Shown here: positions 1 through 64,000 of the stretch, in pieces
Layout: the number at the start of each line of letters is the position of its first letter
Numbering within the stretch: position 1 is the first letter of the stretch
Assembly: GCA_024276825.1 (NCBI GenBank)
Contig: JAJRWI010000003.1
Coordinates: 1 to 64,000, forward strand
Length of the DNA: 64,000 bases
Origin: an archaeon
Lineage (GTDB): Archaea > Asgardarchaeota > Thorarchaeia > Thorarchaeales > Thorarchaeaceae
Direction: 5' to 3'
Notes under the pieces: model-generated
The model's input: the letters and a program-made list of their open reading frames with translations, nothing else
Database searches by the model: none
Told to the model about the DNA's origin: nothing
Position numbers and translations under genes: made by a program

Positions 1-324
1 GACGAGCTGAGAGCTGGTGCATGGCCATCGTAAATTCGTGCCGTGAGGTATCAGCTTAAGTGCTGCAACGAATGAGATCCCTGCCACCTAGTTGCCAGCC
101 GGGGGCTTCGGCCCTGTCGGGGCACACTAGGGGGACCGCCGGCGAGAAGTCGGAGGAAGGTGGGGGCCACGGTAGGTCAGTATGCCGCGATATGGGCGGG
201 GCCACACGCGTGCTACAATGGCCGGGACAATGCGCTACAACACCGAGAGGTGAAGTCAATCGCGAAACCCGGTCGTAGTTGGGATCGCGGGTTGGAACCC
301 ACCCGCGTGAACCTGGAATCCCTA

Positions 325-354
325 TCAACATCAGACTCCCTGATGTTGGGGAAA
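325..354 (+). other. 16S rRNA mini-intron 1 (30 nt, BHB)
   Basis: Interrupts GGAATCCCTA|GTA; central helix TCCC/GGGA with 3-nt bulges TAT and AAG; 9-bp hairpin CAACATCAG-ACTCC-CTGATGTTG. Confidence 0.9.
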
Positions 355-497
355 GTATCCGCGTGTCACTATCGCGCGGAGAATCTGTCCCTGCTTCTTG
401 CACACACCGCCCGTCGCTCCATGCGAGCTGGTCTGGGGTGAGGCGTCGTCCATTGGGCGATGACGAATCTTGGGCCGGCAAGTAGGGAGAAGTCGTA

Positions 498-527
498 ATC
501 GTGTCAGACTCCCTGACACGACGGAAA
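498..527 (+). other. 16S rRNA mini-intron 2 (30 nt, relaxed BHB)
   Basis: Interrupts AAGTCGTA|ACAAGG; hairpin TCGTGTCAG-ACTCC-CTGACACGA; central helix GTCG/CGGA (3 of 4 pairs); boundary can slide 1 nt. Confidence 0.88.
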
Positions 528-603
528 ACAAGGTATCCGTAGCGGAAGCTGCGGATGGATCACCTCCTACGTTGCCTAAAAGGCAAGAAGTGTAGACTGA
601 CGG

Positions 604-660
604 GGTGGGTGTAGATAAGGGATTTACCCTCGTGCCCTGCTGAGCCACCCTATTATTTTT
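604..660 (+). terminator. Hairpin plus T-tract after 16S
   Basis: GGGTGG...CCACCC stem followed by TATTATTTTT; no tRNA-Ala or 23S follows. Confidence 0.5.
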
Positions 661-959
661 GCAGAAGTCGACCAAGGCTTATGATAGCTTCGAACTACTA
701 CAGAAGGAAGATCGAGAGAGAGTATGGGAGAATGGTCAAGACGATGGCTAAGACATGAGACAAAAGAATAGAATGGCAATAAACTCGGATTGTGTCATTT
801 TCGGGCCCTGAGTTGCTCAATCCCAAGCATATTCATGTTTTATCGTATTTTGAAACACTACATCGTTTTTCATTATGTCAATCCTGACAATTATGATAAC
901 ATCAAACATCTTTATTACATCAGAATCTAATGGTTCAAACTGGTGTAAGATGATAAGAG

Positions 960-1868
960 ATGAGAGTTTCTAAGTATGTGTTGTTTGTATTGACAGTTCT
1001 TCTACTTGTTCAGTGTCAAATAAGTTACAGTGGATTACAAGTAAATACTTCAATTGATGGGGCCAGTTTCAGGTATACTTGCTCATCACAGACCAATAAT
1101 GTCACAATGATTGTAGATGATGAAATGGTTCTCTTTCTTGGTGATGATGTGTGGCAGACGATCAACCAGAACTCGTATTATTCGGGTCTTTTGGATAACG
1201 GGACTGTGGTCGGTCTACTGGAGCAATATGAGAGAGAACTCCTCTTCATCACTCGGACTCCGTGGAATGATTATGTGATTATAGTCGGGATGAATGAAAC
1301 CTTCTTTGTGGAGATGATAATAGAGTGCACGTTCAATTACACTCACATAGAATCAGTTGACAATATATATGTGATAGCTGGGGGAGAATACATCTTATCT
1401 CTGAGAACTGCACTCTCTACAGCCATGAGTGCCAATGATACATTGAACTTGGAGATGATTGCTTGGGACAGGAGTCAGGAGGCGAGATCTCCTCTCAGAG
1501 CATATCTATGGTCATATGCCTACACCAATCATTCCATCCTGTCCATTGAGGAGAACCCACATGTGACACATTGGTCAAATAGTAACGCCTCCGAGATGCT
1601 TTATGATACACACTGGGAGATCATCACCACAACTAATATTGCTCGCTTAGTGGCCAACCCCAATGAAGACAAATGGGATGTTGAGATGTTTCCATCTATG
1701 ACTGACATCTTTGTGTCGCTGGACGGGGAACTGATTCAGATACTCTCTGAACTCGAGCCAGTTGAGAGGAGTTTGGACCCAATCATGTTTGTAGTTGGCA
1801 GTGCAATTTTGACAGTGGGTATCATCTCATTGATAATATACTTGAGAAAATGGAGAGCTAATGAATGA
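960..1868 (+). CDS. Hypothetical secreted, C-terminally membrane-anchored protein
   Basis: N-terminal hydrophobic signal, many NxS/T sequons, C-terminal TM helix followed by RKWR. Confidence 0.75.
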   Translation: MRVSKYVLFVLTVLLLVQCQISYSGLQVNTSIDGASFRYTCSSQTNNVTMIVDDEMVLFLGDDVWQTINQNSYYSGLLDNGTVVGLLEQYERELLFITRTPWNDYVIIVGMNETFFVEMIIECTFNYTHIESVDNIYVIAGGEYILSLRTALSTAMSANDTLNLEMIAWDRSQEARSPLRAYLWSYAYTNHSILSIEENPHVTHWSNSNASEMLYDTHWEIITTTNIARLVANPNEDKWDVEMFPSMTDIFVSLDGELIQILSELEPVERSLDPIMFVVGSAILTVGIISLIIYLRKWRANE

Positions 1869-2399
1869 ACATAATAGACTCCCAGATTACAGGCAATTGG
1901 CCTTTGAATGTCGTGGTTCATCAATGCAATATATGAAATGGATAGATATTATCACTCGGAGATTGTGGGCGTAATGCATTGATCTCAAGGCGCGTATTTG
2001 AGAGTATAATTGTAGGTGGGAATCACAATAATGATTGATACAGTATTAGTCCGTGCACGTGCATTCACTCAAATTCTCGGCTATGCCATAGAAGTATACA
2101 AACATGAATGCATGGGCGTACTGTTGGGGACACGTTTACTACAACTGGAAAAATAGTAATCAATTCTGTAGTGGCGTTGCAGAGTGCGGATAGACAATTC
2201 ACATCTGTCGCGCCAAGACAGCACAGATACGAGCGAATAACTGATGTTCTCCTGCTTAAAGATGGGACTGCTCGCAGAAAGTTTTTCTTCATGGATTATC
2301 GCTATTATGAAGGCTTTGATTTCTCAACAATTCAGCCAGACATCAATCGGGATTTTGAAACTTGCGCGCAACCCACTGGGTGAGTGTCAAATCAGACAC

Positions 2400-2792
2400 T
2401 TAATACTCCTCAATATTAAGGCCAGGGATTCTTTGAAAGTGTTTTACATTCTTCGTGAGAATCGGTTCATTATTGCTGATTACAATTCCTGCAATCATTG
2501 AGCCTTCTGGATCTATTATTTCACCATTCTTAATCAGTTCGCCATATATCTTCCCAGCTAGTGCTGCGGATTCTGCATCAAGGTCCATTATTCCCCATGA
2601 CTTCAAGATTTCCATGATTCTGTTCTTTTCAGATATTGGTTTCTTTGTCAGACTTATTCCCACAAACAGCTTGAAGATGGATGGCGTGGAGATACTGGTC
2701 GCAATGGATTCAGCCTCCATCTTCTTAATCTTGGACACTGTTGGCACTCTTCCCTGAAGCAGGTCAATTATGAATGATGTGTCCAGTATCAT
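2400..2792 (-). CDS. vapC: VapC PIN-domain toxin (two catalytic acids substituted)
   Basis: MILDTSFIID, MIAG and TKNVKHF motifs; overlaps the upstream antitoxin. Confidence 0.9.
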   Translation of the reverse strand: MILDTSFIIDLLQGRVPTVSKIKKMEAESIATSISTPSIFKLFVGISLTKKPISEKNRIMEILKSWGIMDLDAESAALAGKIYGELIKNGEIIDPEGSMIAGIVISNNEPILTKNVKHFQRIPGLNIEEY

Positions 2793-3027
2793 TATTTCCC
2801 AACTCCCCTATCAGTCTACTTATCCGTTTCCTGCTTCTTGAACGCAGAGCTGCAATTGTGGTTTCAAGAATCTCTCCATCCTCATCACTCAAGACTCTTG
2901 CAAGCTCGCTCAATCTCTTTCTTGATGTGAGTCGGTTGATGACATCGCTGAAGCTCTCACCGGGTTTTTTCATTGCTTTTAGTCTGGCATAGGCCTCATC
3001 AGAAACGGATATTGTCTTGTTTCCCAT
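2764..3027 (-). CDS. vapB: VapB-type antitoxin (COG1753-like)
   Basis: KTISVSDEAYARLKAMKKPGESFSDVINRL signature. Confidence 0.9.
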   Translation of the reverse strand: MGNKTISVSDEAYARLKAMKKPGESFSDVINRLTSRKRLSELARVLSDEDGEILETTIAALRSRSRKRISRLIGELGNNDTGHIIHN

Positions 3028-3104
3028 GTGTATGTGTATATGTATGTATGCTTATAAATTCGTTCTGAGGCCAATCTATAAACTTAGGACGAGTAGGATT
3101 TCTG

Positions 3105-3392
3105 ATGATTATAGTATGGATTGAGCACTTTCTGACACCTAGTGCAAAACAGATGTTTGCCGATTGGATTACCGATGTGGGGAGAGCACTGGCAAACATT
3201 GACGGCTTTGTTTCAATCCGACAACTGACTCCAATTGACAGCTCAAATGAATATCATCTATTACTGGAATTTGAGAGCCTTGATCTTCTAAGAGTGTGGT
3301 CGTCAAGCAAGACACATGATGATCTTCTTGAGAGACTTAAGCCATATCGGACAAGAAAGCATCAATCTAGAGTTTTTATGTGTAAAAAGTAG
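3105..3392 (+). CDS. Antibiotic biosynthesis monooxygenase (ABM) family protein
   Basis: DGFVS...LEFES..L..W..S..H pattern. Confidence 0.75.
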   Translation: MIIVWIEHFLTPSAKQMFADWITDVGRALANIDGFVSIRQLTPIDSSNEYHLLLEFESLDLLRVWSSSKTHDDLLERLKPYRTRKHQSRVFMCKK

Positions 3393-3435
3393 GCTTTAGT
3401 CAACTGGCCATTAATAATGGAGTGTAAACCTCAGT

Positions 3436-4275
3436 TCATAGATAGTAAAAACCTGTTTCCATTCCCTTTCTCTCCCCGTATCTTATTGCGACCTTTGCAA
3501 GAAAGAAGAATACAAAGAGTTCTATTATCAGAACAATCCACTCCAATGTCAAGGCAAATGGCATAGAACTTCCGAACTCCATAAGGATTGGAGTTGTTCC
3601 CAACACATGAACTCGCAATAGGTCTATGCCAAATACATTAGGTAGCGCAAGAGCGATATACATTAGAATGGGCGGAAATGTCTGAACAGGCACATAAGTC
3701 CCCCCCAGAAACTGAAATGTGATAGATAGCACGCCAAATAGTGATGATACCTTTCGATACTTCAGCACAAGCGAACTGAAAATGGCTCCCATTTGAACCA
3801 GTACAAGAATTGAGAGAAAAATTGCTGCGAGACCAAGTATCAAGTTAAGACTGGAGAATCCCAGTCCTACAAACATCAAAGCAAATGCAAACATTGGAAT
3901 GAAGAAGATCATGTTTGTCGCTGCTACTCCCAGCGCATTTCCGACAATGAACCAATACTTTGAGATTGGGCAAGTAAACGAGTATTCCAGTTTACCAAGT
4001 TCCATGTCACTCGCCAAGGTTATAGAAGACTCCCAGAGCCCGACATTGATGAACGGTACAAAGGCTATTCCAAGGAACATAAATGCGGCGACGTTTGTTG
4101 TACCCACTGCTTGATTAACTGTTGATACGTCAATGACTGCAAGAAAGACCAGATAAAAGGCAAGAGAGAGAACCTGTGAGATCACACTACCTATAAAGTT
4201 CAATCTATACTTTGTCATGTGGCGAACTCGTCGCCATGCTACAGCATATGCAACTTTAAGTCCCGAAACCTGCAT
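3436..4275 (-). CDS. ABC-2 type transporter permease
   Basis: Six TM segments, ELGKLEY and GTYVP motifs; coupled to the ATPase gene. Confidence 0.9.
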   Translation of the reverse strand: MQVSGLKVAYAVAWRRVRHMTKYRLNFIGSVISQVLSLAFYLVFLAVIDVSTVNQAVGTTNVAAFMFLGIAFVPFINVGLWESSITLASDMELGKLEYSFTCPISKYWFIVGNALGVAATNMIFFIPMFAFALMFVGLGFSSLNLILGLAAIFLSILVLVQMGAIFSSLVLKYRKVSSLFGVLSITFQFLGGTYVPVQTFPPILMYIALALPNVFGIDLLRVHVLGTTPILMEFGSSMPFALTLEWIVLIIELFVFFFLAKVAIRYGERKGMETGFYYL

Positions 4276-5216
4276 TAGGCATCCCCCGCAATTTTAGCAA
4301 AAGCATCCTCTAATGATGGTTCAACCATTGAAACAAAAGCATTCACACCATTTTTCTCAAGGATGTCTACGACTTGTCGAATGGCTGAATATGGACTATC
4401 AGATTGGATTCTAATCTCAGTATTCTTATTGACCACTGTTATATTACCTATTGAGGAAAACTCAGTTATTATAATATCATCAAAAGGGCCACCGCGTACT
4501 ACAACGCTTTCAAGTCTCATTCCTTTTTGTTTGAGTTCTTGGGGAGTTCCTTCAAATACCTTCTTTCCTCGATTGATGAAGACTAGTTTGTCACAAATAT
4601 CCTCGAGTTCCTTCAGATTATGTGATGTGATAACCATGGTTGCATTGTGTTCATGTACATATTCCTTAATCAGATGTCTGACTCTTCTAGCTATTAGGAC
4701 ATCCAAGCTCTTACTAGGTTCATCTAAAAAGGCAATCTTAGGATAATGCAAAAGTGCTCTAAGAACCACAAAGGCTTGTTTCTCGCCCCCTGAGAGTGTA
4801 ATGAAGTGTTGGTCAAGTCGATCTTCCATCCCAATCTGATGCGCAAAATCATCAAGTCTTCTGACTGATGTGTCAGCTTTAAGTCCTCTCAACCATCCAA
4901 AATATTTTGCATTCTCACGTGGACTCAACCTGTAGTATAGAGAGCGCTCGGTATCTTGGCCAGCATATCCAATAACCTCTCGTATTTTCTGTGGTTCCCT
5001 CCCAATTTCATATCCTGCCACAGTAATTTGTCCCGAGGTTGGACTGAGAAGTGTTGTCATCATGCGAATAAGTGTTGTTTTACCAGCACCATTCGCTCCA
5101 AGGAGACCTACTATTGATCCGTTCTCAACATCAAATGATACATTGTCTACTGCTATTATCTCTCTTGTACCATGAAACAGTTTTGTGACGTTCCTGACTG
5201 AAACTGCATAATCCAT
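4275..5216 (-). CDS. ABC transporter ATP-binding protein
   Basis: GANGAGKTT Walker A, LSGGEKQ signature, FLDEP Walker B. Confidence 0.95.
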   Translation of the reverse strand: MDYAVSVRNVTKLFHGTREIIAVDNVSFDVENGSIVGLLGANGAGKTTLIRMMTTLLSPTSGQITVAGYEIGREPQKIREVIGYAGQDTERSLYYRLSPRENAKYFGWLRGLKADTSVRRLDDFAHQIGMEDRLDQHFITLSGGEKQAFVVLRALLHYPKIAFLDEPSKSLDVLIARRVRHLIKEYVHEHNATMVITSHNLKELEDICDKLVFINRGKKVFEGTPQELKQKGMRLESVVVRGGPFDDIIITEFSSIGNITVVNKNTEIRIQSDSPYSAIRQVVDILEKNGVNAFVSMVEPSLEDAFAKIAGDA

Positions 5217-5218
5217 GA

Positions 5219-5620
5219 TTATAATACATCCTCTTTTCCAGATACAGAAACACTGAGCTGTTCTATTGCAGATATCAAATCATTGACCTTTTTCCTGTCA
5301 ACAAGTTCATAGTGGGCCCATCTACTTTTCCTCTCAGCAGTGACTAGACCATTGGTTCTCAAGACACTCAAGTGATGTGATGTGAGTGTCTGATCCATCT
5401 CAAGTGCCATTGAGATCTCGCATACACACAAGGGACTAGTACCCAGTAGGAGTTTCAAGATTCGGACTCTCTTTGTATCAGACACCATTCTTAGAATCTT
5501 CTCTACCCCCTCTATATCTTTGAGTCTTGACAGTTCCCTTAATTTTGTAATGTGTTCTGTCGCACTCGAACACACACACCTTTTGGGTTTGGAACTGATG
5601 GCGGCTTCAATCTGTTCCAT
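5219..5620 (-). CDS. ArsR/SmtB family regulator
   Basis: LCVCEI and SHHLSVLR..GLV motifs. Confidence 0.9.
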   Translation of the reverse strand: MEQIEAAISSKPKRCVCSSATEHITKLRELSRLKDIEGVEKILRMVSDTKRVRILKLLLGTSPLCVCEISMALEMDQTLTSHHLSVLRTNGLVTAERKSRWAHYELVDRKKVNDLISAIEQLSVSVSGKEDVL

Positions 5621-5631
5621 GATAAAACCTC

Positions 5632-5667
5632 ATATGAATGATGATTAATATGAATGACGATACATAT
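5632..5667. promoter_or_regulatory. Two overlapping ArsR/SmtB-type operator boxes
   Basis: ATATGAA-N6-TTAATAT (5632-5651) and ATATGAA-N6-TACATAT (5648-5667) just upstream of the regulator. Confidence 0.6.
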
Positions 5668-5699
5668 AATAATATCGGTCAGAACAGGTCATTCACTCA

Positions 5700-5852
5700 T
5701 CATTCATATTCGTCATTCAGCTCGTAATGCTCCAGATCAATCTTGAATATCAGTTCAAGAAGTTCCTTCTTGGTCAATCTGACAGTTTCGAGGTATATGC
5801 GTGCCTGAAGCTCTTCGAGATCATCTTGTAGGCCAAATTTGACTATGGACAA
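5700..5852 (-). pseudogene. Short antitoxin-like remnant (50 aa, TTG start)
   Basis: Hand translation MSIVKFGLQDDLEELQARIYLETVRLTKKELLELIFK...; no toxin follows. Confidence 0.4.
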
Positions 5853-5931
5853 CTGCACCGCTTGGTAGCCAATTCATTATGCAGAATGTATGTAATTGGC
5901 AGACTACCAGACAGAGAGGGCTGTGTAATCA

Positions 5932-6390
5932 CTACCAGACAAAGATAGTATCATGATGTTTTTCATAGCAGTCTTTACAGACTCTCAACGGGAACTCGGG
6001 CTTCTTGCAGTATAGGATCTCGGACTCAATCTCACCGTTTCTGACATCCAAACTTGAACCACATAGATTGCAGCAGTAGACAGCCTCTATTTGAAAGTGT
6101 ACCTCCCGAGATGGACACTTGTAGATCCGCATGTTGCGTTTCGGGCTTCCCAACTCCCGCATGTCACCAAACACACGTAGGGAGTGGATGATAGGATACA
6201 TTCCAACAAAGCTCTCGGAGCAGATCCCTTCTGGAGTCCTCCATGAGAACTCAAACCTCTCCCCCACCTTGTGGTTGGCTCGACAATTTCCATCCTTTAT
6301 GATTGTGACGACAAATCTCACCACTTCGTCCCAGTGCTCTCGTAATCTCACAACCTCTCTATCTGGAGTCTTGTCTGCTGACATATGCAT
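5932..6390 (-). CDS. TIGR04076-like Cys-rich protein with C-terminal Zn-finger
   Basis: GNC.A.HKVG.RF, TPEGIC and CP motifs plus CxxC pairs. Confidence 0.7.
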   Translation of the reverse strand: MHMSADKTPDREVVRLREHWDEVVRFVVTIIKDGNCRANHKVGERFEFSWRTPEGICSESFVGMYPIIHSLRVFGDMRELGSPKRNMRIYKCPSREVHFQIEAVYCCNLCGSSLDVRNGEIESEILYCKKPEFPLRVCKDCYEKHHDTIFVW

Positions 6391-6667
6391 CGCTGACCTT
6401 ATGTCATATCTTGAGTTATGCTTTACTGTTGGCCGAGGATTTGTTCTAGCATGTCAATCATAATTAATTATGCTTCAATCATCAGAAATCCGTTCTCAAA
6501 AATATCTGCGACAACAGTAAACATCAGTAATGCTGATTACAGTTGGAGCGCCAAACACCAAGGCTTACTGTTTGCTTTCGATTCATAGGCCAGTTTCAGT
6601 GTATTCATTTTTCGCATTAATCCAAAAAAGCGATAGAGTGATCTTGAACCAACGAGGTCTATGACGC

Positions 6668-7495
6668 ATGGTTGACTTCGCCACACTTCACAAGGCTGCA
6701 CGGCACGATGTGCGGATGTGTATTCAGGCATGGTCTGAAACCCTTCGGAAGTTCCTCGGTGAGAAGCTTGATTATGTGTATGCAAAAGGTTCTGCTGTGA
6801 AGAGGTGAGACTCGCCGATTGACTATGTGCCAATTCTGAGTGATGTTGACCTTCACATTGGCCTGATAGATGAAAGAGGGTTTTTGCAGATGCAGACAAT
6901 GCCTTTGAGTTCTCGATGAATATCATTACTGAGCATGAGCGGCGATTCTATGAGCTTGAGCCAGATCCTCTCCACTTTCCACGAACATAGATTGTCCTTT
7001 TCAATACAATGTGGAGAGAAGAGTGGTATGTGCCGCCACGGTTGCAAGACATCACTGTCATGTTCGGCTCTCCAAAGTTCAACTATCTCCCTCCTGTTGA
7101 GAGAGTTCGTGCCATAGACCGTCAGAGGTTAGAGGAAGTCATTCTAATTCTGCAGGATATTCCTCTAAGCATGATTGATCGTTCAGGTCTCGACTTCTGG
7201 AGTCTTATCAGACGGCTTACATGGCATGTGCCACCTGCACCAGTTCGTCTGCTCACTCAGTTTAAATCAGATCCTTTTGAGGTGTGGAGTTGGAACAGTA
7301 AAATTCAGGACAAGAGTCGTCAGAGAGCTCAAAGAGATTGGTCATGAGCGATTGGCGGCACAATATTCGAATTACTACATGGTGGGGTGGGATCTTTTTC
7401 TCTTGGGTCTTAAAAGCAGCGATGCATATCGTCGAATTCTTCGGTTGAGCCATCATATATTGACTGATGTGCTCCGAGTAATCGGTCTTCAATAA
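6668..7495 (+). pseudogene. Nucleotidyltransferase-fold pseudogene
   Basis: YAKGS...SDVDLH motif; in-frame TGA at 6806, a TAG and two frameshifts; fragments join into one protein. Confidence 0.75.
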
Positions 7496-7545
7496 CTGAA
7501 GTTTACTGTTTGGTACTTGTGAGAAGATGGTCACACACGGTGAGT

Positions 7546-7621
7546 GAGTTTGAAATTTGTCTAGTGCTGTTCCTGGAAGGACAGGACTCTAATATTCAAG
7601 ATTGTCCAATTTACAATGAAC
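7546..7621 (+). repeat. Dispersed intergenic repeat, partial copy C
   Basis: Resembles 9910-9967 (CTGGA.GGACAGGA) and 45599-45619 (ATTGTCCAA.TTA..ATGAAC). Confidence 0.5.
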
Positions 7622-7636
7622 GGTCTAAAGGTCAGA

Positions 7637-7900
7637 TCAGCCAAGCGAGAAGCTTGGGGGAAACATCACAAAGTACTGGATCACAATGGAGAGTAGAATG
7701 CCGCTGAACACGAAACTCTTCCCCCTGCTCGTGTTGGTTTCAGTGAACCAGAGAATGGCGCCGACGAGGACTATGATCACACCGCTCACTCTTCCGATGA
7801 AGATGAGAAAGTTCCAGATCTCTGCAAAGTACTGAGCGAGGAGTTCTGCGAACTGTTGAGGAGGAGATTGAAGAAGTGGGAATAACATTAGCACCACCAT
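7637..7900 (-). CDS. Small membrane protein (TrbC/VirB2 pilin-like pattern)
   Basis: Two hydrophobic helices joined by a short SRGKS loop. Confidence 0.6.
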   Translation of the reverse strand: MVVLMLFPLLQSPPQQFAELLAQYFAEIWNFLIFIGRVSGVIIVLVGAILWFTETNTSRGKSFVFSGILLSIVIQYFVMFPPSFSLG

Positions 7901-7975
7901 ACTGATGTCAAATGATGAAGATATAAGGTCGTCAAGAATTCAAGGTATGGAAGAAGAGCATTTGAAGGAAGTATC

Positions 7976-8233
7976 ATGATATCTGAACTCGCCTTGTTGG
8001 TGGTGATATACTCCATCTGGATACTCAGCCTAGTCTATGCCATGGTGTCCAGTGAGCAGATATCACTCACAGTGGCCACCCTGTCGTTCATAGTGACCTT
8101 TCCATTTACACTGATACTGGCAATAAATGTAGAGATCTGGGTTGCAGGCATAATATTGGTGGACATGTCCCTTACAGCAATAATGGGAGTTCTTCTCTTT
8201 GTGAGATGGGTCATGGCAATAGTTGCAGAGTGA
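7976..8233 (+). CDS. Hypothetical 3-TM membrane protein
   Basis: ORF with three hydrophobic segments. Confidence 0.7.
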   Translation: MISELALLVVIYSIWILSLVYAMVSSEQISLTVATLSFIVTFPFTLILAINVEIWVAGIILVDMSLTAIMGVLLFVRWVMAIVAE

Positions 8234-8250
8234 TCATTAGTAGAGGTTGC

Positions 8251-8418
8251 TTATTTCTTCCCCTTTCGTTTGAACTCTGTGTAACCGCATCGACCGCAAG
8301 AGAACCTGTCAAAATGCTCGGCCATGAATGTGCCTTTCTCACATCGTGGACACTGCCTCTTTACTGTGGAGACTTTGCCGTTCTTGTCGACTTTGTAAGC
8401 CTTGTGCGTCTGTGTCAT
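8251..8418 (-). CDS. rps27ae: 30S ribosomal protein S27ae (not in ORF track)
   Basis: Hand translation [11 protein letters not shown]...[27 protein letters not shown]; follows rps24e. Confidence 0.95.
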
Positions 8419-8724
8419 TTATTCTCCTTCCTTCTTCTTTGACTCGTGTTTCTTGATAATGTGAGGTAACTCGACTCTCTTCATGTGTTCGGGAGTGTCG
8501 TATATCCTTGCAGTCCCCTCAGTGATACCAATACCAAACTTTGTTTCGAGTTTCCTAATGACCACTCTTGATACATCTGCATCATATTCTGCAACAATCC
8601 TACCAAGAATATCAGCTCTGCTGGGTGTGGTAGCACCCTGATGGTCTATCCTAAAACTGATCTCTTTTCGAAACAGGGGTCTGTTGTCCCGTTCATTAAT
8701 CACTTCAAACTTCATTGGAATCAC
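8419..8724 (-). CDS. rps24e: 30S ribosomal protein S24e
   Basis: TPSR and TKFG.G...G.ARIY motifs. Confidence 0.95.
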   Translation of the reverse strand: MIPMKFEVINERDNRPLFRKEISFRIDHQGATTPSRADILGRIVAEYDADVSRVVIRKLETKFGIGITEGTARIYDTPEHMKRVELPHIIKKHESKKKEGE

Positions 8725-8839
8725 TCTTGGGAGTCGTAGGCTATATAATCAGCCTGCCAACGAGTTTTGAACTTTTAATAAATGTTTCACTACAGACTGA
8801 TGCATGTAATTATGGAGGTCAATGAGAAGTAGCACAAGA

Positions 8840-9052
8840 CTATCTCACTTTGAGGGCGTATTTTCCTGGTTTGTCTATATTCAGCCTGTCAGCAATGTAG
8901 GAGGTCTTCCTTGGGTCTTCATGAGGGTCTCGCCCTGGCAGGATCACAACGATTCCAGTGTACGAGCTTGACAGATTAGTGCTCTTACAGTTGGGGCACT
9001 GGCTCTCAGTTGTCAAGAAATGGCACTGTCTGCATGCCTTTAGTTTTACCAA
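8840..9052 (-). CDS. spt4: Transcription elongation factor Spt4 (RpoE'')
   Basis: ACRQC...CPNC and PGKYALKVR motifs. Confidence 0.95.
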   Translation of the reverse strand: MVKLKACRQCHFLTTESQCPNCKSTNLSSSYTGIVVILPGRDPHEDPRKTSYIADRLNIDKPGKYALKVR

Positions 9053-9065
9053 GTGGTCTCACTCC

Positions 9066-9665
9066 TTACTTCTTACTCTTCTCGCGTTTTATCTCTCCAC
9101 GTGCAATCTTGACGTCTTCTTCCACCCAAGACACGTCAGGACCAATTTTTCCAAGGAAGGGTTGTCTCATCGTAAGCCCGAGTTTTCCGGACCTGTTTCC
9201 TGACTCAAAACTGATAGAAGTGACGCGTGCTCTCACATAGTCGCCCTCGGAGAGAGTACGGCCGGTTTCCTTGCCCATCAGAGAGTTGCCCTTTGGGTCT
9301 TGTGTGATAAAGTCATCACATATCTGACTGACATGGCATAGACCGTCTAGTGGACCCATTCTGATAAATGCACCAAAGTCCATTAGTTCCACGACATTTC
9401 CCTCGATCACCTCACCACGGATTGGTTTGAATACGAGGACGCGGTAGGTCACCTGATGATATGTGGCGCCATCCCCAGGAATCAGGCGGCCCTGCCCGAT
9501 ATCATCTATGCCAATGACTGCTATCATGAGACCTATGTTTCTGTCCAGCACATTCTCACTGCCCTTTCTCAAGTGAGCGAGAGCTGCTTGTTCGATGGGC
9601 TCACCAAACTCACTCGGTGGGATTCTTACTATATCGCGGACCGTTACAACGGAATACATATGCAA
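9066..9665 (-). CDS. rpo7: RNA polymerase subunit Rpo7 (RpoE')
   Basis: GDGA.YH, FGAFI..GP.DGL.HVSQI and GLTMRQP.LGK motifs. Confidence 0.97.
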   Translation of the reverse strand: MHMYSVVTVRDIVRIPPSEFGEPIEQAALAHLRKGSENVLDRNIGLMIAVIGIDDIGQGRLIPGDGATYHQVTYRVLVFKPIRGEVIEGNVVELMDFGAFIRMGPLDGLCHVSQICDDFITQDPKGNSLMGKETGRTLSEGDYVRARVTSISFESGNRSGKLGLTMRQPFLGKIGPDVSWVEEDVKIARGEIKREKSKK

Positions 9666-9809
9666 AGTCTCCTTGTTTATGAGGGCAAATTGTTAGAATA
9701 ATCAGACCAAGACATGGACTTGACATGGTCTAACTTGATGACCATCGTTGCTACAATTGATGATTAATAAAAGGTTTGTGAATTGTCGTCTGGTAGTAAG
9801 TTTTTGCAG

Positions 9810-9967
9810 GGTTGCGTGTGGATGCGTAGAGGTTGGACAGGGTTGGACACTCATCAAAAAAAGAGATAATCAGAGGTCTGATTAATCTTGCAAGACTCAA
9901 TCTTGAACTGAAGTTTACAGTGCCCAGTGCCATTTTCTGGATGGACAGGATTGTCTAATTAAAAATG
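9810..9967 (+). repeat. Dispersed intergenic repeat, copy A
   Basis: First 47 nt match 45437-45483 at 37/47. Confidence 0.6.
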
Positions 9968-10000
9968 GGGGATAGGACCCAAATGGAAAAATGAATATAA

Positions 10001-10032
10001 TGCAACACACTCCCGATGGGGAGCATGTTGCA
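10001..10032 (-). terminator. 14-bp hairpin downstream of the ArsR-like gene
   Basis: TGCAACATGCTCCC-CATC-GGGAGTGTGTTGCA on the minus strand (G-U pairs). Confidence 0.5.
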
Positions 10033-10046
10033 ACTCTGTGTCGGGC

Positions 10047-10328
10047 TCATTCGAGCTCTATTACGATGCGTTTAATCTTGGTCTTTGAGATCTTCTTCAG
10101 GCCATGCTGTCCCGGCTCATAGCGACACTCCAAGAGACCTGCTTCGAATAGAATCTTGATCTGAGCACTGGCATTGGCCTCGGTGCCCTCAAGAAACTTG
10201 GCCACTCTGGTCACATCTTTTTCACCCTGAAGCAGGAGCTTCAGGATTTTTAGCCGTGTCGCTGATGAAAGAGCACGACCGACTCTTATAATTGCATCAT
10301 CATCGGAAATCGTTAGTGTTTCTGACAG
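10047..10328 (-). CDS. ArsR-family wHTH regulator, CTG start (not in ORF track)
   Basis: GAGGTG RBS then CTG; ...RALSSATRLKILKLL...ASAQIKILFEAGLL...GLKK (93 aa). Confidence 0.85.
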   Translation of the reverse strand: MSETLTISDDDAIIRVGRALSSATRLKILKLLLQGEKDVTRVAKFLEGTEANASAQIKILFEAGLLECRYEPGQHGLKKISKTKIKRIVIELE

Positions 10329-10523
10329 TTGTCACACCTCGTTAAAGTGTAGATGATTATTCAATCATATCTTTATTATTTCTATCGTTATGGAGATTTT
10401 TTATTTTCAGTTTTATAGGTTCATCATTACGCCAATATGATTTTTTTAATGAGTGTGGTCCATCCGCAGCACAAAATTAATCATTCCTCCCAGTGATAAC
10501 ATCTCTGGAAGCGTGCTGAGCCT

Positions 10524-12545
10524 ATGGGCGATGAAACAGAGTTCATCATAGGATTTGATATTTTACCTTCTCACAGTCCCCGTTCGAAGTCAACCCCTAA
10601 GTTCGCATGTGTCGTAATGCGTGATGGAATTATCCTGAGTGAACATCACGAGATATCTAAGCGATCACTGATCAGACTGGTGAATGAGTTCATCCCAAAA
10701 TGGCTCTGTACGGACAACATCTTTGAGATAGTCCCCGACAGCAAGTCTATCTTCCGGTTCATGGACAGAATCCCTTCTGAAACCAAGCTCGTGCAAGTGA
10801 CTGGCGTGCCCCCACATCAGATTGCCCTGAAGACACTCGCACGAAGGCATAAGATACCAGTCAAGGGGAAACCAAGCCCCCTCGAGGCTGCACGGATTGC
10901 CGCGCTTCTGGCCTCAATGGGTGTTGGTCATAGTATTGAGTGCTTCAGTGCCCAGACAGAGATTAAGGTCACTCGAGGTCGTAAGATGGGGCGTGGTGGG
11001 CAGAGTGCTAATCGATACAGGCGAAAGCTGCACTCTCAAATTCAACAGATGACCAGACACATTGAGGGCGAACTGAGGGATGCATCCATTGAATACGATA
11101 TTGATGTGAGGACATCAGACTTTGGATATTCCAGCTCCCGAATCATTGCATATGCCCCCCTTCCAGTGATTCGCGAGCTGATTGAGGCGAAACGTGGTGG
11201 CGACTTTAATGTTCTTATTTCGCCCGTCAGGAAGCGTGTAGAGTTTCTCCCTCTTGAACCCAAGCCACTTCCGACTCATATCCGCCCACGGTTCTTTGTC
11301 CTTGGAATTGACCCAGGGACAACTGCAGCAATATGCTTACTCACACTGAACGGTAAGGTCCACCTGCTCACCAGTCGAAAGAACCTTGCAAGAGCTGACA
11401 TCATTAGGATGGTTTATGAGCATGGAATCCCCGTAATGGTGGCTACAGATGTTCCCCATATTCCCCAGCTCGTGGAGAAGATTGCTAGTACCATCAATGC
11501 AGTGATATATTCTCCAAATCGTCCAATCCCTGTTTCTGAGAAGCAGGAGATTGCAAGAGAGTTTGCTGGAAAGATCAAGGTCAGGAATGCGCATGAACGT
11601 GATGCCCTGACTGCAGCTATCTATGCCTATCGTAGTATATTGCCCAAACTCAGACAGATTGACAGAAAGATCCGTGAAGAACAATTGAAGATTGACCGGG
11701 CCCAGTTGAAAGCATTGGTGATTAAAGGGACACCAATTAACGAGGCCATTGCCAGCCTCACTCACGTGGACTCTGAACCCGTGGAGGTTACTCTTGCACC
11801 AGAGGTCACGGAGGAGCCACTTACTCAGGAACGTTATGACGCATTACTCAAGAAGTATGAGGACCTCAAGGAGGAGGTTCAGATATTGAACGCCAAGCTC
11901 GAGGACCAGCGTCGGCTAATCGAGTTTCTGAGGTTTAGAGAGAGCGAGCTTGAAGAGAGCCTGATGATAGTGAGCCGCGAGAACTATTGGAGAGTAAAGC
12001 GTGACCGGGAGCTTACCAAGAAACAGACGGAGATCATGCATCTACAGCGGGAGAACAAGAAACTGAAAGAGCATCTCGAGTCTCTTGGCAGGCGATTTGA
12101 ACTTTTAAGAGGGGTCAAGCGGCGAGAGATTCGTGGTGATATGCTTGCTATAAAGGCCATTGACAAGTTCACTCAAGAGAGCATTGAGGAATATATGAAA
12201 CGTGTGTCCACACTGAAGAGTGGAGACATTATACTGTTCGAGGATGCTTCTGGAGGAGGACCTCAGACTGCGGGACTCCTCATTGACAGACAGATACGTG
12301 CAGTAATCATTGACACACCAATCTCGCATCTTGCACGTGAGGCGTTGGTGACTGCATTGATCCCAGTGATTCAGGCCAAAGACGTTGAGCTTCAACGCAT
12401 AGATGAGTTTGCATTCATCAGCCGTAAGAAGTTTGAGAGGCAGCTTCACGAGTTTCTGAAAGAGGTGCGTGAGCAAGCACGACAAAAGAGTGAAGAGCAT
12501 CTAATTGAACTGATTGAGAAATACCGACATGAGATGGACCGCTAA
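10524..12545 (+). CDS. DUF460 (COG2433) RNase H-fold/coiled-coil protein
   Basis: GRGGQSANRYRR, GIDPGTT and HERDAL motifs. Confidence 0.9.
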   Translation: MGDETEFIIGFDILPSHSPRSKSTPKFACVVMRDGIILSEHHEISKRSLIRLVNEFIPKWLCTDNIFEIVPDSKSIFRFMDRIPSETKLVQVTGVPPHQIALKTLARRHKIPVKGKPSPLEAARIAALLASMGVGHSIECFSAQTEIKVTRGRKMGRGGQSANRYRRKLHSQIQQMTRHIEGELRDASIEYDIDVRTSDFGYSSSRIIAYAPLPVIRELIEAKRGGDFNVLISPVRKRVEFLPLEPKPLPTHIRPRFFVLGIDPGTTAAICLLTLNGKVHLLTSRKNLARADIIRMVYEHGIPVMVATDVPHIPQLVEKIASTINAVIYSPNRPIPVSEKQEIAREFAGKIKVRNAHERDALTAAIYAYRSILPKLRQIDRKIREEQLKIDRAQLKALVIKGTPINEAIASLTHVDSEPVEVTLAPEVTEEPLTQERYDALLKKYEDLKEEVQILNAKLEDQRRLIEFLRFRESELEESLMIVSRENYWRVKRDRELTKKQTEIMHLQRENKKLKEHLESLGRRFELLRGVKRREIRGDMLAIKAIDKFTQESIEEYMKRVSTLKSGDIILFEDASGGGPQTAGLLIDRQIRAVIIDTPISHLAREALVTALIPVIQAKDVELQRIDEFAFISRKKFERQLHEFLKEVREQARQKSEEHLIELIEKYRHEMDR

Positions 12546-12555
12546 GATTGAGGAC

Positions 12556-12786
12556 TTAACTCTCGGGGATCTGGATCCATAGGATGTTATTACCGCGGAT
12601 GAGGACTTCGCCGTACTTTGCCTTTACCTGTTCCTCATCAATCTCTTCCGCGTCAGCCAATGTGAGATTCATAATCATATCGCATCGGGTTAGTCTTCCC
12701 CTGAAAATCCGTTGGTCCTTCAGTTTGACTGTGACCATGTCATTTATCGAGTTCTCAAGGGCCTTGATTGGCTGATTCTGGGTCAT
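12556..12786 (-). CDS. Sm/LSm protein (SmAP1-like)
   Basis: VKLKD.R.F.G.L...D..MNL.L and IRGNNI motifs. Confidence 0.95.
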   Translation of the reverse strand: MTQNQPIKALENSINDMVTVKLKDQRIFRGRLTRCDMIMNLTLADAEEIDEEQVKAKYGEVLIRGNNILWIQIPES

Positions 12787-12903
12787 AGAACATTCCTCAT
12801 GGTGGGGCTTGCGGAGGAGATTATAAAGGCTTTGATGCGAAACTCAGCAATTGACAAATGCGCGGATTTATTCGTGAAGCATGCAAGAATATGGTTGAGT
12901 CAC

Positions 12904-13896
12904 ATGACACTGATATGCCTTGGTCTGGAAGGAACCGCACACTCGTTTGGCGCGGGCATTGTTTCAAATGATGGTACTGTGATGGCCAACCTGTGGGACA
13001 TGCTATCACCTGAAAAAGGAGGAATTCACCCCCGTGAGGCCAGTCGCCATCATGCGGAGGTGGGCCCAGAATTGGTCCGCAGGGCAATTGAGGAGGCAGG
13101 CGTTTCGCCGTCTGAGATTGGCCTTGTTGCATTCTCAATAGGTCCTGGTCTCGGACCGTGCCTTCGCACAACTGCAACAATGGCCAGGACACTTGCACTC
13201 CGACTCTCAGTTCCCCTTGTGGGTGTCAATCACTGTGTGGCTCACATTGAGATTGGTTGTCTGGAGTCAGGGTTTTCAGACCCTGTGACCGTGTATGTTT
13301 CGGGAGGAAACACACAGGTCATCGCCTTTGCAGGGGGTCGTTTCAGAACATTTGGCGAAACCCTAGACATAGCCATTGGAAATATGCTGGATGTGTTTGG
13401 AAGAAGCGTTGGCATGGGATTTCCTGCAGGCCCGCGCATTGAGAGGCTGGCAAGAGAAGGTAAGGAGTTTCATCAGCTGCCATACTCTGTAAAGGGAATG
13501 GACCTCTCATATTCCGGCATGCTGACTGCAGCAAGGCGCCTGCATTCAGAGGGAGTTCCTGTGCCCGATATTTGCTACAGTATTCAGGAAACTGCCTTTG
13601 GGATGCTTGCTGAGATTGCAGAGAGAGCCCTTGCGCATACAAAGAAGTCTGAACTTCTGCTGACAGGTGGAGTCGCTCGCAACAAGAGGCTGATTGAAAT
13701 ATTAACTGGCGTGGCAGAACGACATGATGTCCTCTTCCACCGCGTCAGTCCCAGCCTTGCAGGTGATCAGGGGGCAATGATTGCATGGACTGGTATACTG
13801 CAGTATCAGGCTGGAGACCGCCTTGACATTGCTGAGTCATTCATCAGACCACGATGGAGGACAGATGAGCAGGACATTCATTGGAGGTCAGAATGA
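12904..13896 (+). CDS. kae1: KEOPS t6A transferase Kae1
   Basis: GLEGTAH, GPGLGPCL, NHCVAHIE and SGGNTQ motifs. Confidence 0.97.
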   Translation: MTLICLGLEGTAHSFGAGIVSNDGTVMANLWDMLSPEKGGIHPREASRHHAEVGPELVRRAIEEAGVSPSEIGLVAFSIGPGLGPCLRTTATMARTLALRLSVPLVGVNHCVAHIEIGCLESGFSDPVTVYVSGGNTQVIAFAGGRFRTFGETLDIAIGNMLDVFGRSVGMGFPAGPRIERLAREGKEFHQLPYSVKGMDLSYSGMLTAARRLHSEGVPVPDICYSIQETAFGMLAEIAERALAHTKKSELLLTGGVARNKRLIEILTGVAERHDVLFHRVSPSLAGDQGAMIAWTGILQYQAGDRLDIAESFIRPRWRTDEQDIHWRSE

Positions 13897-14525
13897 TGCA
13901 GTCTGAGATATGGTCACTTGGTGCTGAGTCGACAATCTTGCGGGTGGAGAGATGGGGCAGACTGTTCGCACTCAAGTGGAGGCATCCTAAACCCTATCTG
14001 CTTAAAGCGATTGATGACCAGCTGCGAAGTATAAGGACACTCCGTGAGTGCAAGATGCTTGACTTTGCGAGGACAATTGGCATTCCAACCCCTGCAGTCT
14101 ATTCTGTCGACCTCTCAAACAAGATCATCATGATGGACTTTATCATGGGGAATCAGGTGAAGCAGATTGTGCCTAGGACCAGTGATAGCGAGCTAAGGTC
14201 AATGTGTGTCAAGTTCGGCCATCTAATCGCAACACTACATAGGCACAATGTCGTGCACGGGGATCCAACAACTAGTAATCTAGTGATTGATGGCAAGTCA
14301 AGACTATGGCTCATCGACTTTGGGCTTGGAGAGTGGAATGCGACTGTTGAGATGAAGGGTGTTGATTTGCACCTCATCAGGCGTGCTCTGGAAACAACCC
14401 ACTGGGACAGGCAAGAGCTCATGTTAGAATCGACCCTTGAAGGATATCGTGAGGTCTTGGGAGAGGCAGCTGAAACAATTATTAATAAGATGAATGAAAT
14501 TAGGGAGCGTGGGAGATACCACTAG
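13893..14525 (+). CDS. bud32: KEOPS kinase Bud32
   Basis: GAES, HGDPTTSN, IDFGL and RGRY motifs. Confidence 0.96.
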   Translation: MMQSEIWSLGAESTILRVERWGRLFALKWRHPKPYLLKAIDDQLRSIRTLRECKMLDFARTIGIPTPAVYSVDLSNKIIMMDFIMGNQVKQIVPRTSDSELRSMCVKFGHLIATLHRHNVVHGDPTTSNLVIDGKSRLWLIDFGLGEWNATVEMKGVDLHLIRRALETTHWDRQELMLESTLEGYREVLGEAAETIINKMNEIRERGRYH

Positions 14526-14614
14526 AAGGTCAGCCACAAAGTAATGTTTATATCATCACACTCTGGCGAAGAGGAAGAACCTCTTTCTAATTTAATACAC
14601 CAAGGGGTATTCTA

Positions 14615-15070
14615 ATGGCGAGAATGCATACAAGACGTAAAGGTCAGTCAGGAAGTAAAAGACCCTCAACATTAAGGGTTCCTGAGTGGTTCGATAAGGA
14701 TGCAGCATGGGTAGAGGAAAAAGTCATCGAACTTGCCAAGGCAGGCAATACTCCATCAATGATTGGTATGATCCTGCGCGACCAATACGGAATACCCTTA
14801 GTGAGAGTCATTACTGGGAAGAGAGTCCTGGACATTCTCCGGGAGAACAATCTCGAGCGTCAGGTGCCTGAGGACTTGCGTAATCTCATTGCAAGGGCTG
14901 TGAGAATTCGCAGACACCTTGAGGAGAACAAGAAAGACTTTGTTTCTAAGCGTGGGCTTCAACTGATTGAGAGTAAGATTCACAGGCTGTCAAAATACTA
15001 CAGAAAGAAGAAGATATTGCCTGTCGATTGGAAGTATTCTCCAGACCAAGCAGCAGTACTGCTTCGCTAA
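14615..15070 (+). CDS. rps15: 30S ribosomal protein S15/S13e
   Basis: MARMHTRRKG, LRDQYG and ESKIHRL motifs. Confidence 0.98.
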   Translation: MARMHTRRKGQSGSKRPSTLRVPEWFDKDAAWVEEKVIELAKAGNTPSMIGMILRDQYGIPLVRVITGKRVLDILRENNLERQVPEDLRNLIARAVRIRRHLEENKKDFVSKRGLQLIESKIHRLSKYYRKKKILPVDWKYSPDQAAVLLR

Positions 15071-15104
15071 GACTTATCTTCATGCTCGACATCATAGGAC
15101 TGCA

Positions 15105-16430
15105 ATGAGCCCAAAACATGACTCACCCAAAGACTTGAAGACCTTAATCAAGCAGACAAGGGCATTAGACCTGAAGTCTAGTGAGAGAGTTGCCATTTTC
15201 TCAGGACCCAGTCCCCAAGCAATCACTGCCACAGCAATTCTATGCCGTGCATTGCAGAGAAATGACATCTTGTTTCATGTGCGTTTTGTGGACATTGTGC
15301 CTGATCTGAGCCTGCTTTCCATATACATCAAACAAATCTCTGGTGACCAATTTGTAATGGTGGGCTGTGAGTTGTCGGGTCCTGTTGATATGGATGACAG
15401 GAAGTCACTTGTGCTTATCGGCTCTAGTCAGGGAGCTTCAGAGTATCCATCTGTTGGGACCACAATATGTGCCCCTGCATCTGCCTACGCTCTCGCCCAG
15501 ACCATCTCAGAAGTCAAGAGGGAGGACCTTCAATTGGCAGCCATTGGATCCATTATACGAGATCATTATGTCTCTGATGGTGCTTCTGCAGAGGTTGTGA
15601 AGCTAGCCGAGTCGGACAAGATTGTCGAGGAGAGGAAGGGGCTGAAGTTGTTCGGGACAAACTTCCTCCCACTCAATCAGGTGTTCAATCTGAGTATATA
15701 TCCATACATTCATGGTCTCAGTGGTAATCCGCAGGCATGTGAGAAGATACTTGACAAGGCGGACATTCCGCTTGGGAAAAGGACCAAGCCAATAACGAGT
15801 CTGAACACTAAGGAGGTCCAGAAACTCACTCAAGAGCTGATGCAGATTGACATGGCCAACAAGGTTTCTGTCATAAAGAGTATGCTGGGACGTGATTATA
15901 TCTTCAAGTTAGAGATGGGTACAAGCCCTCTGCTGTTCCTGTCAGGGATCATCCCCCTTTTCCATGCCTCATGGTGCAGGTGGGAGCTTGGAATGGCAAC
16001 AGCAACAATGTTGGGTGATAGGGCTCGCATGCTGGATGAGATTGTTTCCACCTATAAGAACCACAGTTACATGGTCATAATGGCAATGAAGCAGATTTAT
16101 GAGAACCATGCCACAGATACGGAGGATAGTGCATCATCAACCATATTCTGTCCCGATAAGCCAGTTCAAGGGATTTCACGTGTTGCCCTGCCAGATGTTG
16201 CACGCACACTTTACGAGGTCGGGTTGGTTTCGACAGATGTACCAATCATTCTTAACAGTGATGATGGTGCCTGTGTTTCATGGTCAGCCGACATGTACTC
16301 GTACTCATCTGCCCTAATTGAGTTAAGGAAGGCAGGGCTTAATCCCCGTTCTGCCACAGAACAGTCCATCATATTGTCAAATACAGTAAGAGATCCCAAG
16401 GACATACTATCACTACTGATGAGTTCGTAG
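15105..16430 (+). CDS. RecJ/GAN/Cdc45-like DHH-family protein with degenerate active site
   Basis: Located between rps15 and pcc1; recognisable central region (GLKLFG, PYI.GLSG); DxD and DHH motifs absent. Confidence 0.75.
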   Translation: MSPKHDSPKDLKTLIKQTRALDLKSSERVAIFSGPSPQAITATAILCRALQRNDILFHVRFVDIVPDLSLLSIYIKQISGDQFVMVGCELSGPVDMDDRKSLVLIGSSQGASEYPSVGTTICAPASAYALAQTISEVKREDLQLAAIGSIIRDHYVSDGASAEVVKLAESDKIVEERKGLKLFGTNFLPLNQVFNLSIYPYIHGLSGNPQACEKILDKADIPLGKRTKPITSLNTKEVQKLTQELMQIDMANKVSVIKSMLGRDYIFKLEMGTSPLLFLSGIIPLFHASWCRWELGMATATMLGDRARMLDEIVSTYKNHSYMVIMAMKQIYENHATDTEDSASSTIFCPDKPVQGISRVALPDVARTLYEVGLVSTDVPIILNSDDGACVSWSADMYSYSSALIELRKAGLNPRSATEQSIILSNTVRDPKDILSLLMSS

Positions 16431-16441
16431 GAGATAGAGGC

Positions 16442-16684
16442 ATGCATTCTGCGTCAGTCAATATCAAGTTTGAGAGTAGTGAGATAGCCAATTATGTCTT
16501 CTCAGCAATCAACCCTGACAATGCCCCACTCCCTTCTGACCTTGAGATCACCTGTGCTGTAGAAGGCAACACCATGTTCATTCATATCAAGACAGGTCGT
16601 AGTATTCAGAGCCTGCAGAACACCATAGAGGACATCATGAGTGCAATCGATCTCTCACTGCGAACCATGATCTCAATCGGTTAG
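16442..16684 (+). CDS. pcc1: KEOPS subunit Pcc1
   Basis: AINPDN and SLQNTIED motifs; synteny. Confidence 0.85.
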   Translation: MHSASVNIKFESSEIANYVFSAINPDNAPLPSDLEITCAVEGNTMFIHIKTGRSIQSLQNTIEDIMSAIDLSLRTMISIG

Positions 16685-16686
16685 AT

Positions 16687-18135
16687 TCACTTGGATGTGA
16701 ACTCCTCATAGACTGTCTTAGCAGTTTCTTTTGCATGCTCGGCCATCTCGGGAGTGATGAACCCCCGTTGGACTGCCCTCTTTAGCAGGTGTTGGTCGAT
16801 GATTCTGACCTCACCATTCACTGGCGCCACAACATCAATCTCAAGGTCGATGTACCTTATCTTGCTCGGGGCTGCACCGTTACTGGGGTAGATCTCAATC
16901 CCCGTGTTTATGTTGACATAGGTGCCCTTTAACTCTCCCTCTCGAGAGTAGTACTTTGTGACCAGCGTTTTGGCCCCGTGAATTGCCTCAGTCAATGCAT
17001 AGTCGCCCTCATCACTGGGCACATCCACATCATTCGGGTATTTCTTGGCAATCTTGAGCTTGCGTCTTGTATATCTGAACTGCCTTCTTAGCACCAGTCC
17101 TTGAGAGCTGGTTTCGATTACTCGCCCCCTGCCAAGCAACACCATGGCACCGTCAAGCTTCACATGCTCGATATTGATGGGGTCATTGACCCGGGGCATA
17201 TCTTGACTGACTACCTTCTCCAATTTGGAGGTGATGTATCTCTTATCACCCACCTTGTCCTCTATGACTAGTTCTGCAAAGTCAACGAGAGACGCATATC
17301 CTGCGCTTTTGTAGAAATGGTGATGATTGATAGTTGGTCTGATCTTTCCCCGCGTCTTGTCAAGTGCCTCTTTCACTTCAGCAGGAAACTCAATGTCTGC
17401 ATTGCTTGTCCCCTCAAAGAGGATTCCAACATGGTCAAGTTCGTCATACTTGGAGTGAATTCCCTGAGCTATGTCTAGGAGGTCCTCTACCTCATCACGT
17501 AGTTCCTCTTCAGTGAGTTTCTTGGCTGCTGTACGCCAGAGGACACCCCACTTCTCCATATGTTCACGTACCTTTTTACCAAGTTCCAGAAGGCTCTTTC
17601 GGGTTTCCTGACTCTTGATTTTTGTGCTGAGTCTTACTACTGGTTCGGGGAGCAGGACCACTGCGCGTCCAGGAATGGTTATGCTCGATGACAGCACGGG
17701 TGCTTTCTTCCCGTAGTCATGTGCTCTGACTTGAACCATGACATAGGACCCAAGTTTGAGTCCCTTCTCGGGGAGCACGCCAGTGATCTCACCGAGGTCC
17801 ACCTTCATGTACCCAGTCTTCTCGTCTCTACCAAGAATATAGCCCTTGTATATAGAGCTCTTAGCAACACGTGGAGTGCGAGTGATGACCCATCCAAGAC
17901 GACGACGCAATACATCGTTGAGCCTCTTTAGGACCGACTCATATGCAATCGCGACAATACCCTGTAGGTCGCTCCGGTCCCAGATATCAACATCAGGGAT
18001 GTCGTTTCTCACAGGAAGCCCGAACCTTCTTGCCACTTCTTGGGTGGGTTGTACAATCTCAAAGTGGTTTTGCAATAGTATTTGTGTGAGAGACTGTGAG
18101 TATATACCTCTAATTCTTGCCTTTATCATATTCAA
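16687..18135 (-). CDS. fau-1: FAU-1 / RNase E/G-like AU-binding protein
   Basis: ARIRGIYS, WRTAA, GTYVNINT and YIDLEIDVV motifs. Confidence 0.92.
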   Translation of the reverse strand: MNMIKARIRGIYSQSLTQILLQNHFEIVQPTQEVARRFGLPVRNDIPDVDIWDRSDLQGIVAIAYESVLKRLNDVLRRRLGWVITRTPRVAKSSIYKGYILGRDEKTGYMKVDLGEITGVLPEKGLKLGSYVMVQVRAHDYGKKAPVLSSSITIPGRAVVLLPEPVVRLSTKIKSQETRKSLLELGKKVREHMEKWGVLWRTAAKKLTEEELRDEVEDLLDIAQGIHSKYDELDHVGILFEGTSNADIEFPAEVKEALDKTRGKIRPTINHHHFYKSAGYASLVDFAELVIEDKVGDKRYITSKLEKVVSQDMPRVNDPINIEHVKLDGAMVLLGRGRVIETSSQGLVLRRQFRYTRRKLKIAKKYPNDVDVPSDEGDYALTEAIHGAKTLVTKYYSREGELKGTYVNINTGIEIYPSNGAAPSKIRYIDLEIDVVAPVNGEVRIIDQHLLKRAVQRGFITPEMAEHAKETAKTVYEEFTSK

Positions 18136-18210
18136 ACACTAGCCCAAGGTTAAACATGAGCCTTCTGACTTCAGAAGGCACAACAAATATGCTCACCAAG
18201 TCCAAGACAT

Positions 18211-18504
18211 TCAATCACGTATTGGTTCAAGAAGACTTGATACATGCCATATCTTAGTCCTCGCGTGATTTGGACAGTTTGGGTCTTGACTTGGTTCGTC
18301 AATAATTGAGATAGCGTTCTGGGCTCTCACCGCAGGGGAGATTGACTCATCTTCCAACACGGCAATGGCCTCGTTCGCTGCACGTCTGATGTTTCTGGGG
18401 ACTGAAGAGTCCTCACTTATCTGCTTGAGCAAGTGTTTGCTCCGTTCAATTGCTTCTGCTGTTTCGGGGTCCAATGGACTCACCTCTGAATGGTCTTTGC
18501 GCAC
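18211..18504 (-). CDS. UPF0147 family protein
   Basis: [12 protein letters not shown] and DPN.P.HART.IW motifs. Confidence 0.9.
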
Positions 18505-18671
18505 GGATGAAGTGCGAGTTACAATTCACAATGGCTAAGCAATGACATAATAACGTTTTGTTCTGGATTATCAATATTGGAACAATAATCTTCAGCAGGG
18601 CCATTTTGCGTCCGAGTTGCGTTTACATAACATCTATTAATTTAGAAACTACTCACATTTATCTGATGATT

Positions 18672-19034
18672 ATGACCGATGCGGATGATGCAGCTATCAA
18701 ACGAATGGCTGATTTACTCCGTCGAGGTGCAACGATGCTTGCCCAAGCATGCCCCATTTGTGGAGCGCCTCTGTTGAAAGTGGATGAGGACATCTATTGT
18801 GCGTCTTGTGACAGGAGATTCGTCACTCAGCAGGAGGAGGATGCCACGCACAGATCATCACATGATAAAGTGAACCTTCCAAGACTGAGGTCCGCAATTG
18901 TGTCAAAACTGGATCATCTTGGCGCCACAATCAATGAGCTGACTGACCTGAATGAACTGGAGAAGACAATAGGGATAGTCATTCAGTTTCTAAAGGCTCT
19001 TGAACTGATTGACGGTCATGGTAATGAGAGATGA
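18672..19034 (+). CDS. UPF0148 / Sjogren autoantigen-1 family Zn-finger protein
   Basis: MADLLRRGATML...CPICG.PL...C..C. Confidence 0.9.
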   Translation: MTDADDAAIKRMADLLRRGATMLAQACPICGAPLLKVDEDIYCASCDRRFVTQQEEDATHRSSHDKVNLPRLRSAIVSKLDHLGATINELTDLNELEKTIGIVIQFLKALELIDGHGNER

Positions 19035-19084
19035 CTGGTGGCCATCATCATTGGAGGATGACCACGGATCCAGATTTTACGATT

Positions 19085-19732
19085 TCAAGTGCTACTGCTT
19101 GTGCCTCTACGGAGTCTAGCTCGTCTTGCCTTGACCTCTTCTGGTCCCTTCAGCACCTTGCTCTTCCTGATCTCGCATTGTCTAATGGGCACTATCCTTT
19201 TGACCTTCTCAAATACTTCTGATGCCAAGTCGCCCAGAATGACCTTTTGAACCAGCTCGTTGAATGTGTGCCTCTTTGCATGCGCTCTGATCACTTTCTC
19301 AATCTCTTTGCGCACTGCATGCTCTTGGCTTGTCTTTGAGCGTGATGTTGTGAACACTATTACTGAGATTCTCATGAGGTAGTCGTCCTTGGTCAGAATT
19401 GGACCGATCCAGTCGATTCGTGATGTGCCTCTTCGTACTAGGCCCCTGAGGTAGTCAGAACTCCATTCATGTCCATGAAACACTGTGTGCGCCTGCTGAC
19501 CCACAACCTCTGTTATCTTGAATCTGATCTTGACGTGAATCTGATCGAAATTTCCAGTCAGGTCATACAATGTCGGTTGTACAGTGCGCCCAATCAGCAG
19601 CTCCGGGTCACTGGCGGGAGTATCTCCTATCACCTTGTTATCAAAATAGTCTGGTGCAAGAATCTGGTACCAGACCTTCTCTCGCCACTTGTCTCTTGTC
19701 CTTGCTGCTGCTTGTCTACTCTTTGAGGACAT
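19085..19732 (-). CDS. rps3ae: 30S ribosomal protein S3ae
   Basis: RDKWREK.WY...AP, LVRRGTSRID and EIRKSKV motifs. Confidence 0.97.
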   Translation of the reverse strand: MSSKSRQAAARTRDKWREKVWYQILAPDYFDNKVIGDTPASDPELLIGRTVQPTLYDLTGNFDQIHVKIRFKITEVVGQQAHTVFHGHEWSSDYLRGLVRRGTSRIDWIGPILTKDDYLMRISVIVFTTSRSKTSQEHAVRKEIEKVIRAHAKRHTFNELVQKVILGDLASEVFEKVKRIVPIRQCEIRKSKVLKGPEEVKARRARLRRGTSSST

Positions 19733-19920
19733 TTGCTTATCACGCTCACACTGGACCTGATCGGTCTTGGTTTGAGAACTCCGTCCATCAAATATGGTGA
19801 TGAACCAGTCGAACCTCATTTGAGTCTAATAAAAACATTGTGTCATGGAGAAATATTGCAGTTCATAGTGACAAACTAGATATTGCAATCCGGTGTAAGA
19901 AACCAACGGAGTTAACAAAA

Positions 19921-20055
19921 ATGCCCGAGAACAACTGTCCTCACTGTGGATACGAAGATATCGCACTGGTGAAGAAGGAACTGATTGGTCCAGGGAAGTT
20001 CAGACGCTACTTTCGATGCCCTCGATGTAGTCACACATGGAAGACTAAGGACTGA
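19921..20055 (+). CDS. Small Zn-ribbon protein (44 aa)
   Basis: CPHCG...FRCPRCSHTW, preceded by a GGAG RBS. Confidence 0.7.
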   Translation: MPENNCPHCGYEDIALVKKELIGPGKFRRYFRCPRCSHTWKTKD

Positions 20056-20128
20056 CTTGTTAACGCCAAAACTATTAAAATTCTAACCATCTGCATTTTT
20101 TTGCGTTGAAACAATGCTTTGTCATTAG

Positions 20129-20267
20129 GCGGAGGTTGCCGAGCCTGGTCAATAGCGTGTCTAACGCTGGCTACAGGCGCAGGACTTTGTTCCACAGGCT
20201 TCTGTGGGGCGTCCAAAGGATCCTGTCTCGTAGGAGTTCGCGAGTTCAAATCTCGCCCTCCGCACCA
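20129..20267 (+). tRNA. tRNA-Leu(TAG) with two BHB introns (20153-20174 in the D-loop; 20188-20216 at 34/35)
   Basis: Removing the introns gives GCGGAGG...CAGGA-CT-TAG-GA-TCCTG, a long variable arm, TTCAAAT and CCA. Confidence 0.92.
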
Positions 20268-20325
20268 CTCCTTTTACCAGAAAGACTCAATACAAAAGAC
20301 CACTCTGAATGTTGCTGTGATGCCA

Positions 20326-20667
20326 ATGAAGGTTTTATTCCTTGCAACAGATAAGAACAAGATGCAGCTCATGCACCTACTCCTCAATGCCATTCATGCA
20401 CATGAGGCAGGGAATGATGTTACAGTGGTACTCGAGTGCGCATCAACAAGACTCCTCATCGGTCTTGCAGACCAGTCTATAAAGCTGCCACTCTTCAACA
20501 AGGCATTAGAACTTGGAATAATCGATCATGCATGTAAGGCCTGCACGACTAGCTTCTCTGCTGTTGAAGCTGCTAAAAAACTTGAAGTGCCTCTTAAAGG
20601 ACCATTGCATGGTCACACCAACCTTCTAGAGTTCATGAGTGCTGAGTATTGGGTAGTCACATTCTGA
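20326..20667 (+). CDS. DsrE-family protein
   Basis: H.LLNA, V.VVLE.AS, ACKAC and GH motifs. Confidence 0.75.
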   Translation: MKVLFLATDKNKMQLMHLLLNAIHAHEAGNDVTVVLECASTRLLIGLADQSIKLPLFNKALELGIIDHACKACTTSFSAVEAAKKLEVPLKGPLHGHTNLLEFMSAEYWVVTF

Positions 20668-20710
20668 CCTCAGCATTAAGGTTATATCAGGGGGTCGTTT
20701 GAACCAGAAT

Positions 20711-20840
20711 GCCGGGGTGTCCGAGCGGCTAAGGAGGCGGTCTCGAAACCCTCTAAGGCGACATAACCGCTACCTTCGGGTGCATGGGTTCGAAAGATTC
20801 CAAGTATTTTGGGATGCCGAGAGTCCCATCCCCGGCGCCA
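20711..20840 (+). tRNA. tRNA-Ser(CGA) with two introns (20748-20764 at 37/38; 20795-20823 at 59/60)
   Basis: GCCGGGG/CCCCGGC acceptor, GCGGT/ACCGC stem, long variable arm, GCCA end. Confidence 0.92.
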
Positions 20841-20844
20841 TATG

Positions 20845-22227
20845 TCATTTCTTGCAGTTCTCAAGAGCTTGCAGCATCAGGTTTCTTGCCAAGTGTTCGA
20901 GTTTATCCAAAGTTTCCTTGGTCCGTGCACCAATATAGACACGAGCTTTTGGCTCTGTCCCAGATACTCTCACAAGAACGTATGACCCATCATTCCGTTC
21001 AACCCTAACACCATCACTGTCAATGATTCTCTCAATACCAGTAATAGACTCAACAAGCCTTGTCTTGATTGTGGAGATAAAGCACTGTTTCAACTCATCG
21101 GGACATGGCATGAAGTCTCTGAGCATGGGGTACTCAGGGATGGAACTCATGAGCTTTTTACAACTGCCGTCCCCCTCTTCAACCATCATTTGAGAGAATC
21201 GAGCTGCACCAGCAATACCGTCCATCCAGCCACCGAGATCTGTGAATATGGGCTTCCATGGTTCTGATGCGAACACAATCTCATGGGCATCGTCCTCTAC
21301 TAGGAACTCCTGAAGTGATCCAAGCGGGGCCCTGACGACTTCACCACCCTCCTTTCTGACAACCTCGTCAATCACACTTGAGGTGTCAATTGAAACCACT
21401 ACTCGCCCGCCACCTCTTCTCCGCACCTCATCTCTTGCAAACAGAGCGATAACCCTGTTCTGATCGATAAAGTTGCCATCCTCGTCAATGACTGCCAGTC
21501 TGTCACCATCGCCATCATGACACAGTGCCACTGCGTAATCCGAGTCATTGATGACAGACATGGTCTTCGTCAGGTTCCGTGGCGATGGCTCTGCGGGTCT
21601 TCCTGGAAAGTGCCCATCAAGGTGGGAGTTGATAGTGGTTACATCAAATCCAAGTTCTCTCATCAGATGTGGTGTGTAGTTAGTGGCTGCGCCATTGGCG
21701 AGATCTAGGAGTATCTTGACATTCTTCCCCAGTCCGCCCCTCTCATTAATGAACTTCTTTACCAGATTCAGATAGGGGTTTCTGAAGTTGTTCTTGTGAA
21801 CTACACCTATGTCTTGCCATTCCGCCCTTGTGAATGACTTGTTGGCAACGGCCTCCTCTATCTCAACCTCCTCGGAACGAATGAATTCCCTGCCTGCCCT
21901 GAAGAACTTGAAGCCGTTGTCACCTGGGGGATTATGGCTTGCGGTTATGATCACTGATGCAGAGATGACCCCCATGGCACTGAATGCCCCCACAGTTGGC
22001 ATGGGAGCAATTCCAAGATCTATGACATCAACACCTGTAGATATCACTCCAGCCATAAACGCGTTCTTGAGCATGATGTTGGAGGTCCTTGCGTCCGTTC
22101 CCACACCCACTTGACCCTCACCATGTAGATGTGTTCCCAGTGCTCTTCCAAGGCTCAGAGCAAGATCAACTGTGACTCTTTCTGAGATCTTACCCCTTAT
22201 TCCCGATGTCCCAAACAACTTTGCCAT
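20845..22227 (-). CDS. Phosphohexomutase (PMM/PGM/GlmM family)
   Basis: LFGTSGIRG, TASHNP, DGDGDR and RVSGTEP motifs. Confidence 0.95.
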   Translation of the reverse strand: MAKLFGTSGIRGKISERVTVDLALSLGRALGTHLHGEGQVGVGTDARTSNIMLKNAFMAGVISTGVDVIDLGIAPMPTVGAFSAMGVISASVIITASHNPPGDNGFKFFRAGREFIRSEEVEIEEAVANKSFTRAEWQDIGVVHKNNFRNPYLNLVKKFINERGGLGKNVKILLDLANGAATNYTPHLMRELGFDVTTINSHLDGHFPGRPAEPSPRNLTKTMSVINDSDYAVALCHDGDGDRLAVIDEDGNFIDQNRVIALFARDEVRRRGGGRVVVSIDTSSVIDEVVRKEGGEVVRAPLGSLQEFLVEDDAHEIVFASEPWKPIFTDLGGWMDGIAGAARFSQMMVEEGDGSCKKLMSSIPEYPMLRDFMPCPDELKQCFISTIKTRLVESITGIERIIDSDGVRVERNDGSYVLVRVSGTEPKARVYIGARTKETLDKLEHLARNLMLQALENCKK

Positions 22228-22238
22228 AGAGATATCAC

Positions 22239-23228
22239 CTAGTCTTGTGGTAGTCCAAGGTCTACGATGTCCTTCGCTGCCTCGCCAATCCTGAGCAGAC
22301 AGTCTACGACATAAAGATGCGTCTGTGTGTCCTCACTGGGATTCGTGATTAAGTGTTGCCTAAGAGATGCGGTTTCTTTGATAAGGGTCTTCTCTGCCCT
22401 GATGACCCATGAGACCTTTTCGGTGTCAAACTTAAACAGGTTAATGACAGAGATATTGAACATCTCCTTGACCTTTTCGGCAATTGGCCCTATCTTCTTG
22501 ACTAATTTCTTGTCAAGAACCCCCTGTGTTCTTGATGCAATCTCAACTGCAAGGTCTGCAATCCGCTCGATATACTGAGATGCCAGCCTTAGGTCCAACG
22601 CCTCGACAGGGTTGATTCCCATCTCTTCTGCCATTCGTGGATATTGGATTGCTGATCTTAACTCTCGAACTATCAGAAAGAACAGCCTGTCAACATCCTC
22701 GTCCCTCTCAATCACGGCCTCTGCGCTCTTCGGGTCCCCCTCAAAATATGCAATGATGGCATCATTCAACATCCTTGAGGCAATCAGGTTGACTCGTTTT
22801 ATTGCCTTACGAACGGGTAGGGTAGTGGGGTCAACAAGGCACTGAATCACAATCTGATAGTCATCCTCTTCAGTGACCTCCAAAGCAACGAACCTCTTGA
22901 TTATCTCCTTCAGCCGCAAACGCTGTTCATTTGTGATTGGTTCCTCACTCACTATCCTGATCTCATCAAACCCAAGCAGATACTTGCTGGTTATTATCCA
23001 TCGGAGGTTGTCTTGCATCTGTGCAGTGGTCTTCTTTGTCGTACTGACCTTTTGCACCCTAGGATCGATTATCAAGCATCCGTCCTCACGCTCCGCTACA
23101 ACAACGGGGTCACCCTTCTCAAGTCCGTGCCGTTCGACCCATTTTTTCGGAAGTATCACAAGGAATGAACTCCCATTCTTACCGCCTGTTTGCTGAAGCT
23201 TTCTAATACTGACCAAGTACATAACCAC
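22239..23228 (-). CDS. AbrB-PhoU phosphate uptake regulator
   Basis: RKLQQTGG..S..V.LPK.W, DEDVDR and ERIAD motifs. Confidence 0.92.
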   Translation of the reverse strand: MVMYLVSIRKLQQTGGKNGSSFLVILPKKWVERHGLEKGDPVVVAEREDGCLIIDPRVQKVSTTKKTTAQMQDNLRWIITSKYLLGFDEIRIVSEEPITNEQRLRLKEIIKRFVALEVTEEDDYQIVIQCLVDPTTLPVRKAIKRVNLIASRMLNDAIIAYFEGDPKSAEAVIERDEDVDRLFFLIVRELRSAIQYPRMAEEMGINPVEALDLRLASQYIERIADLAVEIASRTQGVLDKKLVKKIGPIAEKVKEMFNISVINLFKFDTEKVSWVIRAEKTLIKETASLRQHLITNPSEDTQTHLYVVDCLLRIGEAAKDIVDLGLPQD

Positions 23229-23245
23229 CCAAATGGCGCCTTTTA

Positions 23246-23269
23246 GATGGTAATCATACAGTTACCATC
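23246..23269. promoter_or_regulatory. Inverted repeat, candidate operator
   Basis: GATGGTAA-N8-TTACCATC in the divergent phoU/DP1 promoter. Confidence 0.45.
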
Positions 23270-23372
23270 ACTATGGAGTCTTGAGAGAATGTGGATACAA
23301 ATCACTATTGAATTCTTGCATTCAGATGGTAGATGTTAAAACTGGAACTGTATAATTCATCCTGATGAACTC

Positions 23373-25010
23373 TTGATATCTCCAACTAGACGTTCTATTC
23401 TGAAACAGCTCATGCGGTTAGGTATCCAGGTAGCGCCCGATGCATTAGACTACATATTGGAGAGCGAGTCACCAAACAAAATGGTCGCGGTCATTGCAAG
23501 ACGGGCCAATATGATAGAGTGCCCACCCGTACTATCACGTGAGTTCATCACAAGACTAATTGAAGCGCCCGTGCTTGTCACCCCGGTTTCACAAGAGCCC
23601 GAGAAAATGGCACCTCAGACAACCACTGCAGAGAAGCCGACTGAACAACAGCCCGAGAAACAACACATAATTGAAATCGTCAAAAACCCAGACGAGTCAT
23701 CAGTTGCATCTACTGGGACTATTGAGGACTTTCTGGCACTGTTCAGGGACAGGTTTCATCGAATCAGGAGCATTTACATGAAGCGTCTGGACACAAGAGA
23801 GGCAATACCAATTCCCCTTCTCAAACAGCAGCAGACTGTTGCCCGAAGGCAGAAAATGATGGAGCGGGAGGGAGAGCGTGGTTTTAGAATTCCCAACCAG
23901 AAAGTTATTGGGATGGTCAGAAATAAGACAGTATCACGTTCAAGGAACATTATCCTTGAGATAGAGGATGAAGAGAGCTCCCTCATCTGTGTCGTTCCCT
24001 CTGGGCGCAATGGCATTAAGGGCCAGAATCTGCTGGAGAAGGGAAACTCGATACTTCTTGATGAGGTGATATGCTTGTCAGGACGTATTGATCAGGACGG
24101 CCGAATGATAGTTGATGATATAATGTTTCCCGAGATTCCGACCGCAAGATCAATGGGCCGTGCAAAAAGGCCGGTGTATGCTGCGTTCATATCAGACGTT
24201 CACTGTGGAAGTTATGAGTTTCTGGAGGATGACTTTGAGCGCTTCATCAGATGGATGAGGGGAATTGATTGTGATTCGGAGGACAAAGAACTGGTGAGGA
24301 ACATTCATTATCTTTTCATTGCTGGTGACCTTGTTGATGGGGTAGGGGTATATCCCGAGCAAAAGGATGACCTTGTGATAACAAGCCTGTATGAGCAGTA
24401 CGCTCATCTTGCCAAGATCCTCTCACACCTCCCAGATCATGTCAGGATAATCTGTATCCCTGGAAACCATGATTCCTGTCGTCAGGCGCTTCCAAGACCA
24501 CCTCTGTCTAGGGAGTTTGCAAGGGCTCTGTATGAAATGGGCGACAGAGTCATAATGCTTGGTGACCCGAGTAATATAAAGGTCGAAGGGGTGAACATTC
24601 TACTTACCCATGGAGATAGTCTTGATGACCTTGTTACTAATATCCCCGGAGTGTCATATGCGAATCCAGAGTCAGGTATGAAAGAACTGTTGAGAAAGCG
24701 TCATCTTGTGCCGCTCTACGGGGGAAAGACTGAGATAGCACCATTGCATCGCGACTGGATGGTCATAGATGATCCCCCCGATATTGTTCATTTCGGCCAC
24801 GCTCATCATTATGCTGTTGACAACTATCGTGGTGTTCAGATAATCAATGCGGGGACCTTTCAGGATCAGACCGAGTTTATGAGAAAACAGGGGATTGAGC
24901 CAAAACCGGGAATGGTGGCAATATTGAATCTTAATACAGGTGCCCCAACACTGCGCTTCTTCTCTGATAGAATTCATACAATAGGCTCAAAGAATAACAG
25001 GTCTCACTGA
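23373..25010 (+). CDS. polB: DNA polymerase D small subunit DP1
   Basis: ISDVH.GS, AGDLVDG.GVYP, PGNHD and GHAH motifs. Confidence 0.96.
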   Translation: MISPTRRSILKQLMRLGIQVAPDALDYILESESPNKMVAVIARRANMIECPPVLSREFITRLIEAPVLVTPVSQEPEKMAPQTTTAEKPTEQQPEKQHIIEIVKNPDESSVASTGTIEDFLALFRDRFHRIRSIYMKRLDTREAIPIPLLKQQQTVARRQKMMEREGERGFRIPNQKVIGMVRNKTVSRSRNIILEIEDEESSLICVVPSGRNGIKGQNLLEKGNSILLDEVICLSGRIDQDGRMIVDDIMFPEIPTARSMGRAKRPVYAAFISDVHCGSYEFLEDDFERFIRWMRGIDCDSEDKELVRNIHYLFIAGDLVDGVGVYPEQKDDLVITSLYEQYAHLAKILSHLPDHVRIICIPGNHDSCRQALPRPPLSREFARALYEMGDRVIMLGDPSNIKVEGVNILLTHGDSLDDLVTNIPGVSYANPESGMKELLRKRHLVPLYGGKTEIAPLHRDWMVIDDPPDIVHFGHAHHYAVDNYRGVQIINAGTFQDQTEFMRKQGIEPKPGMVAILNLNTGAPTLRFFSDRIHTIGSKNNRSH

Positions 25011-26260
25011 CCAAAGAGGTCCTTGGCAATCTTACTCAGCCGGGCATCTTCCTCCAGAATCAGTCCAATCTGACGCTTGCTGACTGCAAGCCGGATCTTC
25101 TTTGTACGGCCATATCTTCCCTTCGATATGATTGTCGTGTTAATCAGTCCCAACATATCGAGCTCGCTGATTAGGTCACTGACTCTCCGTTGGGTGAGTG
25201 TGTCAAGTGACAATGCAGATGCTATCTTCTCATAGGCGTTGTAGCACTCACCTGTGAATATCTCGCGTTTCCCACTGTTGGCCAAGGCGTAGACTGCAAA
25301 GAGGACGACTCGTGACTGTAGGGGTAGTGTTTTGACTGTTTCCGTGATCGTGTCGCGTTCAATGAGCTTTTGCCCCTCACGTACATGTTCTTGGGTTACC
25401 TTTTCGTCCCCTCTCCTCTCGGCAAGCTCACCAGCTGTACGTAGCAGGTCAAGAGCTCTTCTAGCATCACCATGTTCCTGAGCAGCCAGTGCCCCAACCA
25501 GATTGATAACACCCTCGTCTTCAATTGCACCAGGATTGAATGCGAGTTCAACCCTCTGCTGGAGAATCCCCCGCAGTTCCATTGCATTATATGGTGGAAA
25601 TACAACTTCTTCCTCACCCAGAGTTGACAGCACCCTTGGATCAAGCATCTCCTTAAACTTCAGGTCATTGCTTATTCCTATAATGGAGATCCTGCTGTTT
25701 TCCAGTTCACCATTCATCCTTGTGAGCCCATATAGAATGTCGTTGCCTTGGCTAACATCTCGTTTCACAAGGCTGTCAACCTCATCAAGGACCACAATCA
25801 AAATGTTTGGTTCGCTATCAAGCTTTCTCTTCAGTATGGAGCGTATTTCATCGGTCGGAAGTCCCGTAAATGGCACCTCTGACCCATCAGGCATTCTTGC
25901 GTTTATTGCCTCACACAGTGACCTGAGGACACGATAGTTTGTTCCAACGATCCTACAGTTCACAAAGGCCTTCAGCGGTGGTTTAACATCACTCTGTTGT
26001 GCCTTTTCGACAAGCAGGTCTAGGACATATCTTGCAACCACAGTCTTTCCAGTCCCGGTTTTTCCATAACAAAGGATGTTGGACGGTGGGGCGCCCCTCA
26101 GGGCAGGGCCAAGAATAGACCCAATCCGATTCATCTGCTCATCACGAAAGGGGAGTTCATCCGGGACATAAGTCGGTCGCAGGGCGTTGCGGTCTTTGAA
26201 TATTGCTTGACCTTGCAGGAACTTGTCAAAGAGCTTGTCGAGTTTTGGTTGTTCTGGCAC
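25004..26260 (-). CDS. cdc6: Orc1/Cdc6 initiator (GTG start)
   Basis: GKTGTGKT, LDEVD, HGDARRA and GRYGRT motifs. Confidence 0.97.
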   Translation of the reverse strand: MPEQPKLDKLFDKFLQGQAIFKDRNALRPTYVPDELPFRDEQMNRIGSILGPALRGAPPSNILCYGKTGTGKTVVARYVLDLLVEKAQQSDVKPPLKAFVNCRIVGTNYRVLRSLCEAINARMPDGSEVPFTGLPTDEIRSILKRKLDSEPNILIVVLDEVDSLVKRDVSQGNDILYGLTRMNGELENSRISIIGISNDLKFKEMLDPRVLSTLGEEEVVFPPYNAMELRGILQQRVELAFNPGAIEDEGVINLVGALAAQEHGDARRALDLLRTAGELAERRGDEKVTQEHVREGQKLIERDTITETVKTLPLQSRVVLFAVYALANSGKREIFTGECYNAYEKIASALSLDTLTQRRVSDLISELDMLGLINTTIISKGRYGRTKKIRLAVSKRQIGLILEEDARLSKIAKDLFGQ

Positions 26261-26271
26261 TATTTCACAAC

Positions 26272-26334
26272 TCCATTTGAAACAGGGGTAGTTTCCTGTG
26301 GATTTCCACTGGAGTATATTTATTTCCACTGGAA
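26272..26334. promoter_or_regulatory. ORB/mini-ORB cluster (putative oriC and/or cdc6 autoregulatory site)
   Basis: TCCATTTGAAACAGGGG (+); TCCACAGGAAA and two TCCAGTGGAAA (-). Confidence 0.75.
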
Positions 26335-26411
26335 TCACTGATAAACCCACGTATTACATTTGCCTGATAACACTGAATCTTATAGAACTTTGAATCATCA
26401 TTTAATCAGAC

Positions 26412-27053
26412 ATGAGAAGGTGTGATGGATTGCGACTGCGAGACCTAGAGATTGCACTTCAGTCAATGAACCGATTAACCGAGTATGAGGTCTCACTGGA
26501 ACAATATCCAACACCCGCGGGTATTGCTGCATCAATCCTCTATGCAGCCCAGATGGAGTACTCGGACATAACTGGCAAAGTGATCTGTGATCTGGGTTGT
26601 GGCGATGGTGTCTTTACGATTGGCGCCGCACTCCTTGGTGCAGAAAGGGTGATTGGTATTGATGTGCAATCCAAAGCCTTAAAGGAAGCGCTAGAGAATT
26701 CTATATTGCTCGGGACTGAAAATATAACAGATTTCGTCTTAGGAGATGTTGAGTCTCTTGAATTGAGCACCCGTGTCGACACCGTGTTGAGTAATCCGCC
26801 ATTTGGTGTCAAGAGACGCGGCGCTGACCTGTTGTTCCTGAGTAAAGCGATGAAGATTGCAAAAGTAATATACAGCATTCATCTGGCAGGTGAAAAGAAC
26901 AGGAAGTTCCTGAGAAATTCAATAGACAGGCTTGGAGGTAGGATCTCACAGGTTGAAACCTTTGAGTTTCCAATACCGAAGATTTACAAGTTTCATAGAA
27001 AGAGGATGCACCTTACGCAAGTAGACCTATATCGTATATGTATGAAGGAGTGA
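26412..27053 (+). CDS. METTL5-like RNA methyltransferase
   Basis: LEQYPTP, DLGCGDG, NPPFG and IYSIH motifs. Confidence 0.93.
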   Translation: MRRCDGLRLRDLEIALQSMNRLTEYEVSLEQYPTPAGIAASILYAAQMEYSDITGKVICDLGCGDGVFTIGAALLGAERVIGIDVQSKALKEALENSILLGTENITDFVLGDVESLELSTRVDTVLSNPPFGVKRRGADLLFLSKAMKIAKVIYSIHLAGEKNRKFLRNSIDRLGGRISQVETFEFPIPKIYKFHRKRMHLTQVDLYRICMKE

Positions 27054-27058
27054 TTCAT

Positions 27059-27820
27059 ATGGCAGACGTTAAGAGTGGTGATATTGTAGTTCCTGGTGAT
27101 CAGTTATGCGTGATTGAGGAACTGATGCCAAGCTACGGCACTTACGAGAACGATGGAGTTGTATATGCTGCCACATTTGGAGAATGTAAGATTGACATGA
27201 AAGAGAGGGTGATTCGAGTTGTCAATCCTGATGGGAGTATGCAGATTGCACTTCCCGTCAAGGGTGATATAATGATGGGTCAGGTCACGAATGCTTATGA
27301 CCAGAGAGTCGAAGTTAGCATAGTGAAACGAAATGGTGAGGACATTCTTAACCCATTCATTGGAGAGGTTCATATCAGCAATGTGACCCGCCGCTTCATC
27401 AAGTCTATGCTTGATGTCATGCAACCAGGCGACATCATCCGCGCAGTTGCACTGAACACTCATGAGATTCCTGTACAACTAAGTGTTGTTGGACCCGAGT
27501 TTGGTGTTGTCTTTGCCAAGTGTAGAAAATGTGGTGACCCCCTGATATTGACCACACATAACAACATGATTTGTCCCAGATGTGAGAACCGCGAAACCCG
27601 AGAGGTGGCAAGTGATTATGGGGTGATGTTTGGGCTTGAAGTGAGACCAGACCTTGCGCCACGAAGAAGACATTATAGGCGAACTGGAGGAGGCAATTCA
27701 CGTTCCTATCCGCCACGTGGAGGCAGACGTAATGACCGTCCACGTTATGGCTCACAGGGCAGATCCGACTCGCGTCGTGGTGGAAGGAGATCACCTCGTC
27801 ATGACCGAGGGAGAAGATAG
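27059..27820 (+). CDS. csl4: Exosome cap subunit Csl4 with RG/RGG-rich tail
   Basis: VPGD.L...EE, S1 domain, Zn-ribbon C..CG...CP.C...ETR. Confidence 0.93.
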   Translation: MADVKSGDIVVPGDQLCVIEELMPSYGTYENDGVVYAATFGECKIDMKERVIRVVNPDGSMQIALPVKGDIMMGQVTNAYDQRVEVSIVKRNGEDILNPFIGEVHISNVTRRFIKSMLDVMQPGDIIRAVALNTHEIPVQLSVVGPEFGVVFAKCRKCGDPLILTTHNNMICPRCENRETREVASDYGVMFGLEVRPDLAPRRRHYRRTGGGNSRSYPPRGGRRNDRPRYGSQGRSDSRRGGRRSPRHDRGRR

Positions 27821-27822
27821 AG

Positions 27823-28113
27823 ATGAAACCAAGAGTAGTTGAAAACACAAGATATGAGCTTAAGATTGAGTTCCAAGACGAGGGCCATGCTTTCTGCAAC
27901 ATGCTCCGTAAGACTCTGCTAGAGATTCCGGGGGTGGAGTTTGCAGGCTACAATGTTGACCATCCTTTATTGTCGAGCCCCATTGTCACAATCAGGACCA
28001 AGCGAAGGACTGCAAATGTGGTCCTACGAGAGGGCCTCGAAACAATGATTGCTAGACTTGAGGAGTTTCGCAAAAAGTTCAATCAAGCAGTTTCAGATCA
28101 TGTGACTGATTGA
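27823..28113 (+). CDS. rpo11: RNA polymerase subunit Rpo11 (RpoL)
   Basis: EGH.F.NMLR..L and V.FAGY..DHPL motifs. Confidence 0.95.
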   Translation: MKPRVVENTRYELKIEFQDEGHAFCNMLRKTLLEIPGVEFAGYNVDHPLLSSPIVTIRTKRRTANVVLREGLETMIARLEEFRKKFNQAVSDHVTD

Positions 28114-28137
28114 ACAAAGTCATGGCGATGAAACCAG

Positions 28138-28587
28138 ATGTGGGACTCTCTAGTCAAAAACGGCTCCCTTGATGTAATCATGAATGATAAGGGTCTAGCC
28201 AAGCTTGGTGATGCCTTTGTCAATCTCTGTTATTCACTGGCCAAGTCCATAGTCATTGGGACTCCGACAGGTGCAAAGGTCAGGGATCGCGTACTGGCAA
28301 ATGCCATTCGTGAGACCTCAATATACAGACATATTGGGCATAGAACGGATGTGGGGTCTGCTGGGGATGCTTATGAGGCAATCATGGCCTATTTGTGGGT
28401 TTCAGGAAAGATAGATCTTGAGGGCACAGTTTCAGTCTTGGCAGGTCTACTAAAACCAGAACTGAACCCGAACACTGGCAGAAAGCAAGAGATCGAGATA
28501 TCTACCAAGGCGTTTCGTGTGTTGTTGGATGAATACATCAGTGACCATCTTGTCAACATGTTCAATGGGACAAGACACAATCCTTAA
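28138..28587 (+). CDS. Archaeal RNase III-fold protein
   Basis: DKGLAKLGD.FVN and GD..EA motifs; conserved neighbourhood. Confidence 0.85.
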   Translation: MWDSLVKNGSLDVIMNDKGLAKLGDAFVNLCYSLAKSIVIGTPTGAKVRDRVLANAIRETSIYRHIGHRTDVGSAGDAYEAIMAYLWVSGKIDLEGTVSVLAGLLKPELNPNTGRKQEIEISTKAFRVLLDEYISDHLVNMFNGTRHNP

Positions 28588-28629
28588 TTGAATTGCAGAT
28601 TAACATGATATTACGCGGTGATTAATGGT

Positions 28630-28959
28630 ATGGAGTTCTGTGATGAATGTGGATCAATGATGTTTCCAACTACTGATGATAGTGGGAAGAAAGTCTTGAA
28701 GTGCAGGAGTTGCGGTAAAACAAAGCCAATCAAGGGAGATCTTAAAGTTTCGCAGAATGTTGAGAAGACCCCACGTGACAAGATAGTCGTGATTGAAGAT
28801 GATAGCATGCCTATGCCAATCACGGCTGCATCGTGTCCCAAGTGTGGGCATAATAAGGCATATTATTGGACCGTTCAGACAAGACGCGGAGATGAGAGTG
28901 CTACAGAATTCTATCGCTGTGTCAAGTGTAAACACACTTGGCGGAACTATGGTGGTTGA
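28630..28959 (+). CDS. tfs: Transcription factor S
   Basis: FCDECGS and CPKCG...QTRRGDE...FYRC..C motifs. Confidence 0.96.
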   Translation: MEFCDECGSMMFPTTDDSGKKVLKCRSCGKTKPIKGDLKVSQNVEKTPRDKIVVIEDDSMPMPITAASCPKCGHNKAYYWTVQTRRGDESATEFYRCVKCKHTWRNYGG

Positions 28960-29044
28960 TTGATAATATGCGGTGAACTTATTATATACAACGTTGAATC
29001 AGAAGAGTGTGCAAGGATTGACTGAAGAGAGAAAGTATCCCCGT

Positions 29045-29389
29045 ATGAAGAGTGCCCCCCTGATGAGGGTGCGCAATTTGACTCCCGAAATCGACGGCCC
29101 AGTGCGCATCATGGGCATAGTTCTGAGTTCCACCACTGGCAGCGCAATGGTACAGGACATATACGATGATATTGAGCATGCCAAGTCGATACTGGTCATT
29201 GTAGAGGGGAAGCTTATTGAGGATGAGAAGTATATTCTGATAGGGAACATTCTAGAACGGGTTTCTGACAGCGGAAAGGAGATAGTATTGGATGCATCCT
29301 TGGCATACAACATGAACAAGCTTGATGTCAAATTGTATAAGGAGGCTCTTGAACTAGAGGAGCAGGTAATAGAGGTCTTGACAAGATAA
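29045..29389 (+). CDS. Single OB-fold protein, RPA3/RPA14-like (possible upstream TTG start at 29018)
   Basis: VRIMG.V OB pattern, C-terminal LD.KLY..ALELE helix; lies before PCNA. Confidence 0.6.
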   Translation: MKSAPLMRVRNLTPEIDGPVRIMGIVLSSTTGSAMVQDIYDDIEHAKSILVIVEGKLIEDEKYILIGNILERVSDSGKEIVLDASLAYNMNKLDVKLYKEALELEEQVIEVLTR

Positions 29390-29402
29390 TGGAGGATTAG
29401 AG

Positions 29403-30155
29403 ATGTTTCATGCTATTTTGGACAGCGGTAAGATATGGAAGCAGATTGTTGATGCTCTAACAACAATCCTGACTGAGGCGCTCTTTGTGATGAAGGAGGA
29501 TGGAATATATCTCAGGCAGGTCGATCCCTTAAACATCGCAATGATTGATATGGTTCTGCCTGCCGAGATCTTCCAAGAGTATAGTTGTAAGGGCACTCAT
29601 GATATCTGCCTTGGTGTTGACGAACTCACAAAGATCAGCAAGAGAATGGCTGTGGATGACAAGATTGAGCTCTCATTGGATGAGGATGACAATCGTTTTG
29701 AGATTAAGATGATAGGTCCTGCAGTACGAAAGTTCAAGCTTCAGATGATTAAGCCCCTTGAAACCCCAAGAAAGCCTCGTGGCATAGAGTTCGATGTGAA
29801 AGCAGAGATGTTTGCTGATGCGTTCAAGCAGGCAATCAAGGACGTCAGTGTGGTTTCGATAAATGTCAAGATCATCGCCCAGAATGACACACTGATCTTC
29901 ACTGGAGAAGGTGACACTGGTGAAGCAGAAGTCGCACTCAAAGTCGGTGAGGACTCCGCACTGTTTGATCTCGACATAAAGACCGACTCATATGCAATCT
30001 ATCCAATGAAGTACCTCTCGGACATAATCAAGGCCGTGTCTGGGGACAGCATATCTCTTCAGTTCAGCACTCATAAGCCAATTCAGATTGGTTTTGGAAT
30101 TGCAGAGATTGGAACAATCAAGTTTCTAGTTGCACCACGAAAAGAACGCAGATAG
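29403..30155 (+). CDS. pcn: PCNA sliding clamp
   Basis: VDP..IAMID, F..Y and FLVAPR motifs. Confidence 0.95.
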   Translation: MFHAILDSGKIWKQIVDALTTILTEALFVMKEDGIYLRQVDPLNIAMIDMVLPAEIFQEYSCKGTHDICLGVDELTKISKRMAVDDKIELSLDEDDNRFEIKMIGPAVRKFKLQMIKPLETPRKPRGIEFDVKAEMFADAFKQAIKDVSVVSINVKIIAQNDTLIFTGEGDTGEAEVALKVGEDSALFDLDIKTDSYAIYPMKYLSDIIKAVSGDSISLQFSTHKPIQIGFGIAEIGTIKFLVAPRKERR

Positions 30156-30216
30156 ACATGAACATCATCACCTTCTGATGTTCTCATCTGCTCTTTCATG
30201 AGAGAGGTCAAACGTA

Positions 30217-31479
30217 ATGGCCAGAGATAAGAGGGATGTTGACTTCCTGCGACTGAAGTTTCAGGAGTATTACATTCAGAGCCATGACTCTGTTATTGCC
30301 CCGAATCGCACTCATATGCGTGAGTTTGCTATTGAGGGTTGGGACACTGGTGACCTCCCAACTTACTGGACCAGACACCTTGGGTTTCGTTCTCCCGAGT
30401 TTCTCATTAATGAGCTGAAGGCACTTGCACCGCCAAGTGTGTATCACTCTGCGGCCTTCTACAAGTATCCTGTTGCACGTGATATGAACGAGAAGAAATG
30501 GCAGGGTGCAGAGCTCGTCTTTGATATTGATGCAGATCATATTGATGCTCCCTGTACAAATGATCATGATGTGTGGAGATGCAACAATCCTGACTGTGGA
30601 ATGACTGGTACTGGACGCCCCCCTGAAGATGAGGGGTGTCCCAGGTGTTCGGGGAGCAGCTTTTCCACCAGAAAGTGGATCTGTGAGAGATGCCTTGGCC
30701 TTGCAAAAGAGAATACTCTAAAGATATATGACATGTTCTTGACGGGTGACTTTGGAATTGACCCTGAAGGCATCACACTAAACTATAGCGGTCATCGAGG
30801 GTTTCACATCCGTGTGGAGTCATCTGACGTCTTTTCTATGGGCGCTGATGCCAGAACCGAGATTGCCCATTATATCACTGGATTTGGACTGGACAGTGAC
30901 AAGTTTGTTTATACTAACCGCCAAGTCACCACAGTCCCACCGAGAGATGCTCCGGGTTGGGCAGGCAAGATTGCAGATGCACTTATTGCATTCATCAGAC
31001 GCATTGAGTCATATTCTGGAAGAGATCGCTGGGTTCAACCACTGAGAGATGCAAAGGTCCCCGCTATTGAGTCATTAATGAAGAGTCCTCCAATGATCAG
31101 CGCTAGAGTGAGGAGTGTTGGTGTAAAGTCATGGCAGGAGATAACAACTAGGGCAGTCCTCGAATATGGGGGAGAGATTGATATTCCAGTCACTCATGAT
31201 ATTCACAGGGTCATCAGGTTGGTTGGCAGCATTAATGGCAAGACGGGCTTTATAGTGACACCACTGACACGAGATCAGATGGACGAGTTTGACCCCTTTG
31301 TTGATGCCATAGCTTTCTCAAAGGGATGCATGAGAGTACATGTAAAGGGCAGCCCTGTAAAGGTGCCTGCCATCAGAATATCAGATGAAACTTTCGGACC
31401 ATTTGAAAATGAAGTGGTCGATCTACCTGTTGGAGTTGCAATATTTCTGCTGTGTAAGGGAGTTGCCACAATTGAGTAA
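30217..31479 (+). CDS. priS: DNA primase catalytic subunit PriS
   Basis: ELVFDIDAD, YSGHRGFH and ID.PVT.D.HR.IR motifs. Confidence 0.96.
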   Translation: MARDKRDVDFLRLKFQEYYIQSHDSVIAPNRTHMREFAIEGWDTGDLPTYWTRHLGFRSPEFLINELKALAPPSVYHSAAFYKYPVARDMNEKKWQGAELVFDIDADHIDAPCTNDHDVWRCNNPDCGMTGTGRPPEDEGCPRCSGSSFSTRKWICERCLGLAKENTLKIYDMFLTGDFGIDPEGITLNYSGHRGFHIRVESSDVFSMGADARTEIAHYITGFGLDSDKFVYTNRQVTTVPPRDAPGWAGKIADALIAFIRRIESYSGRDRWVQPLRDAKVPAIESLMKSPPMISARVRSVGVKSWQEITTRAVLEYGGEIDIPVTHDIHRVIRLVGSINGKTGFIVTPLTRDQMDEFDPFVDAIAFSKGCMRVHVKGSPVKVPAIRISDETFGPFENEVVDLPVGVAIFLLCKGVATIE

Positions 31480-32080
31480 TGGAATGTATGGAGAGATAGA
31501 GGAAACTTGGGCGCGTGAGGTCCGGAATGAGAAACTTCAGGATCTTGAGGATGTGCGCCTCAGCAAGATGATTGTATATCTATCGAAGGTAAGGCTGTCA
31601 TTGGCAGAAGCAAAGGATGATCTGCATGAGAAGCTATTGAATCAAGAGGGTCAGAATCTGGAGTTCATGCTACGTGATCTTCTGATCCTTCGTAGGGACA
31701 AAATCATCAGGACAGCAATGACTCTGACAAAACCCGAGGGTCTGATGACACTACCAGAGGAGGAGTTCTATAATCGACTGATTCGTGCATTCAAAGGACA
31801 TTTTGAGTTTGTCACTGATTCATTGAGAGGAGTTACGCATTCTAGAGCATCCCGTCCTATGGATATCGAGCATGGAGAATATGACGAGTCAGAAGAACTA
31901 GAATATGTGACTGTGCGTTTCATTAAGGGCACTGGAATTCCAGCAGAGGGACTGGATGGCAGGACCTATGGGCCTTATGAGAAAGAGGACTTGGCACGAA
32001 TGCCTGCATCCACAGCACTCGTCTGGATAAACCAGAACATTGCTGTCCGTGTGATAAGTGAAGATACTCTTGAGAAGTGA
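31472..32080 (+). CDS. GINS subunit (Gins51-like)
   Basis: W..E.....LQ.L, R..KI, LT..E and B-domain VRF...G.DG..YGP motifs. Confidence 0.85.
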   Translation: MSNGMYGEIEETWAREVRNEKLQDLEDVRLSKMIVYLSKVRLSLAEAKDDLHEKLLNQEGQNLEFMLRDLLILRRDKIIRTAMTLTKPEGLMTLPEEEFYNRLIRAFKGHFEFVTDSLRGVTHSRASRPMDIEHGEYDESEELEYVTVRFIKGTGIPAEGLDGRTYGPYEKEDLARMPASTALVWINQNIAVRVISEDTLEK

Positions 32081-32376
32081 TGTCATTGACAGATGGGGAA
32101 ATTGAGCAGTCATTAATAGAATTACTAGATATTATTGAGAAACACAGGGAAGCCTTCCAAGATCACTTTGAGAGATTTAGGGTGGCATTGTCGGGCGGTC
32201 TAAGGCTGTTGACAGGCAAGGATGGGACCATGTTATCTGGGCTTCAAGGAAACCCCGAAGATGTGGCAGGATATCTGATACGCACTTCCGAGGAAACATT
32301 CACAAGTGCATTGGAGGGAATAAATCAGGTCAGGAACATGATCATGTCCATTCTCGAGTCTGTCAGAAAACAATAA
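32077..32376 (+). CDS. Hypothetical protein
   Basis: Translationally coupled helical ORF. Confidence 0.65.
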   Translation: MMSLTDGEIEQSLIELLDIIEKHREAFQDHFERFRVALSGGLRLLTGKDGTMLSGLQGNPEDVAGYLIRTSEETFTSALEGINQVRNMIMSILESVRKQ

Positions 32377-32378
32377 GT

Positions 32379-32618
32379 GTGCTTGGCGTTCCATTTTTGG
32401 TCATGAAACGACCACATTTACTCGTTGTACTCTCAGGAATAATATGCTCTGTACTTGCATTGACTGCCATATTTTACCCTGCTCCCAGCCAGACAAATAT
32501 AATAGAGATTATTGGTTATGAGATTGTGGTCTTTATTGGGATTATCCTTCTTCTATGTCTGATAAATGAACGTGGACTTCCTGATGGGTCCAAAGAGGGT
32601 GGCAAAGTATGGCCGTGA
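32379..32618 (+). CDS. Small 2-TM membrane protein
   Basis: Two hydrophobic segments; start uncertain. Confidence 0.55.
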   Translation: MLGVPFLVMKRPHLLVVLSGIICSVLALTAIFYPAPSQTNIIEIIGYEIVVFIGIILLLCLINERGLPDGSKEGGKVWP

Positions 32619-32756
32619 GAAGGCAACTTGGTCGATAAAACTCGCTTTTCACTTTTAATTAACACTTATTTGACACTCTGCAAACTTTTAATATGGGCTC
32701 TCATTTTTGCTGTCGCACTCAGCTGTTAGAAACCTAGCATCAGGTGGCATAATATC

Positions 32757-33299
32757 ATGGCCGAAACGAAAGAGTCTGCTGAACCCCCAACCATTCTGGT
32801 TGACCCTATTGATATGTCCAAACTGGACCAGAGCTTCTGTAATGAAATAAAGAGCATGCCTTATGGTGAGGAACTTGTCGCATGTTTTGCATGTACTACC
32901 TGTACCGCAGCATGTCCTATCGCAAACCAGTGGGACTATAAGCCCCACCAGTTGATCAGAATGATCATTCTTGGAATGCGAGAGGAAGTATTGTCGAGCA
33001 AGGAGATATGGGAGTGCCTGACCTGTTTTCAATGTCAGGAACGATGCCCTCAGAAGGTACGGGTCACTGATATCTTCTTTGACTGTAAGAATCTTGCAGC
33101 GGAAGAGGGCAAGGTCCCCAATTCAATAGTGGCACTTGGCAAGCTGCTCTTAGAAACTGGTCAGTTATATGAGGTCACTGAAGACTGGCAGAGGGAGGAT
33201 CTAGACCTTGAACCAGAAGTACCAGGACTTGCCACCGAACCTCTAAAGGAAATACTGAAGACAACACGGACAGGCAGACTAGTGGGGAGTGATGAGTAG
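32757..33299 (+). CDS. hdrC: Heterodisulfide reductase subunit C-like
   Basis: CFACTTCTAACP and CLTCFQCQERCP motifs. Confidence 0.93.
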   Translation: MAETKESAEPPTILVDPIDMSKLDQSFCNEIKSMPYGEELVACFACTTCTAACPIANQWDYKPHQLIRMIILGMREEVLSSKEIWECLTCFQCQERCPQKVRVTDIFFDCKNLAAEEGKVPNSIVALGKLLLETGQLYEVTEDWQREDLDLEPEVPGLATEPLKEILKTTRTGRLVGSDE

Positions 33300-33301
33300 C
33301 A

Positions 33302-34168
33302 ATGCCAATCTATAATCTTTACATGGGCTGCAGCGTTCCAGCAAATTATCCAAACTATGAGGCTGCAATGTTTAAAGTGGCTGAAACGTTTGACATGACT
33401 CTAGAGTACATGGAGGATGTAGGGTGTTGTGGAAGTCCAAACCTGCGTGCCATTGACTTCTTTGGCTGGCTGTTGGTAAATGCGAGAACTCTTGCAATAG
33501 CGGAGAAGAACGGTCATGATATAGTTACACCCTGCAATGGTTGTTTTGGGTCACTGAAAGATGTGCTGCATCATTTGCAGCATGATGAGGAGGATCTAAA
33601 GAGGGTCAATGCGGAGCTAAAGAAGTCAGGCCTTTCGTTGAAATGTACGATTAAGGTGCGTCATTTTGTTGAGGCCCTATACACCGATATTGGAATAGAA
33701 CAGATCATGTCCAGAATCACAAGACCCCTTGATGGTGTTGGCATAGCAATCCACTATGGTTGTCATGTCCTAAGACCAGCTGACGTGACAGAGTTCAAGC
33801 CCGAGATTCTTGATGAACTTGTACGGGCAACTGGCGCCACCGTGATTGATTACCCCCTGTGGAAGCAGTGCTGCGGTGCCACTGTGCTCCCTGTCAATGA
33901 GGCATTGGCCATCCGTCTTGCACGCGACAAGCTCAAGTCTATGAAGGAACATGGCGCTGAGTTCGTCACAGTCGTGTGTCCCGCCTGTGGAAATCAGCTT
34001 GATCTTCAGCAACTGGGTCTGAAGGACAGTTTTGGTGAGGAATACAACCTCCCAGTTCTGCTCTATCCACAGATTCTTGCACTTGCTCTGGGAATGGATG
34101 AGAGTGAGGTCGGTCTCGAGTTGAACAGAGTCCCAGCAGATCCTATTCTGGACCATCTGAGTGGTTGA
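33302..34168 (+). CDS. hdrB: Heterodisulfide reductase subunit B-like
   Basis: Two CCG domains (GC, CCG, CNGC; HYGCH, CCG, CPAC). Confidence 0.94.
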   Translation: MPIYNLYMGCSVPANYPNYEAAMFKVAETFDMTLEYMEDVGCCGSPNLRAIDFFGWLLVNARTLAIAEKNGHDIVTPCNGCFGSLKDVLHHLQHDEEDLKRVNAELKKSGLSLKCTIKVRHFVEALYTDIGIEQIMSRITRPLDGVGIAIHYGCHVLRPADVTEFKPEILDELVRATGATVIDYPLWKQCCGATVLPVNEALAIRLARDKLKSMKEHGAEFVTVVCPACGNQLDLQQLGLKDSFGEEYNLPVLLYPQILALALGMDESEVGLELNRVPADPILDHLSG

Positions 34169-35429
34169 GGTGAATGATACATTGTCAGGACCTGTACTCA
34201 TTATTGGCGCAGGCGTGGCCGGTATGACAGCAGCCATAGAGCTTGCTGACTCGGACATCAAGACAATTTTGGTGGAGAAAAAGCAGACCATCGGAGGGAA
34301 TGCACTGGAGTTGTACAAGGCGTTCCCAACTGATGATTGCTTCTATTGTTTTGAGGGGAGCAGATTTCGCCCAGGCATCCGAAAGTGTTTCTACAGGAGT
34401 GCTATGCTGGACAACCCAAATATTGACCTTAGGACCAACACCAGAGTAGATGAGATCACTGGCAACCCAGGCAATTTCAAAGTCAAGCTCACTACGGGTC
34501 CAATGTATGTTGATCCCAAGAGATGCATAATGTGCGGTCTATGTCTAAAAAGATCAGGGGCTTTCAGCCTAATATCTCCACAATGTCAACCTCAAGCGGT
34601 GTTCTATGACCCCTCTTTAGCAGAAGAAAGTGTGAAAGAGATTGAGAAGGAATGTCCCACTAAGGCAATTAATCTCAATGCTCAGAGCACCGAAGAACAG
34701 GTTGAAGTTTCGGATATAATTCTTGCAACTGGCTATACTGAGATGCGACCTGTGAATATGGACGAGTATGGATATGGAAAATATCCCAACGTCATTACGC
34801 AACTAGAACTTGCAAGAATGCTTGATCCTAATGGTGAATCAGCAGGTGCTCTAATTCGCCCCTCTGATGGCGCCCCAGTAAAGAGAGTCATGATGGTCCA
34901 GTGTGTTGGCAGCAGGGATGAGAATTACAACCTGTACTGTTCCAAGATATGTTGTGTCTTTGCATTGAAGCATGCCAATATCATTGTGAATGAACGTAAT
35001 GGCATCAAAACTACAGTTGTATATATGGACATCAGGACCTATGACAGACATGAGCGATACTATCGTGAAGCACGAGAGAGTGGTGTGAGATTTGTACGTG
35101 GGCGTGTGCATCTTGTAAGGCCTAATCCTGATGGGAGTCTGGACATTATCGTATACGACTCATTACTTGACAGATACCTGTCATACAATATTGACCTATT
35201 CGTACTATCTACAGCATTAGAGCCATCAGAGGAGGATGAAACACTTCAGAGGACTCTTGGACTGAATACATCCAGTGGATTTGTTGCCCCGTTGGACCTA
35301 GCCAATGACTCGGTCGTTGCAGGGGACCATGTCTATGTGTGTGGTGCTGCCATGGGGCCTGCAGAAGTGCCTGAAAGTGTGACTCAAGCAAGAGCTGTCG
35401 TATCTAAGATTCTTCAAGGGAGGCAGTAA
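34161..35429 (+). CDS. hdrA: HdrA-like protein 1 (FAD domain plus inserted ferredoxin)
   Basis: GAGVAG, TDDCFYC, QCVGSR, CSKICC and YMDIRT motifs. Confidence 0.9.
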   Translation: MVEVNDTLSGPVLIIGAGVAGMTAAIELADSDIKTILVEKKQTIGGNALELYKAFPTDDCFYCFEGSRFRPGIRKCFYRSAMLDNPNIDLRTNTRVDEITGNPGNFKVKLTTGPMYVDPKRCIMCGLCLKRSGAFSLISPQCQPQAVFYDPSLAEESVKEIEKECPTKAINLNAQSTEEQVEVSDIILATGYTEMRPVNMDEYGYGKYPNVITQLELARMLDPNGESAGALIRPSDGAPVKRVMMVQCVGSRDENYNLYCSKICCVFALKHANIIVNERNGIKTTVVYMDIRTYDRHERYYREARESGVRFVRGRVHLVRPNPDGSLDIIVYDSLLDRYLSYNIDLFVLSTALEPSEEDETLQRTLGLNTSSGFVAPLDLANDSVVAGDHVYVCGAAMGPAEVPESVTQARAVVSKILQGRQ

Positions 35430-37589
35430 ATGATGACAGAGAACAAGTCCAAAGTCCTACTATGTACTTGTGGGAAGCAGTTGGGTCTGGACTTTGGTCT
35501 TTTGGAGGACAATGTGGGAAAACTGAAACTTGCCAGCACTATTGTGGTTCATGACACACTCTGTCAGGAGCAAGGGCTGTCTGTGATTGCGGAGAGTCTT
35601 AAGGAGAATAATGGGCGTGTTGTGATTGCAGCATGTACCAACCAGAAGATACAGCCCAAGATTGATGAGTTTCTCAGGAACAGGGGTCTTAATCCAAGCC
35701 AGATTCAGTATGTCAACATTCGAGAACATTGCGCCTGGGTGCATGAGGATGTCAACGAGGCCACCCAGAAGGCTCTTGACATGATACGTGGCACTCTTGC
35801 AAGGTCAGCCCTGTCGTCATCTTATGAAACTGCCAGACGAGAGGTCCCAGCACATGTAACAGTTATCGGTGGAGGTATTGCAGGCATTGAGGCAGCCCTC
35901 AGCCTTCATAAGTTTGGATATGATGTCACTATCTTTGAGATATCTGATGATCTCGGAGGCCATGTTGCCAAGCTGCCAGTTGTCGCACCCACTGGAAAGC
36001 CCGGTAGAGAGATACTGTCTGGACGTCTTAAGGCCTTGGAGAACAGCAGCATTCAGGTGTTGACAAATACTAGGGTCAAGTTCATCGAGGGGGAGATGGG
36101 GAATTTCACAGTTCATTACTCAATTGAAAGTGATGAAGAGCAGACCCTCACAACCTCTGCAGTTGTGATGGCAACAGGATTCAAAGAGTTCAAGCCAACA
36201 ATGATGGATGAGTATAGATATGGTAAGAGCCCTGATGTAATCACCCAGTTCGACCTTTCTCAGATGATCCTCTCGGGCAATCTGAAACGTCCATCTGACG
36301 GGGGGGATGTCAAGGAGGTAGTCATGGTCCAGTGTGTTGGTAGTCGTTCTGAGGACTATAAGCGGGACTGCAGCAAGCTCTGTTGCACATTTGCGATTGA
36401 TAACTCCCTTGAGATTCTAAAACTAGTGCCTGATGCAAAGGTCCGAGTGGTATACATGGACATACGTGTACCCTTTGAAAACGAAATGATATACAAAGAG
36501 TCTCGTGAGAAGGGGGTCGACTATATCCGTGGTCGAGTCAGCATGGTATGGGAGGAGGATGACGGGCTTCATGTGAAGTTCTATGACTCACTGCTGGACC
36601 AGTACTTTGAAACCACCCCTGATTTATTGGTCCTGTCCACCGCGATACTCCCTTCCGACAGTCTTGAGGAACTCTCTGAAACCCTTGGTTATGCTCTAGA
36701 ATCTGATGGTCATATCAAAGAGTTGTATGGAAAACTGAGAAGAACTGAAACCCGAAGACGTGGGGTTGTGGCGGTTGGTGCCGTCACTCACCCCCAGTTT
36801 GTGTTCGAGTCCATCACTGATGCTCAGGCTGGAGCCCTCATAATTCATAACGAGTTGCAGGGAGGCAAGATTGAGAGGGTAGCACGCGGTGCAGTTCTGA
36901 ATGTGGATGATTGTGTAGGGTGTAGCCTTTGTGCTCAGCAATGCCCACGAGGAGTCCCACTCATGATTGAACAGACTGAGGCAGAGGATGAAGAACAGAA
37001 GATATTGTTCAAGGCATCAATCGAAACCCTGAACTGTCATTCATGTGGAGTGTGTCAGAGTCTTTGCCCGACAGGAGCCACTCAGCTTTGCTTTCTGTCC
37101 AATGAACAGTTGTGGGAGCAGATCAAGGCCACTCTAGAAGGTGCGGGGCCAGACTATCCAATCACCTTGTGCTTCTATTGTGAGGAGTGTTCTGTATCTA
37201 CTATGGATATTGCAGGTACTCGACATATGACATACCCTGCAAGCACGAGGTTTATCCCGGTCCCCTGTGCTGGCAGGATATCAATCATTGACATTCTGAA
37301 AGCATTGGAGAATGGGGCCAGCACTGTAATGATTGCAGCATGTGAGAAGGACCGCTGTCATATTGGAGGCACGGGCAATGAGATTGCACAGGTCCAAGTT
37401 AATGTTGCAAGAGAGATATTAAACGCAATTGGCTGGAAGGGTGAACGTGTTGACATGTTCAGAATGTTCAGTGCCGAACCCGAGCGCTTTGTCTATGCTA
37501 TCAAGATCATGACAAAACGTGCCAAGGAGCTTGGACCAACACCTGTCCACCAAGGGACAGCTGGCAAGTGGGTGGAGGTGAGTGAATGA
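35430..37589 (+). CDS. hdrA: HdrA-like protein 2 fused to MvhD
   Basis: CTCG/NIREHCAW N-domain, GGGIAG, CSKLCC, 2x[4Fe-4S], VPCAGR and AAC...CH. Confidence 0.9.
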   Translation: MMTENKSKVLLCTCGKQLGLDFGLLEDNVGKLKLASTIVVHDTLCQEQGLSVIAESLKENNGRVVIAACTNQKIQPKIDEFLRNRGLNPSQIQYVNIREHCAWVHEDVNEATQKALDMIRGTLARSALSSSYETARREVPAHVTVIGGGIAGIEAALSLHKFGYDVTIFEISDDLGGHVAKLPVVAPTGKPGREILSGRLKALENSSIQVLTNTRVKFIEGEMGNFTVHYSIESDEEQTLTTSAVVMATGFKEFKPTMMDEYRYGKSPDVITQFDLSQMILSGNLKRPSDGGDVKEVVMVQCVGSRSEDYKRDCSKLCCTFAIDNSLEILKLVPDAKVRVVYMDIRVPFENEMIYKESREKGVDYIRGRVSMVWEEDDGLHVKFYDSLLDQYFETTPDLLVLSTAILPSDSLEELSETLGYALESDGHIKELYGKLRRTETRRRGVVAVGAVTHPQFVFESITDAQAGALIIHNELQGGKIERVARGAVLNVDDCVGCSLCAQQCPRGVPLMIEQTEAEDEEQKILFKASIETLNCHSCGVCQSLCPTGATQLCFLSNEQLWEQIKATLEGAGPDYPITLCFYCEECSVSTMDIAGTRHMTYPASTRFIPVPCAGRISIIDILKALENGASTVMIAACEKDRCHIGGTGNEIAQVQVNVAREILNAIGWKGERVDMFRMFSAEPERFVYAIKIMTKRAKELGPTPVHQGTAGKWVEVSE

Positions 37590-39859
37590 ACCAAGCACAG
37601 GAACGCGAGATTGCCCCAAAGAGGAAACGCATGCTGGATATGATCATGGTCCTCGGGGGACTAAAAGAAGAGTCTGCAGTACCTCTTAGCAAGGTCAAGG
37701 AGGAACTTCAACACCTGAGGTCTGAACTCGAACCCATCATGGGAGAGATTCTCGAGTTTCCAGAGATGTTCTTTGCGGAGTTTATTGAAACAGCAGAGAG
37801 ACTCAGTCTTATAGATGAGGTCAATGACCAAGGCGTTTTAAATAAGGCAATATCAGATCTGAAGCAGTCATTGGATGTTTCTTCATCTCCATCTCTTGAA
37901 CATCTTCTAGAACACTTGACCAATGCTTTGGGCAGATTTGAGGAAAAGATGGATGAAACAGAAGTAACCACCACTGTTGATTTCTCCACCACCATCTCGG
38001 AGATTCCTGAGATTATTGCAAGAATCGATGAGGGAGTCAGCAAGTACGAAATTGATGCCAAGGCGGAGGCAGAGGCGGCCCGTGAGGAGCTTGAGAGGCT
38101 TGTTAATGAATTGCAGGAGATCTTGACCGAACATGAATCGCAACCAAAACCACCCCTTGATCTGTTGGATTCTTTCCAGAAATTGGGCACAAAGACAAGA
38201 TATGGCCCATTCTTGAGGATTGCAGCACAGATAAAGCGTGGAGTTCGCGAGGGCCGAATTAGTGAAGGCCGCTCTGTGGAGTTGGTTTCAAAGAATGCCC
38301 TGATTGAGCTCTATCGTGGTCTCATAATGCACACTCTAAACAAGATGGGTTCCAAGACAACAGTTCAACTTGCGGAAACTTTGGATGTCGACCCGAGTCT
38401 GATCCAGTCTGCAATTGTTTCAATGCTAAAACGTGGCGAGATTGAGATGGTGGGCCTTGATGGAGATGCACCATTGTTCTCGCGAGTCCTTGGAAAGACC
38501 CCTAGTACGACTCTGTCAGTCAAGGCGATAATTCAACAGCTTCGTGTAATCCGATCATCTGTTGAGGGTGAAGCACTAGCAACACTTGATGAGTGCATCA
38601 AGAAACTTGGAGGGATATTCGGTCGGCTTCAGATTCTGGGCGAGTATGATGAAAACCCCCTGTCAGAACCAGTAAATCAGCTCCGTGAGATTGTTAACTC
38701 GTTGATTGAGGCTACAATGACTCTGAAGTCCACGGATGATGCCGAGGATTTGAGGCTTTTAGTGTCGGCGGGTCTTGAGGCCTTTGCACGGTTCAGACTG
38801 AAAATCACTCTCGAGAAAGGCCCGTACCTAGTCAGTGACGTGAATGCATATGGTGAACAACTTGATCCGGAGAGGTACGCCCAGATAATGGACTCGTACC
38901 TCGAGAATGAGATCGAGCGTAGCACACTCTTAATACTCATACGTGAACTGGGGGCCATGACTGCGGAGGACCTCGCAGAACGCACGGGGTTTCCACAGGA
39001 TCGCGTGTTTCGCCACCTACTCAGGATGAAACGTGATGAACTTCTCACGATTGCAGGAGAGAGGCATGGCTACATCCTGTACGATGTGCCAAGAACTCCT
39101 AATGAGGCAGAGGTAATCCTACAGACAGTAACCTCAATAGCACCACAGATTGCCAATGCCAGAAAGGAACTCGAATCGAGCCTCAAGGACATCAAGGCTG
39201 AGGACATTGGCCGGCTGGCGAATGCGTTGGAGGTGTTCTCCAATGCGAGGGATAAGATGTCTAAGATCTCAGTCAAGGGTGTTTCTATTGCAGAACAGGT
39301 CCTGAAGAATATTAAGGACAAGATCCACTCCGCTGTTGTTCTGGCCTATAGAACACGTGCAAAGCTTCCAAGCACACGCTCCAAGGTCACAATTGAAGAC
39401 CTCGTTGATGTGGATGTCCCAACAGTCCTCGATGAGTACCGTGATCAAATGGGTTATGCCCCACTCCTTGGGTTTGGCACTATCAACTGGGATCATTCCA
39501 AATGTCTGGGCTGCAAGTCATGCGAAATCTCATGTCCTGAGGATGCAATCCTGCTCAAGCCAATTATTAAAGTTTCAAACTTCTTTGAACTCACAGGGGA
39601 GGCACTCGAAAAGCTTCCTAAGAACAAGTCATTGTTCTACCAAACTGTACAGAACCTTGCTGCAAAAAAGCCCATTGAAGATATTGTTTTAGAGAATGAT
39701 ATACCAGGCTTTGGGACGATTGAGGTGGACCTCTGGCTATGCGTTGCTTGCCGCACATGCGTACGCAGATGCCCTGGTGTTGATGAGGGGGCCCTTGAGC
39801 TGGAGTTGAAGTGGAGTCTTCCAGAAGTTGTTCGTCACCTCACTACCGAGTCCCAGTAG
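37586..39859 (+). CDS. Helical/tandem wHTH protein with C-terminal 2x[4Fe-4S] domain
   Basis: Two wHTH-like repeats; CLGCKSCEISCP and CVACRTCVRRCP. Confidence 0.8.
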   Translation: MNQAQEREIAPKRKRMLDMIMVLGGLKEESAVPLSKVKEELQHLRSELEPIMGEILEFPEMFFAEFIETAERLSLIDEVNDQGVLNKAISDLKQSLDVSSSPSLEHLLEHLTNALGRFEEKMDETEVTTTVDFSTTISEIPEIIARIDEGVSKYEIDAKAEAEAAREELERLVNELQEILTEHESQPKPPLDLLDSFQKLGTKTRYGPFLRIAAQIKRGVREGRISEGRSVELVSKNALIELYRGLIMHTLNKMGSKTTVQLAETLDVDPSLIQSAIVSMLKRGEIEMVGLDGDAPLFSRVLGKTPSTTLSVKAIIQQLRVIRSSVEGEALATLDECIKKLGGIFGRLQILGEYDENPLSEPVNQLREIVNSLIEATMTLKSTDDAEDLRLLVSAGLEAFARFRLKITLEKGPYLVSDVNAYGEQLDPERYAQIMDSYLENEIERSTLLILIRELGAMTAEDLAERTGFPQDRVFRHLLRMKRDELLTIAGERHGYILYDVPRTPNEAEVILQTVTSIAPQIANARKELESSLKDIKAEDIGRLANALEVFSNARDKMSKISVKGVSIAEQVLKNIKDKIHSAVVLAYRTRAKLPSTRSKVTIEDLVDVDVPTVLDEYRDQMGYAPLLGFGTINWDHSKCLGCKSCEISCPEDAILLKPIIKVSNFFELTGEALEKLPKNKSLFYQTVQNLAAKKPIEDIVLENDIPGFGTIEVDLWLCVACRTCVRRCPGVDEGALELELKWSLPEVVRHLTTESQ

Positions 39860-39929
39860 ATTTCCCTGTAGGAGTCTACTTAAATCAAGGTGTGCATATT
39901 CTTGAATACTAGACTCTAAGACTTGAGGC

Positions 39930-41138
39930 GTGAATGACTTGATAGACTTTTCACTCACAAATGACCAGAAGAATCTCCAAGGGAGGGCCAGAAGGTTTGC
40001 TCAAGAGTATATGATTCCATATGCATACTACTATGACAGGACTGGTGAGTTTCCACATCCGATAATTCAGAAGTGCTGGGATGAGGGTCTAATGAACCTA
40101 GGCATCCCAAAGAAGTATGGTGGGCCAGGCCTTGGTATTCTTGATCAATGTATTGTAGTAGAGGAGCTTGCAGCTGGCTGTGCGGGGATGACTACCAGCA
40201 TCTATGTAAATAGTCTTGGTGCAGAACCAATCATAATTGCAGGGAATGAAGAACAGAAGGAGAAATACCTTAGACTGCTCACTGAGGACTTGAGATTTGT
40301 TTCCTTTGCGTGCAGCGAGCCTTACATGGGCAGTGATGTAGCAGGAATTCGCACACGAGTACGAAAGGAAGGAGGCCATTATGTAATAAATGGTTCAAAG
40401 TTCTGGATTACTAATGCTCCTTACGCTGACTATTTCACAGTGTTTGCCAGTCTGGACCCTTCCCAACGACATAAGGCCCTCTGTGCATTCATTGTTGATG
40501 CAGACTCCGAGGGATTAAGGACTGGTCTCCCAGTCGAGAAGATGGGACACCGTGCCTCTACGACATCATCCGTCATCTTCAAGGATGTGAGAGTTCCTAC
40601 AGACAACCTCCTTGGTAACGAAGGTGATGGCTTTGCCATTGCAATGCGAACATTCTCAATGACCCGGCCCGCAATAGCGGCGTTCGCAACAGGTCTCGCC
40701 CGTACCGCAATGGAGGTTGCACGAAGTTATGTTTCTAAACGAGAGGCATTCACACAGAAGTTGCAGGAGTTTCAGGCGATTCAGTTCAAGCTTGCAGAGA
40801 TGTATATCAAGATTGAGGCATCTAGAGTGTTATACATGAGAGCTGCATGGGCAGCTGATAATGGGGAGGATGCCACAGTGCCAGCCAGCGTGGCCAAAGC
40901 TTATGCGACAGATGCAGCCATGTGGGTGACAAGTGAGGCATTACAGATTCATGGGGGATATGGATATATCGACCAGTATCCAATAGAGAAGATGTTTCGA
41001 GATGCAAAGCTCTATCAAATATATGAAGGAACGAGTGAGATTCAACGTCTGATTCTCGGACGTCATGTGCTCTCTAAATATCAGCCTGCATTGGATAAGA
41101 TCAAGAGATGGAAATCAATGAGTCCACCTGACTTTTGA
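39930..41138 (+). CDS. Acyl-CoA dehydrogenase
   Basis: SEP..GSD, NGSKFWITN, Q.HGGYGY and IYEGTSEIQR motifs. Confidence 0.96.
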   Translation: MNDLIDFSLTNDQKNLQGRARRFAQEYMIPYAYYYDRTGEFPHPIIQKCWDEGLMNLGIPKKYGGPGLGILDQCIVVEELAAGCAGMTTSIYVNSLGAEPIIIAGNEEQKEKYLRLLTEDLRFVSFACSEPYMGSDVAGIRTRVRKEGGHYVINGSKFWITNAPYADYFTVFASLDPSQRHKALCAFIVDADSEGLRTGLPVEKMGHRASTTSSVIFKDVRVPTDNLLGNEGDGFAIAMRTFSMTRPAIAAFATGLARTAMEVARSYVSKREAFTQKLQEFQAIQFKLAEMYIKIEASRVLYMRAAWAADNGEDATVPASVAKAYATDAAMWVTSEALQIHGGYGYIDQYPIEKMFRDAKLYQIYEGTSEIQRLILGRHVLSKYQPALDKIKRWKSMSPPDF

Positions 41139-41276
41139 CAGATCGGACTATGGCGCTAAGATTATCTATAATGTCAGGAGGCTCAATTCAGAACTTACAT
41201 TATGCATTCCATAGAGAAGACAAGAACAGTAAGGTTCAGCAAAGTTCATTATTATTGGATAGATGATACAACTACG

Positions 41277-41372
41277 GTTTGTTATTCCACTATGTTGGTT
41301 ATGAATCACTTAAAAAAGAGTCAGTTAGAGACCGTGAATCATGTTTGTTATTCCACTATGTTGGTTGTGAAT
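41277..41372. CRISPR. Orphan mini CRISPR-like array: two 30-nt repeats and one 36-nt spacer
   Basis: GTTTGTTATTCCACTATGTTGGTT(A/G)TGAAT at 41277-41306 and 41343-41372; no cas genes in window. Confidence 0.6.
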
Positions 41373-41401
41373 GGAGAGAAATGATAAATTGGTGAGAAAA
41401 T

Positions 41402-41779
41402 GTGATTATCAGACGTCTACGTGATCTTGACGAGATTGTTGCCCTTGACGGCACAAGACTGCGCGAGATCCTCAACCCGCTGCATGCAGATAAAGTTCTT
41501 AGATTAGACTATAGTCTTGCTCATGCAATTGTGCCCGCAGGGCAAAAGTCCACCCCCCACAGGTTCTTTGAGGCCTCAGAAGTATATTATATCCTCCATG
41601 GGCGGGGCGTCATGCATATTGATAACGAATCTTCCTCAGTTGGTCCAGGAGTCACTGTATACATACCGCCAAAGAGCATTCAATGGATTGAAAATACAAG
41701 CAATGAGGACTTGGAGTTTCTCTGTATCGTCTGCCCCCCATGGTTCGCTGAGTCCGAAGAAATCGTGAATGAGGACTAG
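41402..41779 (+). CDS. Cupin domain protein
   Basis: SLAHA.V, H.....EVYYIL.G.G and VYIPP motifs. Confidence 0.9.
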   Translation: MIIRRLRDLDEIVALDGTRLREILNPLHADKVLRLDYSLAHAIVPAGQKSTPHRFFEASEVYYILHGRGVMHIDNESSSVGPGVTVYIPPKSIQWIENTSNEDLEFLCIVCPPWFAESEEIVNED

Positions 41780-41880
41780 CCCTTTGATTTGCTGTGGCTA
41801 TCATAGACCATATTTGATATCCATTTGGAAACTACTATCTTTATTATAGTATACATAATTAATTCCAATTGTGATTAACA

Positions 41881-43083
41881 ATGGTTAATAATGTTGAGGT
41901 AGTTAAAGAGATAATAAAGAAGCTACATGAGGGTGCAGATCCAAAAGAGGTTCAGGCAGAGTACTCTGAGTTTCTTGAGGAAACAACCACCACAGACATC
42001 TCACGAGCAGAGGAGGAGCTGATTCGAGAAGGCATGCCTGTTGAAAAGGTCCGAAAGATGTGTGATGTCCATATTGCAGTGTTTCAGTCCCAATTGGAGA
42101 AGAACAATGACATCGCGCCGCAGGGACATCCCGTGAGCATTCTGATGAGCGAGCATAATGCTCTCCTCGAGATCTCAAAAGAGGTGTTTACCCTCACAAA
42201 AGCAATCATGGAATCTAGGCAGTCATCAGATGATATGTTAACACAATTGAGATATCTCGTACAGCAGATTAAGGACTCTGCAAATCACTATTTGAGAGAG
42301 GAGAATGTCCTTTTTCCACATCTTGAGAAACACGGGGTGACTCAGCCTCCTGCCATTATGTGGATGGAACACGATCAGATAAGAGAGGTGGAAAAGAAAC
42401 TATTTGACATCTTCAACGGGTCCGATGAGGATGTCCTTCAGCAGGTTGCGACAGTGGAGCATCTAGCCCTCTCGCTCAATGAACTCCTCGCAAGCCATTT
42501 TTACAAGGAGAACAACATCCTGTTTCCAACGGCATTGCGCGTAATGGATGAAGACGAATGGCCCGAGGTGATGCATGGGTTCATGGACATCGGATTCTGT
42601 CCATTCACCCCAAGGTTCCCGGATATATTCGAACAGATAAAAGCCACCCCAGAAACAACCGAGTCATCAGAAGGGTTGATTCAATTTGAAACTGGTGTAT
42701 TGTCTCCTGAGATGATCGAGGGTATCTTTAACACACTCCCAGTAGACATCACCTTTGTAGATGCAGATGACAAGGTAAAATTCTTCAGCGAATCTGGAGG
42801 GCGGATATTTGTGAGATCCAAAGCTGTCATTGGCCGTAGCGTTCAGCTCTGTCACCCACAGAAGAGCATTGATATTGTAAATAGAATTCTTGATGACTTC
42901 CGAAACAACCGTCGTGACTCAGCAGATTTTTGGATCAACATCAAGGGGCGAATGATTTACATACGATACTTTGCAGTCCGCAACAGGGAGGGTAAGTATC
43001 TTGGCACCCTCGAGATGACTCAAGACATCACAGAGATTCAGAAACTCAAAGGCGAAAAGCGTCTTCTAGATGACTCACGATAG
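41881..43083 (+). CDS. DUF438 / hemerythrin / PAS protein
   Basis: MCDVH, HYLREEN.LFP, MW.EHD, HFYKENNILFP and CHP.KS motifs. Confidence 0.92.
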   Translation: MVNNVEVVKEIIKKLHEGADPKEVQAEYSEFLEETTTTDISRAEEELIREGMPVEKVRKMCDVHIAVFQSQLEKNNDIAPQGHPVSILMSEHNALLEISKEVFTLTKAIMESRQSSDDMLTQLRYLVQQIKDSANHYLREENVLFPHLEKHGVTQPPAIMWMEHDQIREVEKKLFDIFNGSDEDVLQQVATVEHLALSLNELLASHFYKENNILFPTALRVMDEDEWPEVMHGFMDIGFCPFTPRFPDIFEQIKATPETTESSEGLIQFETGVLSPEMIEGIFNTLPVDITFVDADDKVKFFSESGGRIFVRSKAVIGRSVQLCHPQKSIDIVNRILDDFRNNRRDSADFWINIKGRMIYIRYFAVRNREGKYLGTLEMTQDITEIQKLKGEKRLLDDSR

Positions 43084-43387
43084 TCCTCCTTTCCAGCGCC
43101 TGCCAGACCAGTGGGCGCTGCCCCCTATTTTTCATTTATTAGATTATCACCGCTATGCCTTACTGATAGTGGTCCGATCCATCGGAATACCAGGCTTCAG
43201 ACCTTATGTTCCTAGGCTAGATTCATCTCAATAGGTAAGACTGCAGCTAGTGCATTGTTTTTTGTTAATTAGTCAACTATTTATTGGCACATCCAATAGA
43301 AGCACCAATTTAGTGGCATTGGAAAATATTGATATAGCTGTAATCGCGGGTGCGCACAAAGTACCGATACACCTAGGTGACAAAGCT

Positions 43388-45376
43388 TTGTCAGAAGACA
43401 AGATTACAGTTACATTAACCGAAGAGAGAAAGTTCCCACCTCCTGAGAGCTTCGTGAGGAAGGCGTACATCAAGTCCGCCGAGGAACGCGAGAAGCTCTG
43501 GAAGCAGTCTATTGAGGACCCTGATGGGTTCTGGCTCAAGGCTGCAAAGGAACTGTGCTACTGGAAAAAGGAACCGACTATTGGGTTCAACTGGATCAAT
43601 CCCGAACGCGCCGAGTTCCGCTGGTTCGAGGATGGCATTACCAACATGGCTTACAACTGTCTTGATAAGAACATTGAGAAGGGTAAGGGCGATCAGATCG
43701 CTCTCATCTGGCAGGGTGAGCCCCTCGAAGAACACAAGACATATACATACAAGGAACTCCGCGATGAGGTCAATAAGGCTGCTAACGTCCTGAAGAGCTT
43801 GGGCCTCAAGAAGGGTGACAGAGTCACTATCTACCTGCCCATGATCCCAGAACTCGCAATTATCATGCTTGCCTGCACGAGAATTGGTGTCATTCACAGT
43901 ATTGTATTCGGAGGCTTCAGCTCAGACTCGCTCAAGGACAGAATTCTCGATTGTGAGGGCAAGGTGCTCGTCACTGCTGATGGTTACTACAGAAGTGGAA
44001 AGACCATCGAGCAGAAGAAGGGTGCAGATGTCGCTCTCAAGGAAACCCCCAACGTTGAGAAGGTCCTCGTTGTTAAGCGTCTTGGAATTGATGTCCCATG
44101 GACAGAGGGACGTGATGTCTGGTATCATGAACTCATGGAGAATGCCAGCACCGAGTGCGAAACCGAGTGGCTCAATGCAGAGGACCCACTATTCATCCTC
44201 TATACATCAGGCTCAACAGGTAAGCCAAAGGGTGTGCTTCACACCGTTGGAGGATACATGGTGTACACCACTCATACATTCCTTCATATCTTCGACTGGC
44301 ATGAGGGCGACGTCTACTGGTGTACTGCTGACATCGGTTGGATTACTGGCCACTCGTATATCATCTATGGGCCACTGTCTGCTGGTGCCACTACTATGAT
44401 GTTCGAGGGCGTTCCAACATACCCTGATGTCGACCGCTTCTGGCTCGAAGTGGAGCGCTGGAAGGTCAATCAGTTTTACACAGCACCCACTGCAATTCGC
44501 GCACTCATGCGATATGGAGATGAGCCCGTTCTCAAACACGATCTGTCAACCCTCAACCTGTTGGGCACAGTCGGTGAGCCCATCAATCCAGAGGCATGGT
44601 TGTGGTACCACAAAGTCATCGGTAAGGAGAAATGTCCTATAGTAGACACCTACTGGCAAACTGAAACTGGTGGCGTAATCATCACTCCATTGCCTGGAGC
44701 AACCCCAACAAAGCCCGGGTCATGCACAAGGCCATACTTTGGGGTGGACCCTGTGATCGTTGACGAGTCTGGACAGCCCGTGGGTCCGAATGAGGGAGGT
44801 TACCTGTGCATCAAGAGGCCTTGGCCGGGTCTAATGAGGACTGTGTACGGTGACCACGACCGATTTGTGAACACCTACTGGGTGCAGTACAAAGATCCAG
44901 ACACTGGCAAACCCATGTACATGACTGGAGACGGTTCTAGGTTTGATGAGGACAATTATTTCTGGGTAATGGGACGAATTGATGATGTGCTGAAGGTATC
45001 AGGGCACAGACTGGGTACAGCAGAGATCGAGAGTGCACTAGTGGCACATCCTGCAGTTGCCGAGTGTGCAGTAGTCGGTTTCCCACATGACATCAAGGGT
45101 GAGGACATCTACGTATTCGTGACCCTGAAGGCAGGAGTGGAGAAGACCGAGGAACTCAAGCAGGAGCTGAAGAAGCATGTGAGATCAGAGATTGGTCCAA
45201 TCGCGACCCCAGCAAAGATCCAGTTCGCAGACGCCCTGCCAAAGACACGTTCAGGGAAGATTATGCGAAGGATTCTGAAGAAGATTGCTGCTGGTCAGAT
45301 TGACGATCTCGGTGACACAAGCACCCTAGCAGACCCCACAGTGGTCGAAACCCTCATCAAAGAGAGAATCGAGTAG
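43388..45376 (+). CDS. acs: Acetyl-CoA synthetase (AMP-forming), TTG start
   Basis: YTSGSTGKPKG, DTYWQTETGG and PKTRSGKIMRR motifs. Confidence 0.97.
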   Translation: MSEDKITVTLTEERKFPPPESFVRKAYIKSAEEREKLWKQSIEDPDGFWLKAAKELCYWKKEPTIGFNWINPERAEFRWFEDGITNMAYNCLDKNIEKGKGDQIALIWQGEPLEEHKTYTYKELRDEVNKAANVLKSLGLKKGDRVTIYLPMIPELAIIMLACTRIGVIHSIVFGGFSSDSLKDRILDCEGKVLVTADGYYRSGKTIEQKKGADVALKETPNVEKVLVVKRLGIDVPWTEGRDVWYHELMENASTECETEWLNAEDPLFILYTSGSTGKPKGVLHTVGGYMVYTTHTFLHIFDWHEGDVYWCTADIGWITGHSYIIYGPLSAGATTMMFEGVPTYPDVDRFWLEVERWKVNQFYTAPTAIRALMRYGDEPVLKHDLSTLNLLGTVGEPINPEAWLWYHKVIGKEKCPIVDTYWQTETGGVIITPLPGATPTKPGSCTRPYFGVDPVIVDESGQPVGPNEGGYLCIKRPWPGLMRTVYGDHDRFVNTYWVQYKDPDTGKPMYMTGDGSRFDEDNYFWVMGRIDDVLKVSGHRLGTAEIESALVAHPAVAECAVVGFPHDIKGEDIYVFVTLKAGVEKTEELKQELKKHVRSEIGPIATPAKIQFADALPKTRSGKIMRRILKKIAAGQIDDLGDTSTLADPTVVETLIKERIE

Positions 45377-45436
45377 TACTAGAAGAATAAGAGAGAGCCC
45401 TCTGGGCCTCTCAACTCTATTTTATTGTGTTTTTTA

Positions 45437-45619
45437 GGTTGCGCGTGGATGCATAGAACTTACACAAAGTTGGACACCAATCAGACAGCTGTTTAATAGA
45501 TAGCATCGAGAAATATAGGAGCTTAAGAAACATAATCAGATTCAAGACTGAATCTGAATCCAGTGTTGATACTGAGAGGACTGGATGCATTGTCCAATAT
45601 TGTCCAACTTAATATGAAC
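45437..45619 (+). repeat. Dispersed intergenic repeat, copy B, with a 10-bp internal inverted repeat
   Basis: AAGTTGGACA (45467-45476) and TGTCCAACTT (45601-45610); homologous to 9810-9967. Confidence 0.6.
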
Positions 45620-45641
45620 AATGTTGACTGATGTTAGAAGA

Positions 45642-46373
45642 TCATTGTTCGAACATTTTGGTCTTCAGTAAGGCCTTTCCGACCGTGACCCCAATGATCG
45701 TGGCAAGCATCACTTTTAGAGGGGTGATGAACCCTGCACCCATCCATATGAGTTGCAGTTGTTCAATTGTCAGCCCATAGAATAGTGAGAATGTCATGCA
45801 GGGTACAAAGATGAATACTCGGAGGAGGATATCGGATTCAAGACCAATGACAATAGCAAAGATTAGGGCAAACAGTGTCTTCCGCTCCTTGCTTATAGAC
45901 ATGTGATCATTGATTTTCGAGGTTGTTATTATTGTAAACAGGATGACAAAGCAATAGCCAAGCAGGATGTCCCATATGCCCCATAATGGGAGGGCCCATG
46001 CCACAGGACTAAGAGAATAACCAAGGAGAAGCAGGGAGTAGATGGTCAAGACTGGTTTCCATCGTTCTTGATAAACAAGTCCCGCCATTAGTGTCCCGAG
46101 CGGCGCCCCAAGCATGAAGACGAGCTCATAGGGGTCTCGAAAGTAGATAAGATGTCCGAGGAAACCACCAAAGCCCACTGAAACCGCCCCAAGCACGGGC
46201 CCAAGGACTATGCCAATTAGTGGGCTCAGCAGGAACAGCCACGAGTCCCACACACCACTATAGAAACCCGGAATGATAGGGGTGGAGTCCAGTACCACCA
46301 CGAGAGCTGTTGAAACTGCAATTGTTGACACTGTTTTACTCTTTGTGCTTAGATCAATTGGCGACATGTACAA
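45642..46373 (-). CDS. ECF transporter S-component-like membrane protein
   Basis: PLIGIVLGP..G motif, multiple TM segments. Confidence 0.7.
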   Translation of the reverse strand: MYMSPIDLSTKSKTVSTIAVSTALVVVLDSTPIIPGFYSGVWDSWLFLLSPLIGIVLGPVLGAVSVGFGGFLGHLIYFRDPYELVFMLGAPLGTLMAGLVYQERWKPVLTIYSLLLLGYSLSPVAWALPLWGIWDILLGYCFVILFTIITTSKINDHMSISKERKTLFALIFAIVIGLESDILLRVFIFVPCMTFSLFYGLTIEQLQLIWMGAGFITPLKVMLATIIGVTVGKALLKTKMFEQ

Positions 46374-46410
46374 AGTCTCCGGGACAATGATGCAATCTTG
46401 TTGGCAGTCC

Positions 46411-46734
46411 TTATCGAAACCTGCTCAGCATTCTTCTGAATCGAGACTTTCGCTTCTTTTTACGTTTTAATTCGTCTGGAATGGGAATACCATATCTCTT
46501 TGCAAGAACAAGCACAGTCATCTTAGCAGCAAGATTGAACTTGGAGTAGTTAATGAGAAACCTTTGAAGGGCGGACTCAATGTCATCCTCAAGCCAGTCG
46601 GTAGTATTGTCATCAAGGAGCGCCACGCCTGAGTTCAAGCAGATCTCCGCCATTTTCTCCCTCCCATAGATTCCAAGTCCACGTGCAACAAGGGTGGACA
46701 CCAGTTCATCAATGCTTTCACGACTTACTCCCAT
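46411..46734 (-). CDS. Hypothetical protein with basic C-terminal tail
   Basis: Overlaps the ODP gene end, preceded by a GGAGG RBS. Confidence 0.75.
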   Translation of the reverse strand: MGVSRESIDELVSTLVARGLGIYGREKMAEICLNSGVALLDDNTTDWLEDDIESALQRFLINYSKFNLAAKMTVLVLAKRYGIPIPDELKRKKKRKSRFRRMLSRFR

Positions 46735-47459
46735 ACGCCAACCTCCAAGTTCCATAGTGTGTCAATCGCCTCGGGAATCTTCTCCTTGGTAATTATTGAC
46801 CCATGTTGTGGACATATCAGTTCGATATCTAGACCCTTTATCTTTCTCAAAAAATTATGAACATGTCTTTGGTCAGACAGGTAGGGCTGGGAGAAGACCT
46901 TCATGGCCTCCAGATAATATTCGTTAGCATATAATGACCAGTCAATTGAAAATCCCGCAAAAATATCTGATGAGAATAGAATCTTTTCTTTTGTGTCATA
47001 AGTGACCATGGCTCCAGGAAAATGCAAATAGGGTGTTGTGAGAAACAACAGCTCTCGGCCTTCCTCTCCAATCTCAATGCTCTCTCCATCACTAACAGAA
47101 GTCACTTCAGTATGAACACCATAATAGGGAATGAACAGTGATGTGCGTTCGGTTGTCACAATCTCAAAGTTATTCACACCTAAGGCCTCTTCAATAAGGG
47201 GTATTGCACCACAGAGGTCGGGGTCTTGATGATGCACAATCACCATAGTGATCTTTTTCAAAGGGATAATGGATTCTATTTTCCTCTTGACCCAGCTCCA
47301 ATGTTCGTCTAGACGTGAGCCAGGGTCAAACAAGACCACCTCATCGCCTTCAATAAGCAAGTAGGGATTGTTTGAAAACCCAGCATGGAAATCGGGCCAT
47401 CCGACCCACCATACGCCAGGCTTGATCTCTACCGCCTTCTCGGGATCTATTTTTATCAA
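46725..47459 (-). CDS. MBL-fold oxygen-binding di-iron protein (ODP)-like
   Basis: NPYL, DPGS, HHQDPD, HFPG...TYD, FSSD and PQHG motifs; no flavodoxin domain. Confidence 0.85.
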   Translation of the reverse strand: MIKIDPEKAVEIKPGVWWVGWPDFHAGFSNNPYLLIEGDEVVLFDPGSRLDEHWSWVKRKIESIIPLKKITMVIVHHQDPDLCGAIPLIEEALGVNNFEIVTTERTSLFIPYYGVHTEVTSVSDGESIEIGEEGRELLFLTTPYLHFPGAMVTYDTKEKILFSSDIFAGFSIDWSLYANEYYLEAMKVFSQPYLSDQRHVHNFLRKIKGLDIELICPQHGSIITKEKIPEAIDTLWNLEVGVWE

Positions 47460-47544
47460 TGTCTTTTGCTCCCAGTCAAATTCTGATGGCAGGCATAGGG
47501 AGAATATAGAATATTATTGTTTCTTTGATGCATATGAGAGTAGA

Positions 47545-48777
47545 TTAGAGCAGAGATTTCTCGAGTTCCTGTGTGAATTCATCAATGCCTTCAAGTTCAT
47601 CTCTCTCAAATTTATCAAAGAACTCCTCATGAAGTTTGTCAATGACTCCTTCTATAAATCGCTTCTTCCCCTTCTTTGGAAGGTTCTGTATAAATGTGTT
47701 CAATACTGTCAACCAGTCCTTATGTATATCGTAGAGCTGATCTTGTTTGAGTCCATCATAGACTTTATATCCAAACTCAATCTTGTAATCGTTGTCCATC
47801 AAATGCAGATCTGCAGTTATTTCTGGCCTTTTCACTGCCCTTAGTACTATCTTTAGTGTGATAATCACTTGTTGTTTGGAGTAGACTTGTTCTGCCACCT
47901 CTAAAACAAGATTGAGGAGTTCTTTGGCCAGTAATATTCTCTTTCGCTCATGAGTGACTATCTCAATTGCCCTTTTTGATAGTAAAAAGTCTAATAGATC
48001 ATAGGCATCCTTGGAGTGTTTTTGGAGTATCTCTTTGACAGTGGATCTTCCATCAAGGGATGAGAGGATATGTGGCATAATCTCTGTCAACTTGGGGGAG
48101 AATTGTTTCAATTGTTGATACTCGTCGGTGTGTTTCTGCAGAAACTTGTAGAAGGCATTGTTTGGAATGACAACATCGTTCATTTTCAGCATATGTCTGA
48201 ATCTAATCAAACCAATAGCCCAAAGACGCGACATCTCCAAGATGACATCGTCTGCCTTAAGGCCTGATTTCTCTATAATCTCCTTGATTGTCCGCTTGCC
48301 ATTGATTAGCTGTATTATCTTGTCATCTGCATACTCAGCACTGGCACTATCAAAATATGGAATCCACTCGAAAGACATTCCATGGATTCCAAGAGTTTCG
48401 ATTACAACTTTTCTGAAGTCATCATAGATACTCGAACTCACGGGTGCATCAATATCAACATACCAGTTTTCTTCAAAGTCATTCAACAGATTTCTGAGGC
48501 TTGTCATTAATGCATCATCAATATTGCCAGTACTCACAACCACCAGCATGACCTTGCTCCCAACAACGATTGTGAAGACACGCTCCCCATAGTCGATATT
48601 GAACTCTGTTGAACCCCTGTTTACAAACTCAGCCGAGAATGTCTGGATGGCAAACAGAAAGCCTGAAACGAGGGCCGAGTCCACATCTACTGCCCTCGGA
48701 TCCAGCTTCTGATGAAGGAGGGGGAGTCCAGTGTCATTTTGGATTATCAAGACAGACTCAAGATTGGCTCGTGGCAT
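47545..48777 (-). CDS. Longin plus tandem wHTH protein (NPRL2-like)
   Basis: N-terminal longin pattern (TGLPL, LVSGFL.AI..FS.E); INGKRTI.EI and LDG.STV.EI wHTH repeats. Confidence 0.7.
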   Translation of the reverse strand: MPRANLESVLIIQNDTGLPLLHQKLDPRAVDVDSALVSGFLFAIQTFSAEFVNRGSTEFNIDYGERVFTIVVGSKVMLVVVSTGNIDDALMTSLRNLLNDFEENWYVDIDAPVSSSIYDDFRKVVIETLGIHGMSFEWIPYFDSASAEYADDKIIQLINGKRTIKEIIEKSGLKADDVILEMSRLWAIGLIRFRHMLKMNDVVIPNNAFYKFLQKHTDEYQQLKQFSPKLTEIMPHILSSLDGRSTVKEILQKHSKDAYDLLDFLLSKRAIEIVTHERKRILLAKELLNLVLEVAEQVYSKQQVIITLKIVLRAVKRPEITADLHLMDNDYKIEFGYKVYDGLKQDQLYDIHKDWLTVLNTFIQNLPKKGKKRFIEGVIDKLHEEFFDKFERDELEGIDEFTQELEKSLL

Positions 48778-48945
48778 GATTAGACCTCTGGATAACTAGG
48801 TGCCTTGAAACACTCTGCTGAGGGATGCAGTCTCTCTGGTGTGATTTTCGATTCATTATGCTTTTGTTTGTTTCTCTAGTAGATGCGTTAGTGAACATCC
48901 ATCAGGTTGTGCAGAAGTAGATAAACTTATATGAATATTATACAT

Positions 48946-48981
48946 TACTATGCATAATATAGTATTGTGTTTAACATATTA
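48946..48981. promoter_or_regulatory. Candidate PadR operator (two tandem imperfect palindromes)
   Basis: TACTAT-N7-ATAGTA plus a degenerate second copy just upstream of padR. Confidence 0.45.
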
Positions 48982-49002
48982 ATGCCTTATGTGGTGTGAA
49001 AC

Positions 49003-49377
49003 ATGCGTGATGATAGGAAACGTGCACTTGAAGAGTTTGAGCGTTGGTCAAGGGAGATCAAAAAGGGTGCTGCTGCATTGGCAATACTTGCCACCTTAGA
49101 GAGAGGAAGCAATTATGGCTATGAAATAGTCAAGAGTCTGGAACAATCTGGTGCGAAATTTTTAGCATTTGAAGAAGGCACAGTATATCCTCTCCTAAGA
49201 AGGCTTGAGAAGAAGAGGGGGCTTTTGAAGTCCGAATGGAATTATGATGATCCAACAAAGCCTAGAAAGTATTACACAATAACTCCAGCAGGTCTTGAGG
49301 CATTGAGTCTGATGCGCAGGAAATGGTTTGAGATGTTTGAAGAGATGAATAGAATTCTTGTAGGTGATAAAAGATGA
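49003..49377 (+). CDS. PadR family regulator
   Basis: YGYEI, EGTVYP.L.RLE and PRKYY.IT..G motifs. Confidence 0.95.
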   Translation: MRDDRKRALEEFERWSREIKKGAAALAILATLERGSNYGYEIVKSLEQSGAKFLAFEEGTVYPLLRRLEKKRGLLKSEWNYDDPTKPRKYYTITPAGLEALSLMRRKWFEMFEEMNRILVGDKR

Positions 49378-50447
49378 ATGGAAACCCCGATAGTCTGATT
49401 GAAGAGTATTTGGAGCGCGTGAGAGTATATCTGCCAATGAACTGTGAGGAAATTCTTGCAGAGATCCGCACTCATATAATTGAGGCAGCCGAGGAGTTGG
49501 GCTCTGGCAGAGTTACACCTGGATCTGTTATTCTCGCAATTGAAAGGCTTGGTGACCCAAAGATCGTTGCCAGCGAGTACGCAGGCACAGGAGAGAGAGT
49601 TGGACCGATTCCTGTTGAGTACAAACTCCCACTAGTACGCACTATCACTGTTGTTGTTGCTATCTCTATTGCATTCATTCTGGGGGGGGCAGTTGTCTAT
49701 GATACTGCCTTGAGCATGGGAGTCGATATTCTTGCTGTGTTTCAGATGTTCGTTATTTCAACAGTGGCCTCGTTTCTTGTGATAATATTAATCATCGTCC
49801 TAGCATTCTCAACCCATAAGCCAATGATTACAAAAAAGACCTTTGTTGAGCATGCTTTCAGTTTTGGAGTCAAAGGATTCAAGCCAAAGGCAAGACATGA
49901 CGCAGTTCTTGAGATGGCAGGTGGATCAATATTTGCAATGGTGTTTTTACTACCGCAGGTTCAAGCACTTTTTTCGCCAATCTTTCGACAGCTCATCCCT
50001 ATAGCCATAGTATTGAGTGTAGCACTAGCAATCAAGGGAGGTTTCTTTGTAATTGCAGGAGAGAACACTCTAAACCTTATCACTGAGGGCATTGTTGAAG
50101 TCGCAAGTGTTGCCTTTGCCATCACAATCCTCAATATTGGCTGGCCTTTGGACTACTGGCCAGTCGTGAGTGATGGGACTTGGACCTTGATTAATATCGA
50201 GGAGTTTCTTTTCAGCCATGGTATCGAATTCAGCCTGTTTAATGGACTATGGGTCATGATCATTTTTGTGGTGATAGTCACGGACACATGGCGAGTAATT
50301 GTCGCCTCATTGAAGGCCACCGCATATATCCGTAATGGCAAGGGACTCTGGTGGAAGAGAGAACATCATATGCGTCGCTACCAACGACTGAAACCACATT
50401 GGTGGGAGCGAAAATCAAAGACTGCCTCTTCAAAGCCCCCTGATTAG
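49374..50447 (+). CDS. HAAS-domain membrane protein
   Basis: EEYL...EI..EIRTHI.E...LGDP...A.EY followed by TM segments; typical PadR partner. Confidence 0.8.
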   Translation: MNGNPDSLIEEYLERVRVYLPMNCEEILAEIRTHIIEAAEELGSGRVTPGSVILAIERLGDPKIVASEYAGTGERVGPIPVEYKLPLVRTITVVVAISIAFILGGAVVYDTALSMGVDILAVFQMFVISTVASFLVIILIIVLAFSTHKPMITKKTFVEHAFSFGVKGFKPKARHDAVLEMAGGSIFAMVFLLPQVQALFSPIFRQLIPIAIVLSVALAIKGGFFVIAGENTLNLITEGIVEVASVAFAITILNIGWPLDYWPVVSDGTWTLINIEEFLFSHGIEFSLFNGLWVMIIFVVIVTDTWRVIVASLKATAYIRNGKGLWWKREHHMRRYQRLKPHWWERKSKTASSKPPD

Positions 50448-50558
50448 TAAGGACTGAAGAACATGACAAGGCGGCCTGAACCGTAAAGTTCGTTCAGGTC
50501 GTCAGGTTTTTATGGATACTGTTCGAGATCGAAGTAGCATTAAACGAGGAATGAAAAT

Positions 50559-50723
50559 ATGCCCGGATCACACGGTTCACTGACAAAGGCAGGTAAGGTC
50601 CGTGAGTCAACCCCAAAAGTTCAGGGTAGGGAGCGACACACACCAATTCCAAGAGTTCGAAACAAGAGAAATTACGTGAAGCGATTCGTAAAGGGCAAGA
50701 TTGCAGGTCAGGCAGGCCGCTGA
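50559..50723 (+). CDS. rps30e: 30S ribosomal protein S30e (not in ORF track)
   Basis: Hand translation [21 protein letters not shown]...[10 protein letters not shown]. Confidence 0.96.
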
Positions 50724-50733
50724 TTGTATTGCT

Positions 50734-51552
50734 CTAAAAGAGTTTCTTTATCCCCATCGAGTTTCGGCGATAAGCACCAAACTCATCCAATCTACTGAGC
50801 TTTTCTCCTGAGAAAACTGGACCAGTCACGCAGACAAGGTCACCAGTTGGGTCCATTGCGCAGCTTCCGCAAATACCGCACCCACACTTCATGAACCTCT
50901 CAAGAGAGACTTCAATTCTTGTGTCATGATCTACTGCAAGCGTATATACATGCTTCATCATGAGCTCTGGACCACAAGTATATATCATATCGAACTTGTT
51001 CTGTTTCAATACTCCCTCAGCAATCTCCGTGGCAAGGGCCTTGTGCCCCAATGATCCATCATCAGTTGCCACAATCACATCAATGCCTTTGATCTTTGAT
51101 AGTTCTTTGTTAAATAGTAGGCTGTTCTTGGTCTTAGCAGCAACAATCACAGTTACATCAGCATTGTTCTTGATCAGCTCGTGAATGAGAGGTTTCAGAG
51201 ATGCCATGCCGCTTCCGCCCCCAATAACCAGCACCCTACCAGAAACTACCAAGAACCCCCTTCCAAATGGCCCACGGATACCAATCCAGTCACCCTTTTT
51301 GAGTGCGGCAAGTGCATTTGTCGCAGGTCCAACAGGAACTACTGTGAACCCAAGATGTTCATCAGTGATCACCGATACACTCATGGGAATCTCATCAACA
51401 CCAGGGACCCATATCATGAGAAACTGGCCAGGTCTAGGGCCATTGTTTCCATATATGTTTTCGAACAGCAGGGTTCTCGCATTATCATTCTCTTGAATAT
51501 TCCGCGAGATTCTCACAGATACGGGGTGCCCCAAAAGACTTTCAATGTCCAT
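50734..51552 (-). CDS. pyrK: Dihydroorotate dehydrogenase electron transfer subunit
   Basis: PGQF.MIW, RGPFG and ERFMKCGCGICGSC motifs. Confidence 0.95.
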   Translation of the reverse strand: MDIESLLGHPVSVRISRNIQENDNARTLLFENIYGNNGPRPGQFLMIWVPGVDEIPMSVSVITDEHLGFTVVPVGPATNALAALKKGDWIGIRGPFGRGFLVVSGRVLVIGGGSGMASLKPLIHELIKNNADVTVIVAAKTKNSLLFNKELSKIKGIDVIVATDDGSLGHKALATEIAEGVLKQNKFDMIYTCGPELMMKHVYTLAVDHDTRIEVSLERFMKCGCGICGSCAMDPTGDLVCVTGPVFSGEKLSRLDEFGAYRRNSMGIKKLF

Positions 51553-52423
51553 TTCGACTCCTCCATGCTGCACCAATGATGTCTTGGACACTCTTGAAAC
51601 CCTGTTCATCCAAGTATCTTGCAACCCCATTCTTTATCTTGGTGAACACGTCGGTCCCCTGCAACAGTGCTGTGCCAATCTGTATCGCGCTTGCTCCTGC
51701 CAGATGCATCTCTACTGCATCCATCCATGAGGTCACCCCCCCAACCCCAATTATCGGTATTGAGAGAGCACCAGAGAGGTCATAGACACAACGGACCGCA
51801 ATGGGAAACACGGGTGGCCCTGAAAGGCCCCCCACCAGATTGCCAAGAACTGGTCTTTTCTGATATATGTCAATCTTCATCGCTCTGAGTGTATTTATTG
51901 CAACTACTGCATCAGCACCCGCCTCCTCTGCTGCAATACCCACTGAAACATAATCAGATGCATTTGGGGTAATCTTTGCAAACAGGGGGCAGTCAACAAT
52001 ATCCTTTACCGTACTTACAAACTCAAATGTCATGTTGGGATCATGTGCGATCTGACCTATCTGGGCATGTGGGCAGGACAGATTCAACTCGATGGCGTCT
52101 GGATTAAGATGAACTGCCCTTTCTGCCACTGCCGAAGCCTCTTCTATTGTGTTTCCAAAGATGCTGAGAACAATTGGGACATTGAACTCATGTAGGTTGC
52201 CCATTTCCTCGGCAAAGTTGTCGATTCCGGGATTTGTCAGACCCACTGCATTCAAGAGACCACCATGCGAATGTGTGATGATCGGACCATGATGCCCCTT
52301 TCTTGGAGATAGGCCTACAGATTTTGTCACTATAGCATCTGCGCCTGATGCTGCCACTTTTCGGATAATGGACCTTGTCACACCCAGAATTCCTGATGCC
52401 AGCCAATATCCCTGAATCTTCAA
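51542..52423 (-). CDS. pyrD: Dihydroorotate dehydrogenase B, catalytic subunit
   Basis: NAVGL.NPG, ELNLSCP and GGLSG motifs. Confidence 0.96.
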   Translation of the reverse strand: MKIQGYWLASGILGVTRSIIRKVAASGADAIVTKSVGLSPRKGHHGPIITHSHGGLLNAVGLTNPGIDNFAEEMGNLHEFNVPIVLSIFGNTIEEASAVAERAVHLNPDAIELNLSCPHAQIGQIAHDPNMTFEFVSTVKDIVDCPLFAKITPNASDYVSVGIAAEEAGADAVVAINTLRAMKIDIYQKRPVLGNLVGGLSGPPVFPIAVRCVYDLSGALSIPIIGVGGVTSWMDAVEMHLAGASAIQIGTALLQGTDVFTKIKNGVARYLDEQGFKSVQDIIGAAWRSRNGH

Positions 52424-52575
52424 TGTTTCACCTAGAACTCCTCAATCACTGGTTGGTAATAAGGTCAATGGCATTACATTTATGGTGTATGAGGGAGCAT
52501 TTCTGATTGCTATTATATCTGATTCGCATAACTTTTTACCTCTGCAATACCTCTGGAGATTGGAGGCAATACTCT

Positions 52576-53799
52576 GTGCCATTGTACATAACACATTGTG
52601 CATTTGGAATATTCATACTAGATGAGAATGACCAAGTCATTCTAAAGCATTTGACATATCCAGATGTGGAAACAACTGTTGAATACCTAGATGCAGTAAG
52701 CCAGAATGTTCCCATACCTGAGCTGAAGGAGATCATCGGTCAGACAGGCTCGGAGGAGATTGTTGCTGATAACAGGTCATTGGCCCGCCTGATCTCACAA
52801 CTCAGTTCAATTCCTGTTCGTTATGATTCACGTCCCACTCAGACCAAGATGTTCAGGTCAACAATCGAAACCTATCTGATCAAGGACAAGATTATTGAGA
52901 GGCCTGAGGAGGCCCAGCACTTTCTAAGAGAGGTTGCAATCAGTCTGGCCAAGAGAACAATAATCTCTGCAAGCGAGGAACGCGACATTCTAGTTAAACA
53001 GGCCATTGATGCTATTGATGAGATTGACAAAACACTAAATGCTCTCTCCATGAAGCTCAAGGAGTGGTATTCACTTCATCATCCTTCACTCAGCAAGATT
53101 GTCGATGATAATGAAACCTATGCCAAGATTGTGAGTCTTGGGGGAAAGCAGAGGATTTCAGAGGAGGCGTTAAGAAGTGCAGGGCTGTCGCCCATATTGG
53201 CTCAGAAGATTCTCACTGATATGGAAAATGATGCTGGCGCAGAGTTCACCCCTTCGGACTTGGGCACAATGAAGGGACTCGCCAAAAGGATTGTCGGACT
53301 GTATGAGTTTCGTCATGACCTTGAGGATTATGTCACTAGTCTCATGCAGGTGGTCGCACCAAACATCTCATCACTGGTCAGACCTATGGTCGGTGCACGG
53401 CTCATAAGCATGGCTGGATCTTTAAGAGAACTTGCTCGAAAGCCATCATCCACAATTCAGGTGTTTGGGGCAGAGCGTGCCCTGTTTCGAAGCTTGAAGA
53501 CAGGTGCAGACCCACCAAAGCACGGGGTGATTTACCAGTCCCCCGAGGTCCATACTGCTCCATATTGGCAGCGTGGCAAGATTGCCAGAGCCCTTGCAAG
53601 TGCTCTATCCATTGCTTCAAGGATTGATGCTTATTCGGACCGTGATCTAGGTGACTATCTGAGAGAGAAGCTTGAAAGGAGGATTTTGGAGATCAAACAG
53701 CAAAATCCTGATGCACCACCACCAAAACAAAAAAGCAAGCCTAGAAGACCTCAGCGTAAAGGGGCCAAGCGCAAGCGGCGCGGCGGGAGGAGGAGATAG
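52576..53799 (+). CDS. nop5: C/D RNP protein Nop5 (Nop56/58)
   Basis: EWY..H.P, PSSTIQV.GAE.ALF and PKHG.IY motifs. Confidence 0.96.
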   Translation: MPLYITHCAFGIFILDENDQVILKHLTYPDVETTVEYLDAVSQNVPIPELKEIIGQTGSEEIVADNRSLARLISQLSSIPVRYDSRPTQTKMFRSTIETYLIKDKIIERPEEAQHFLREVAISLAKRTIISASEERDILVKQAIDAIDEIDKTLNALSMKLKEWYSLHHPSLSKIVDDNETYAKIVSLGGKQRISEEALRSAGLSPILAQKILTDMENDAGAEFTPSDLGTMKGLAKRIVGLYEFRHDLEDYVTSLMQVVAPNISSLVRPMVGARLISMAGSLRELARKPSSTIQVFGAERALFRSLKTGADPPKHGVIYQSPEVHTAPYWQRGKIARALASALSIASRIDAYSDRDLGDYLREKLERRILEIKQQNPDAPPPKQKSKPRRPQRKGAKRKRRGGRRR

Positions 53800-54497
53800 T
53801 GACTCAGGTACAGCCACACAGGTTCACAGGAGTTTTTCTGATCACTGATGATGCTCGTACATCATTAGCAACAAAGACCCTGATTCCAGGGCAGTCCGTT
53901 TATGGAGAAAAATTGATTCGTCAAGGAGATGGGGAGTATCGGTTATGGTCACCAAGACGATCCAAACTTGCTGCTGCTATTCAGAAGAATATGTCCTCGA
54001 TGCCCATACAACAAGGGTCAAGGGTGTTATATCTTGGTGCTTCATCGGGCACAACCGTCAGTCATGTATCAGACATTATTGGTGAAAAGGGGGTTGTGTA
54101 CGCGGTCGAGTTCTCACCCCGAGTGGGTCGTGAGTTGGTCGGACTTGCAGAAACACGAACGAACATCATCCCCATTATTGCTGATGCTCGACATCCGGAG
54201 AGGTATTCATCACTTGTTCTAGGTCCCATTGATGTGGTGTATCAGGACGTGGCTCAGCCGGACCAAGCAAGAATATTTGTTGAGAACATTAGGCACTTCA
54301 GCTCCTTCGGTTGCTGGGGCCTGTTTGCAATCAAGGCCCGAAGCATAGATTCAACAACTTCAGTGGAGGACATCTATAAGAGTGAAATGGCATTCTTAAA
54401 TGAGCATGGTGTGCAAGTGGTTGAAGTAACAGATCTTGACCCATTAGAGAAGGATCATGTGATGGTCCTTTGTAGAGTATCGGAGGGCTTTAAGTGA
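53799..54497 (+). CDS. flpA: Fibrillarin
   Basis: VYGE, RSKLAA, LYLGA.SGTT.SH.SD and DVAQPDQ motifs. Confidence 0.97.
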   Translation: MTQVQPHRFTGVFLITDDARTSLATKTLIPGQSVYGEKLIRQGDGEYRLWSPRRSKLAAAIQKNMSSMPIQQGSRVLYLGASSGTTVSHVSDIIGEKGVVYAVEFSPRVGRELVGLAETRTNIIPIIADARHPERYSSLVLGPIDVVYQDVAQPDQARIFVENIRHFSSFGCWGLFAIKARSIDSTTSVEDIYKSEMAFLNEHGVQVVEVTDLDPLEKDHVMVLCRVSEGFK

Positions 54498-54970
54498 GTT
54501 CATTTATTGAACGCATGATCGAGAGAGATATTGAGTCCATTAATGACCATCTTCCAACAGAGCGGGTGCCCCTTAGTGAACTGTTTGAGTCAAAAGATAA
54601 AGCATACAGGACAAAGAAGGGAGAGCCTTCAGTCATTCGTGACAGTGAGATTAAGATGATAATGGAACACACACCACTGGAATACCATGGTCATGTTCGG
54701 CTCCCAATTGTACTACTTCGTCGGATCGACTTGGGCCCTGGTATCTACTCAATATCTGGGACCAAGGTTGAACTCTTCCTGATACATCATCTCATAGACA
54801 AAGAGATAGGGGGAAATGGACTTGATTGGGGCAGAATCTCAGAATGGACTCCTCAAGAACGTATTGTGCGCCCGCAGGTGCAAGTCATTCGAAGAATATT
54901 GCCCTCCGCCACCTGCATAGGCTTTGCCACACTAACAAAGACTCGTAAGAAGCATGATAGTTCTGACTGA
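54494..54970 (+). CDS. DUF61 (UPF0216) family protein
   Basis: N.HLP..R..L.EL and RLPI motifs; synteny. Confidence 0.75.
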   Translation: MSSFIERMIERDIESINDHLPTERVPLSELFESKDKAYRTKKGEPSVIRDSEIKMIMEHTPLEYHGHVRLPIVLLRRIDLGPGIYSISGTKVELFLIHHLIDKEIGGNGLDWGRISEWTPQERIVRPQVQVIRRILPSATCIGFATLTKTRKKHDSSD

Positions 54971-55036
54971 TAGTGTTATATTCCACAAAGCAAATCTCAA
55001 AAGCATATTTGTGGAAGAACACAGTGGTAATAAAGG

Positions 55037-55999
55037 ATGACGAAAGCAAGAACCAAGCTGCTAGATGAGGTCATATCCAATCTAGAGGATGCTGGGTTTG
55101 AGCTGTCATCGAAATGTGATGTGCGCCCCACATGCTTTGACCTTGTTGCTAGAAAGGATGACAAACTAATATTGATCAAGGTGCTTGATAATGTTGGAGC
55201 CCTAACAAGGGAGGACGCCATTACGCTCCAGCTTGTGGCACACTTTTTCAATGCCACCCCATTAATCATTGGTCGTAAGACAAGTAGAGGACCCTTGATG
55301 GAGGGTGTTGTTTACAAGAGATACGGGGTTTCGGCAATTGCACCGTCAAGTTTTGTGAGAATGATACATGAGGAACAGATGCCTCGCGTATTCAGTCAAA
55401 GGGGTGGACGGCTTGTGGTGATTAATGGTGAGCGCCTGAGAGAAGCACGTCTGTCTAAGAGCATGACACAGGAGGAGCTTGCAGGCTATGTGAGGGTTTC
55501 AGCGCGTGTGATTCTCGCCTATGAGCATAGTGAGATGGACGCCAGCATTGATGTGGCACAGGAGCTCGAACGGGTCTTAGAAACAGACCTGATAATTCCA
55601 ATCGATCTGATGAGCAGAACTGTCACTCAAGAGCCAGTTGCAACCCCGCAGGTTTCGGACAATATCTCACATCTCGAACAAAGAGTTAACGAGTTTTTCG
55701 AGAAACTTGGCATGAGGGTCTTATGGACTGATAGGGCACCATTCCATGTGGCTGCGAAGGAGAAGAGTCGTCCACTGATATCGGGAGTCGGATCATTAAA
55801 GAGTTGGACTCTGAAAAAGCGCATTGATATACTCCGTAGTGTGTCAGATGTCACCAAATCCGATGCAGTGCTAATTGTGGAGGAGGGAATGGCTCAAGAG
55901 TCTGTTGCAGACCTCCCTGTGATACGACAGGTCGAGCTTGAAGAGATTGACAAGTCACAGGAACTACGAAAGATAATCGCTGAGCGTTCTGGGCAGTGA
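55037..55999 (+). CDS. Archaeal HTH transcriptional regulator (COG1395)
   Basis: CFDL.AR, L.IKVL.N, Y.RYG, XRE HTH and APF motifs. Confidence 0.9.
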   Translation: MTKARTKLLDEVISNLEDAGFELSSKCDVRPTCFDLVARKDDKLILIKVLDNVGALTREDAITLQLVAHFFNATPLIIGRKTSRGPLMEGVVYKRYGVSAIAPSSFVRMIHEEQMPRVFSQRGGRLVVINGERLREARLSKSMTQEELAGYVRVSARVILAYEHSEMDASIDVAQELERVLETDLIIPIDLMSRTVTQEPVATPQVSDNISHLEQRVNEFFEKLGMRVLWTDRAPFHVAAKEKSRPLISGVGSLKSWTLKKRIDILRSVSDVTKSDAVLIVEEGMAQESVADLPVIRQVELEEIDKSQELRKIIAERSGQ

Positions 56000-56203
56000 A
56001 CTTCAGAGATGGAAAAGTTGTGCAAAGTTGTCATACTGGTCAGAATTGGAGTCGCGATCAAAAGAATGGGTGTGTTCACATTCACTCTCAAGACACCCGG
56101 CGGGTGGTGACACTTTTGGGGGAAGATCTGAACGCATGATCCTTGTATAGATAAGCTCATCTTCCAATGACAGGTTTGAATGAGTTCAGGTTGTTAGTGA
56201 CAT

Positions 56204-56896
56204 CTAGAAGTTGTCAAGGCCCATCTGACCAGATCTCATCTCATCTTGAATTCTCTTTATTGATGCCCATGATTTTCGAACAAAACTAGGAAGTTCTCCT
56301 TCTTCGCTCAACAGTTGTCGTATGAAGGCGATGGACTTGGGGTCTGATGGATATCCGGAACCAAAGTCCCCGTAGCGGTCGTATAGGTCAGCGACTCTAG
56401 CATCACGTTCAACTTTTGCAATGATTGCAGCAGCTGATACCACAGGGTACCTGGCATCTGCCTTATGTTCGGATATGAATCGTGTTCCAAGGGAAGCAAG
56501 ACCACTCTTCTCTGCCACCAGACGACCAAATCGTTCGGCATTAACATCGGCAGCATCCATGTATACCTCTTCTGGCTTGAGTTCCTTGACAATAAAGGCG
56601 AAGTTGATGGTTTCAATCTCGTTCATTGTGTACCCACTCTTCCTCAGAGCGTCAATCTCTGCTGCTGTTATTGTCTTAATCTCTATCCTTGCTGCCAGCC
56701 TTCGAATTGATTTGTCCAAGTTTCTACGGCGTTTGGGTGATAGTACTTTAGAGTCCCTAAGCCCTAAAGATTCCAACCTCTTGATGTCCCCCTTCTCAAA
56801 CAACACACCACAGATTATCATAGGACCAATCATGGGGCCCCTGCCAGCCTCATCAAGACCTGCAACTCCCCTGATCCTAGTGTTCTTGGAACTCAT
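56204..56896 (-). CDS. rnhB: Ribonuclease HII
   Basis: GLDEAGRGP, DSK.L, EHKAD and GSGYPSDP motifs. Confidence 0.97.
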   Translation of the reverse strand: MSSKNTRIRGVAGLDEAGRGPMIGPMIICGVLFEKGDIKRLESLGLRDSKVLSPKRRRNLDKSIRRLAARIEIKTITAAEIDALRKSGYTMNEIETINFAFIVKELKPEEVYMDAADVNAERFGRLVAEKSGLASLGTRFISEHKADARYPVVSAAAIIAKVERDARVADLYDRYGDFGSGYPSDPKSIAFIRQLLSEEGELPSFVRKSWASIKRIQDEMRSGQMGLDNF

Positions 56897-56997
56897 GGCT
56901 ATAATAATATTGGCAGCTCCTTATTAACCAAGTCGAAACCTTCATATCGGAAAAATTAATGTGCACGTTAGGTTGCAAGGCCAGAAACACAGGCTTT

Positions 56998-57134
56998 GGG
57001 GACGTGGCCTAGTTGGCATGGCGACGGGCTCCAGATCTTATGATTCACGGGGTCATATCAGTAGAGACTCGTCGATCGTGGGTTCGAGACCCACTCACAC
57101 TCCGTGATGGGTGAAAATCCCACCGTCCCCACCA
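56998..57134 (+). tRNA. tRNA-Trp(CCA) with two introns (57035-57066 at 37/38; 57089-57117 at 59/60)
   Basis: GGGGACG/CGTCCCC acceptor, ACGGG-CT-CCA-GA-CTCGT, GTGGG-TTCGAGT-CCCAC after intron removal, ACCA end. Confidence 0.92.
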
Positions 57135-57228
57135 TTGCCTGCTACTATTTCTAGAGATGTTGCCTAATTGCTTATATCACAAGTCCTTTTTTACTTCATG
57201 CCATCTATTATTTGGGAGATTTTCTTCA

Positions 57229-58080
57229 ATGAAAATGCGATCCCTTGCCCCTATGATATTAGTGATCATGACGCTCATGCCAGTCCAAGTCATTCCAGTC
57301 TTGGCGTCCACATTGGGGGCAGAATTTCCACCTCAAGAGAATCTGCAGGTCTTTGAGATTGAATCATTCACTTACCGCATTGCAATCACAGCAGAGGATG
57401 GCACAGACCTGCTTCTAATCAGAGGGACCTATCAGGTGTATTATCACTATCAGCACCATCAACCTACAGTCAGCGAACATCATTACTACATCCTGATTGG
57501 GTTTTATTTTGGAAGGACCATGTTGGGAAGACCGCTCCTCAGTAGTGTTGCTGCAAGTCGGATTGCATTCTATCCCCAATGGCAAGATGCCACTGGTGTC
57601 AGACATGACATGGTCCGAGAGCATCCGCTAATCATGGTTAATGATACAATCAGAGACCAGCAGATTATTGGGGCAACAATGTTAATGGTCAAGTTTCCGG
57701 TTTCACGATACTTATCGGAGTTCGGAGGTCAATGGGAAATCAAGGACCTTAATCTCACCCTTGTCGATGGTAGAGAAGTTTCAATCTCCAGCATCAGGAT
57801 TGGCCTTGTAAAACATAACAATGACAATCACCCAGTGATCTCCTTCTTTAACAGCTCTGATGACCTCACCTATTCTGCGGAGAATACAAGACTTGCCATC
57901 AGTCTAGCAGTGCCTGCTTCTGCTATAATGCTGCTCGACTCAGCAGTGTTCTATTCAAGCATTATTCTCCTCTCATCATTTGCGGTCTCTGCCATAGTGA
58001 GAATCAGAAACAGAGTCAGGAGAGAGATGAATCCAAGTGATATATCCACAGTCCTGAATTCAGAATCATATTGGGGTTAG
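57229..58080 (+). CDS. Hypothetical secreted/membrane-anchored protein
   Basis: Signal-like N-terminus and C-terminal TM segment. Confidence 0.65.
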   Translation: MKMRSLAPMILVIMTLMPVQVIPVLASTLGAEFPPQENLQVFEIESFTYRIAITAEDGTDLLLIRGTYQVYYHYQHHQPTVSEHHYYILIGFYFGRTMLGRPLLSSVAASRIAFYPQWQDATGVRHDMVREHPLIMVNDTIRDQQIIGATMLMVKFPVSRYLSEFGGQWEIKDLNLTLVDGREVSISSIRIGLVKHNNDNHPVISFFNSSDDLTYSAENTRLAISLAVPASAIMLLDSAVFYSSIILLSSFAVSAIVRIRNRVRREMNPSDISTVLNSESYWG

Positions 58081-58145
58081 CAGATAATAATCTTCAGTGC
58101 TCTAGAGTAATCTTTAATAACAGATTCCGCCGACTTCACTCTTGA

Positions 58146-58260
58146 TGCCGGCCATAGGTGGCGGGGCTCACCCGATCTCGTTCCGATCTCGGAAGTTAAG
58201 CCCGCTACCGTTGTGGGAGATCTGCGGTGCGCGAGCCCGTGAGAGGCCCACAAGCTGGCA
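58146..58260 (+). rRNA. rrf: 5S rRNA (unlinked, no intron)
   Basis: GGCCATAG, CACCCGATCTCGTTCCGATCTCGGAAGTTAAG; terminal helix TGCCGGC/GCTGGCA. Confidence 0.95.
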
Positions 58261-58324
58261 CATTCTTGTTCTTGGTGCGAGAATTGTGATTGTATAAACA
58301 GCTAAGCTTAAAGGAGAAAGCACA

Positions 58325-59461
58325 ATGGGGGGAGTGATAGTGATGCAAGCAGTTCAGACGGACCCCTTTAGCTGGATTATTAATTTGCTATTCTTTGCGT
58401 TTATCATAATCATTAGTCTATATGGCGCCAAGATACAGATGTGGCAGTGGCTCAAGCAGATAGAAGTGGGGCTACTAGAGTTAAAACAGATGTTCTTTGA
58501 GTCAAGACAGGTGGCAATTGACACTTTCAAGAGGTATGGGAAGGATGAAAAAGAGGTTGCAAAGGATTTAGACAGGTGGCTAGACTATTTCACGATCATG
58601 CCAGTTGATTTAGACCCGGCTGGAGTGCTAAAGCGCTTGGATCACCTTCTAGACAACCGCCGAAACCGCTTTCAGGAGTTTGTGAGTGATCTGGCACCGC
58701 AAGCAACAGAGAGTCAGGTGCAGTCCTTAGAGAACACGTTGGAAGTCACCCAAGTGCTCGGACTAATTTTTCGTATAGTTAGGCACTTTTACATTCTTGG
58801 AAAGAAGACTGGAAGTCAGATTCTGATCATGCAGATTCATATGCAGATGCCCGATATCATGAGGTTGGCAAAGGCATATTATGAGGCCTTGGACGCGTTC
58901 TCTGAGGAGAAGCCCATAGGCGATGGAATAGGGCCTTTGGTAGTGACCAAGTTTGCTCATGAGATGGGGGCAACTGCCAATGACTATGTTCATGAGGTGA
59001 CCCGTGAGGTCGGATACTACAAGGTCAAATTTGAGAACAGGGATGTCTTTGTGCTTCGTGCAACTGGTCCTGGGGGTACTGTTGGGAAGCCAGGCTTTGC
59101 AGTGAAGAAGATTGTAGAAGAGAACAATGGTCAGATATCTCGGATAATCACTGTGGATGCAGCCTTAAAACTCGAGGGGGAAGAATTAGGCAGGGTTTCA
59201 GAGGGCACAGGTGCTGCGATTGGAGATCCCGGTCCTGAGAAGTATGCCATCGAACAGACTGCCACAGACTTCAACATTGGTATTGAGGCCATCGTCATAA
59301 AAGAGGATGAGGCAGCTGCTATTGGAGTTATGCCAAAGCAGGTGTTGGATGCCTTGCCCGAAGTGATAGAGAGGATAAAGGAGGCCATTCTCAAGAGGAC
59401 CAAACCGGGAGAGAAGATAATCTTGGCGGGAATTGGCAACACCATAGGCATAGGACTCTGA
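58325..59461 (+). CDS. DUF1512 family protein
   Basis: P...DP.G, PIGD..GP, GPG..VG.PG, DAALKLEGE and GIGNT.GIG motifs. Confidence 0.9.
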   Translation: MGGVIVMQAVQTDPFSWIINLLFFAFIIIISLYGAKIQMWQWLKQIEVGLLELKQMFFESRQVAIDTFKRYGKDEKEVAKDLDRWLDYFTIMPVDLDPAGVLKRLDHLLDNRRNRFQEFVSDLAPQATESQVQSLENTLEVTQVLGLIFRIVRHFYILGKKTGSQILIMQIHMQMPDIMRLAKAYYEALDAFSEEKPIGDGIGPLVVTKFAHEMGATANDYVHEVTREVGYYKVKFENRDVFVLRATGPGGTVGKPGFAVKKIVEENNGQISRIITVDAALKLEGEELGRVSEGTGAAIGDPGPEKYAIEQTATDFNIGIEAIVIKEDEAAAIGVMPKQVLDALPEVIERIKEAILKRTKPGEKIILAGIGNTIGIGL

Positions 59462-59462
59462 G

Positions 59463-59843
59463 GTGAATAATATGGGAATTGCAGGTAAGATAATTGGTGT
59501 AATAATGACTGGGACTGGGATGGTGTTGTTGACATTGGGCATGGATCCAAATATTGGTATTCTCTCGTGGGGATATTTCATCATCGGACTCTTCATGATG
59601 TCCCTTGGTATGGCATTGATCACTGGGGGCAAGTCACAACAGGTGAAAAAGCCAAAGCCCCCAACAATCACTGAAATCAGGTGCGATAATACCGAGTGCA
59701 CCTTCAAAGAACTCCGTGATTTCGAGCGTGGCGATTACATTCTAAAGCCCCTAGATGTGTCATGTCCAAGATGTGGAAGTACAATGACCATCCAAGGAAT
59801 CTATATTGTCAGGGACGAGTCAGAAGAGAAGATCAAGATATGA
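59463..59843 (+). CDS. Membrane protein with C-terminal Zn-ribbon
   Basis: Two TM segments; C...C.F...R.F..GDYI...CPRCG. Confidence 0.75.
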   Translation: MNNMGIAGKIIGVIMTGTGMVLLTLGMDPNIGILSWGYFIIGLFMMSLGMALITGGKSQQVKKPKPPTITEIRCDNTECTFKELRDFERGDYILKPLDVSCPRCGSTMTIQGIYIVRDESEEKIKI

Positions 59844-59849
59844 TTGGAC

Positions 59850-60749
59850 TCATCTCGTGAGAACGATGGGTCCTGTTTCACTGATGAATATTGTATCCTC
59901 AGACTGTGAAACAGGGCGTCCACTCCTCTCATATATGACTGGATGCCCTTTGATTACACGATAACGTAGCAACTCCCGGATTGTTGCAACTAGGTCTATG
60001 CTTTCCTCTTTTACACCAATCCATCGTAGGGCAAATGGGAGAGGGCCATATTTCTTCAGAAGATGCAACCTGAGCTTCTCAGCGACCCCTTTCAAGCCCC
60101 GGTCCAACCCGGTATTGGAGAACATGTAGATGTTTTTACTGTCTTGAATGTTTCTCCCTGTTGTGGCATATGGCTCGATTGCATAATATTCGCCAGACTC
60201 GATTCTTCCGATGCCTCGCTTCTTCTCATTCGGGACTATTTTTCCAGCATACAGTTTGAACTGTTCAATGCTGTGACCACTCATGTTCTTGACAGGGCGA
60301 AGACCATACGCCTTTATGACCTTCGCTATTCTTGAACCAATGTCACCAAGGTCCCTGCCAGGTGTCATCATTTCAATTGCTTCTTGAAGTGCATCATCAG
60401 TGGCATCAATAAACCCGCTGATTGTGCCATCAATGTCCACTGTTCGAGCAGTGTCTGCAATATACCCATCCACATGTACGCCTATGTCTATCTTTACAAG
60501 ACCCCAATCGGGAATGACTGCCCTGTCCCTTGGGGGTGAGGTATAATGAGCAACCACTTCATTGAGGGACACACAGGCAGGGAACGCTGGGAGGCCACCA
60601 TATTCGACAATCTTTTTCTCCGCAGTATTGCAGATCCGATATAGTTTTACTCCAGGCTTTATTTCTTGGACTATCTCCCTCATTACTCGCGCTGCAATGG
60701 CCCCCGCCCTTACACTCAGTGGATGTGGCTTTGAAGTCATATGCACCAA
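59850..60749 (-). CDS. map: Type II methionine aminopeptidase paralogue (divergent)
   Basis: DIGVHVDGYIADTA, GH, IEP and QSE motifs; LHAG replaced by LYAG. Confidence 0.88.
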   Translation of the reverse strand: MVHMTSKPHPLSVRAGAIAARVMREIVQEIKPGVKLYRICNTAEKKIVEYGGLPAFPACVSLNEVVAHYTSPPRDRAVIPDWGLVKIDIGVHVDGYIADTARTVDIDGTISGFIDATDDALQEAIEMMTPGRDLGDIGSRIAKVIKAYGLRPVKNMSGHSIEQFKLYAGKIVPNEKKRGIGRIESGEYYAIEPYATTGRNIQDSKNIYMFSNTGLDRGLKGVAEKLRLHLLKKYGPLPFALRWIGVKEESIDLVATIRELLRYRVIKGHPVIYERSGRPVSQSEDTIFISETGPIVLTR

Positions 60750-60977
60750 TGACTAATCATCAACAGCCCTCTTAAGATGTTTCATCAGCGCGAGTGAGTT
60801 GAGCCGCAAATTTCAGTGGTGGAAAAGTTGTGCAGACTTGTCATGTCAGTCAGAAGTGGAGTCATGGCAAAAAGAATTGGCGCATTCACTTTCACTCTCA
60901 GAGGATGGGAACACATGGTCCTTGTTCGGACTGGTTCATCTTCCGATGATAAGTTTGAATAAGTTCAGTCCGTCGGA

Positions 60978-61874
60978 CTAGTCCATTCTGGTTGTGACTA
61001 TAGCGCCCCTTTCGCCAACAAAAATTGAGTGTTCAGCTTGAGACACCAGCCCGTCTTTGCCCTCGAGAAGGACCGGATATTGGTGTATTGCCCCTGCCCT
61101 AACAAGGTTGTGAATTGCAGCATCAATATTGGTCTTCCCATCGTACAGCCATCGAGATGCCCATGGCAGAGACCCAAACTTGCGTCTGGCAGTGTTCCTG
61201 ACCTGCATGGTAAGCCGATCCAACTTCTTCTTATTGGACATGTTGTTTGAGAAAATATAGGCCTCCCTCGAGTTTTTGATTGTGCCATTGCCATTGGTGG
61301 CAAAGGGCTCGATTGCAAATGTTTCTCCAAGCATCATCTTGTCAGACCTGCGGGTACCAATGTTAGGAACATTTTTCCCAGCATGTAGGTTCCATTGTTT
61401 CAGTTGATGTCCTGATAGTTGGTGTACAGGTTTAAGACCATGCCTTTTGATTGATCTTTCGATGACCTTTCCAATTTCACCAACTTGAACGCCCGGATAT
61501 ACTGCATCAATGGCTGCATCAAGAGCATCATTAGCTGCAATGATGTAGTTCTCCAGCGACCCATCGAGATCCACAGTTATCGCAGTATCAGAGATATGCC
61601 CGTTCACATGAGCGCCAATGTCCAGCTTGACAAGCCCCTTGTCTGGAAATACTCGTCTATCGCCATACGGACTGCTATAATGCGCCGCCTCATTATTAAT
61701 TGAAACATTGCAGGGAAATGCCAGTCGCCCCCCGTACTCGATTATTCTCTTTTCTGCTAAGGTGCAGATCTTTAAAACTTTCACCCCGGGTCTGATGAGC
61801 TTAGAGACTTCTTTGATCACTCTTGCTGTAATTTTGCCTGCCTGAATGAAGTCAGGATGTGGCTGAACTGTCAT
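60978..61874 (-). CDS. map: Type II methionine aminopeptidase
   Basis: AAHY, DIGAHVNG.ISDTA, GH, LHAG, IEPF and QAEH motifs. Confidence 0.95.
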   Translation of the reverse strand: MTVQPHPDFIQAGKITARVIKEVSKLIRPGVKVLKICTLAEKRIIEYGGRLAFPCNVSINNEAAHYSSPYGDRRVFPDKGLVKLDIGAHVNGHISDTAITVDLDGSLENYIIAANDALDAAIDAVYPGVQVGEIGKVIERSIKRHGLKPVHQLSGHQLKQWNLHAGKNVPNIGTRRSDKMMLGETFAIEPFATNGNGTIKNSREAYIFSNNMSNKKKLDRLTMQVRNTARRKFGSLPWASRWLYDGKTNIDAAIHNLVRAGAIHQYPVLLEGKDGLVSQAEHSIFVGERGAIVTTRMD

Positions 61875-61957
61875 ATTATCGCCACTACTGCAACAAACTG
61901 GAAGAGTCTTAAGCAATTCTGTCTGACTAATCGGTAAAGAAAGTAGGTGAGAATCTG

Positions 61958-62635
61958 ATGATGAAGATCACATATCTAGGTCACGCATCATTCAAGGTGG
62001 AGGCAGATGGAAAGACTATTTTTCTGGACCCTTGGCTCAATGGTCCCACATCCCCAATGAAAGTTGATGATGTGACTGCAGCAGACATCGTTCTAGTCAC
62101 ACATGACCACGGGGATCATGGTTATGCGGAGGGTGTAGAAATATGCAAAAAGACTGGTGCAACATTTGTTGCAATAAATGAACTGGGGTTGAGAGCAAAG
62201 TCTGATGGTGTTGAGAATGTGCATACATTGAATATTGGGGGTAGTGTTCAGATTGGTGATATCAGCATCACCTTGGTGCATGCGTTTCACTCATGCGAGG
62301 CAGGATCCCCAACAGGATTCATTGTGAAACTTCCGGGCGGTACATTATATCATCCTGGCGACACGGGCATCTTCACAGACATGGCATTGTTTGGCGAACT
62401 GTATTCTATTGATGTGTTCTTTGCACCCATTGGAAGCTACTACACAATGGACATAACCCAAGCTGCCAAGGCAGTGGAACTCATCATGCCAAAGGTCACC
62501 ATCCCAATGCACTATGGCACATTCCCTGTCATCTCAGCAAACCCCGAGGACTTTGCTAAGCTCGTGGCCAATATGGCACCAAAAGTTTCTGTTGAAATAT
62601 TGAGTCCGGGGAACTCGAAAGAAATCAATATCTGA
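61958..62635 (+). CDS. UPF0173 MBL-fold metal-dependent hydrolase
   Basis: LGHA.F, THDHGDH, YHPGDT and PMHY.TF motifs. Confidence 0.93.
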   Translation: MMKITYLGHASFKVEADGKTIFLDPWLNGPTSPMKVDDVTAADIVLVTHDHGDHGYAEGVEICKKTGATFVAINELGLRAKSDGVENVHTLNIGGSVQIGDISITLVHAFHSCEAGSPTGFIVKLPGGTLYHPGDTGIFTDMALFGELYSIDVFFAPIGSYYTMDITQAAKAVELIMPKVTIPMHYGTFPVISANPEDFAKLVANMAPKVSVEILSPGNSKEINI

Positions 62636-62652
62636 GCCATAAAGGTGGTAAA

Positions 62653-62950
62653 GCTGGGGAGTGTGGTCGATGCCTATTCCCCAGCACACTAACCCTCAGC
62701 TTCATGGCATCAGACATTGCGTCTGGCTCTGCTGAGCCGCCTCGTGTAGGGAGTTATGGCACCGACCGACCCGCCAATGTACGACACCATGGTGACACAC
62801 CAGTCCTTGAGGGAACTCATCCTTCTCATGGTAGTCCGTTGTGGGTCGTTTAGTTTTTCGGCGGGCCCAGCCCAGATGTCACCCATCCTTTGCGCAACAC
62901 ATCATTGTTACCTCAGTGCGCCCTCGTAGATGGGCATCTGTATTCTGGGT
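62653..62950 (-). ncRNA. Unassigned structured RNA candidate (~300 nt, three long hairpins); strand tentative
   Basis: GC-rich island with no credible ORF and multiple 6-10 bp stems containing G-U pairs. Confidence 0.5.
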
Positions 62951-63215
62951 GGTTAAAATATTGTAACTTGATGTTATTAGCATTATCAATTAGTCTTACT
63001 GAACTTCACTATTTGAAGCAATGTAGCAAGCTGAAGGCAGTTCGTTCATTGGTATAACGACATCTTCAAATACTCAATTATTGACCAAATAATCGTAAGC
63101 AGTCGAGATAACTCGACATGCAGTAAACGAAATTAGAATAATCATAATCATGACCGCGAGTATCGGCCGAGGACTGATGTGAGTCCTTATGAGGGGCGAA
63201 GCGCGCTATATGATG

Positions 63216-63245
63216 ATCATCACTCACTAAATCATCACTCACTAA
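63216..63245. repeat. 15-bp tandem duplication
   Basis: ATCATCACTCACTAA x2 followed by a degenerate third unit. Confidence 0.7.
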
Positions 63246-63394
63246 ATCATCTTCATCACTTCATGAAAAAGGTCAGAAAAATGACTGAGAAGAGAAGGGA
63301 GTAATCATTACTGGATGATGGGCGGGGTGTGGGCTTCACCTCTGTCAGAGGCCTGTTATTTCGCGGTAATAGATACACAGGAGACTATCGATGA

Positions 63395-64000
63395 ATGAAA
63401 GGTGACTTTGATCAGTCTACCGCAAAATACGTCATTCGAGCAAAGATTGAGATAGATGGCGTGGTAGACAAACCCGATGTTGTAGGTGCTATATTTGGAC
63501 AGACAGAGGGGTTATTAGGTGAGGACTTGGACCTGAGAGAGTTACAACGCACAGGCAGAATTGGCCGAATTCAGATTGCTATTAAATCAGAGGGGGGGAT
63601 GAGCAAGGGAGAGATTGTGATTCCTGTGTCCCTTGATAAGACTGCCACTGCAATTCTTGCTGCATCTCTTGAAACCGTTGATCGTGTTGGACCATGTCTT
63701 GCAAAAGTGACACTATTGAAGCTTGAAGACATCAGAGGTGCAAAGCGTAGAAGGGTTGTAAGCAGGGCAATCAGCATTCTGAAGGGATGGGAGGAGGAGA
63801 TCGCCCCCGGATCTGAAGAGATTACTGGTGCTGTGACAAAGGCAAGTAAAAAGAGCATTATCAAGTATGGTCCTGACAAGCTTCCTGCTGGACCAGACTT
63901 GCCCTCCAGTGACGAGATCATAATTGTGGAGGGAAGAGCTGATGTTCTCAACCTCATGAAGAGTGGAATTGCCAATGCCATTGCTGTTGAGGGCACTCAT
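63395..64000 (+). CDS. dnaG: Archaeal DnaG (exosome-associated TOPRIM protein), runs off the window end
   Basis: Hand translation KY.IRA..EIDGVVDKPDVVGAIFGQTEGLLG.DLDLRELQ.TGRIGRI and VEGRADV. Confidence 0.96.
   Translation, partial: MKGDFDQSTAKYVIRAKIEIDGVVDKPDVVGAIFGQTEGLLGEDLDLRELQRTGRIGRIQIAIKSEGGMSKGEIVIPVSLDKTATAILAASLETVDRVGPCLAKVTLLKLEDIRGAKRRRVVSRAISILKGWEEEIAPGSEEITGAVTKASKKSIIKYGPDKLPAGPDLPSSDEIIIVEGRADVLNLMKSGIANAIAVEGTH

Follow-up and report, generated by a model that had tools for sequence, protein, structure and literature searches.

Predicted BHB-type mini-introns of a common design and a similar hairpin tip in the 16S rRNA and tRNA-Trp genes of a Thorarchaeota genome

Short hairpin (<50 nt) BHB introns have been described in the 16S genes of Thermoproteales, Desulfurococcales and Aigarchaeota, and 16S introns have been reported at 13 loci, 374 to 1391 (Jay and Inskeep 2015, PMC4496867). 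The transposed tRNA introns of Thermoproteales, as related in later sources, are 70-90% identical for the greater part of their length (Sugahara 2008 and Fujishima 2010, via bioRxiv 10.64898/2026.10.13.758758 and PMC4090602). The EndA of Asgard archaea is reported to be an (alpha-beta)2 enzyme with a broad-specificity L1 loop (PMC5829648). Published studies of multi-intron tRNA genes concern tRNA only and describe no shared loop motif, and the terms 'rRNA' and 'Thorarchae' are absent from the preprint.

We analyzed a stretch of 64,000 nucleotides (the window) from a 2.9-Mb Thorarchaeota (Asgard) MAG, in which two hairpin inserts interrupt the 16S rRNA gene and a third interrupts the tRNA-Trp gene. 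Comparison of window positions 1-568 with the Rfam archaeal SSU model revealed two insertions of 30 nt each, one at 325-354 and the other at 498-527. The tRNA introns were parsed by hand and from a hairpin listing, so that their catalogue for this genome is an incomplete one. The coordinates and sequences of all three inserts are exactly those given in an earlier note on this DNA. The features are as follows.

1..568, plus strand: 3' part of the 16S rRNA gene, the sole 16S gene of the genome (Rfam cmscan 366 bits, model positions 974-1478)
C42:1-849, minus strand: 5' part of the 16S rRNA gene, located on a separate contig, with model positions 829-973 falling in the gap between the two parts
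325..354, plus strand: predicted 16S mini-intron A, 30 nt (1 + 9-bp stem + ACTCC loop + 9 + GGGA + AA)
498..527, plus strand: predicted 16S mini-intron B, 30 nt (layout as intron A, identical 13-nt tip)
20188..20216, plus strand: predicted tRNA-Leu 34/35 intron, 29 nt, a possible divergent relative (gene 20129-20267)
56998..57134, plus strand: tRNA-Trp(CCA) gene, single copy, CCA end encoded, two introns
57035..57066, plus strand: 32-nt intron of tRNA-Trp at the canonical 37/38 position, read from the sequence, without the ACTCC tip and kept in relatives
57089..57117, plus strand: predicted T-loop (59/60) mini-intron of tRNA-Trp, 29 nt (tip TCAC-ACTCC-GTGA, stem with one bulged C)

Like the introns of Jay and Inskeep 2015, the 16S inserts are ORF-less hairpins of less than 50 nt that keep a BHB within conserved 16S sequence and are patchily distributed. 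By our own motif-based numbering, intron A sits after E. coli-equivalent ~1346 (~1346/1347) and intron B at ~1499/1500, beside the decoding site; unlike the published introns, both lie outside the 13 loci, and the only coinciding site is that of an intron at ~908 in relatives of the source organism. The present introns differ further in their Asgard (Thorarchaeota) host, their uniform 30 nt, the lack of a neighboring homing-endonuclease intron that could carry mini-introns along, and a tip motif common to several sites and to tRNA introns. With the Thermoproteales families, as the cited sources relate them, they have in common that similar-looking BHB introns of one genome occupy different positions and different host RNA genes, and that the EndA of the lineage is of the broad-specificity (alpha-beta)2 type; they differ in that one host is an rRNA gene and the likeness is limited to the 13-nt tip. 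Members of a transposed family are expected to lie in different host genes, as is the case here (16S rRNA gene, tRNA-Trp), and to resemble one another (70-80% or more) along the greater part of the intron, which introns A, B and Trp do not. The resemblance to published multi-intron tRNA genes lies in D-arm and T-arm introns that are non-canonical, occupy BHB-competent sites and escape standard annotators, and in repeated gains with no identified route of arrival. The tRNA-Trp gene was missed by ARAGORN and scored below threshold with the Rfam tRNA model. The window holds at least three tRNA genes, of which ARAGORN detected none.

As the BHB we took two 3-nt bulges with a 4-bp helix between them and cuts past the second bulge nucleotide. 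Intron A forms a strict BHB (TCCC/GGGA, bulges TAT and AAG), as does the T-loop intron of tRNA-Trp (TTCG/TGAA, bulges AGA and AAT), for which the T-stem is the outer helix. Intron B is a relaxed BHB, its central helix GTCG/CGGA having three of four pairs (G.A mismatch) and its exon-exon helix being weak. The proposed pairing of the exon with the 4 nt that precede the terminal AA is borne out in full for introns A (4/4) and Trp (4/4, one pair G-U) and in part for B (3/4). The terminal AA itself, although present in all three introns here, is replaced by GG, AC, CA or TA in orthologous introns of relatives. The three 29-30-nt hairpins fold as had been proposed, with stems that differ by compensatory changes. 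Exact excision of introns A and B leaves a conserved mature 16S, as judged by the Rfam SSU alignment and by intron-less relatives, and removal of 57089-57117 restores the 7-nt T-loop TTCGAGT.

Support for the structure also comes from ten orthologous 16S introns, in which 96.9% of the BHB positions are paired and both sides change in 11 of 13 pairs. The covariation score was reached by none of 500 shuffles, slid controls collapsed, and RNAalifold independently gave the same structure. Expansion segments are known in Asgard rRNAs (Penev et al. 2020, as cited in PMC12918454), and the 16S inserts might accordingly be retained hairpins of this kind instead of introns. We consider this very improbable, as the inserts interrupt the universally conserved single-stranded core beside A1492/A1493 and within the CUAGUAAUCG motif, show exact BHB geometry with a covarying exon-intron helix, equal in layout the tRNA introns, whose removal is obligatory, and are precisely present or absent between congeners. 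To judge from sequence, the three inserts are almost certainly tRNA-type spliced mini-introns.

The genome contains two EndA paralogs (PF01974/PF02778) of 192 and 205 aa, on contigs C4 and C47, each with N- and C-terminal domains, and one RtcB gene (593 bits). Across the loop region, one of the EndA paralogs aligns without gaps to 3p1z_B, the catalytic subunit from Aeropyrum pernix. The genome is predicted to encode, together with RtcB, an EndA that accepts non-canonical or relaxed BHBs as substrates. The earlier note suggested looking for a reverse transcriptase or an unusual EndA or RtcB: a reverse transcriptase gene is present on contig C5, and the splicing enzymes are a two-subunit EndA and a single RtcB.

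The shared tip of the three inserts is TCAS-ACTCC-STGA, and the pattern TCASACTCCSTGA has three matches in the window against 0.01 expected, a number that none of 100 shuffles gave. This excess weighs against chance resemblance of hairpins constrained by the BHB layout alone, as does our own estimate, under a uniform model, of ~1e-6 for the loop and its four closing pairs arising in a given layout intron. Of five further independent 16S sites examined in other genomes, three moreover carry ACTCC-like loops (<=1 mismatch). Chance remains worth weighing in that the 30-nt layout is common to many unrelated introns and tip look-alikes do arise in coding sequence; in view of these numbers we hold it to be hardly credible. 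One such hairpin, on contig C14, is near-identical to that of intron A and lies antisense to a glycosyltransferase gene; it was rejected as an mRNA intron because all 40 of 40 relatives keep a conserved coding sequence of the same length. Another look-alike, on contig C63, sits within an intact ORF and was likewise rejected. Many tRNA introns of the source genome carry unrelated loops, and the tRNA-Leu 34/35 intron has the layout of the ACTCC introns (central helix 4/4, stem 9/9) and closes with CAG/CTG pairs, but its loop is the tetraloop GCTT.

Outside the tip, the likeness ends. Introns A and B are identical at 13/13 tip positions, the highest score among 249 pairs, and at 0/10 outer-stem positions, and the 18/30 identity overall, a position-wise count, lies entirely in tip and tail; the tRNA-Trp intron matches A or B at 11/13 tip and 2/10 outer-stem positions. 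Among the three, outer stems are thus only 0-2/10 identical, and the exon-pairing tetranucleotides all differ. A covariance model built from the ten 16S introns recovered just introns A and B from the genome, and gave the tRNA-Trp intron a 13-nt local match of 10.2 bits (E=2.2). Apart from a coding-sequence look-alike, no other complete hairpin with a TCAS-ACTCC-STGA-type tip was found genome-wide (2.9 Mb), and scanning for the layout with any loop allowed yielded only noise (180 matches against 285 in the reversed-genome control).

Among relatives, introns A and B are confined to the family of the source organism (7/26 genomes, against 0/125 from 26 further families in the phylum), where they are patchy and polymorphic even within the genus. 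Orthologs of intron A occur in three relatives, with covarying stems, and those of intron B in at least eight, although a congener lacks it. The T-loop mini-intron is missing from the tRNA-Trp of both same-genus genomes, and therefore represents a recent gain or two losses. Relatives have additional 30-nt introns in 16S (~908 and ~1386), in 23S and in the D-, anticodon-, variable- and T-loops of tRNA-Trp. This comparison across close relatives, which the earlier note had called for, revealed site-by-site turnover.

According to an idea put forward in that note, an ORF-less element spreads between rRNA and tRNA genes; as weighed here, it would be an active mobile intron recently copied between 16S and tRNA-Trp, for example by reverse splicing with reverse transcription or gene conversion. 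The absence of the T-loop intron from the same-genus genomes fits this idea, as do the identical tips of A and B, the reverse transcriptase gene, a tRNA-Trp tip that is 12/13 identical to a site-B tip from another genus, and an intron B that by position-wise count shares 14/30 with the B of a congener and 18/30 with its own A. A recent copy, however, is expected to be alike over its full length, and here the stems and tetranucleotides have diverged; neither the covariance model nor the pattern scans found additional copies in the genome; and cross-site tips from the same genome are barely closer than those from different genomes (6.1 vs 5.4 of 13). With the likeness limited to the 13-nt tip, the claim of recent spread finds no support, and active mobility of this kind appears unlikely.

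Candidate routes of arrival were also pursued. Local duplication or template switching, suspected by eye from apparent flank copies, was rejected for introns A, B and Trp (p 0.17-0.99, Smith-Waterman against 2000 shuffles); by the same procedure, flank-exon similarity was significant for two introns only, the one in the D-loop of tRNA-Asp (p=0.002) and that at site C of one relative (p=0.011). TnpB-guided homing was rejected as well: no guide-like copy of an intron-less junction adjoins any TnpB in the genome, which also counts against a mobile intron. Nor did the genome yield a nuclease or guide aimed at intron-less sites, as in collaborative homing. The sole junction-spanning copy, of 17 nt and from site B, lies within a membrane-protein ORF amid ABC-transporter genes, away from the TnpB genes on contigs C24 and C81.

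The identity of the A and B tips could also reflect concerted evolution, in which independent or ancient introns have had their tips homogenized by short-patch gene conversion within the genome. The 13/13 identity of the A/B tips is found only in the source genome (the two sites of relatives differ at 2-6 tip positions), and the ACUYC-like loops found in this genome all end in CC (ACTCC three times, ATTCC and ACCCC). Yet a 13-nt conversion tract ending exactly at the tip is implausibly short, tip identity within genomes shows no general excess, loops ending in CC and UC coexist in single genomes of relatives, and the ACCCC loop of tRNA-Asp is accounted for by tandem duplication of its own exon. 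We therefore judge homogenization to be quite improbable.

The data are best described by a wider preference. Mean cross-site tip identity is ~5.5/13, against 3.25 expected with random sequence, and the loops of 24 layout-aligned introns (A 17, C 16, U 21, Y 20, C 21) give the consensus ACUYC, which was defined post hoc and from a set in which orthologous introns lack statistical independence; the mini-introns of 23S fit it more poorly. The three ACTCC loops mark the extreme end of this ACUYC preference, which runs through the family at many sites and in many genomes. We favor, as the probable explanation, a lineage-specific class of BHB mini-introns with diverged stems and a tip that is most likely selected, within which an old proliferation is possible. 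Selection on the tip is most likely because divergence is complete in the stems and in the exon-pairing tetranucleotide but has spared the tip. The earlier note had offered, as its alternative, that the loop is conserved because a protein binds it; taken more broadly, as a loop kept for something that binds or requires it, this fits the data best.

Under the favored explanation, the Thorarchaeota family would possess its own population of ~30-nt hairpin introns in 16S, 23S and tRNA genes, with a fixed layout (1 + 9 bp + 5-nt loop + 9 + 4 + 2), a large subset of which would share a tip of closing pairs Y-A-S/S-U-R around an ACUYC-consensus loop. The introns would be transcribed inside pre-16S rRNA and pre-tRNA-Trp, where the hairpin and the 4-bp exon-intron helix would present the two 3-nt bulges, and RtcB would ligate the exons and probably circularize the 29-30-nt intron. 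The tip could be a fast-folding nucleation element or, alternatively, a putative site to which a factor of splicing or biogenesis binds. The introns may also descend from a single hairpin intron that proliferated long ago, although the explanation does not require it. Splicing, circularization and the reason for tip conservation are what we infer from the sequences at hand. A bolder reading, which we offer only tentatively and regard as unlikely, is that a trans-acting factor (protein or RNA) specific to the lineage uses the hairpin with its ACUYC tip as a recognition module and either licenses mini-intron splicing or catalyzes insertion, such that Thorarchaeota would harbor a self-propagating, ORF-less intron class moving between rRNA and tRNA genes. 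The mini-introns licensed in this way would sit where rRNA and tRNA are most sensitive.

As the earlier note had proposed, BHB-type mini-introns of a common design are thus present across rRNA and tRNA hosts of an Asgard genome. In practical terms, these introns split the 1492R primer site, fragment 16S assemblies and conceal tRNA genes. For the biology of Thorarchaeota, rRNA genes and tRNA genes alike host one intron design of 30 nt with the same tip, and the conserved part is the tip and not the remainder of the intron. The 5-nt loop and its closing pairs provide a mutable handle on whether the persistence of an intron needs more than the BHB motif.

Three small insertions, two in the 16S rRNA gene and one in a tRNA-Trp gene, share one hairpin design. 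Alignment to the Rfam archaeal SSU model places 30-nt insertions in the 16S gene at 325-354 (intron A) and 498-527 (intron B), and the third, of 29 nt (the Trp intron), lies in a T-loop that returns to its normal 7 nt between the GTGGG/CCCAC stem once the insertion is removed. These genes and the other interrupted RNA genes are as follows (C-numbers denote other contigs of the same genome).

Interrupted RNA genes of the window and its genome
1-568, + strand: 16S rRNA gene, 3' part (Rfam archaeal SSU model positions 974-1478)
C42, 1-849, at the contig end: 16S rRNA gene, 5' part
56998-57134, + strand: tRNA-Trp(CCA) gene
within 56998-57134: 32-nt intron of tRNA-Trp at 37/38
57089-57117: 29-nt T-loop insert of tRNA-Trp
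20129-20267: tRNA-Leu gene with two introns
20711-20840: tRNA-Ser gene with two introns
C42, 62763-62906: 144-nt, ORF-less insert in the peptidyl-transferase region of the 23S rRNA gene

The 16S gene is present in a single copy within which the window begins; it is split between this contig and C42, with model positions 829-973 missing from the assembly. A 30-nt intron that relatives carry at ~908 falls inside this gap, and the break may itself have been caused by an intron. Protein genes, not 23S, lie downstream of 16S, and the 5S rRNA gene (58144-58263), about 1 kb downstream of tRNA-Trp, is unlinked to either. The 144-nt insert is the sole intron of the 23S gene and has no counterpart in several relatives, whose matches continue straight across the site. 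The tRNA-Leu, tRNA-Ser and tRNA-Trp genes contain two introns each; all three were missed by ARAGORN, which reported no tRNA in the window. With the Rfam tRNA model the Trp gene scored below threshold, and Leu and Ser were unmatched in the genome-wide search even at E up to 1.

The common design proposed in the earlier note is confirmed: TCAS-ACTCC-STGA occurs in all three inserts, giving three matches in the window against 0.01 expected, far more than chance would give, and the observation holds. A hairpin of 9-10 bp is predicted by folding for each insert. Archaeal bulge-helix-bulge (BHB) substrates have a 4-bp central helix and 3-nt bulges, with cleavage after the second bulge nucleotide, and boundaries were read by this standard rule. 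Intron A pairs exon TCCC with intron GGGA between bulges TAT and AAG, and the Trp intron forms a TTCG/TGAA helix between bulges AGA and AAT with the T-stem as outer helix, so that for these two the suggested rebuilding of a BHB with the host exon stands. Intron B (GTCG/CGGA) carries one G.A mismatch, and its exon helix is weak; it is thus a relaxed BHB. Relatives have CGAC or CGAT as their site-B tetranucleotide, which pairs at 4/4 positions. The BHB structure fits ten orthologous 16S introns with 96.9% pairing, and 11 of the 13 pairs vary on both sides. This covariation was unmatched by any shuffle and lost when partners were slid, and RNAalifold independently gave the identical structure.

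The 16S inserts could instead be expansion hairpins retained in the rRNA, but they interrupt the universally conserved core at about E. coli 1346/1347 and 1499/1500 (approximate, motif-based numbering of our own), which argues against retention. The inserts are probably removed by splicing. Of the enzymes named in the earlier note, the genome encodes one RtcB and a pair of EndA paralogs. Both paralogs contain N- and C-terminal domains, and one aligns without gaps to the Aeropyrum pernix heterotetramer's catalytic subunit. This agrees with the (alpha-beta)2 EndA with an L1 loop published for Asgard archaea (PMC5829648).

Among 40 relatives, introns A and B are present or absent with exact boundaries, a patchy distribution that extends to the window's own genus, in which one genome has B without A and another lacks B. 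Site A is occupied in three further genomes, which belong to two genera, and site B in at least eight, spread over several genera. A covariance model of the 16S introns matched 7 of 26 genomes in the window's family; in 26 other families of the phylum, 125 genomes gave no match. Relatives carry further 30-nt introns in 16S (~1386, ~908, helices 43 and 45), at several 23S sites, and in the D-loop, variable region and T-loop of tRNA-Trp, as well as a hairpin within a longer 37/38 intron of that gene. In one genome of a related genus, tRNA-Trp has at least four introns (D-loop, 37/38, variable region and T-loop 59/60) with loops ATTTC, TCTTC and ACTAC.

Alignment by common layout of 24 mini-introns, drawn from various sites and genomes, gave loop counts of A 17, C 16, U 21, C or U 20 and C 21 and hence the consensus ACUYC. 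All ten 16S introns have A-U as their second closing pair. The loop tendency is thus family-wide, and the ACTCC trio is its extreme case. Introns A and B are identical at 13/13 positions of the tip (four closing pairs and the 5-nt loop), the highest of 249 cross-site pairs, and at 0/10 outer-stem positions. The Trp tip matches A and B at 11/13 each and the site-B intron of another genus at 12/13; against the 16S-intron model the Trp intron gives a 13-nt local match alone (10.2 bits, E=2.2). The genome-wide scan with that model returned nothing beyond the known 16S introns and this weak match, so the scan proposed in the earlier note yielded no additional copies, and hairpin scans of the genome found no other complete TCAS-ACTCC-STGA hairpin bar one look-alike in a coding sequence.

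Look-alike and partially similar hairpins
C14, 24940-24962, antisense in a conserved glycosyltransferase coding sequence: 23-nt look-alike
C12, 3953-4090, - strand: tRNA-Asp(GTC) gene with a 30-nt D-loop intron

The C14 hairpin is nearly identical to that of intron A with one base pair deleted; the coding sequence has the same length in all relatives, which rules out an intron, and the resemblance is probably chance. Partial resemblance is seen in the same genome in the tRNA-Val 37/38 intron (loop ATTCC), the tRNA-Leu 34/35 intron (CAG-GCTT-CTG) and the tRNA-Asp D-loop intron (CAG-ACCCC-CTG), and many other introns have unrelated loops. The Asp intron, in its loop and 3' half, duplicates in tandem, with some divergence, the 5' leader and first 20 nt of its gene (p=0.002), a clear case of birth by local duplication that explains its resemblance.

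Features bearing on mobility
C5, 676-1412: reverse-transcriptase (RVT_1) match on a 3.1-kb contig, divided between two adjacent frames
C18, ~26189-26206, - strand: 17-nt exact copy of the intron-less 16S site-B junction (GGAGAAGTCGTAACAAG)
C24, 45269-46951 (region 44879-47110): TnpB-like open frame of 560 aa, directly downstream of a tRNA gene (44879-44994)

Recent mobility of one element between rRNA and tRNA genes, as originally suggested, would fit the lack of the Trp T-loop intron in both congeners and the likeness of intron B to its own genome's intron A (18/30) over a congener's intron B (14/30), both counted position by position by us. The search for a reverse transcriptase also succeeded; the C5 match, possibly what is left of a group II intron or a retron, permits an RNA route without showing it. 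However, recent transposition should give full-length likeness, whereas here likeness is confined to the tip and the exon-pairing tetranucleotides differ, so that this anatomy does not support a mobile element. Same-genome cross-site pairs are also hardly more alike than different-genome pairs, and in a recent preprint census, copying from one Asgard tRNA gene to another was almost absent. The C18 junction copy, for which ~3e-4 matches are expected by chance, lies in the ORF of a 256-aa membrane protein with ABC-transporter genes on either side; it is the only junction-spanning copy in the genome and has no TnpB nearby. Homing through TnpB guides directed at intron-less 16S sites thus found no support in this genome. 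Past the C24 TnpB stop, 12 nt of the upstream tRNA's 3' end are repeated (CTCGCTCCGGGC), followed by a hairpin.

The most economical reading of these sequences is that the tip is under selection, because compensatory change has replaced the stems wholly while the unpaired loop has held. Such a tip could be a folding nucleus, quickly presenting the BHB within rRNA or tRNA precursors, or a binding site, the protein-bound loop of the earlier note; no reader of the tip was identified. Among the rivals, descent from an old proliferation of one ancestor carries the most weight, followed by short-patch conversion having made the tips alike and then by recent mobility.

Short hairpin BHB introns are known in 16S genes of Thermoproteales and allies (PMC4496867), and tRNA genes of other Asgard classes are heavily interrupted (PMC11291895; bioRxiv 10.64898/2026.10.13.758758). 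The tRNA genes of Thermoproteales share intron families whose members are alike along their length, unlike the present introns, which are alike in the tip alone. The literature searched, which left most subscription journals outside it, yielded no account of mini-introns in the rRNA of Thorarchaeota, nor of any loop motif that introns of rRNA and tRNA share. The kind of intron is already known and the lineage and sites are new; the advance on earlier knowledge lies in the hairpin tip, which is conserved and occurs in rRNA and tRNA hosts alike.

Follow-up and report, generated by a model that had tools for sequence, protein, structure and literature searches.

Short introns (less than 50 nt) which form a hairpin with a BHB motif were described in the 16S rRNA genes of Thermoproteales, Desulfurococcales and Aigarchaeota (Jay & Inskeep 2015, PMC4496867). 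The 16S loci listed in that work extend from 374 to 1391, and none of them is located at 1499. For Asgard archaea, an (αβ)2 EndA with an L1 loop was reported, which has been linked to the cleavage of relaxed motifs (PMC5829648). Among the Asgard archaea, the classes highlighted as having intron-rich tRNAs are Jordiarchaeia and Atabeyarchaeia, not Thorarchaeia, and the two studies in question contain no mention of introns in rRNA, 16S or 23S (PMC11291895; bioRxiv 10.64898/2026.10.13.758758).

This paper will describe a 30-nt insert in the 16S rRNA gene of a member of the Thorarchaeaceae (class Thorarchaeia). The stretch of DNA analysed, referred to as the window, comprises 64,000 nt of one contig of the genome. 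On comparative evidence, the insert is almost certainly a real mini-intron of the BHB type which is spliced. It is very probably an ORF-less splicing-endonuclease intron with a relaxed HBh'/BHL motif, cut by EndA and ligated by RtcB.

Position and structure of the insert

The window begins with the 3' third of the 16S rRNA gene (Table 1). Alignment to the Rfam archaeal SSU model left 30 nt unaligned, corresponding to window 498-527, between ...GAAGUCGUA and ACAAGGUAUCC..., with GUCGUA as the upstream and ACAAGG as the downstream flank. When aligned to E. coli rrsH, the insert follows directly after position 1499 (A1499/A1500), seven bases 3' of A1492. Relatives without the insert read GUCGUAACAAGG. 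On both alignments, the 30 nt are an intervening sequence with exact boundaries. Because of the flanking A residues, the boundary can be slid by one base in either direction, and the BHB geometry selects 497/498 and 527/528. An earlier sequence-only reading of the window had noticed the 30-nt interruption, placed it at E. coli 1499/1500 inside the target of primer 1492R and expected this primer to fail. The two alignments and the recurrence of the insert in relatives confirmed the interruption and its site, and a primer-target search confirmed the rest: the target AAGTCGTAACAAGGTARCC has no match in the window with up to three mismatches, since it is split by the insert into 8 nt on one side and 11 nt on the other.

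Table 1. Features of the window; all are on the forward strand, and a hyphen between bases marks a predicted junction
Feature	Position	Strand	Description
3' third of the 16S rRNA gene	1-568	+	Rfam RF01959, model positions 974-1478, 366 bits
Predicted twin 30-nt mini-intron	325-354	+	E. coli 1346/1347, CCCUA-GUAUCC; layout as for 498-527
Exon strand of the central BHB helix, H	492-495	+	GUCG, E. coli 1494-1497
5' bulge	496-498	+	UA-A; predicted 5' splice site between 497 and 498
Predicted 30-nt mini-intron	498-527	+	1 nt, 9-nt stem strand, 5-nt loop, 9-nt stem strand, 4-nt H', 2 nt
Inner helix h'	499-521	+	499-507 with 513-521, 9 bp, all Watson-Crick; loop ACUCC at 508-512
Intron strand H'	522-525	+	CGGA, pairing with exon GUCG
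3' bulge or loop	526-528	+	AA-A; predicted 3' splice site between 527 and 528
29-nt intron in tRNA-Leu(UAG)	20188-20216	+	anticodon 34/35; GGAC/GUCC, 9-bp stem, AA end

In the mature rRNA, the exon strand of the central helix forms the 3' side of the base of helix 44. With the intron strand it forms the pairs G495-C522, C494-G523 and U493.G524 and the apposition G492.A525. The sequence-only reading had described an imperfect BHB with one G.A in the central helix and a weak exon-exon helix. The imperfection was confirmed, with one G.U in addition, while an exon-exon helix of any kind was not found in the sequences flanking the insert. The 3' cut site is therefore predicted to be located in a loop and not in a 3-nt bulge. 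The insert thus differs from the canonical hBHBh' form, consisting of a 4-bp central helix, two 3-nt bulges and two outer helices, of which it has the 3-nt 5' bulge and a 9-bp inner helix. It corresponds instead to the relaxed HBh'/BHL motif, in which both junctions are located 2 nt 3' of the central helix strands. This geometry predicts exactly the boundaries given by the rRNA consensus, both for this insert and at 13 of the 15 rRNA sites of the family.

Folded alone, the insert forms the 9-bp hairpin with -13.8 kcal/mol (z = -3.3), a value equalled by one of 200 shuffles. The central helix, with two G-C pairs, one G.U and one G.A, is one of the weakest in the family. In a thermodynamic fold of 163 nt, extending from helix 44 to helix 45 and including the intron, its pair probability was at most 0.05; the predicted partner of the intron's 3' strand was instead the 5' strand of helix 44, where GUCG occurs as well. 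Since the central helix is disfavoured in this fold, free energy alone gives no support for the motif in this copy, and the enzyme and the intron hairpin would have to provide for its recognition.

For the twin insert at 325-354, the central helix UCCC/GGGA is perfect and the motif is present in the minimum-free-energy fold (z = -3.5). The two introns have a 13-nt apex in common (UCAGACUCCCUGA) and differ in five of the nine stem pairs, every one of which is compensated. Outside these two introns, the 11-mer CAGACUCCCUG has an exact match in the genome only at C42:64939, where a hairpin is not present and the match is probably due to chance. A scan of the whole genome for the structural layout, with G-U pairs allowed, resulted in 849 matches compared to 877 in reversed-sequence controls, so that the layout has no discriminating power in such a scan. 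With the covariance model R1, good scores were obtained in this genome only for the two 16S introns.

The genome was also searched with both spliced junctions. The only strong match was one of 17 nt, identical to the spliced 1499 junction (GGAGAAGUCGUAACAAG), at C18:26189-26205 on the minus strand, inside an ORF for a 256-aa membrane protein beside ABC-transporter genes. A role of this sequence as a guide against intron-less 16S was considered and rejected as a coincidence, with a chance probability estimated at roughly 0.01; the match is probably due to chance because a TnpB or RNA-guide context was not found in its neighbourhood. The genome contains one clear TnpB-like gene, on C24, and a fragment of such a gene on C81, and neither is flanked by a match to rRNA. 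Spare copies of the 16S tail were not found in this genome. In several relatives, the final ~42 nt of 16S, which begin at the 1499/1500 junction and run to the 3' end, occur again on other contigs (for example three times on G011:C9, three times on G016:C54 and twice on G004:C14), and the start point of these copies coincides with the intron site.

Conservation at site 1499 and the host gene

In a comparison of Asgard 16S rRNA genes, a 30-nt insert at 1499 was identified in 12 of about 25 Thorarchaeaceae genomes, namely the one studied here and 11 others. The site is empty in at least 12 genomes of the family, including one of the same genus, and also in three aligned genomes from other Asgard families. 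The 11 orthologous copies were aligned without selection. In the proposed structure of 13 pairs, 93.7% of the cells of this alignment pair, whereas a shift of the partners by 1-3 columns lowers this share to 24-55%. Compensatory changes are present in six of the nine stem pairs, and the covariation score of 0.568 (0.245 for shuffles) was reached by none of 500 shuffles. The intron 4-mer at this site is CGAC, CGAU, CGGC, CGGA or CGAA; the two inner pairs of the central helix are invariant G-C pairs, and four genomes have G.A at the outermost position. In addition, an insert of 29-33 nt at 1499 was found in 21 JGI metagenome contigs, all of them with Thorarchaeia-type flanks, using a scan pattern open to flanks from bacteria and other archaea as well. 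In 18 of these 21 contigs, the central helix is fully paired without a change of register, and 13 of the 18 also have a stem of 8-9 pairs. Because a different, covarying 30-nt sequence is present at the site in 11 other genomes, with 29-33 nt in the 21 metagenome contigs, the insert is judged not to be an assembly artefact.

A single 16S gene was detected in the genome (2.9 Mb, 82 contigs, 98.3% complete, Thorarchaeota). It is split over two contig ends, with its 5' part at G000:C42:1-849 on the minus strand, and ~145 nt of its middle (about E. coli 885-1040), a stretch which includes site 908, are missing from the assembly. The exons are intact, with scores of 366 and 733 bits. The 5' leader and the 3' trailer (window 569-650 and G000:C42:850-960, minus strand) co-fold into a long processing stem of about -83 kcal/mol, as expected for the excision of archaeal pre-rRNA; a clean 3-4-3 BHB was not resolved in the co-fold of this stem. 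The 16S, 23S and 5S genes (5S at window 58144-58263) are unlinked in this genome. At window 416, the equivalent of E. coli A1408, a G is present (CCCGUCGCUCC), as in the other aligned Asgard sequences, while the Rfam archaeal consensus has an A.

With a 16S gene split over two contigs and lacking its middle, in a draft genome of 82 contigs, the interrupted gene might be a dead or mis-assembled copy, a working 16S without introns being located in the unassembled part. This is extremely unlikely, however, since only the one 16S, with its exons intact, was found in a genome of this completeness, the flanks form the processing stem, and the same interrupted site recurs with conserved exons in the 11 other genomes and the 21 metagenome contigs.

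The module at other rRNA sites and in other genes

In the family, inserts of ~30 nt are present in 16S at about 700, 908, 1339, 1346, 1363, 1375, 1386, 1499, 1517 and 1530 (E. coli numbering, within about 2), and likewise at several positions of 23S. In nearly every case, the intron 4-mer at positions -6 to -3 is complementary to the exon 4-mer at -6 to -3 of its own site, and it changes from site to site (CCUG/CAGG, UCCC/GGGA, UCAC/GUGA, GGAG/CUCC, GAUG/CAUC, GUUC/GAAC and so on). For 15 rRNA sites, with one representative per site and the two misfit sites retained, the exon-intron pairing of the 4-mers was 50 of 60, a value not attained in any of 100,000 permutations, the mean of which was 27. 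The rows of the cross-site alignment A2 and of the covariance model were chosen for their fit to the layout, and the pairing of 95.7% in that alignment is therefore partly circular; the 11-copy alignment at 1499 and the 15-site permutation are free of this row-selection bias, and both the unselected orthologues and the permutation support the helices by covariation. A purine-purine apposition at the outermost position of the central helix recurs at seven sites, so that the weak helix of the insert at 1499 is not exceptional.

An insert tailored to its own exon is what would be required of a splicing substrate, while a retained hairpin or a random insertion would have no such need. This bears on the alternative that the 30 nt form a small expansion segment which persists in the mature rRNA, with the stable hairpin inserts existing in some rRNAs as a possible precedent. 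Retained expansion segments and intervening sequences of the bacterial type are characterized by a location in a variable, surface-exposed region and by having no need to pair with the flanking exon. The insert described here, in contrast, is placed in a universally conserved, functional stretch of the decoding centre, adjoining A1492/A1493 and U1498, is missing from about half of the close relatives, and has an end which covaries with the upstream exon at 1499 and at 14 other sites, a feature that a retained hairpin would not need. The module is moreover present in relatives in the helix-45 tetraloop, in EF-1α and in tRNAs. Retention of the insert is thus most unlikely.

Several further inserts were observed in rRNA. 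In the helix 45 tetraloop of one relative (L054, genome G021), at about E. coli 1517, the site of the conserved dimethyl-adenosines, a 91-nt insert can be divided into three 30-nt modules in tandem; all three have an AUUUC loop, and the 4-mer of each is complementary to exon UAGC or AGCG. In the genome studied here, the 23S gene contains a 144-nt insert (G000:C42:62763-62906) between CCCAGGGGUA and ACAGAG, which places it in the peptidyl-transferase centre at about E. coli A2450/A2451. The same end rule applies to it, with exon GGGG and intron CCCC followed by AC, and inserts of 186-791 nt are present at the same place in four relatives. Site 908 bears an intron in 10 relatives, either a hairpin of 30-47 nt or an intron of 740-900 nt (relatives L057, L060 and L062 among them). 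The two long introns that were tested both encode LAGLIDADG_3 proteins, and the mini forms at this site could be remnants of homing introns. Long LAGLIDADG introns were not seen at site 1499 and are present in relatives only at 908. For the 30-nt insert itself, a homing-endonuclease intron of the LAGLIDADG type was rejected because 30 nt leave no room for an ORF, and a group I or II intron was ruled out by the size and by the lack of an Rfam match.

The covariance model built from rRNA copies was also used to search 38 genomes of the family. In three relatives (L118, G016:C45; L119, G024:C197; L120, G036:C15), the EF-1α gene was found to be interrupted after ...GHKDF by a 30-nt module with UCAU / GUGA and an AUUUC loop, and the reading frame is free of stops only once exactly the predicted 30 nt are removed. 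Copies in tRNA genes were also identified in this search, as was a twelfth 16S copy at site 1499. In the genome studied here, a copy in EF-1α was not found with model R1. Its tRNA-Leu gene (window 20129-20267) contains the 29-nt intron listed in Table 1, identical in layout to the rRNA modules, which was the third-best match of the rRNA-only model in the window (16 bits, E 0.08) and has to be removed, since it splits the anticodon. Among the tRNA introns, only this one and the T-loop intron of tRNA-Trp at 57088-57116 were parsed by hand, and the latter does not fit the same register. The EF-1α and tRNA cases speak for excision as well as religation of the module in Thorarchaeaceae.

The tRNA genes for Leu (20129-20267), Ser (20711-20840) and Trp (about 56999-57135) were missed by ARAGORN and by the Rfam tRNA model and were read by eye, with two introns in each of them. 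Automatic tRNA counts for this genome are consequently far too low.

On the gene level, the genome codes for the enzymes expected for the splicing of relaxed motifs, namely EndA and the RtcB ligase. Two EndA paralogues were identified, located at G000:C4:38774-39286 and C47:2510-2965, each containing both Pfam domains. The α-like protein of 192 aa is closest to the catalytic α subunit from Aeropyrum pernix (3P1Z_B, E 3.5e-47), and shares 69-73% identity with proteins from named Thorarchaeota MAGs. The active-site residues Tyr, His and Lys are conserved in it, and it aligns without gaps through the Crenarchaea-specific loop, with K47 as the equivalent of the K44 lysine. The second protein of 205 aa is more divergent, and its assignment as β rests on weak matches to the β subunits NEQ261 and PAE0789 and on the replacement of the catalytic His by Ser. 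Together, the two proteins are predicted to form an (αβ)2 EndA with an L1 loop, which is the broad-specificity type. An EndA of broad specificity had been deduced from the imperfect motif in the sequence-only reading, and the protein sequences are in support of it.

With cleavage being assigned to EndA, the question of ligation arises, since the hairpin might also be cut by EndA or by another RNase without the exons being joined, as for bacterial intervening sequences. In such a fragmented 16S, a separate tail of 42 nt would carry helix 45 and the anti-Shine-Dalgarno sequence. A 3' cut site in a loop and not in a canonical bulge would agree with fragmentation. However, RtcB is present, the identical module in EF-1α of relatives and in the tRNA-Leu anticodon requires ligation to give a product, and archaeal rRNA introns have been described as being excised, followed by ligation (PMC4496867). 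Unjoined exons are thus very unlikely.

For the preferred reading, removal by EndA and RtcB, we infer the following course of events in vivo, from cleavage through ligation to circularisation. The six bases at the 3' end of the intron would provide, in the pre-16S rRNA, the 4-nt strand CGGA and a 2-nt spacer. CGGA would pair with exon GUCG, located 2 nt upstream of the 5' junction, and this pairing, together with the 9-bp hairpin, would position each junction two bases 3' of a strand of the central helix. The (αβ)2 EndA with its L1/Crenarchaea-specific loop would then cut at both junctions, after which RtcB would join the exons and thereby restore ...GUCGUA-ACAAGG... at the decoding centre. 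The 30-nt intron would be released, probably as a circle.

A more far-reaching interpretation is that the 30-nt hairpins represent one proliferating family of ORF-less introns in Thorarchaeia, each copy with a 4-nt exon address, which has spread over 16S (at least 10 sites, eight of them in the last 200 nt), 23S, tRNA and the EF-1α mRNA, and which at 1499/1500 has a role as a late checkpoint. Helix 44 has two GUCG strands at its base, one of which would be tied up by the copy at this site until the intron is removed, so that splicing would be a late checkpoint in the formation of the decoding centre. Reverse splicing could account for the spread, as could nuclease-assisted homing against alleles without the intron. 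Taken as a whole, including both the spread and the checkpoint, this interpretation is speculative and considered unlikely.

Consequences and comparison with known introns

Primer 1492R is the reverse primer most commonly used for full-length 16S, and it would be unable to prime on the genomic DNA of about half of the sampled Thorarchaeaceae. Other mini-introns of the family disrupt the 1391/1406 primer region and the 3' end. With these primer sites interrupted, Thorarchaeaceae are expected to be under-represented in primer-based surveys and 16S databases, and the databases may contain 16S sequences of this family with unrecognised inserts. The richness in tRNA introns recently reported for Asgard archaea is extended to rRNA, and in relatives to mRNA. 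An intron in the decoding centre would make the function of the ribosome dependent on the tRNA-splicing machinery, and the uniform module offers a useful system for studying how introns of the EndA type are acquired and maintained in the prokaryotes most closely related to eukaryotes.

Group I introns are known from the same conserved 3' region of SSU rRNA in eukaryotes, for example at S1506, S1512 and S1516. These are self-splicing ribozymes of several hundred nt, a class to which a hairpin of 30 nt cannot belong. An intron of the EndA type in a transcript other than tRNA is present in the cbf5 pre-mRNA of Crenarchaeota (PMC2738675); the EF-1α copies of the relatives are analogous to it, while the insert at 1499 differs from it in gene, size and lineage. 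The non-canonical tRNA introns of Asgard archaea and Thermoproteales (PMC11291895; bioRxiv 10.64898/2026.10.13.758758; Marck & Grosjean 2003) have the same motif and the same presumed enzymes; here, however, the host gene is an rRNA gene.

The closest similarity exists to the 16S introns of Thermoproteales, Desulfurococcales and Aigarchaeota (PMC4496867). Like these, the insert at 1499 is an ORF-less hairpin with a BHB-type motif in a highly conserved stretch of 16S, disrupts a universal primer site, has a patchy distribution among relatives and is presumably removed by EndA and RtcB. The relatives in the Thorarchaeaceae follow, at locus 908, the pattern of the described introns, with either mini-hairpins or long introns encoding LAGLIDADG proteins. 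In contrast to the described introns, the insert belongs to Thorarchaeia, thus to the Asgard archaea, and is located at 1499/1500, a site not among the 13-14 loci listed in that work, as had been supposed in the sequence-only reading; in addition, its motif is relaxed and lacks an exon-exon helix. The layout in the Thorarchaeaceae is also strikingly uniform (1+9+5+9+4+2 = 30 nt), at 10 or more 16S sites and several 23S sites. A report of rRNA mini-introns in Thorarchaeia was not found in full-text searches of papers available without subscription. Within the openly searchable literature, the insert thus represents a known class of introns which is new at the functionally striking site 1499/1500 and new in the lineage Thorarchaeia.
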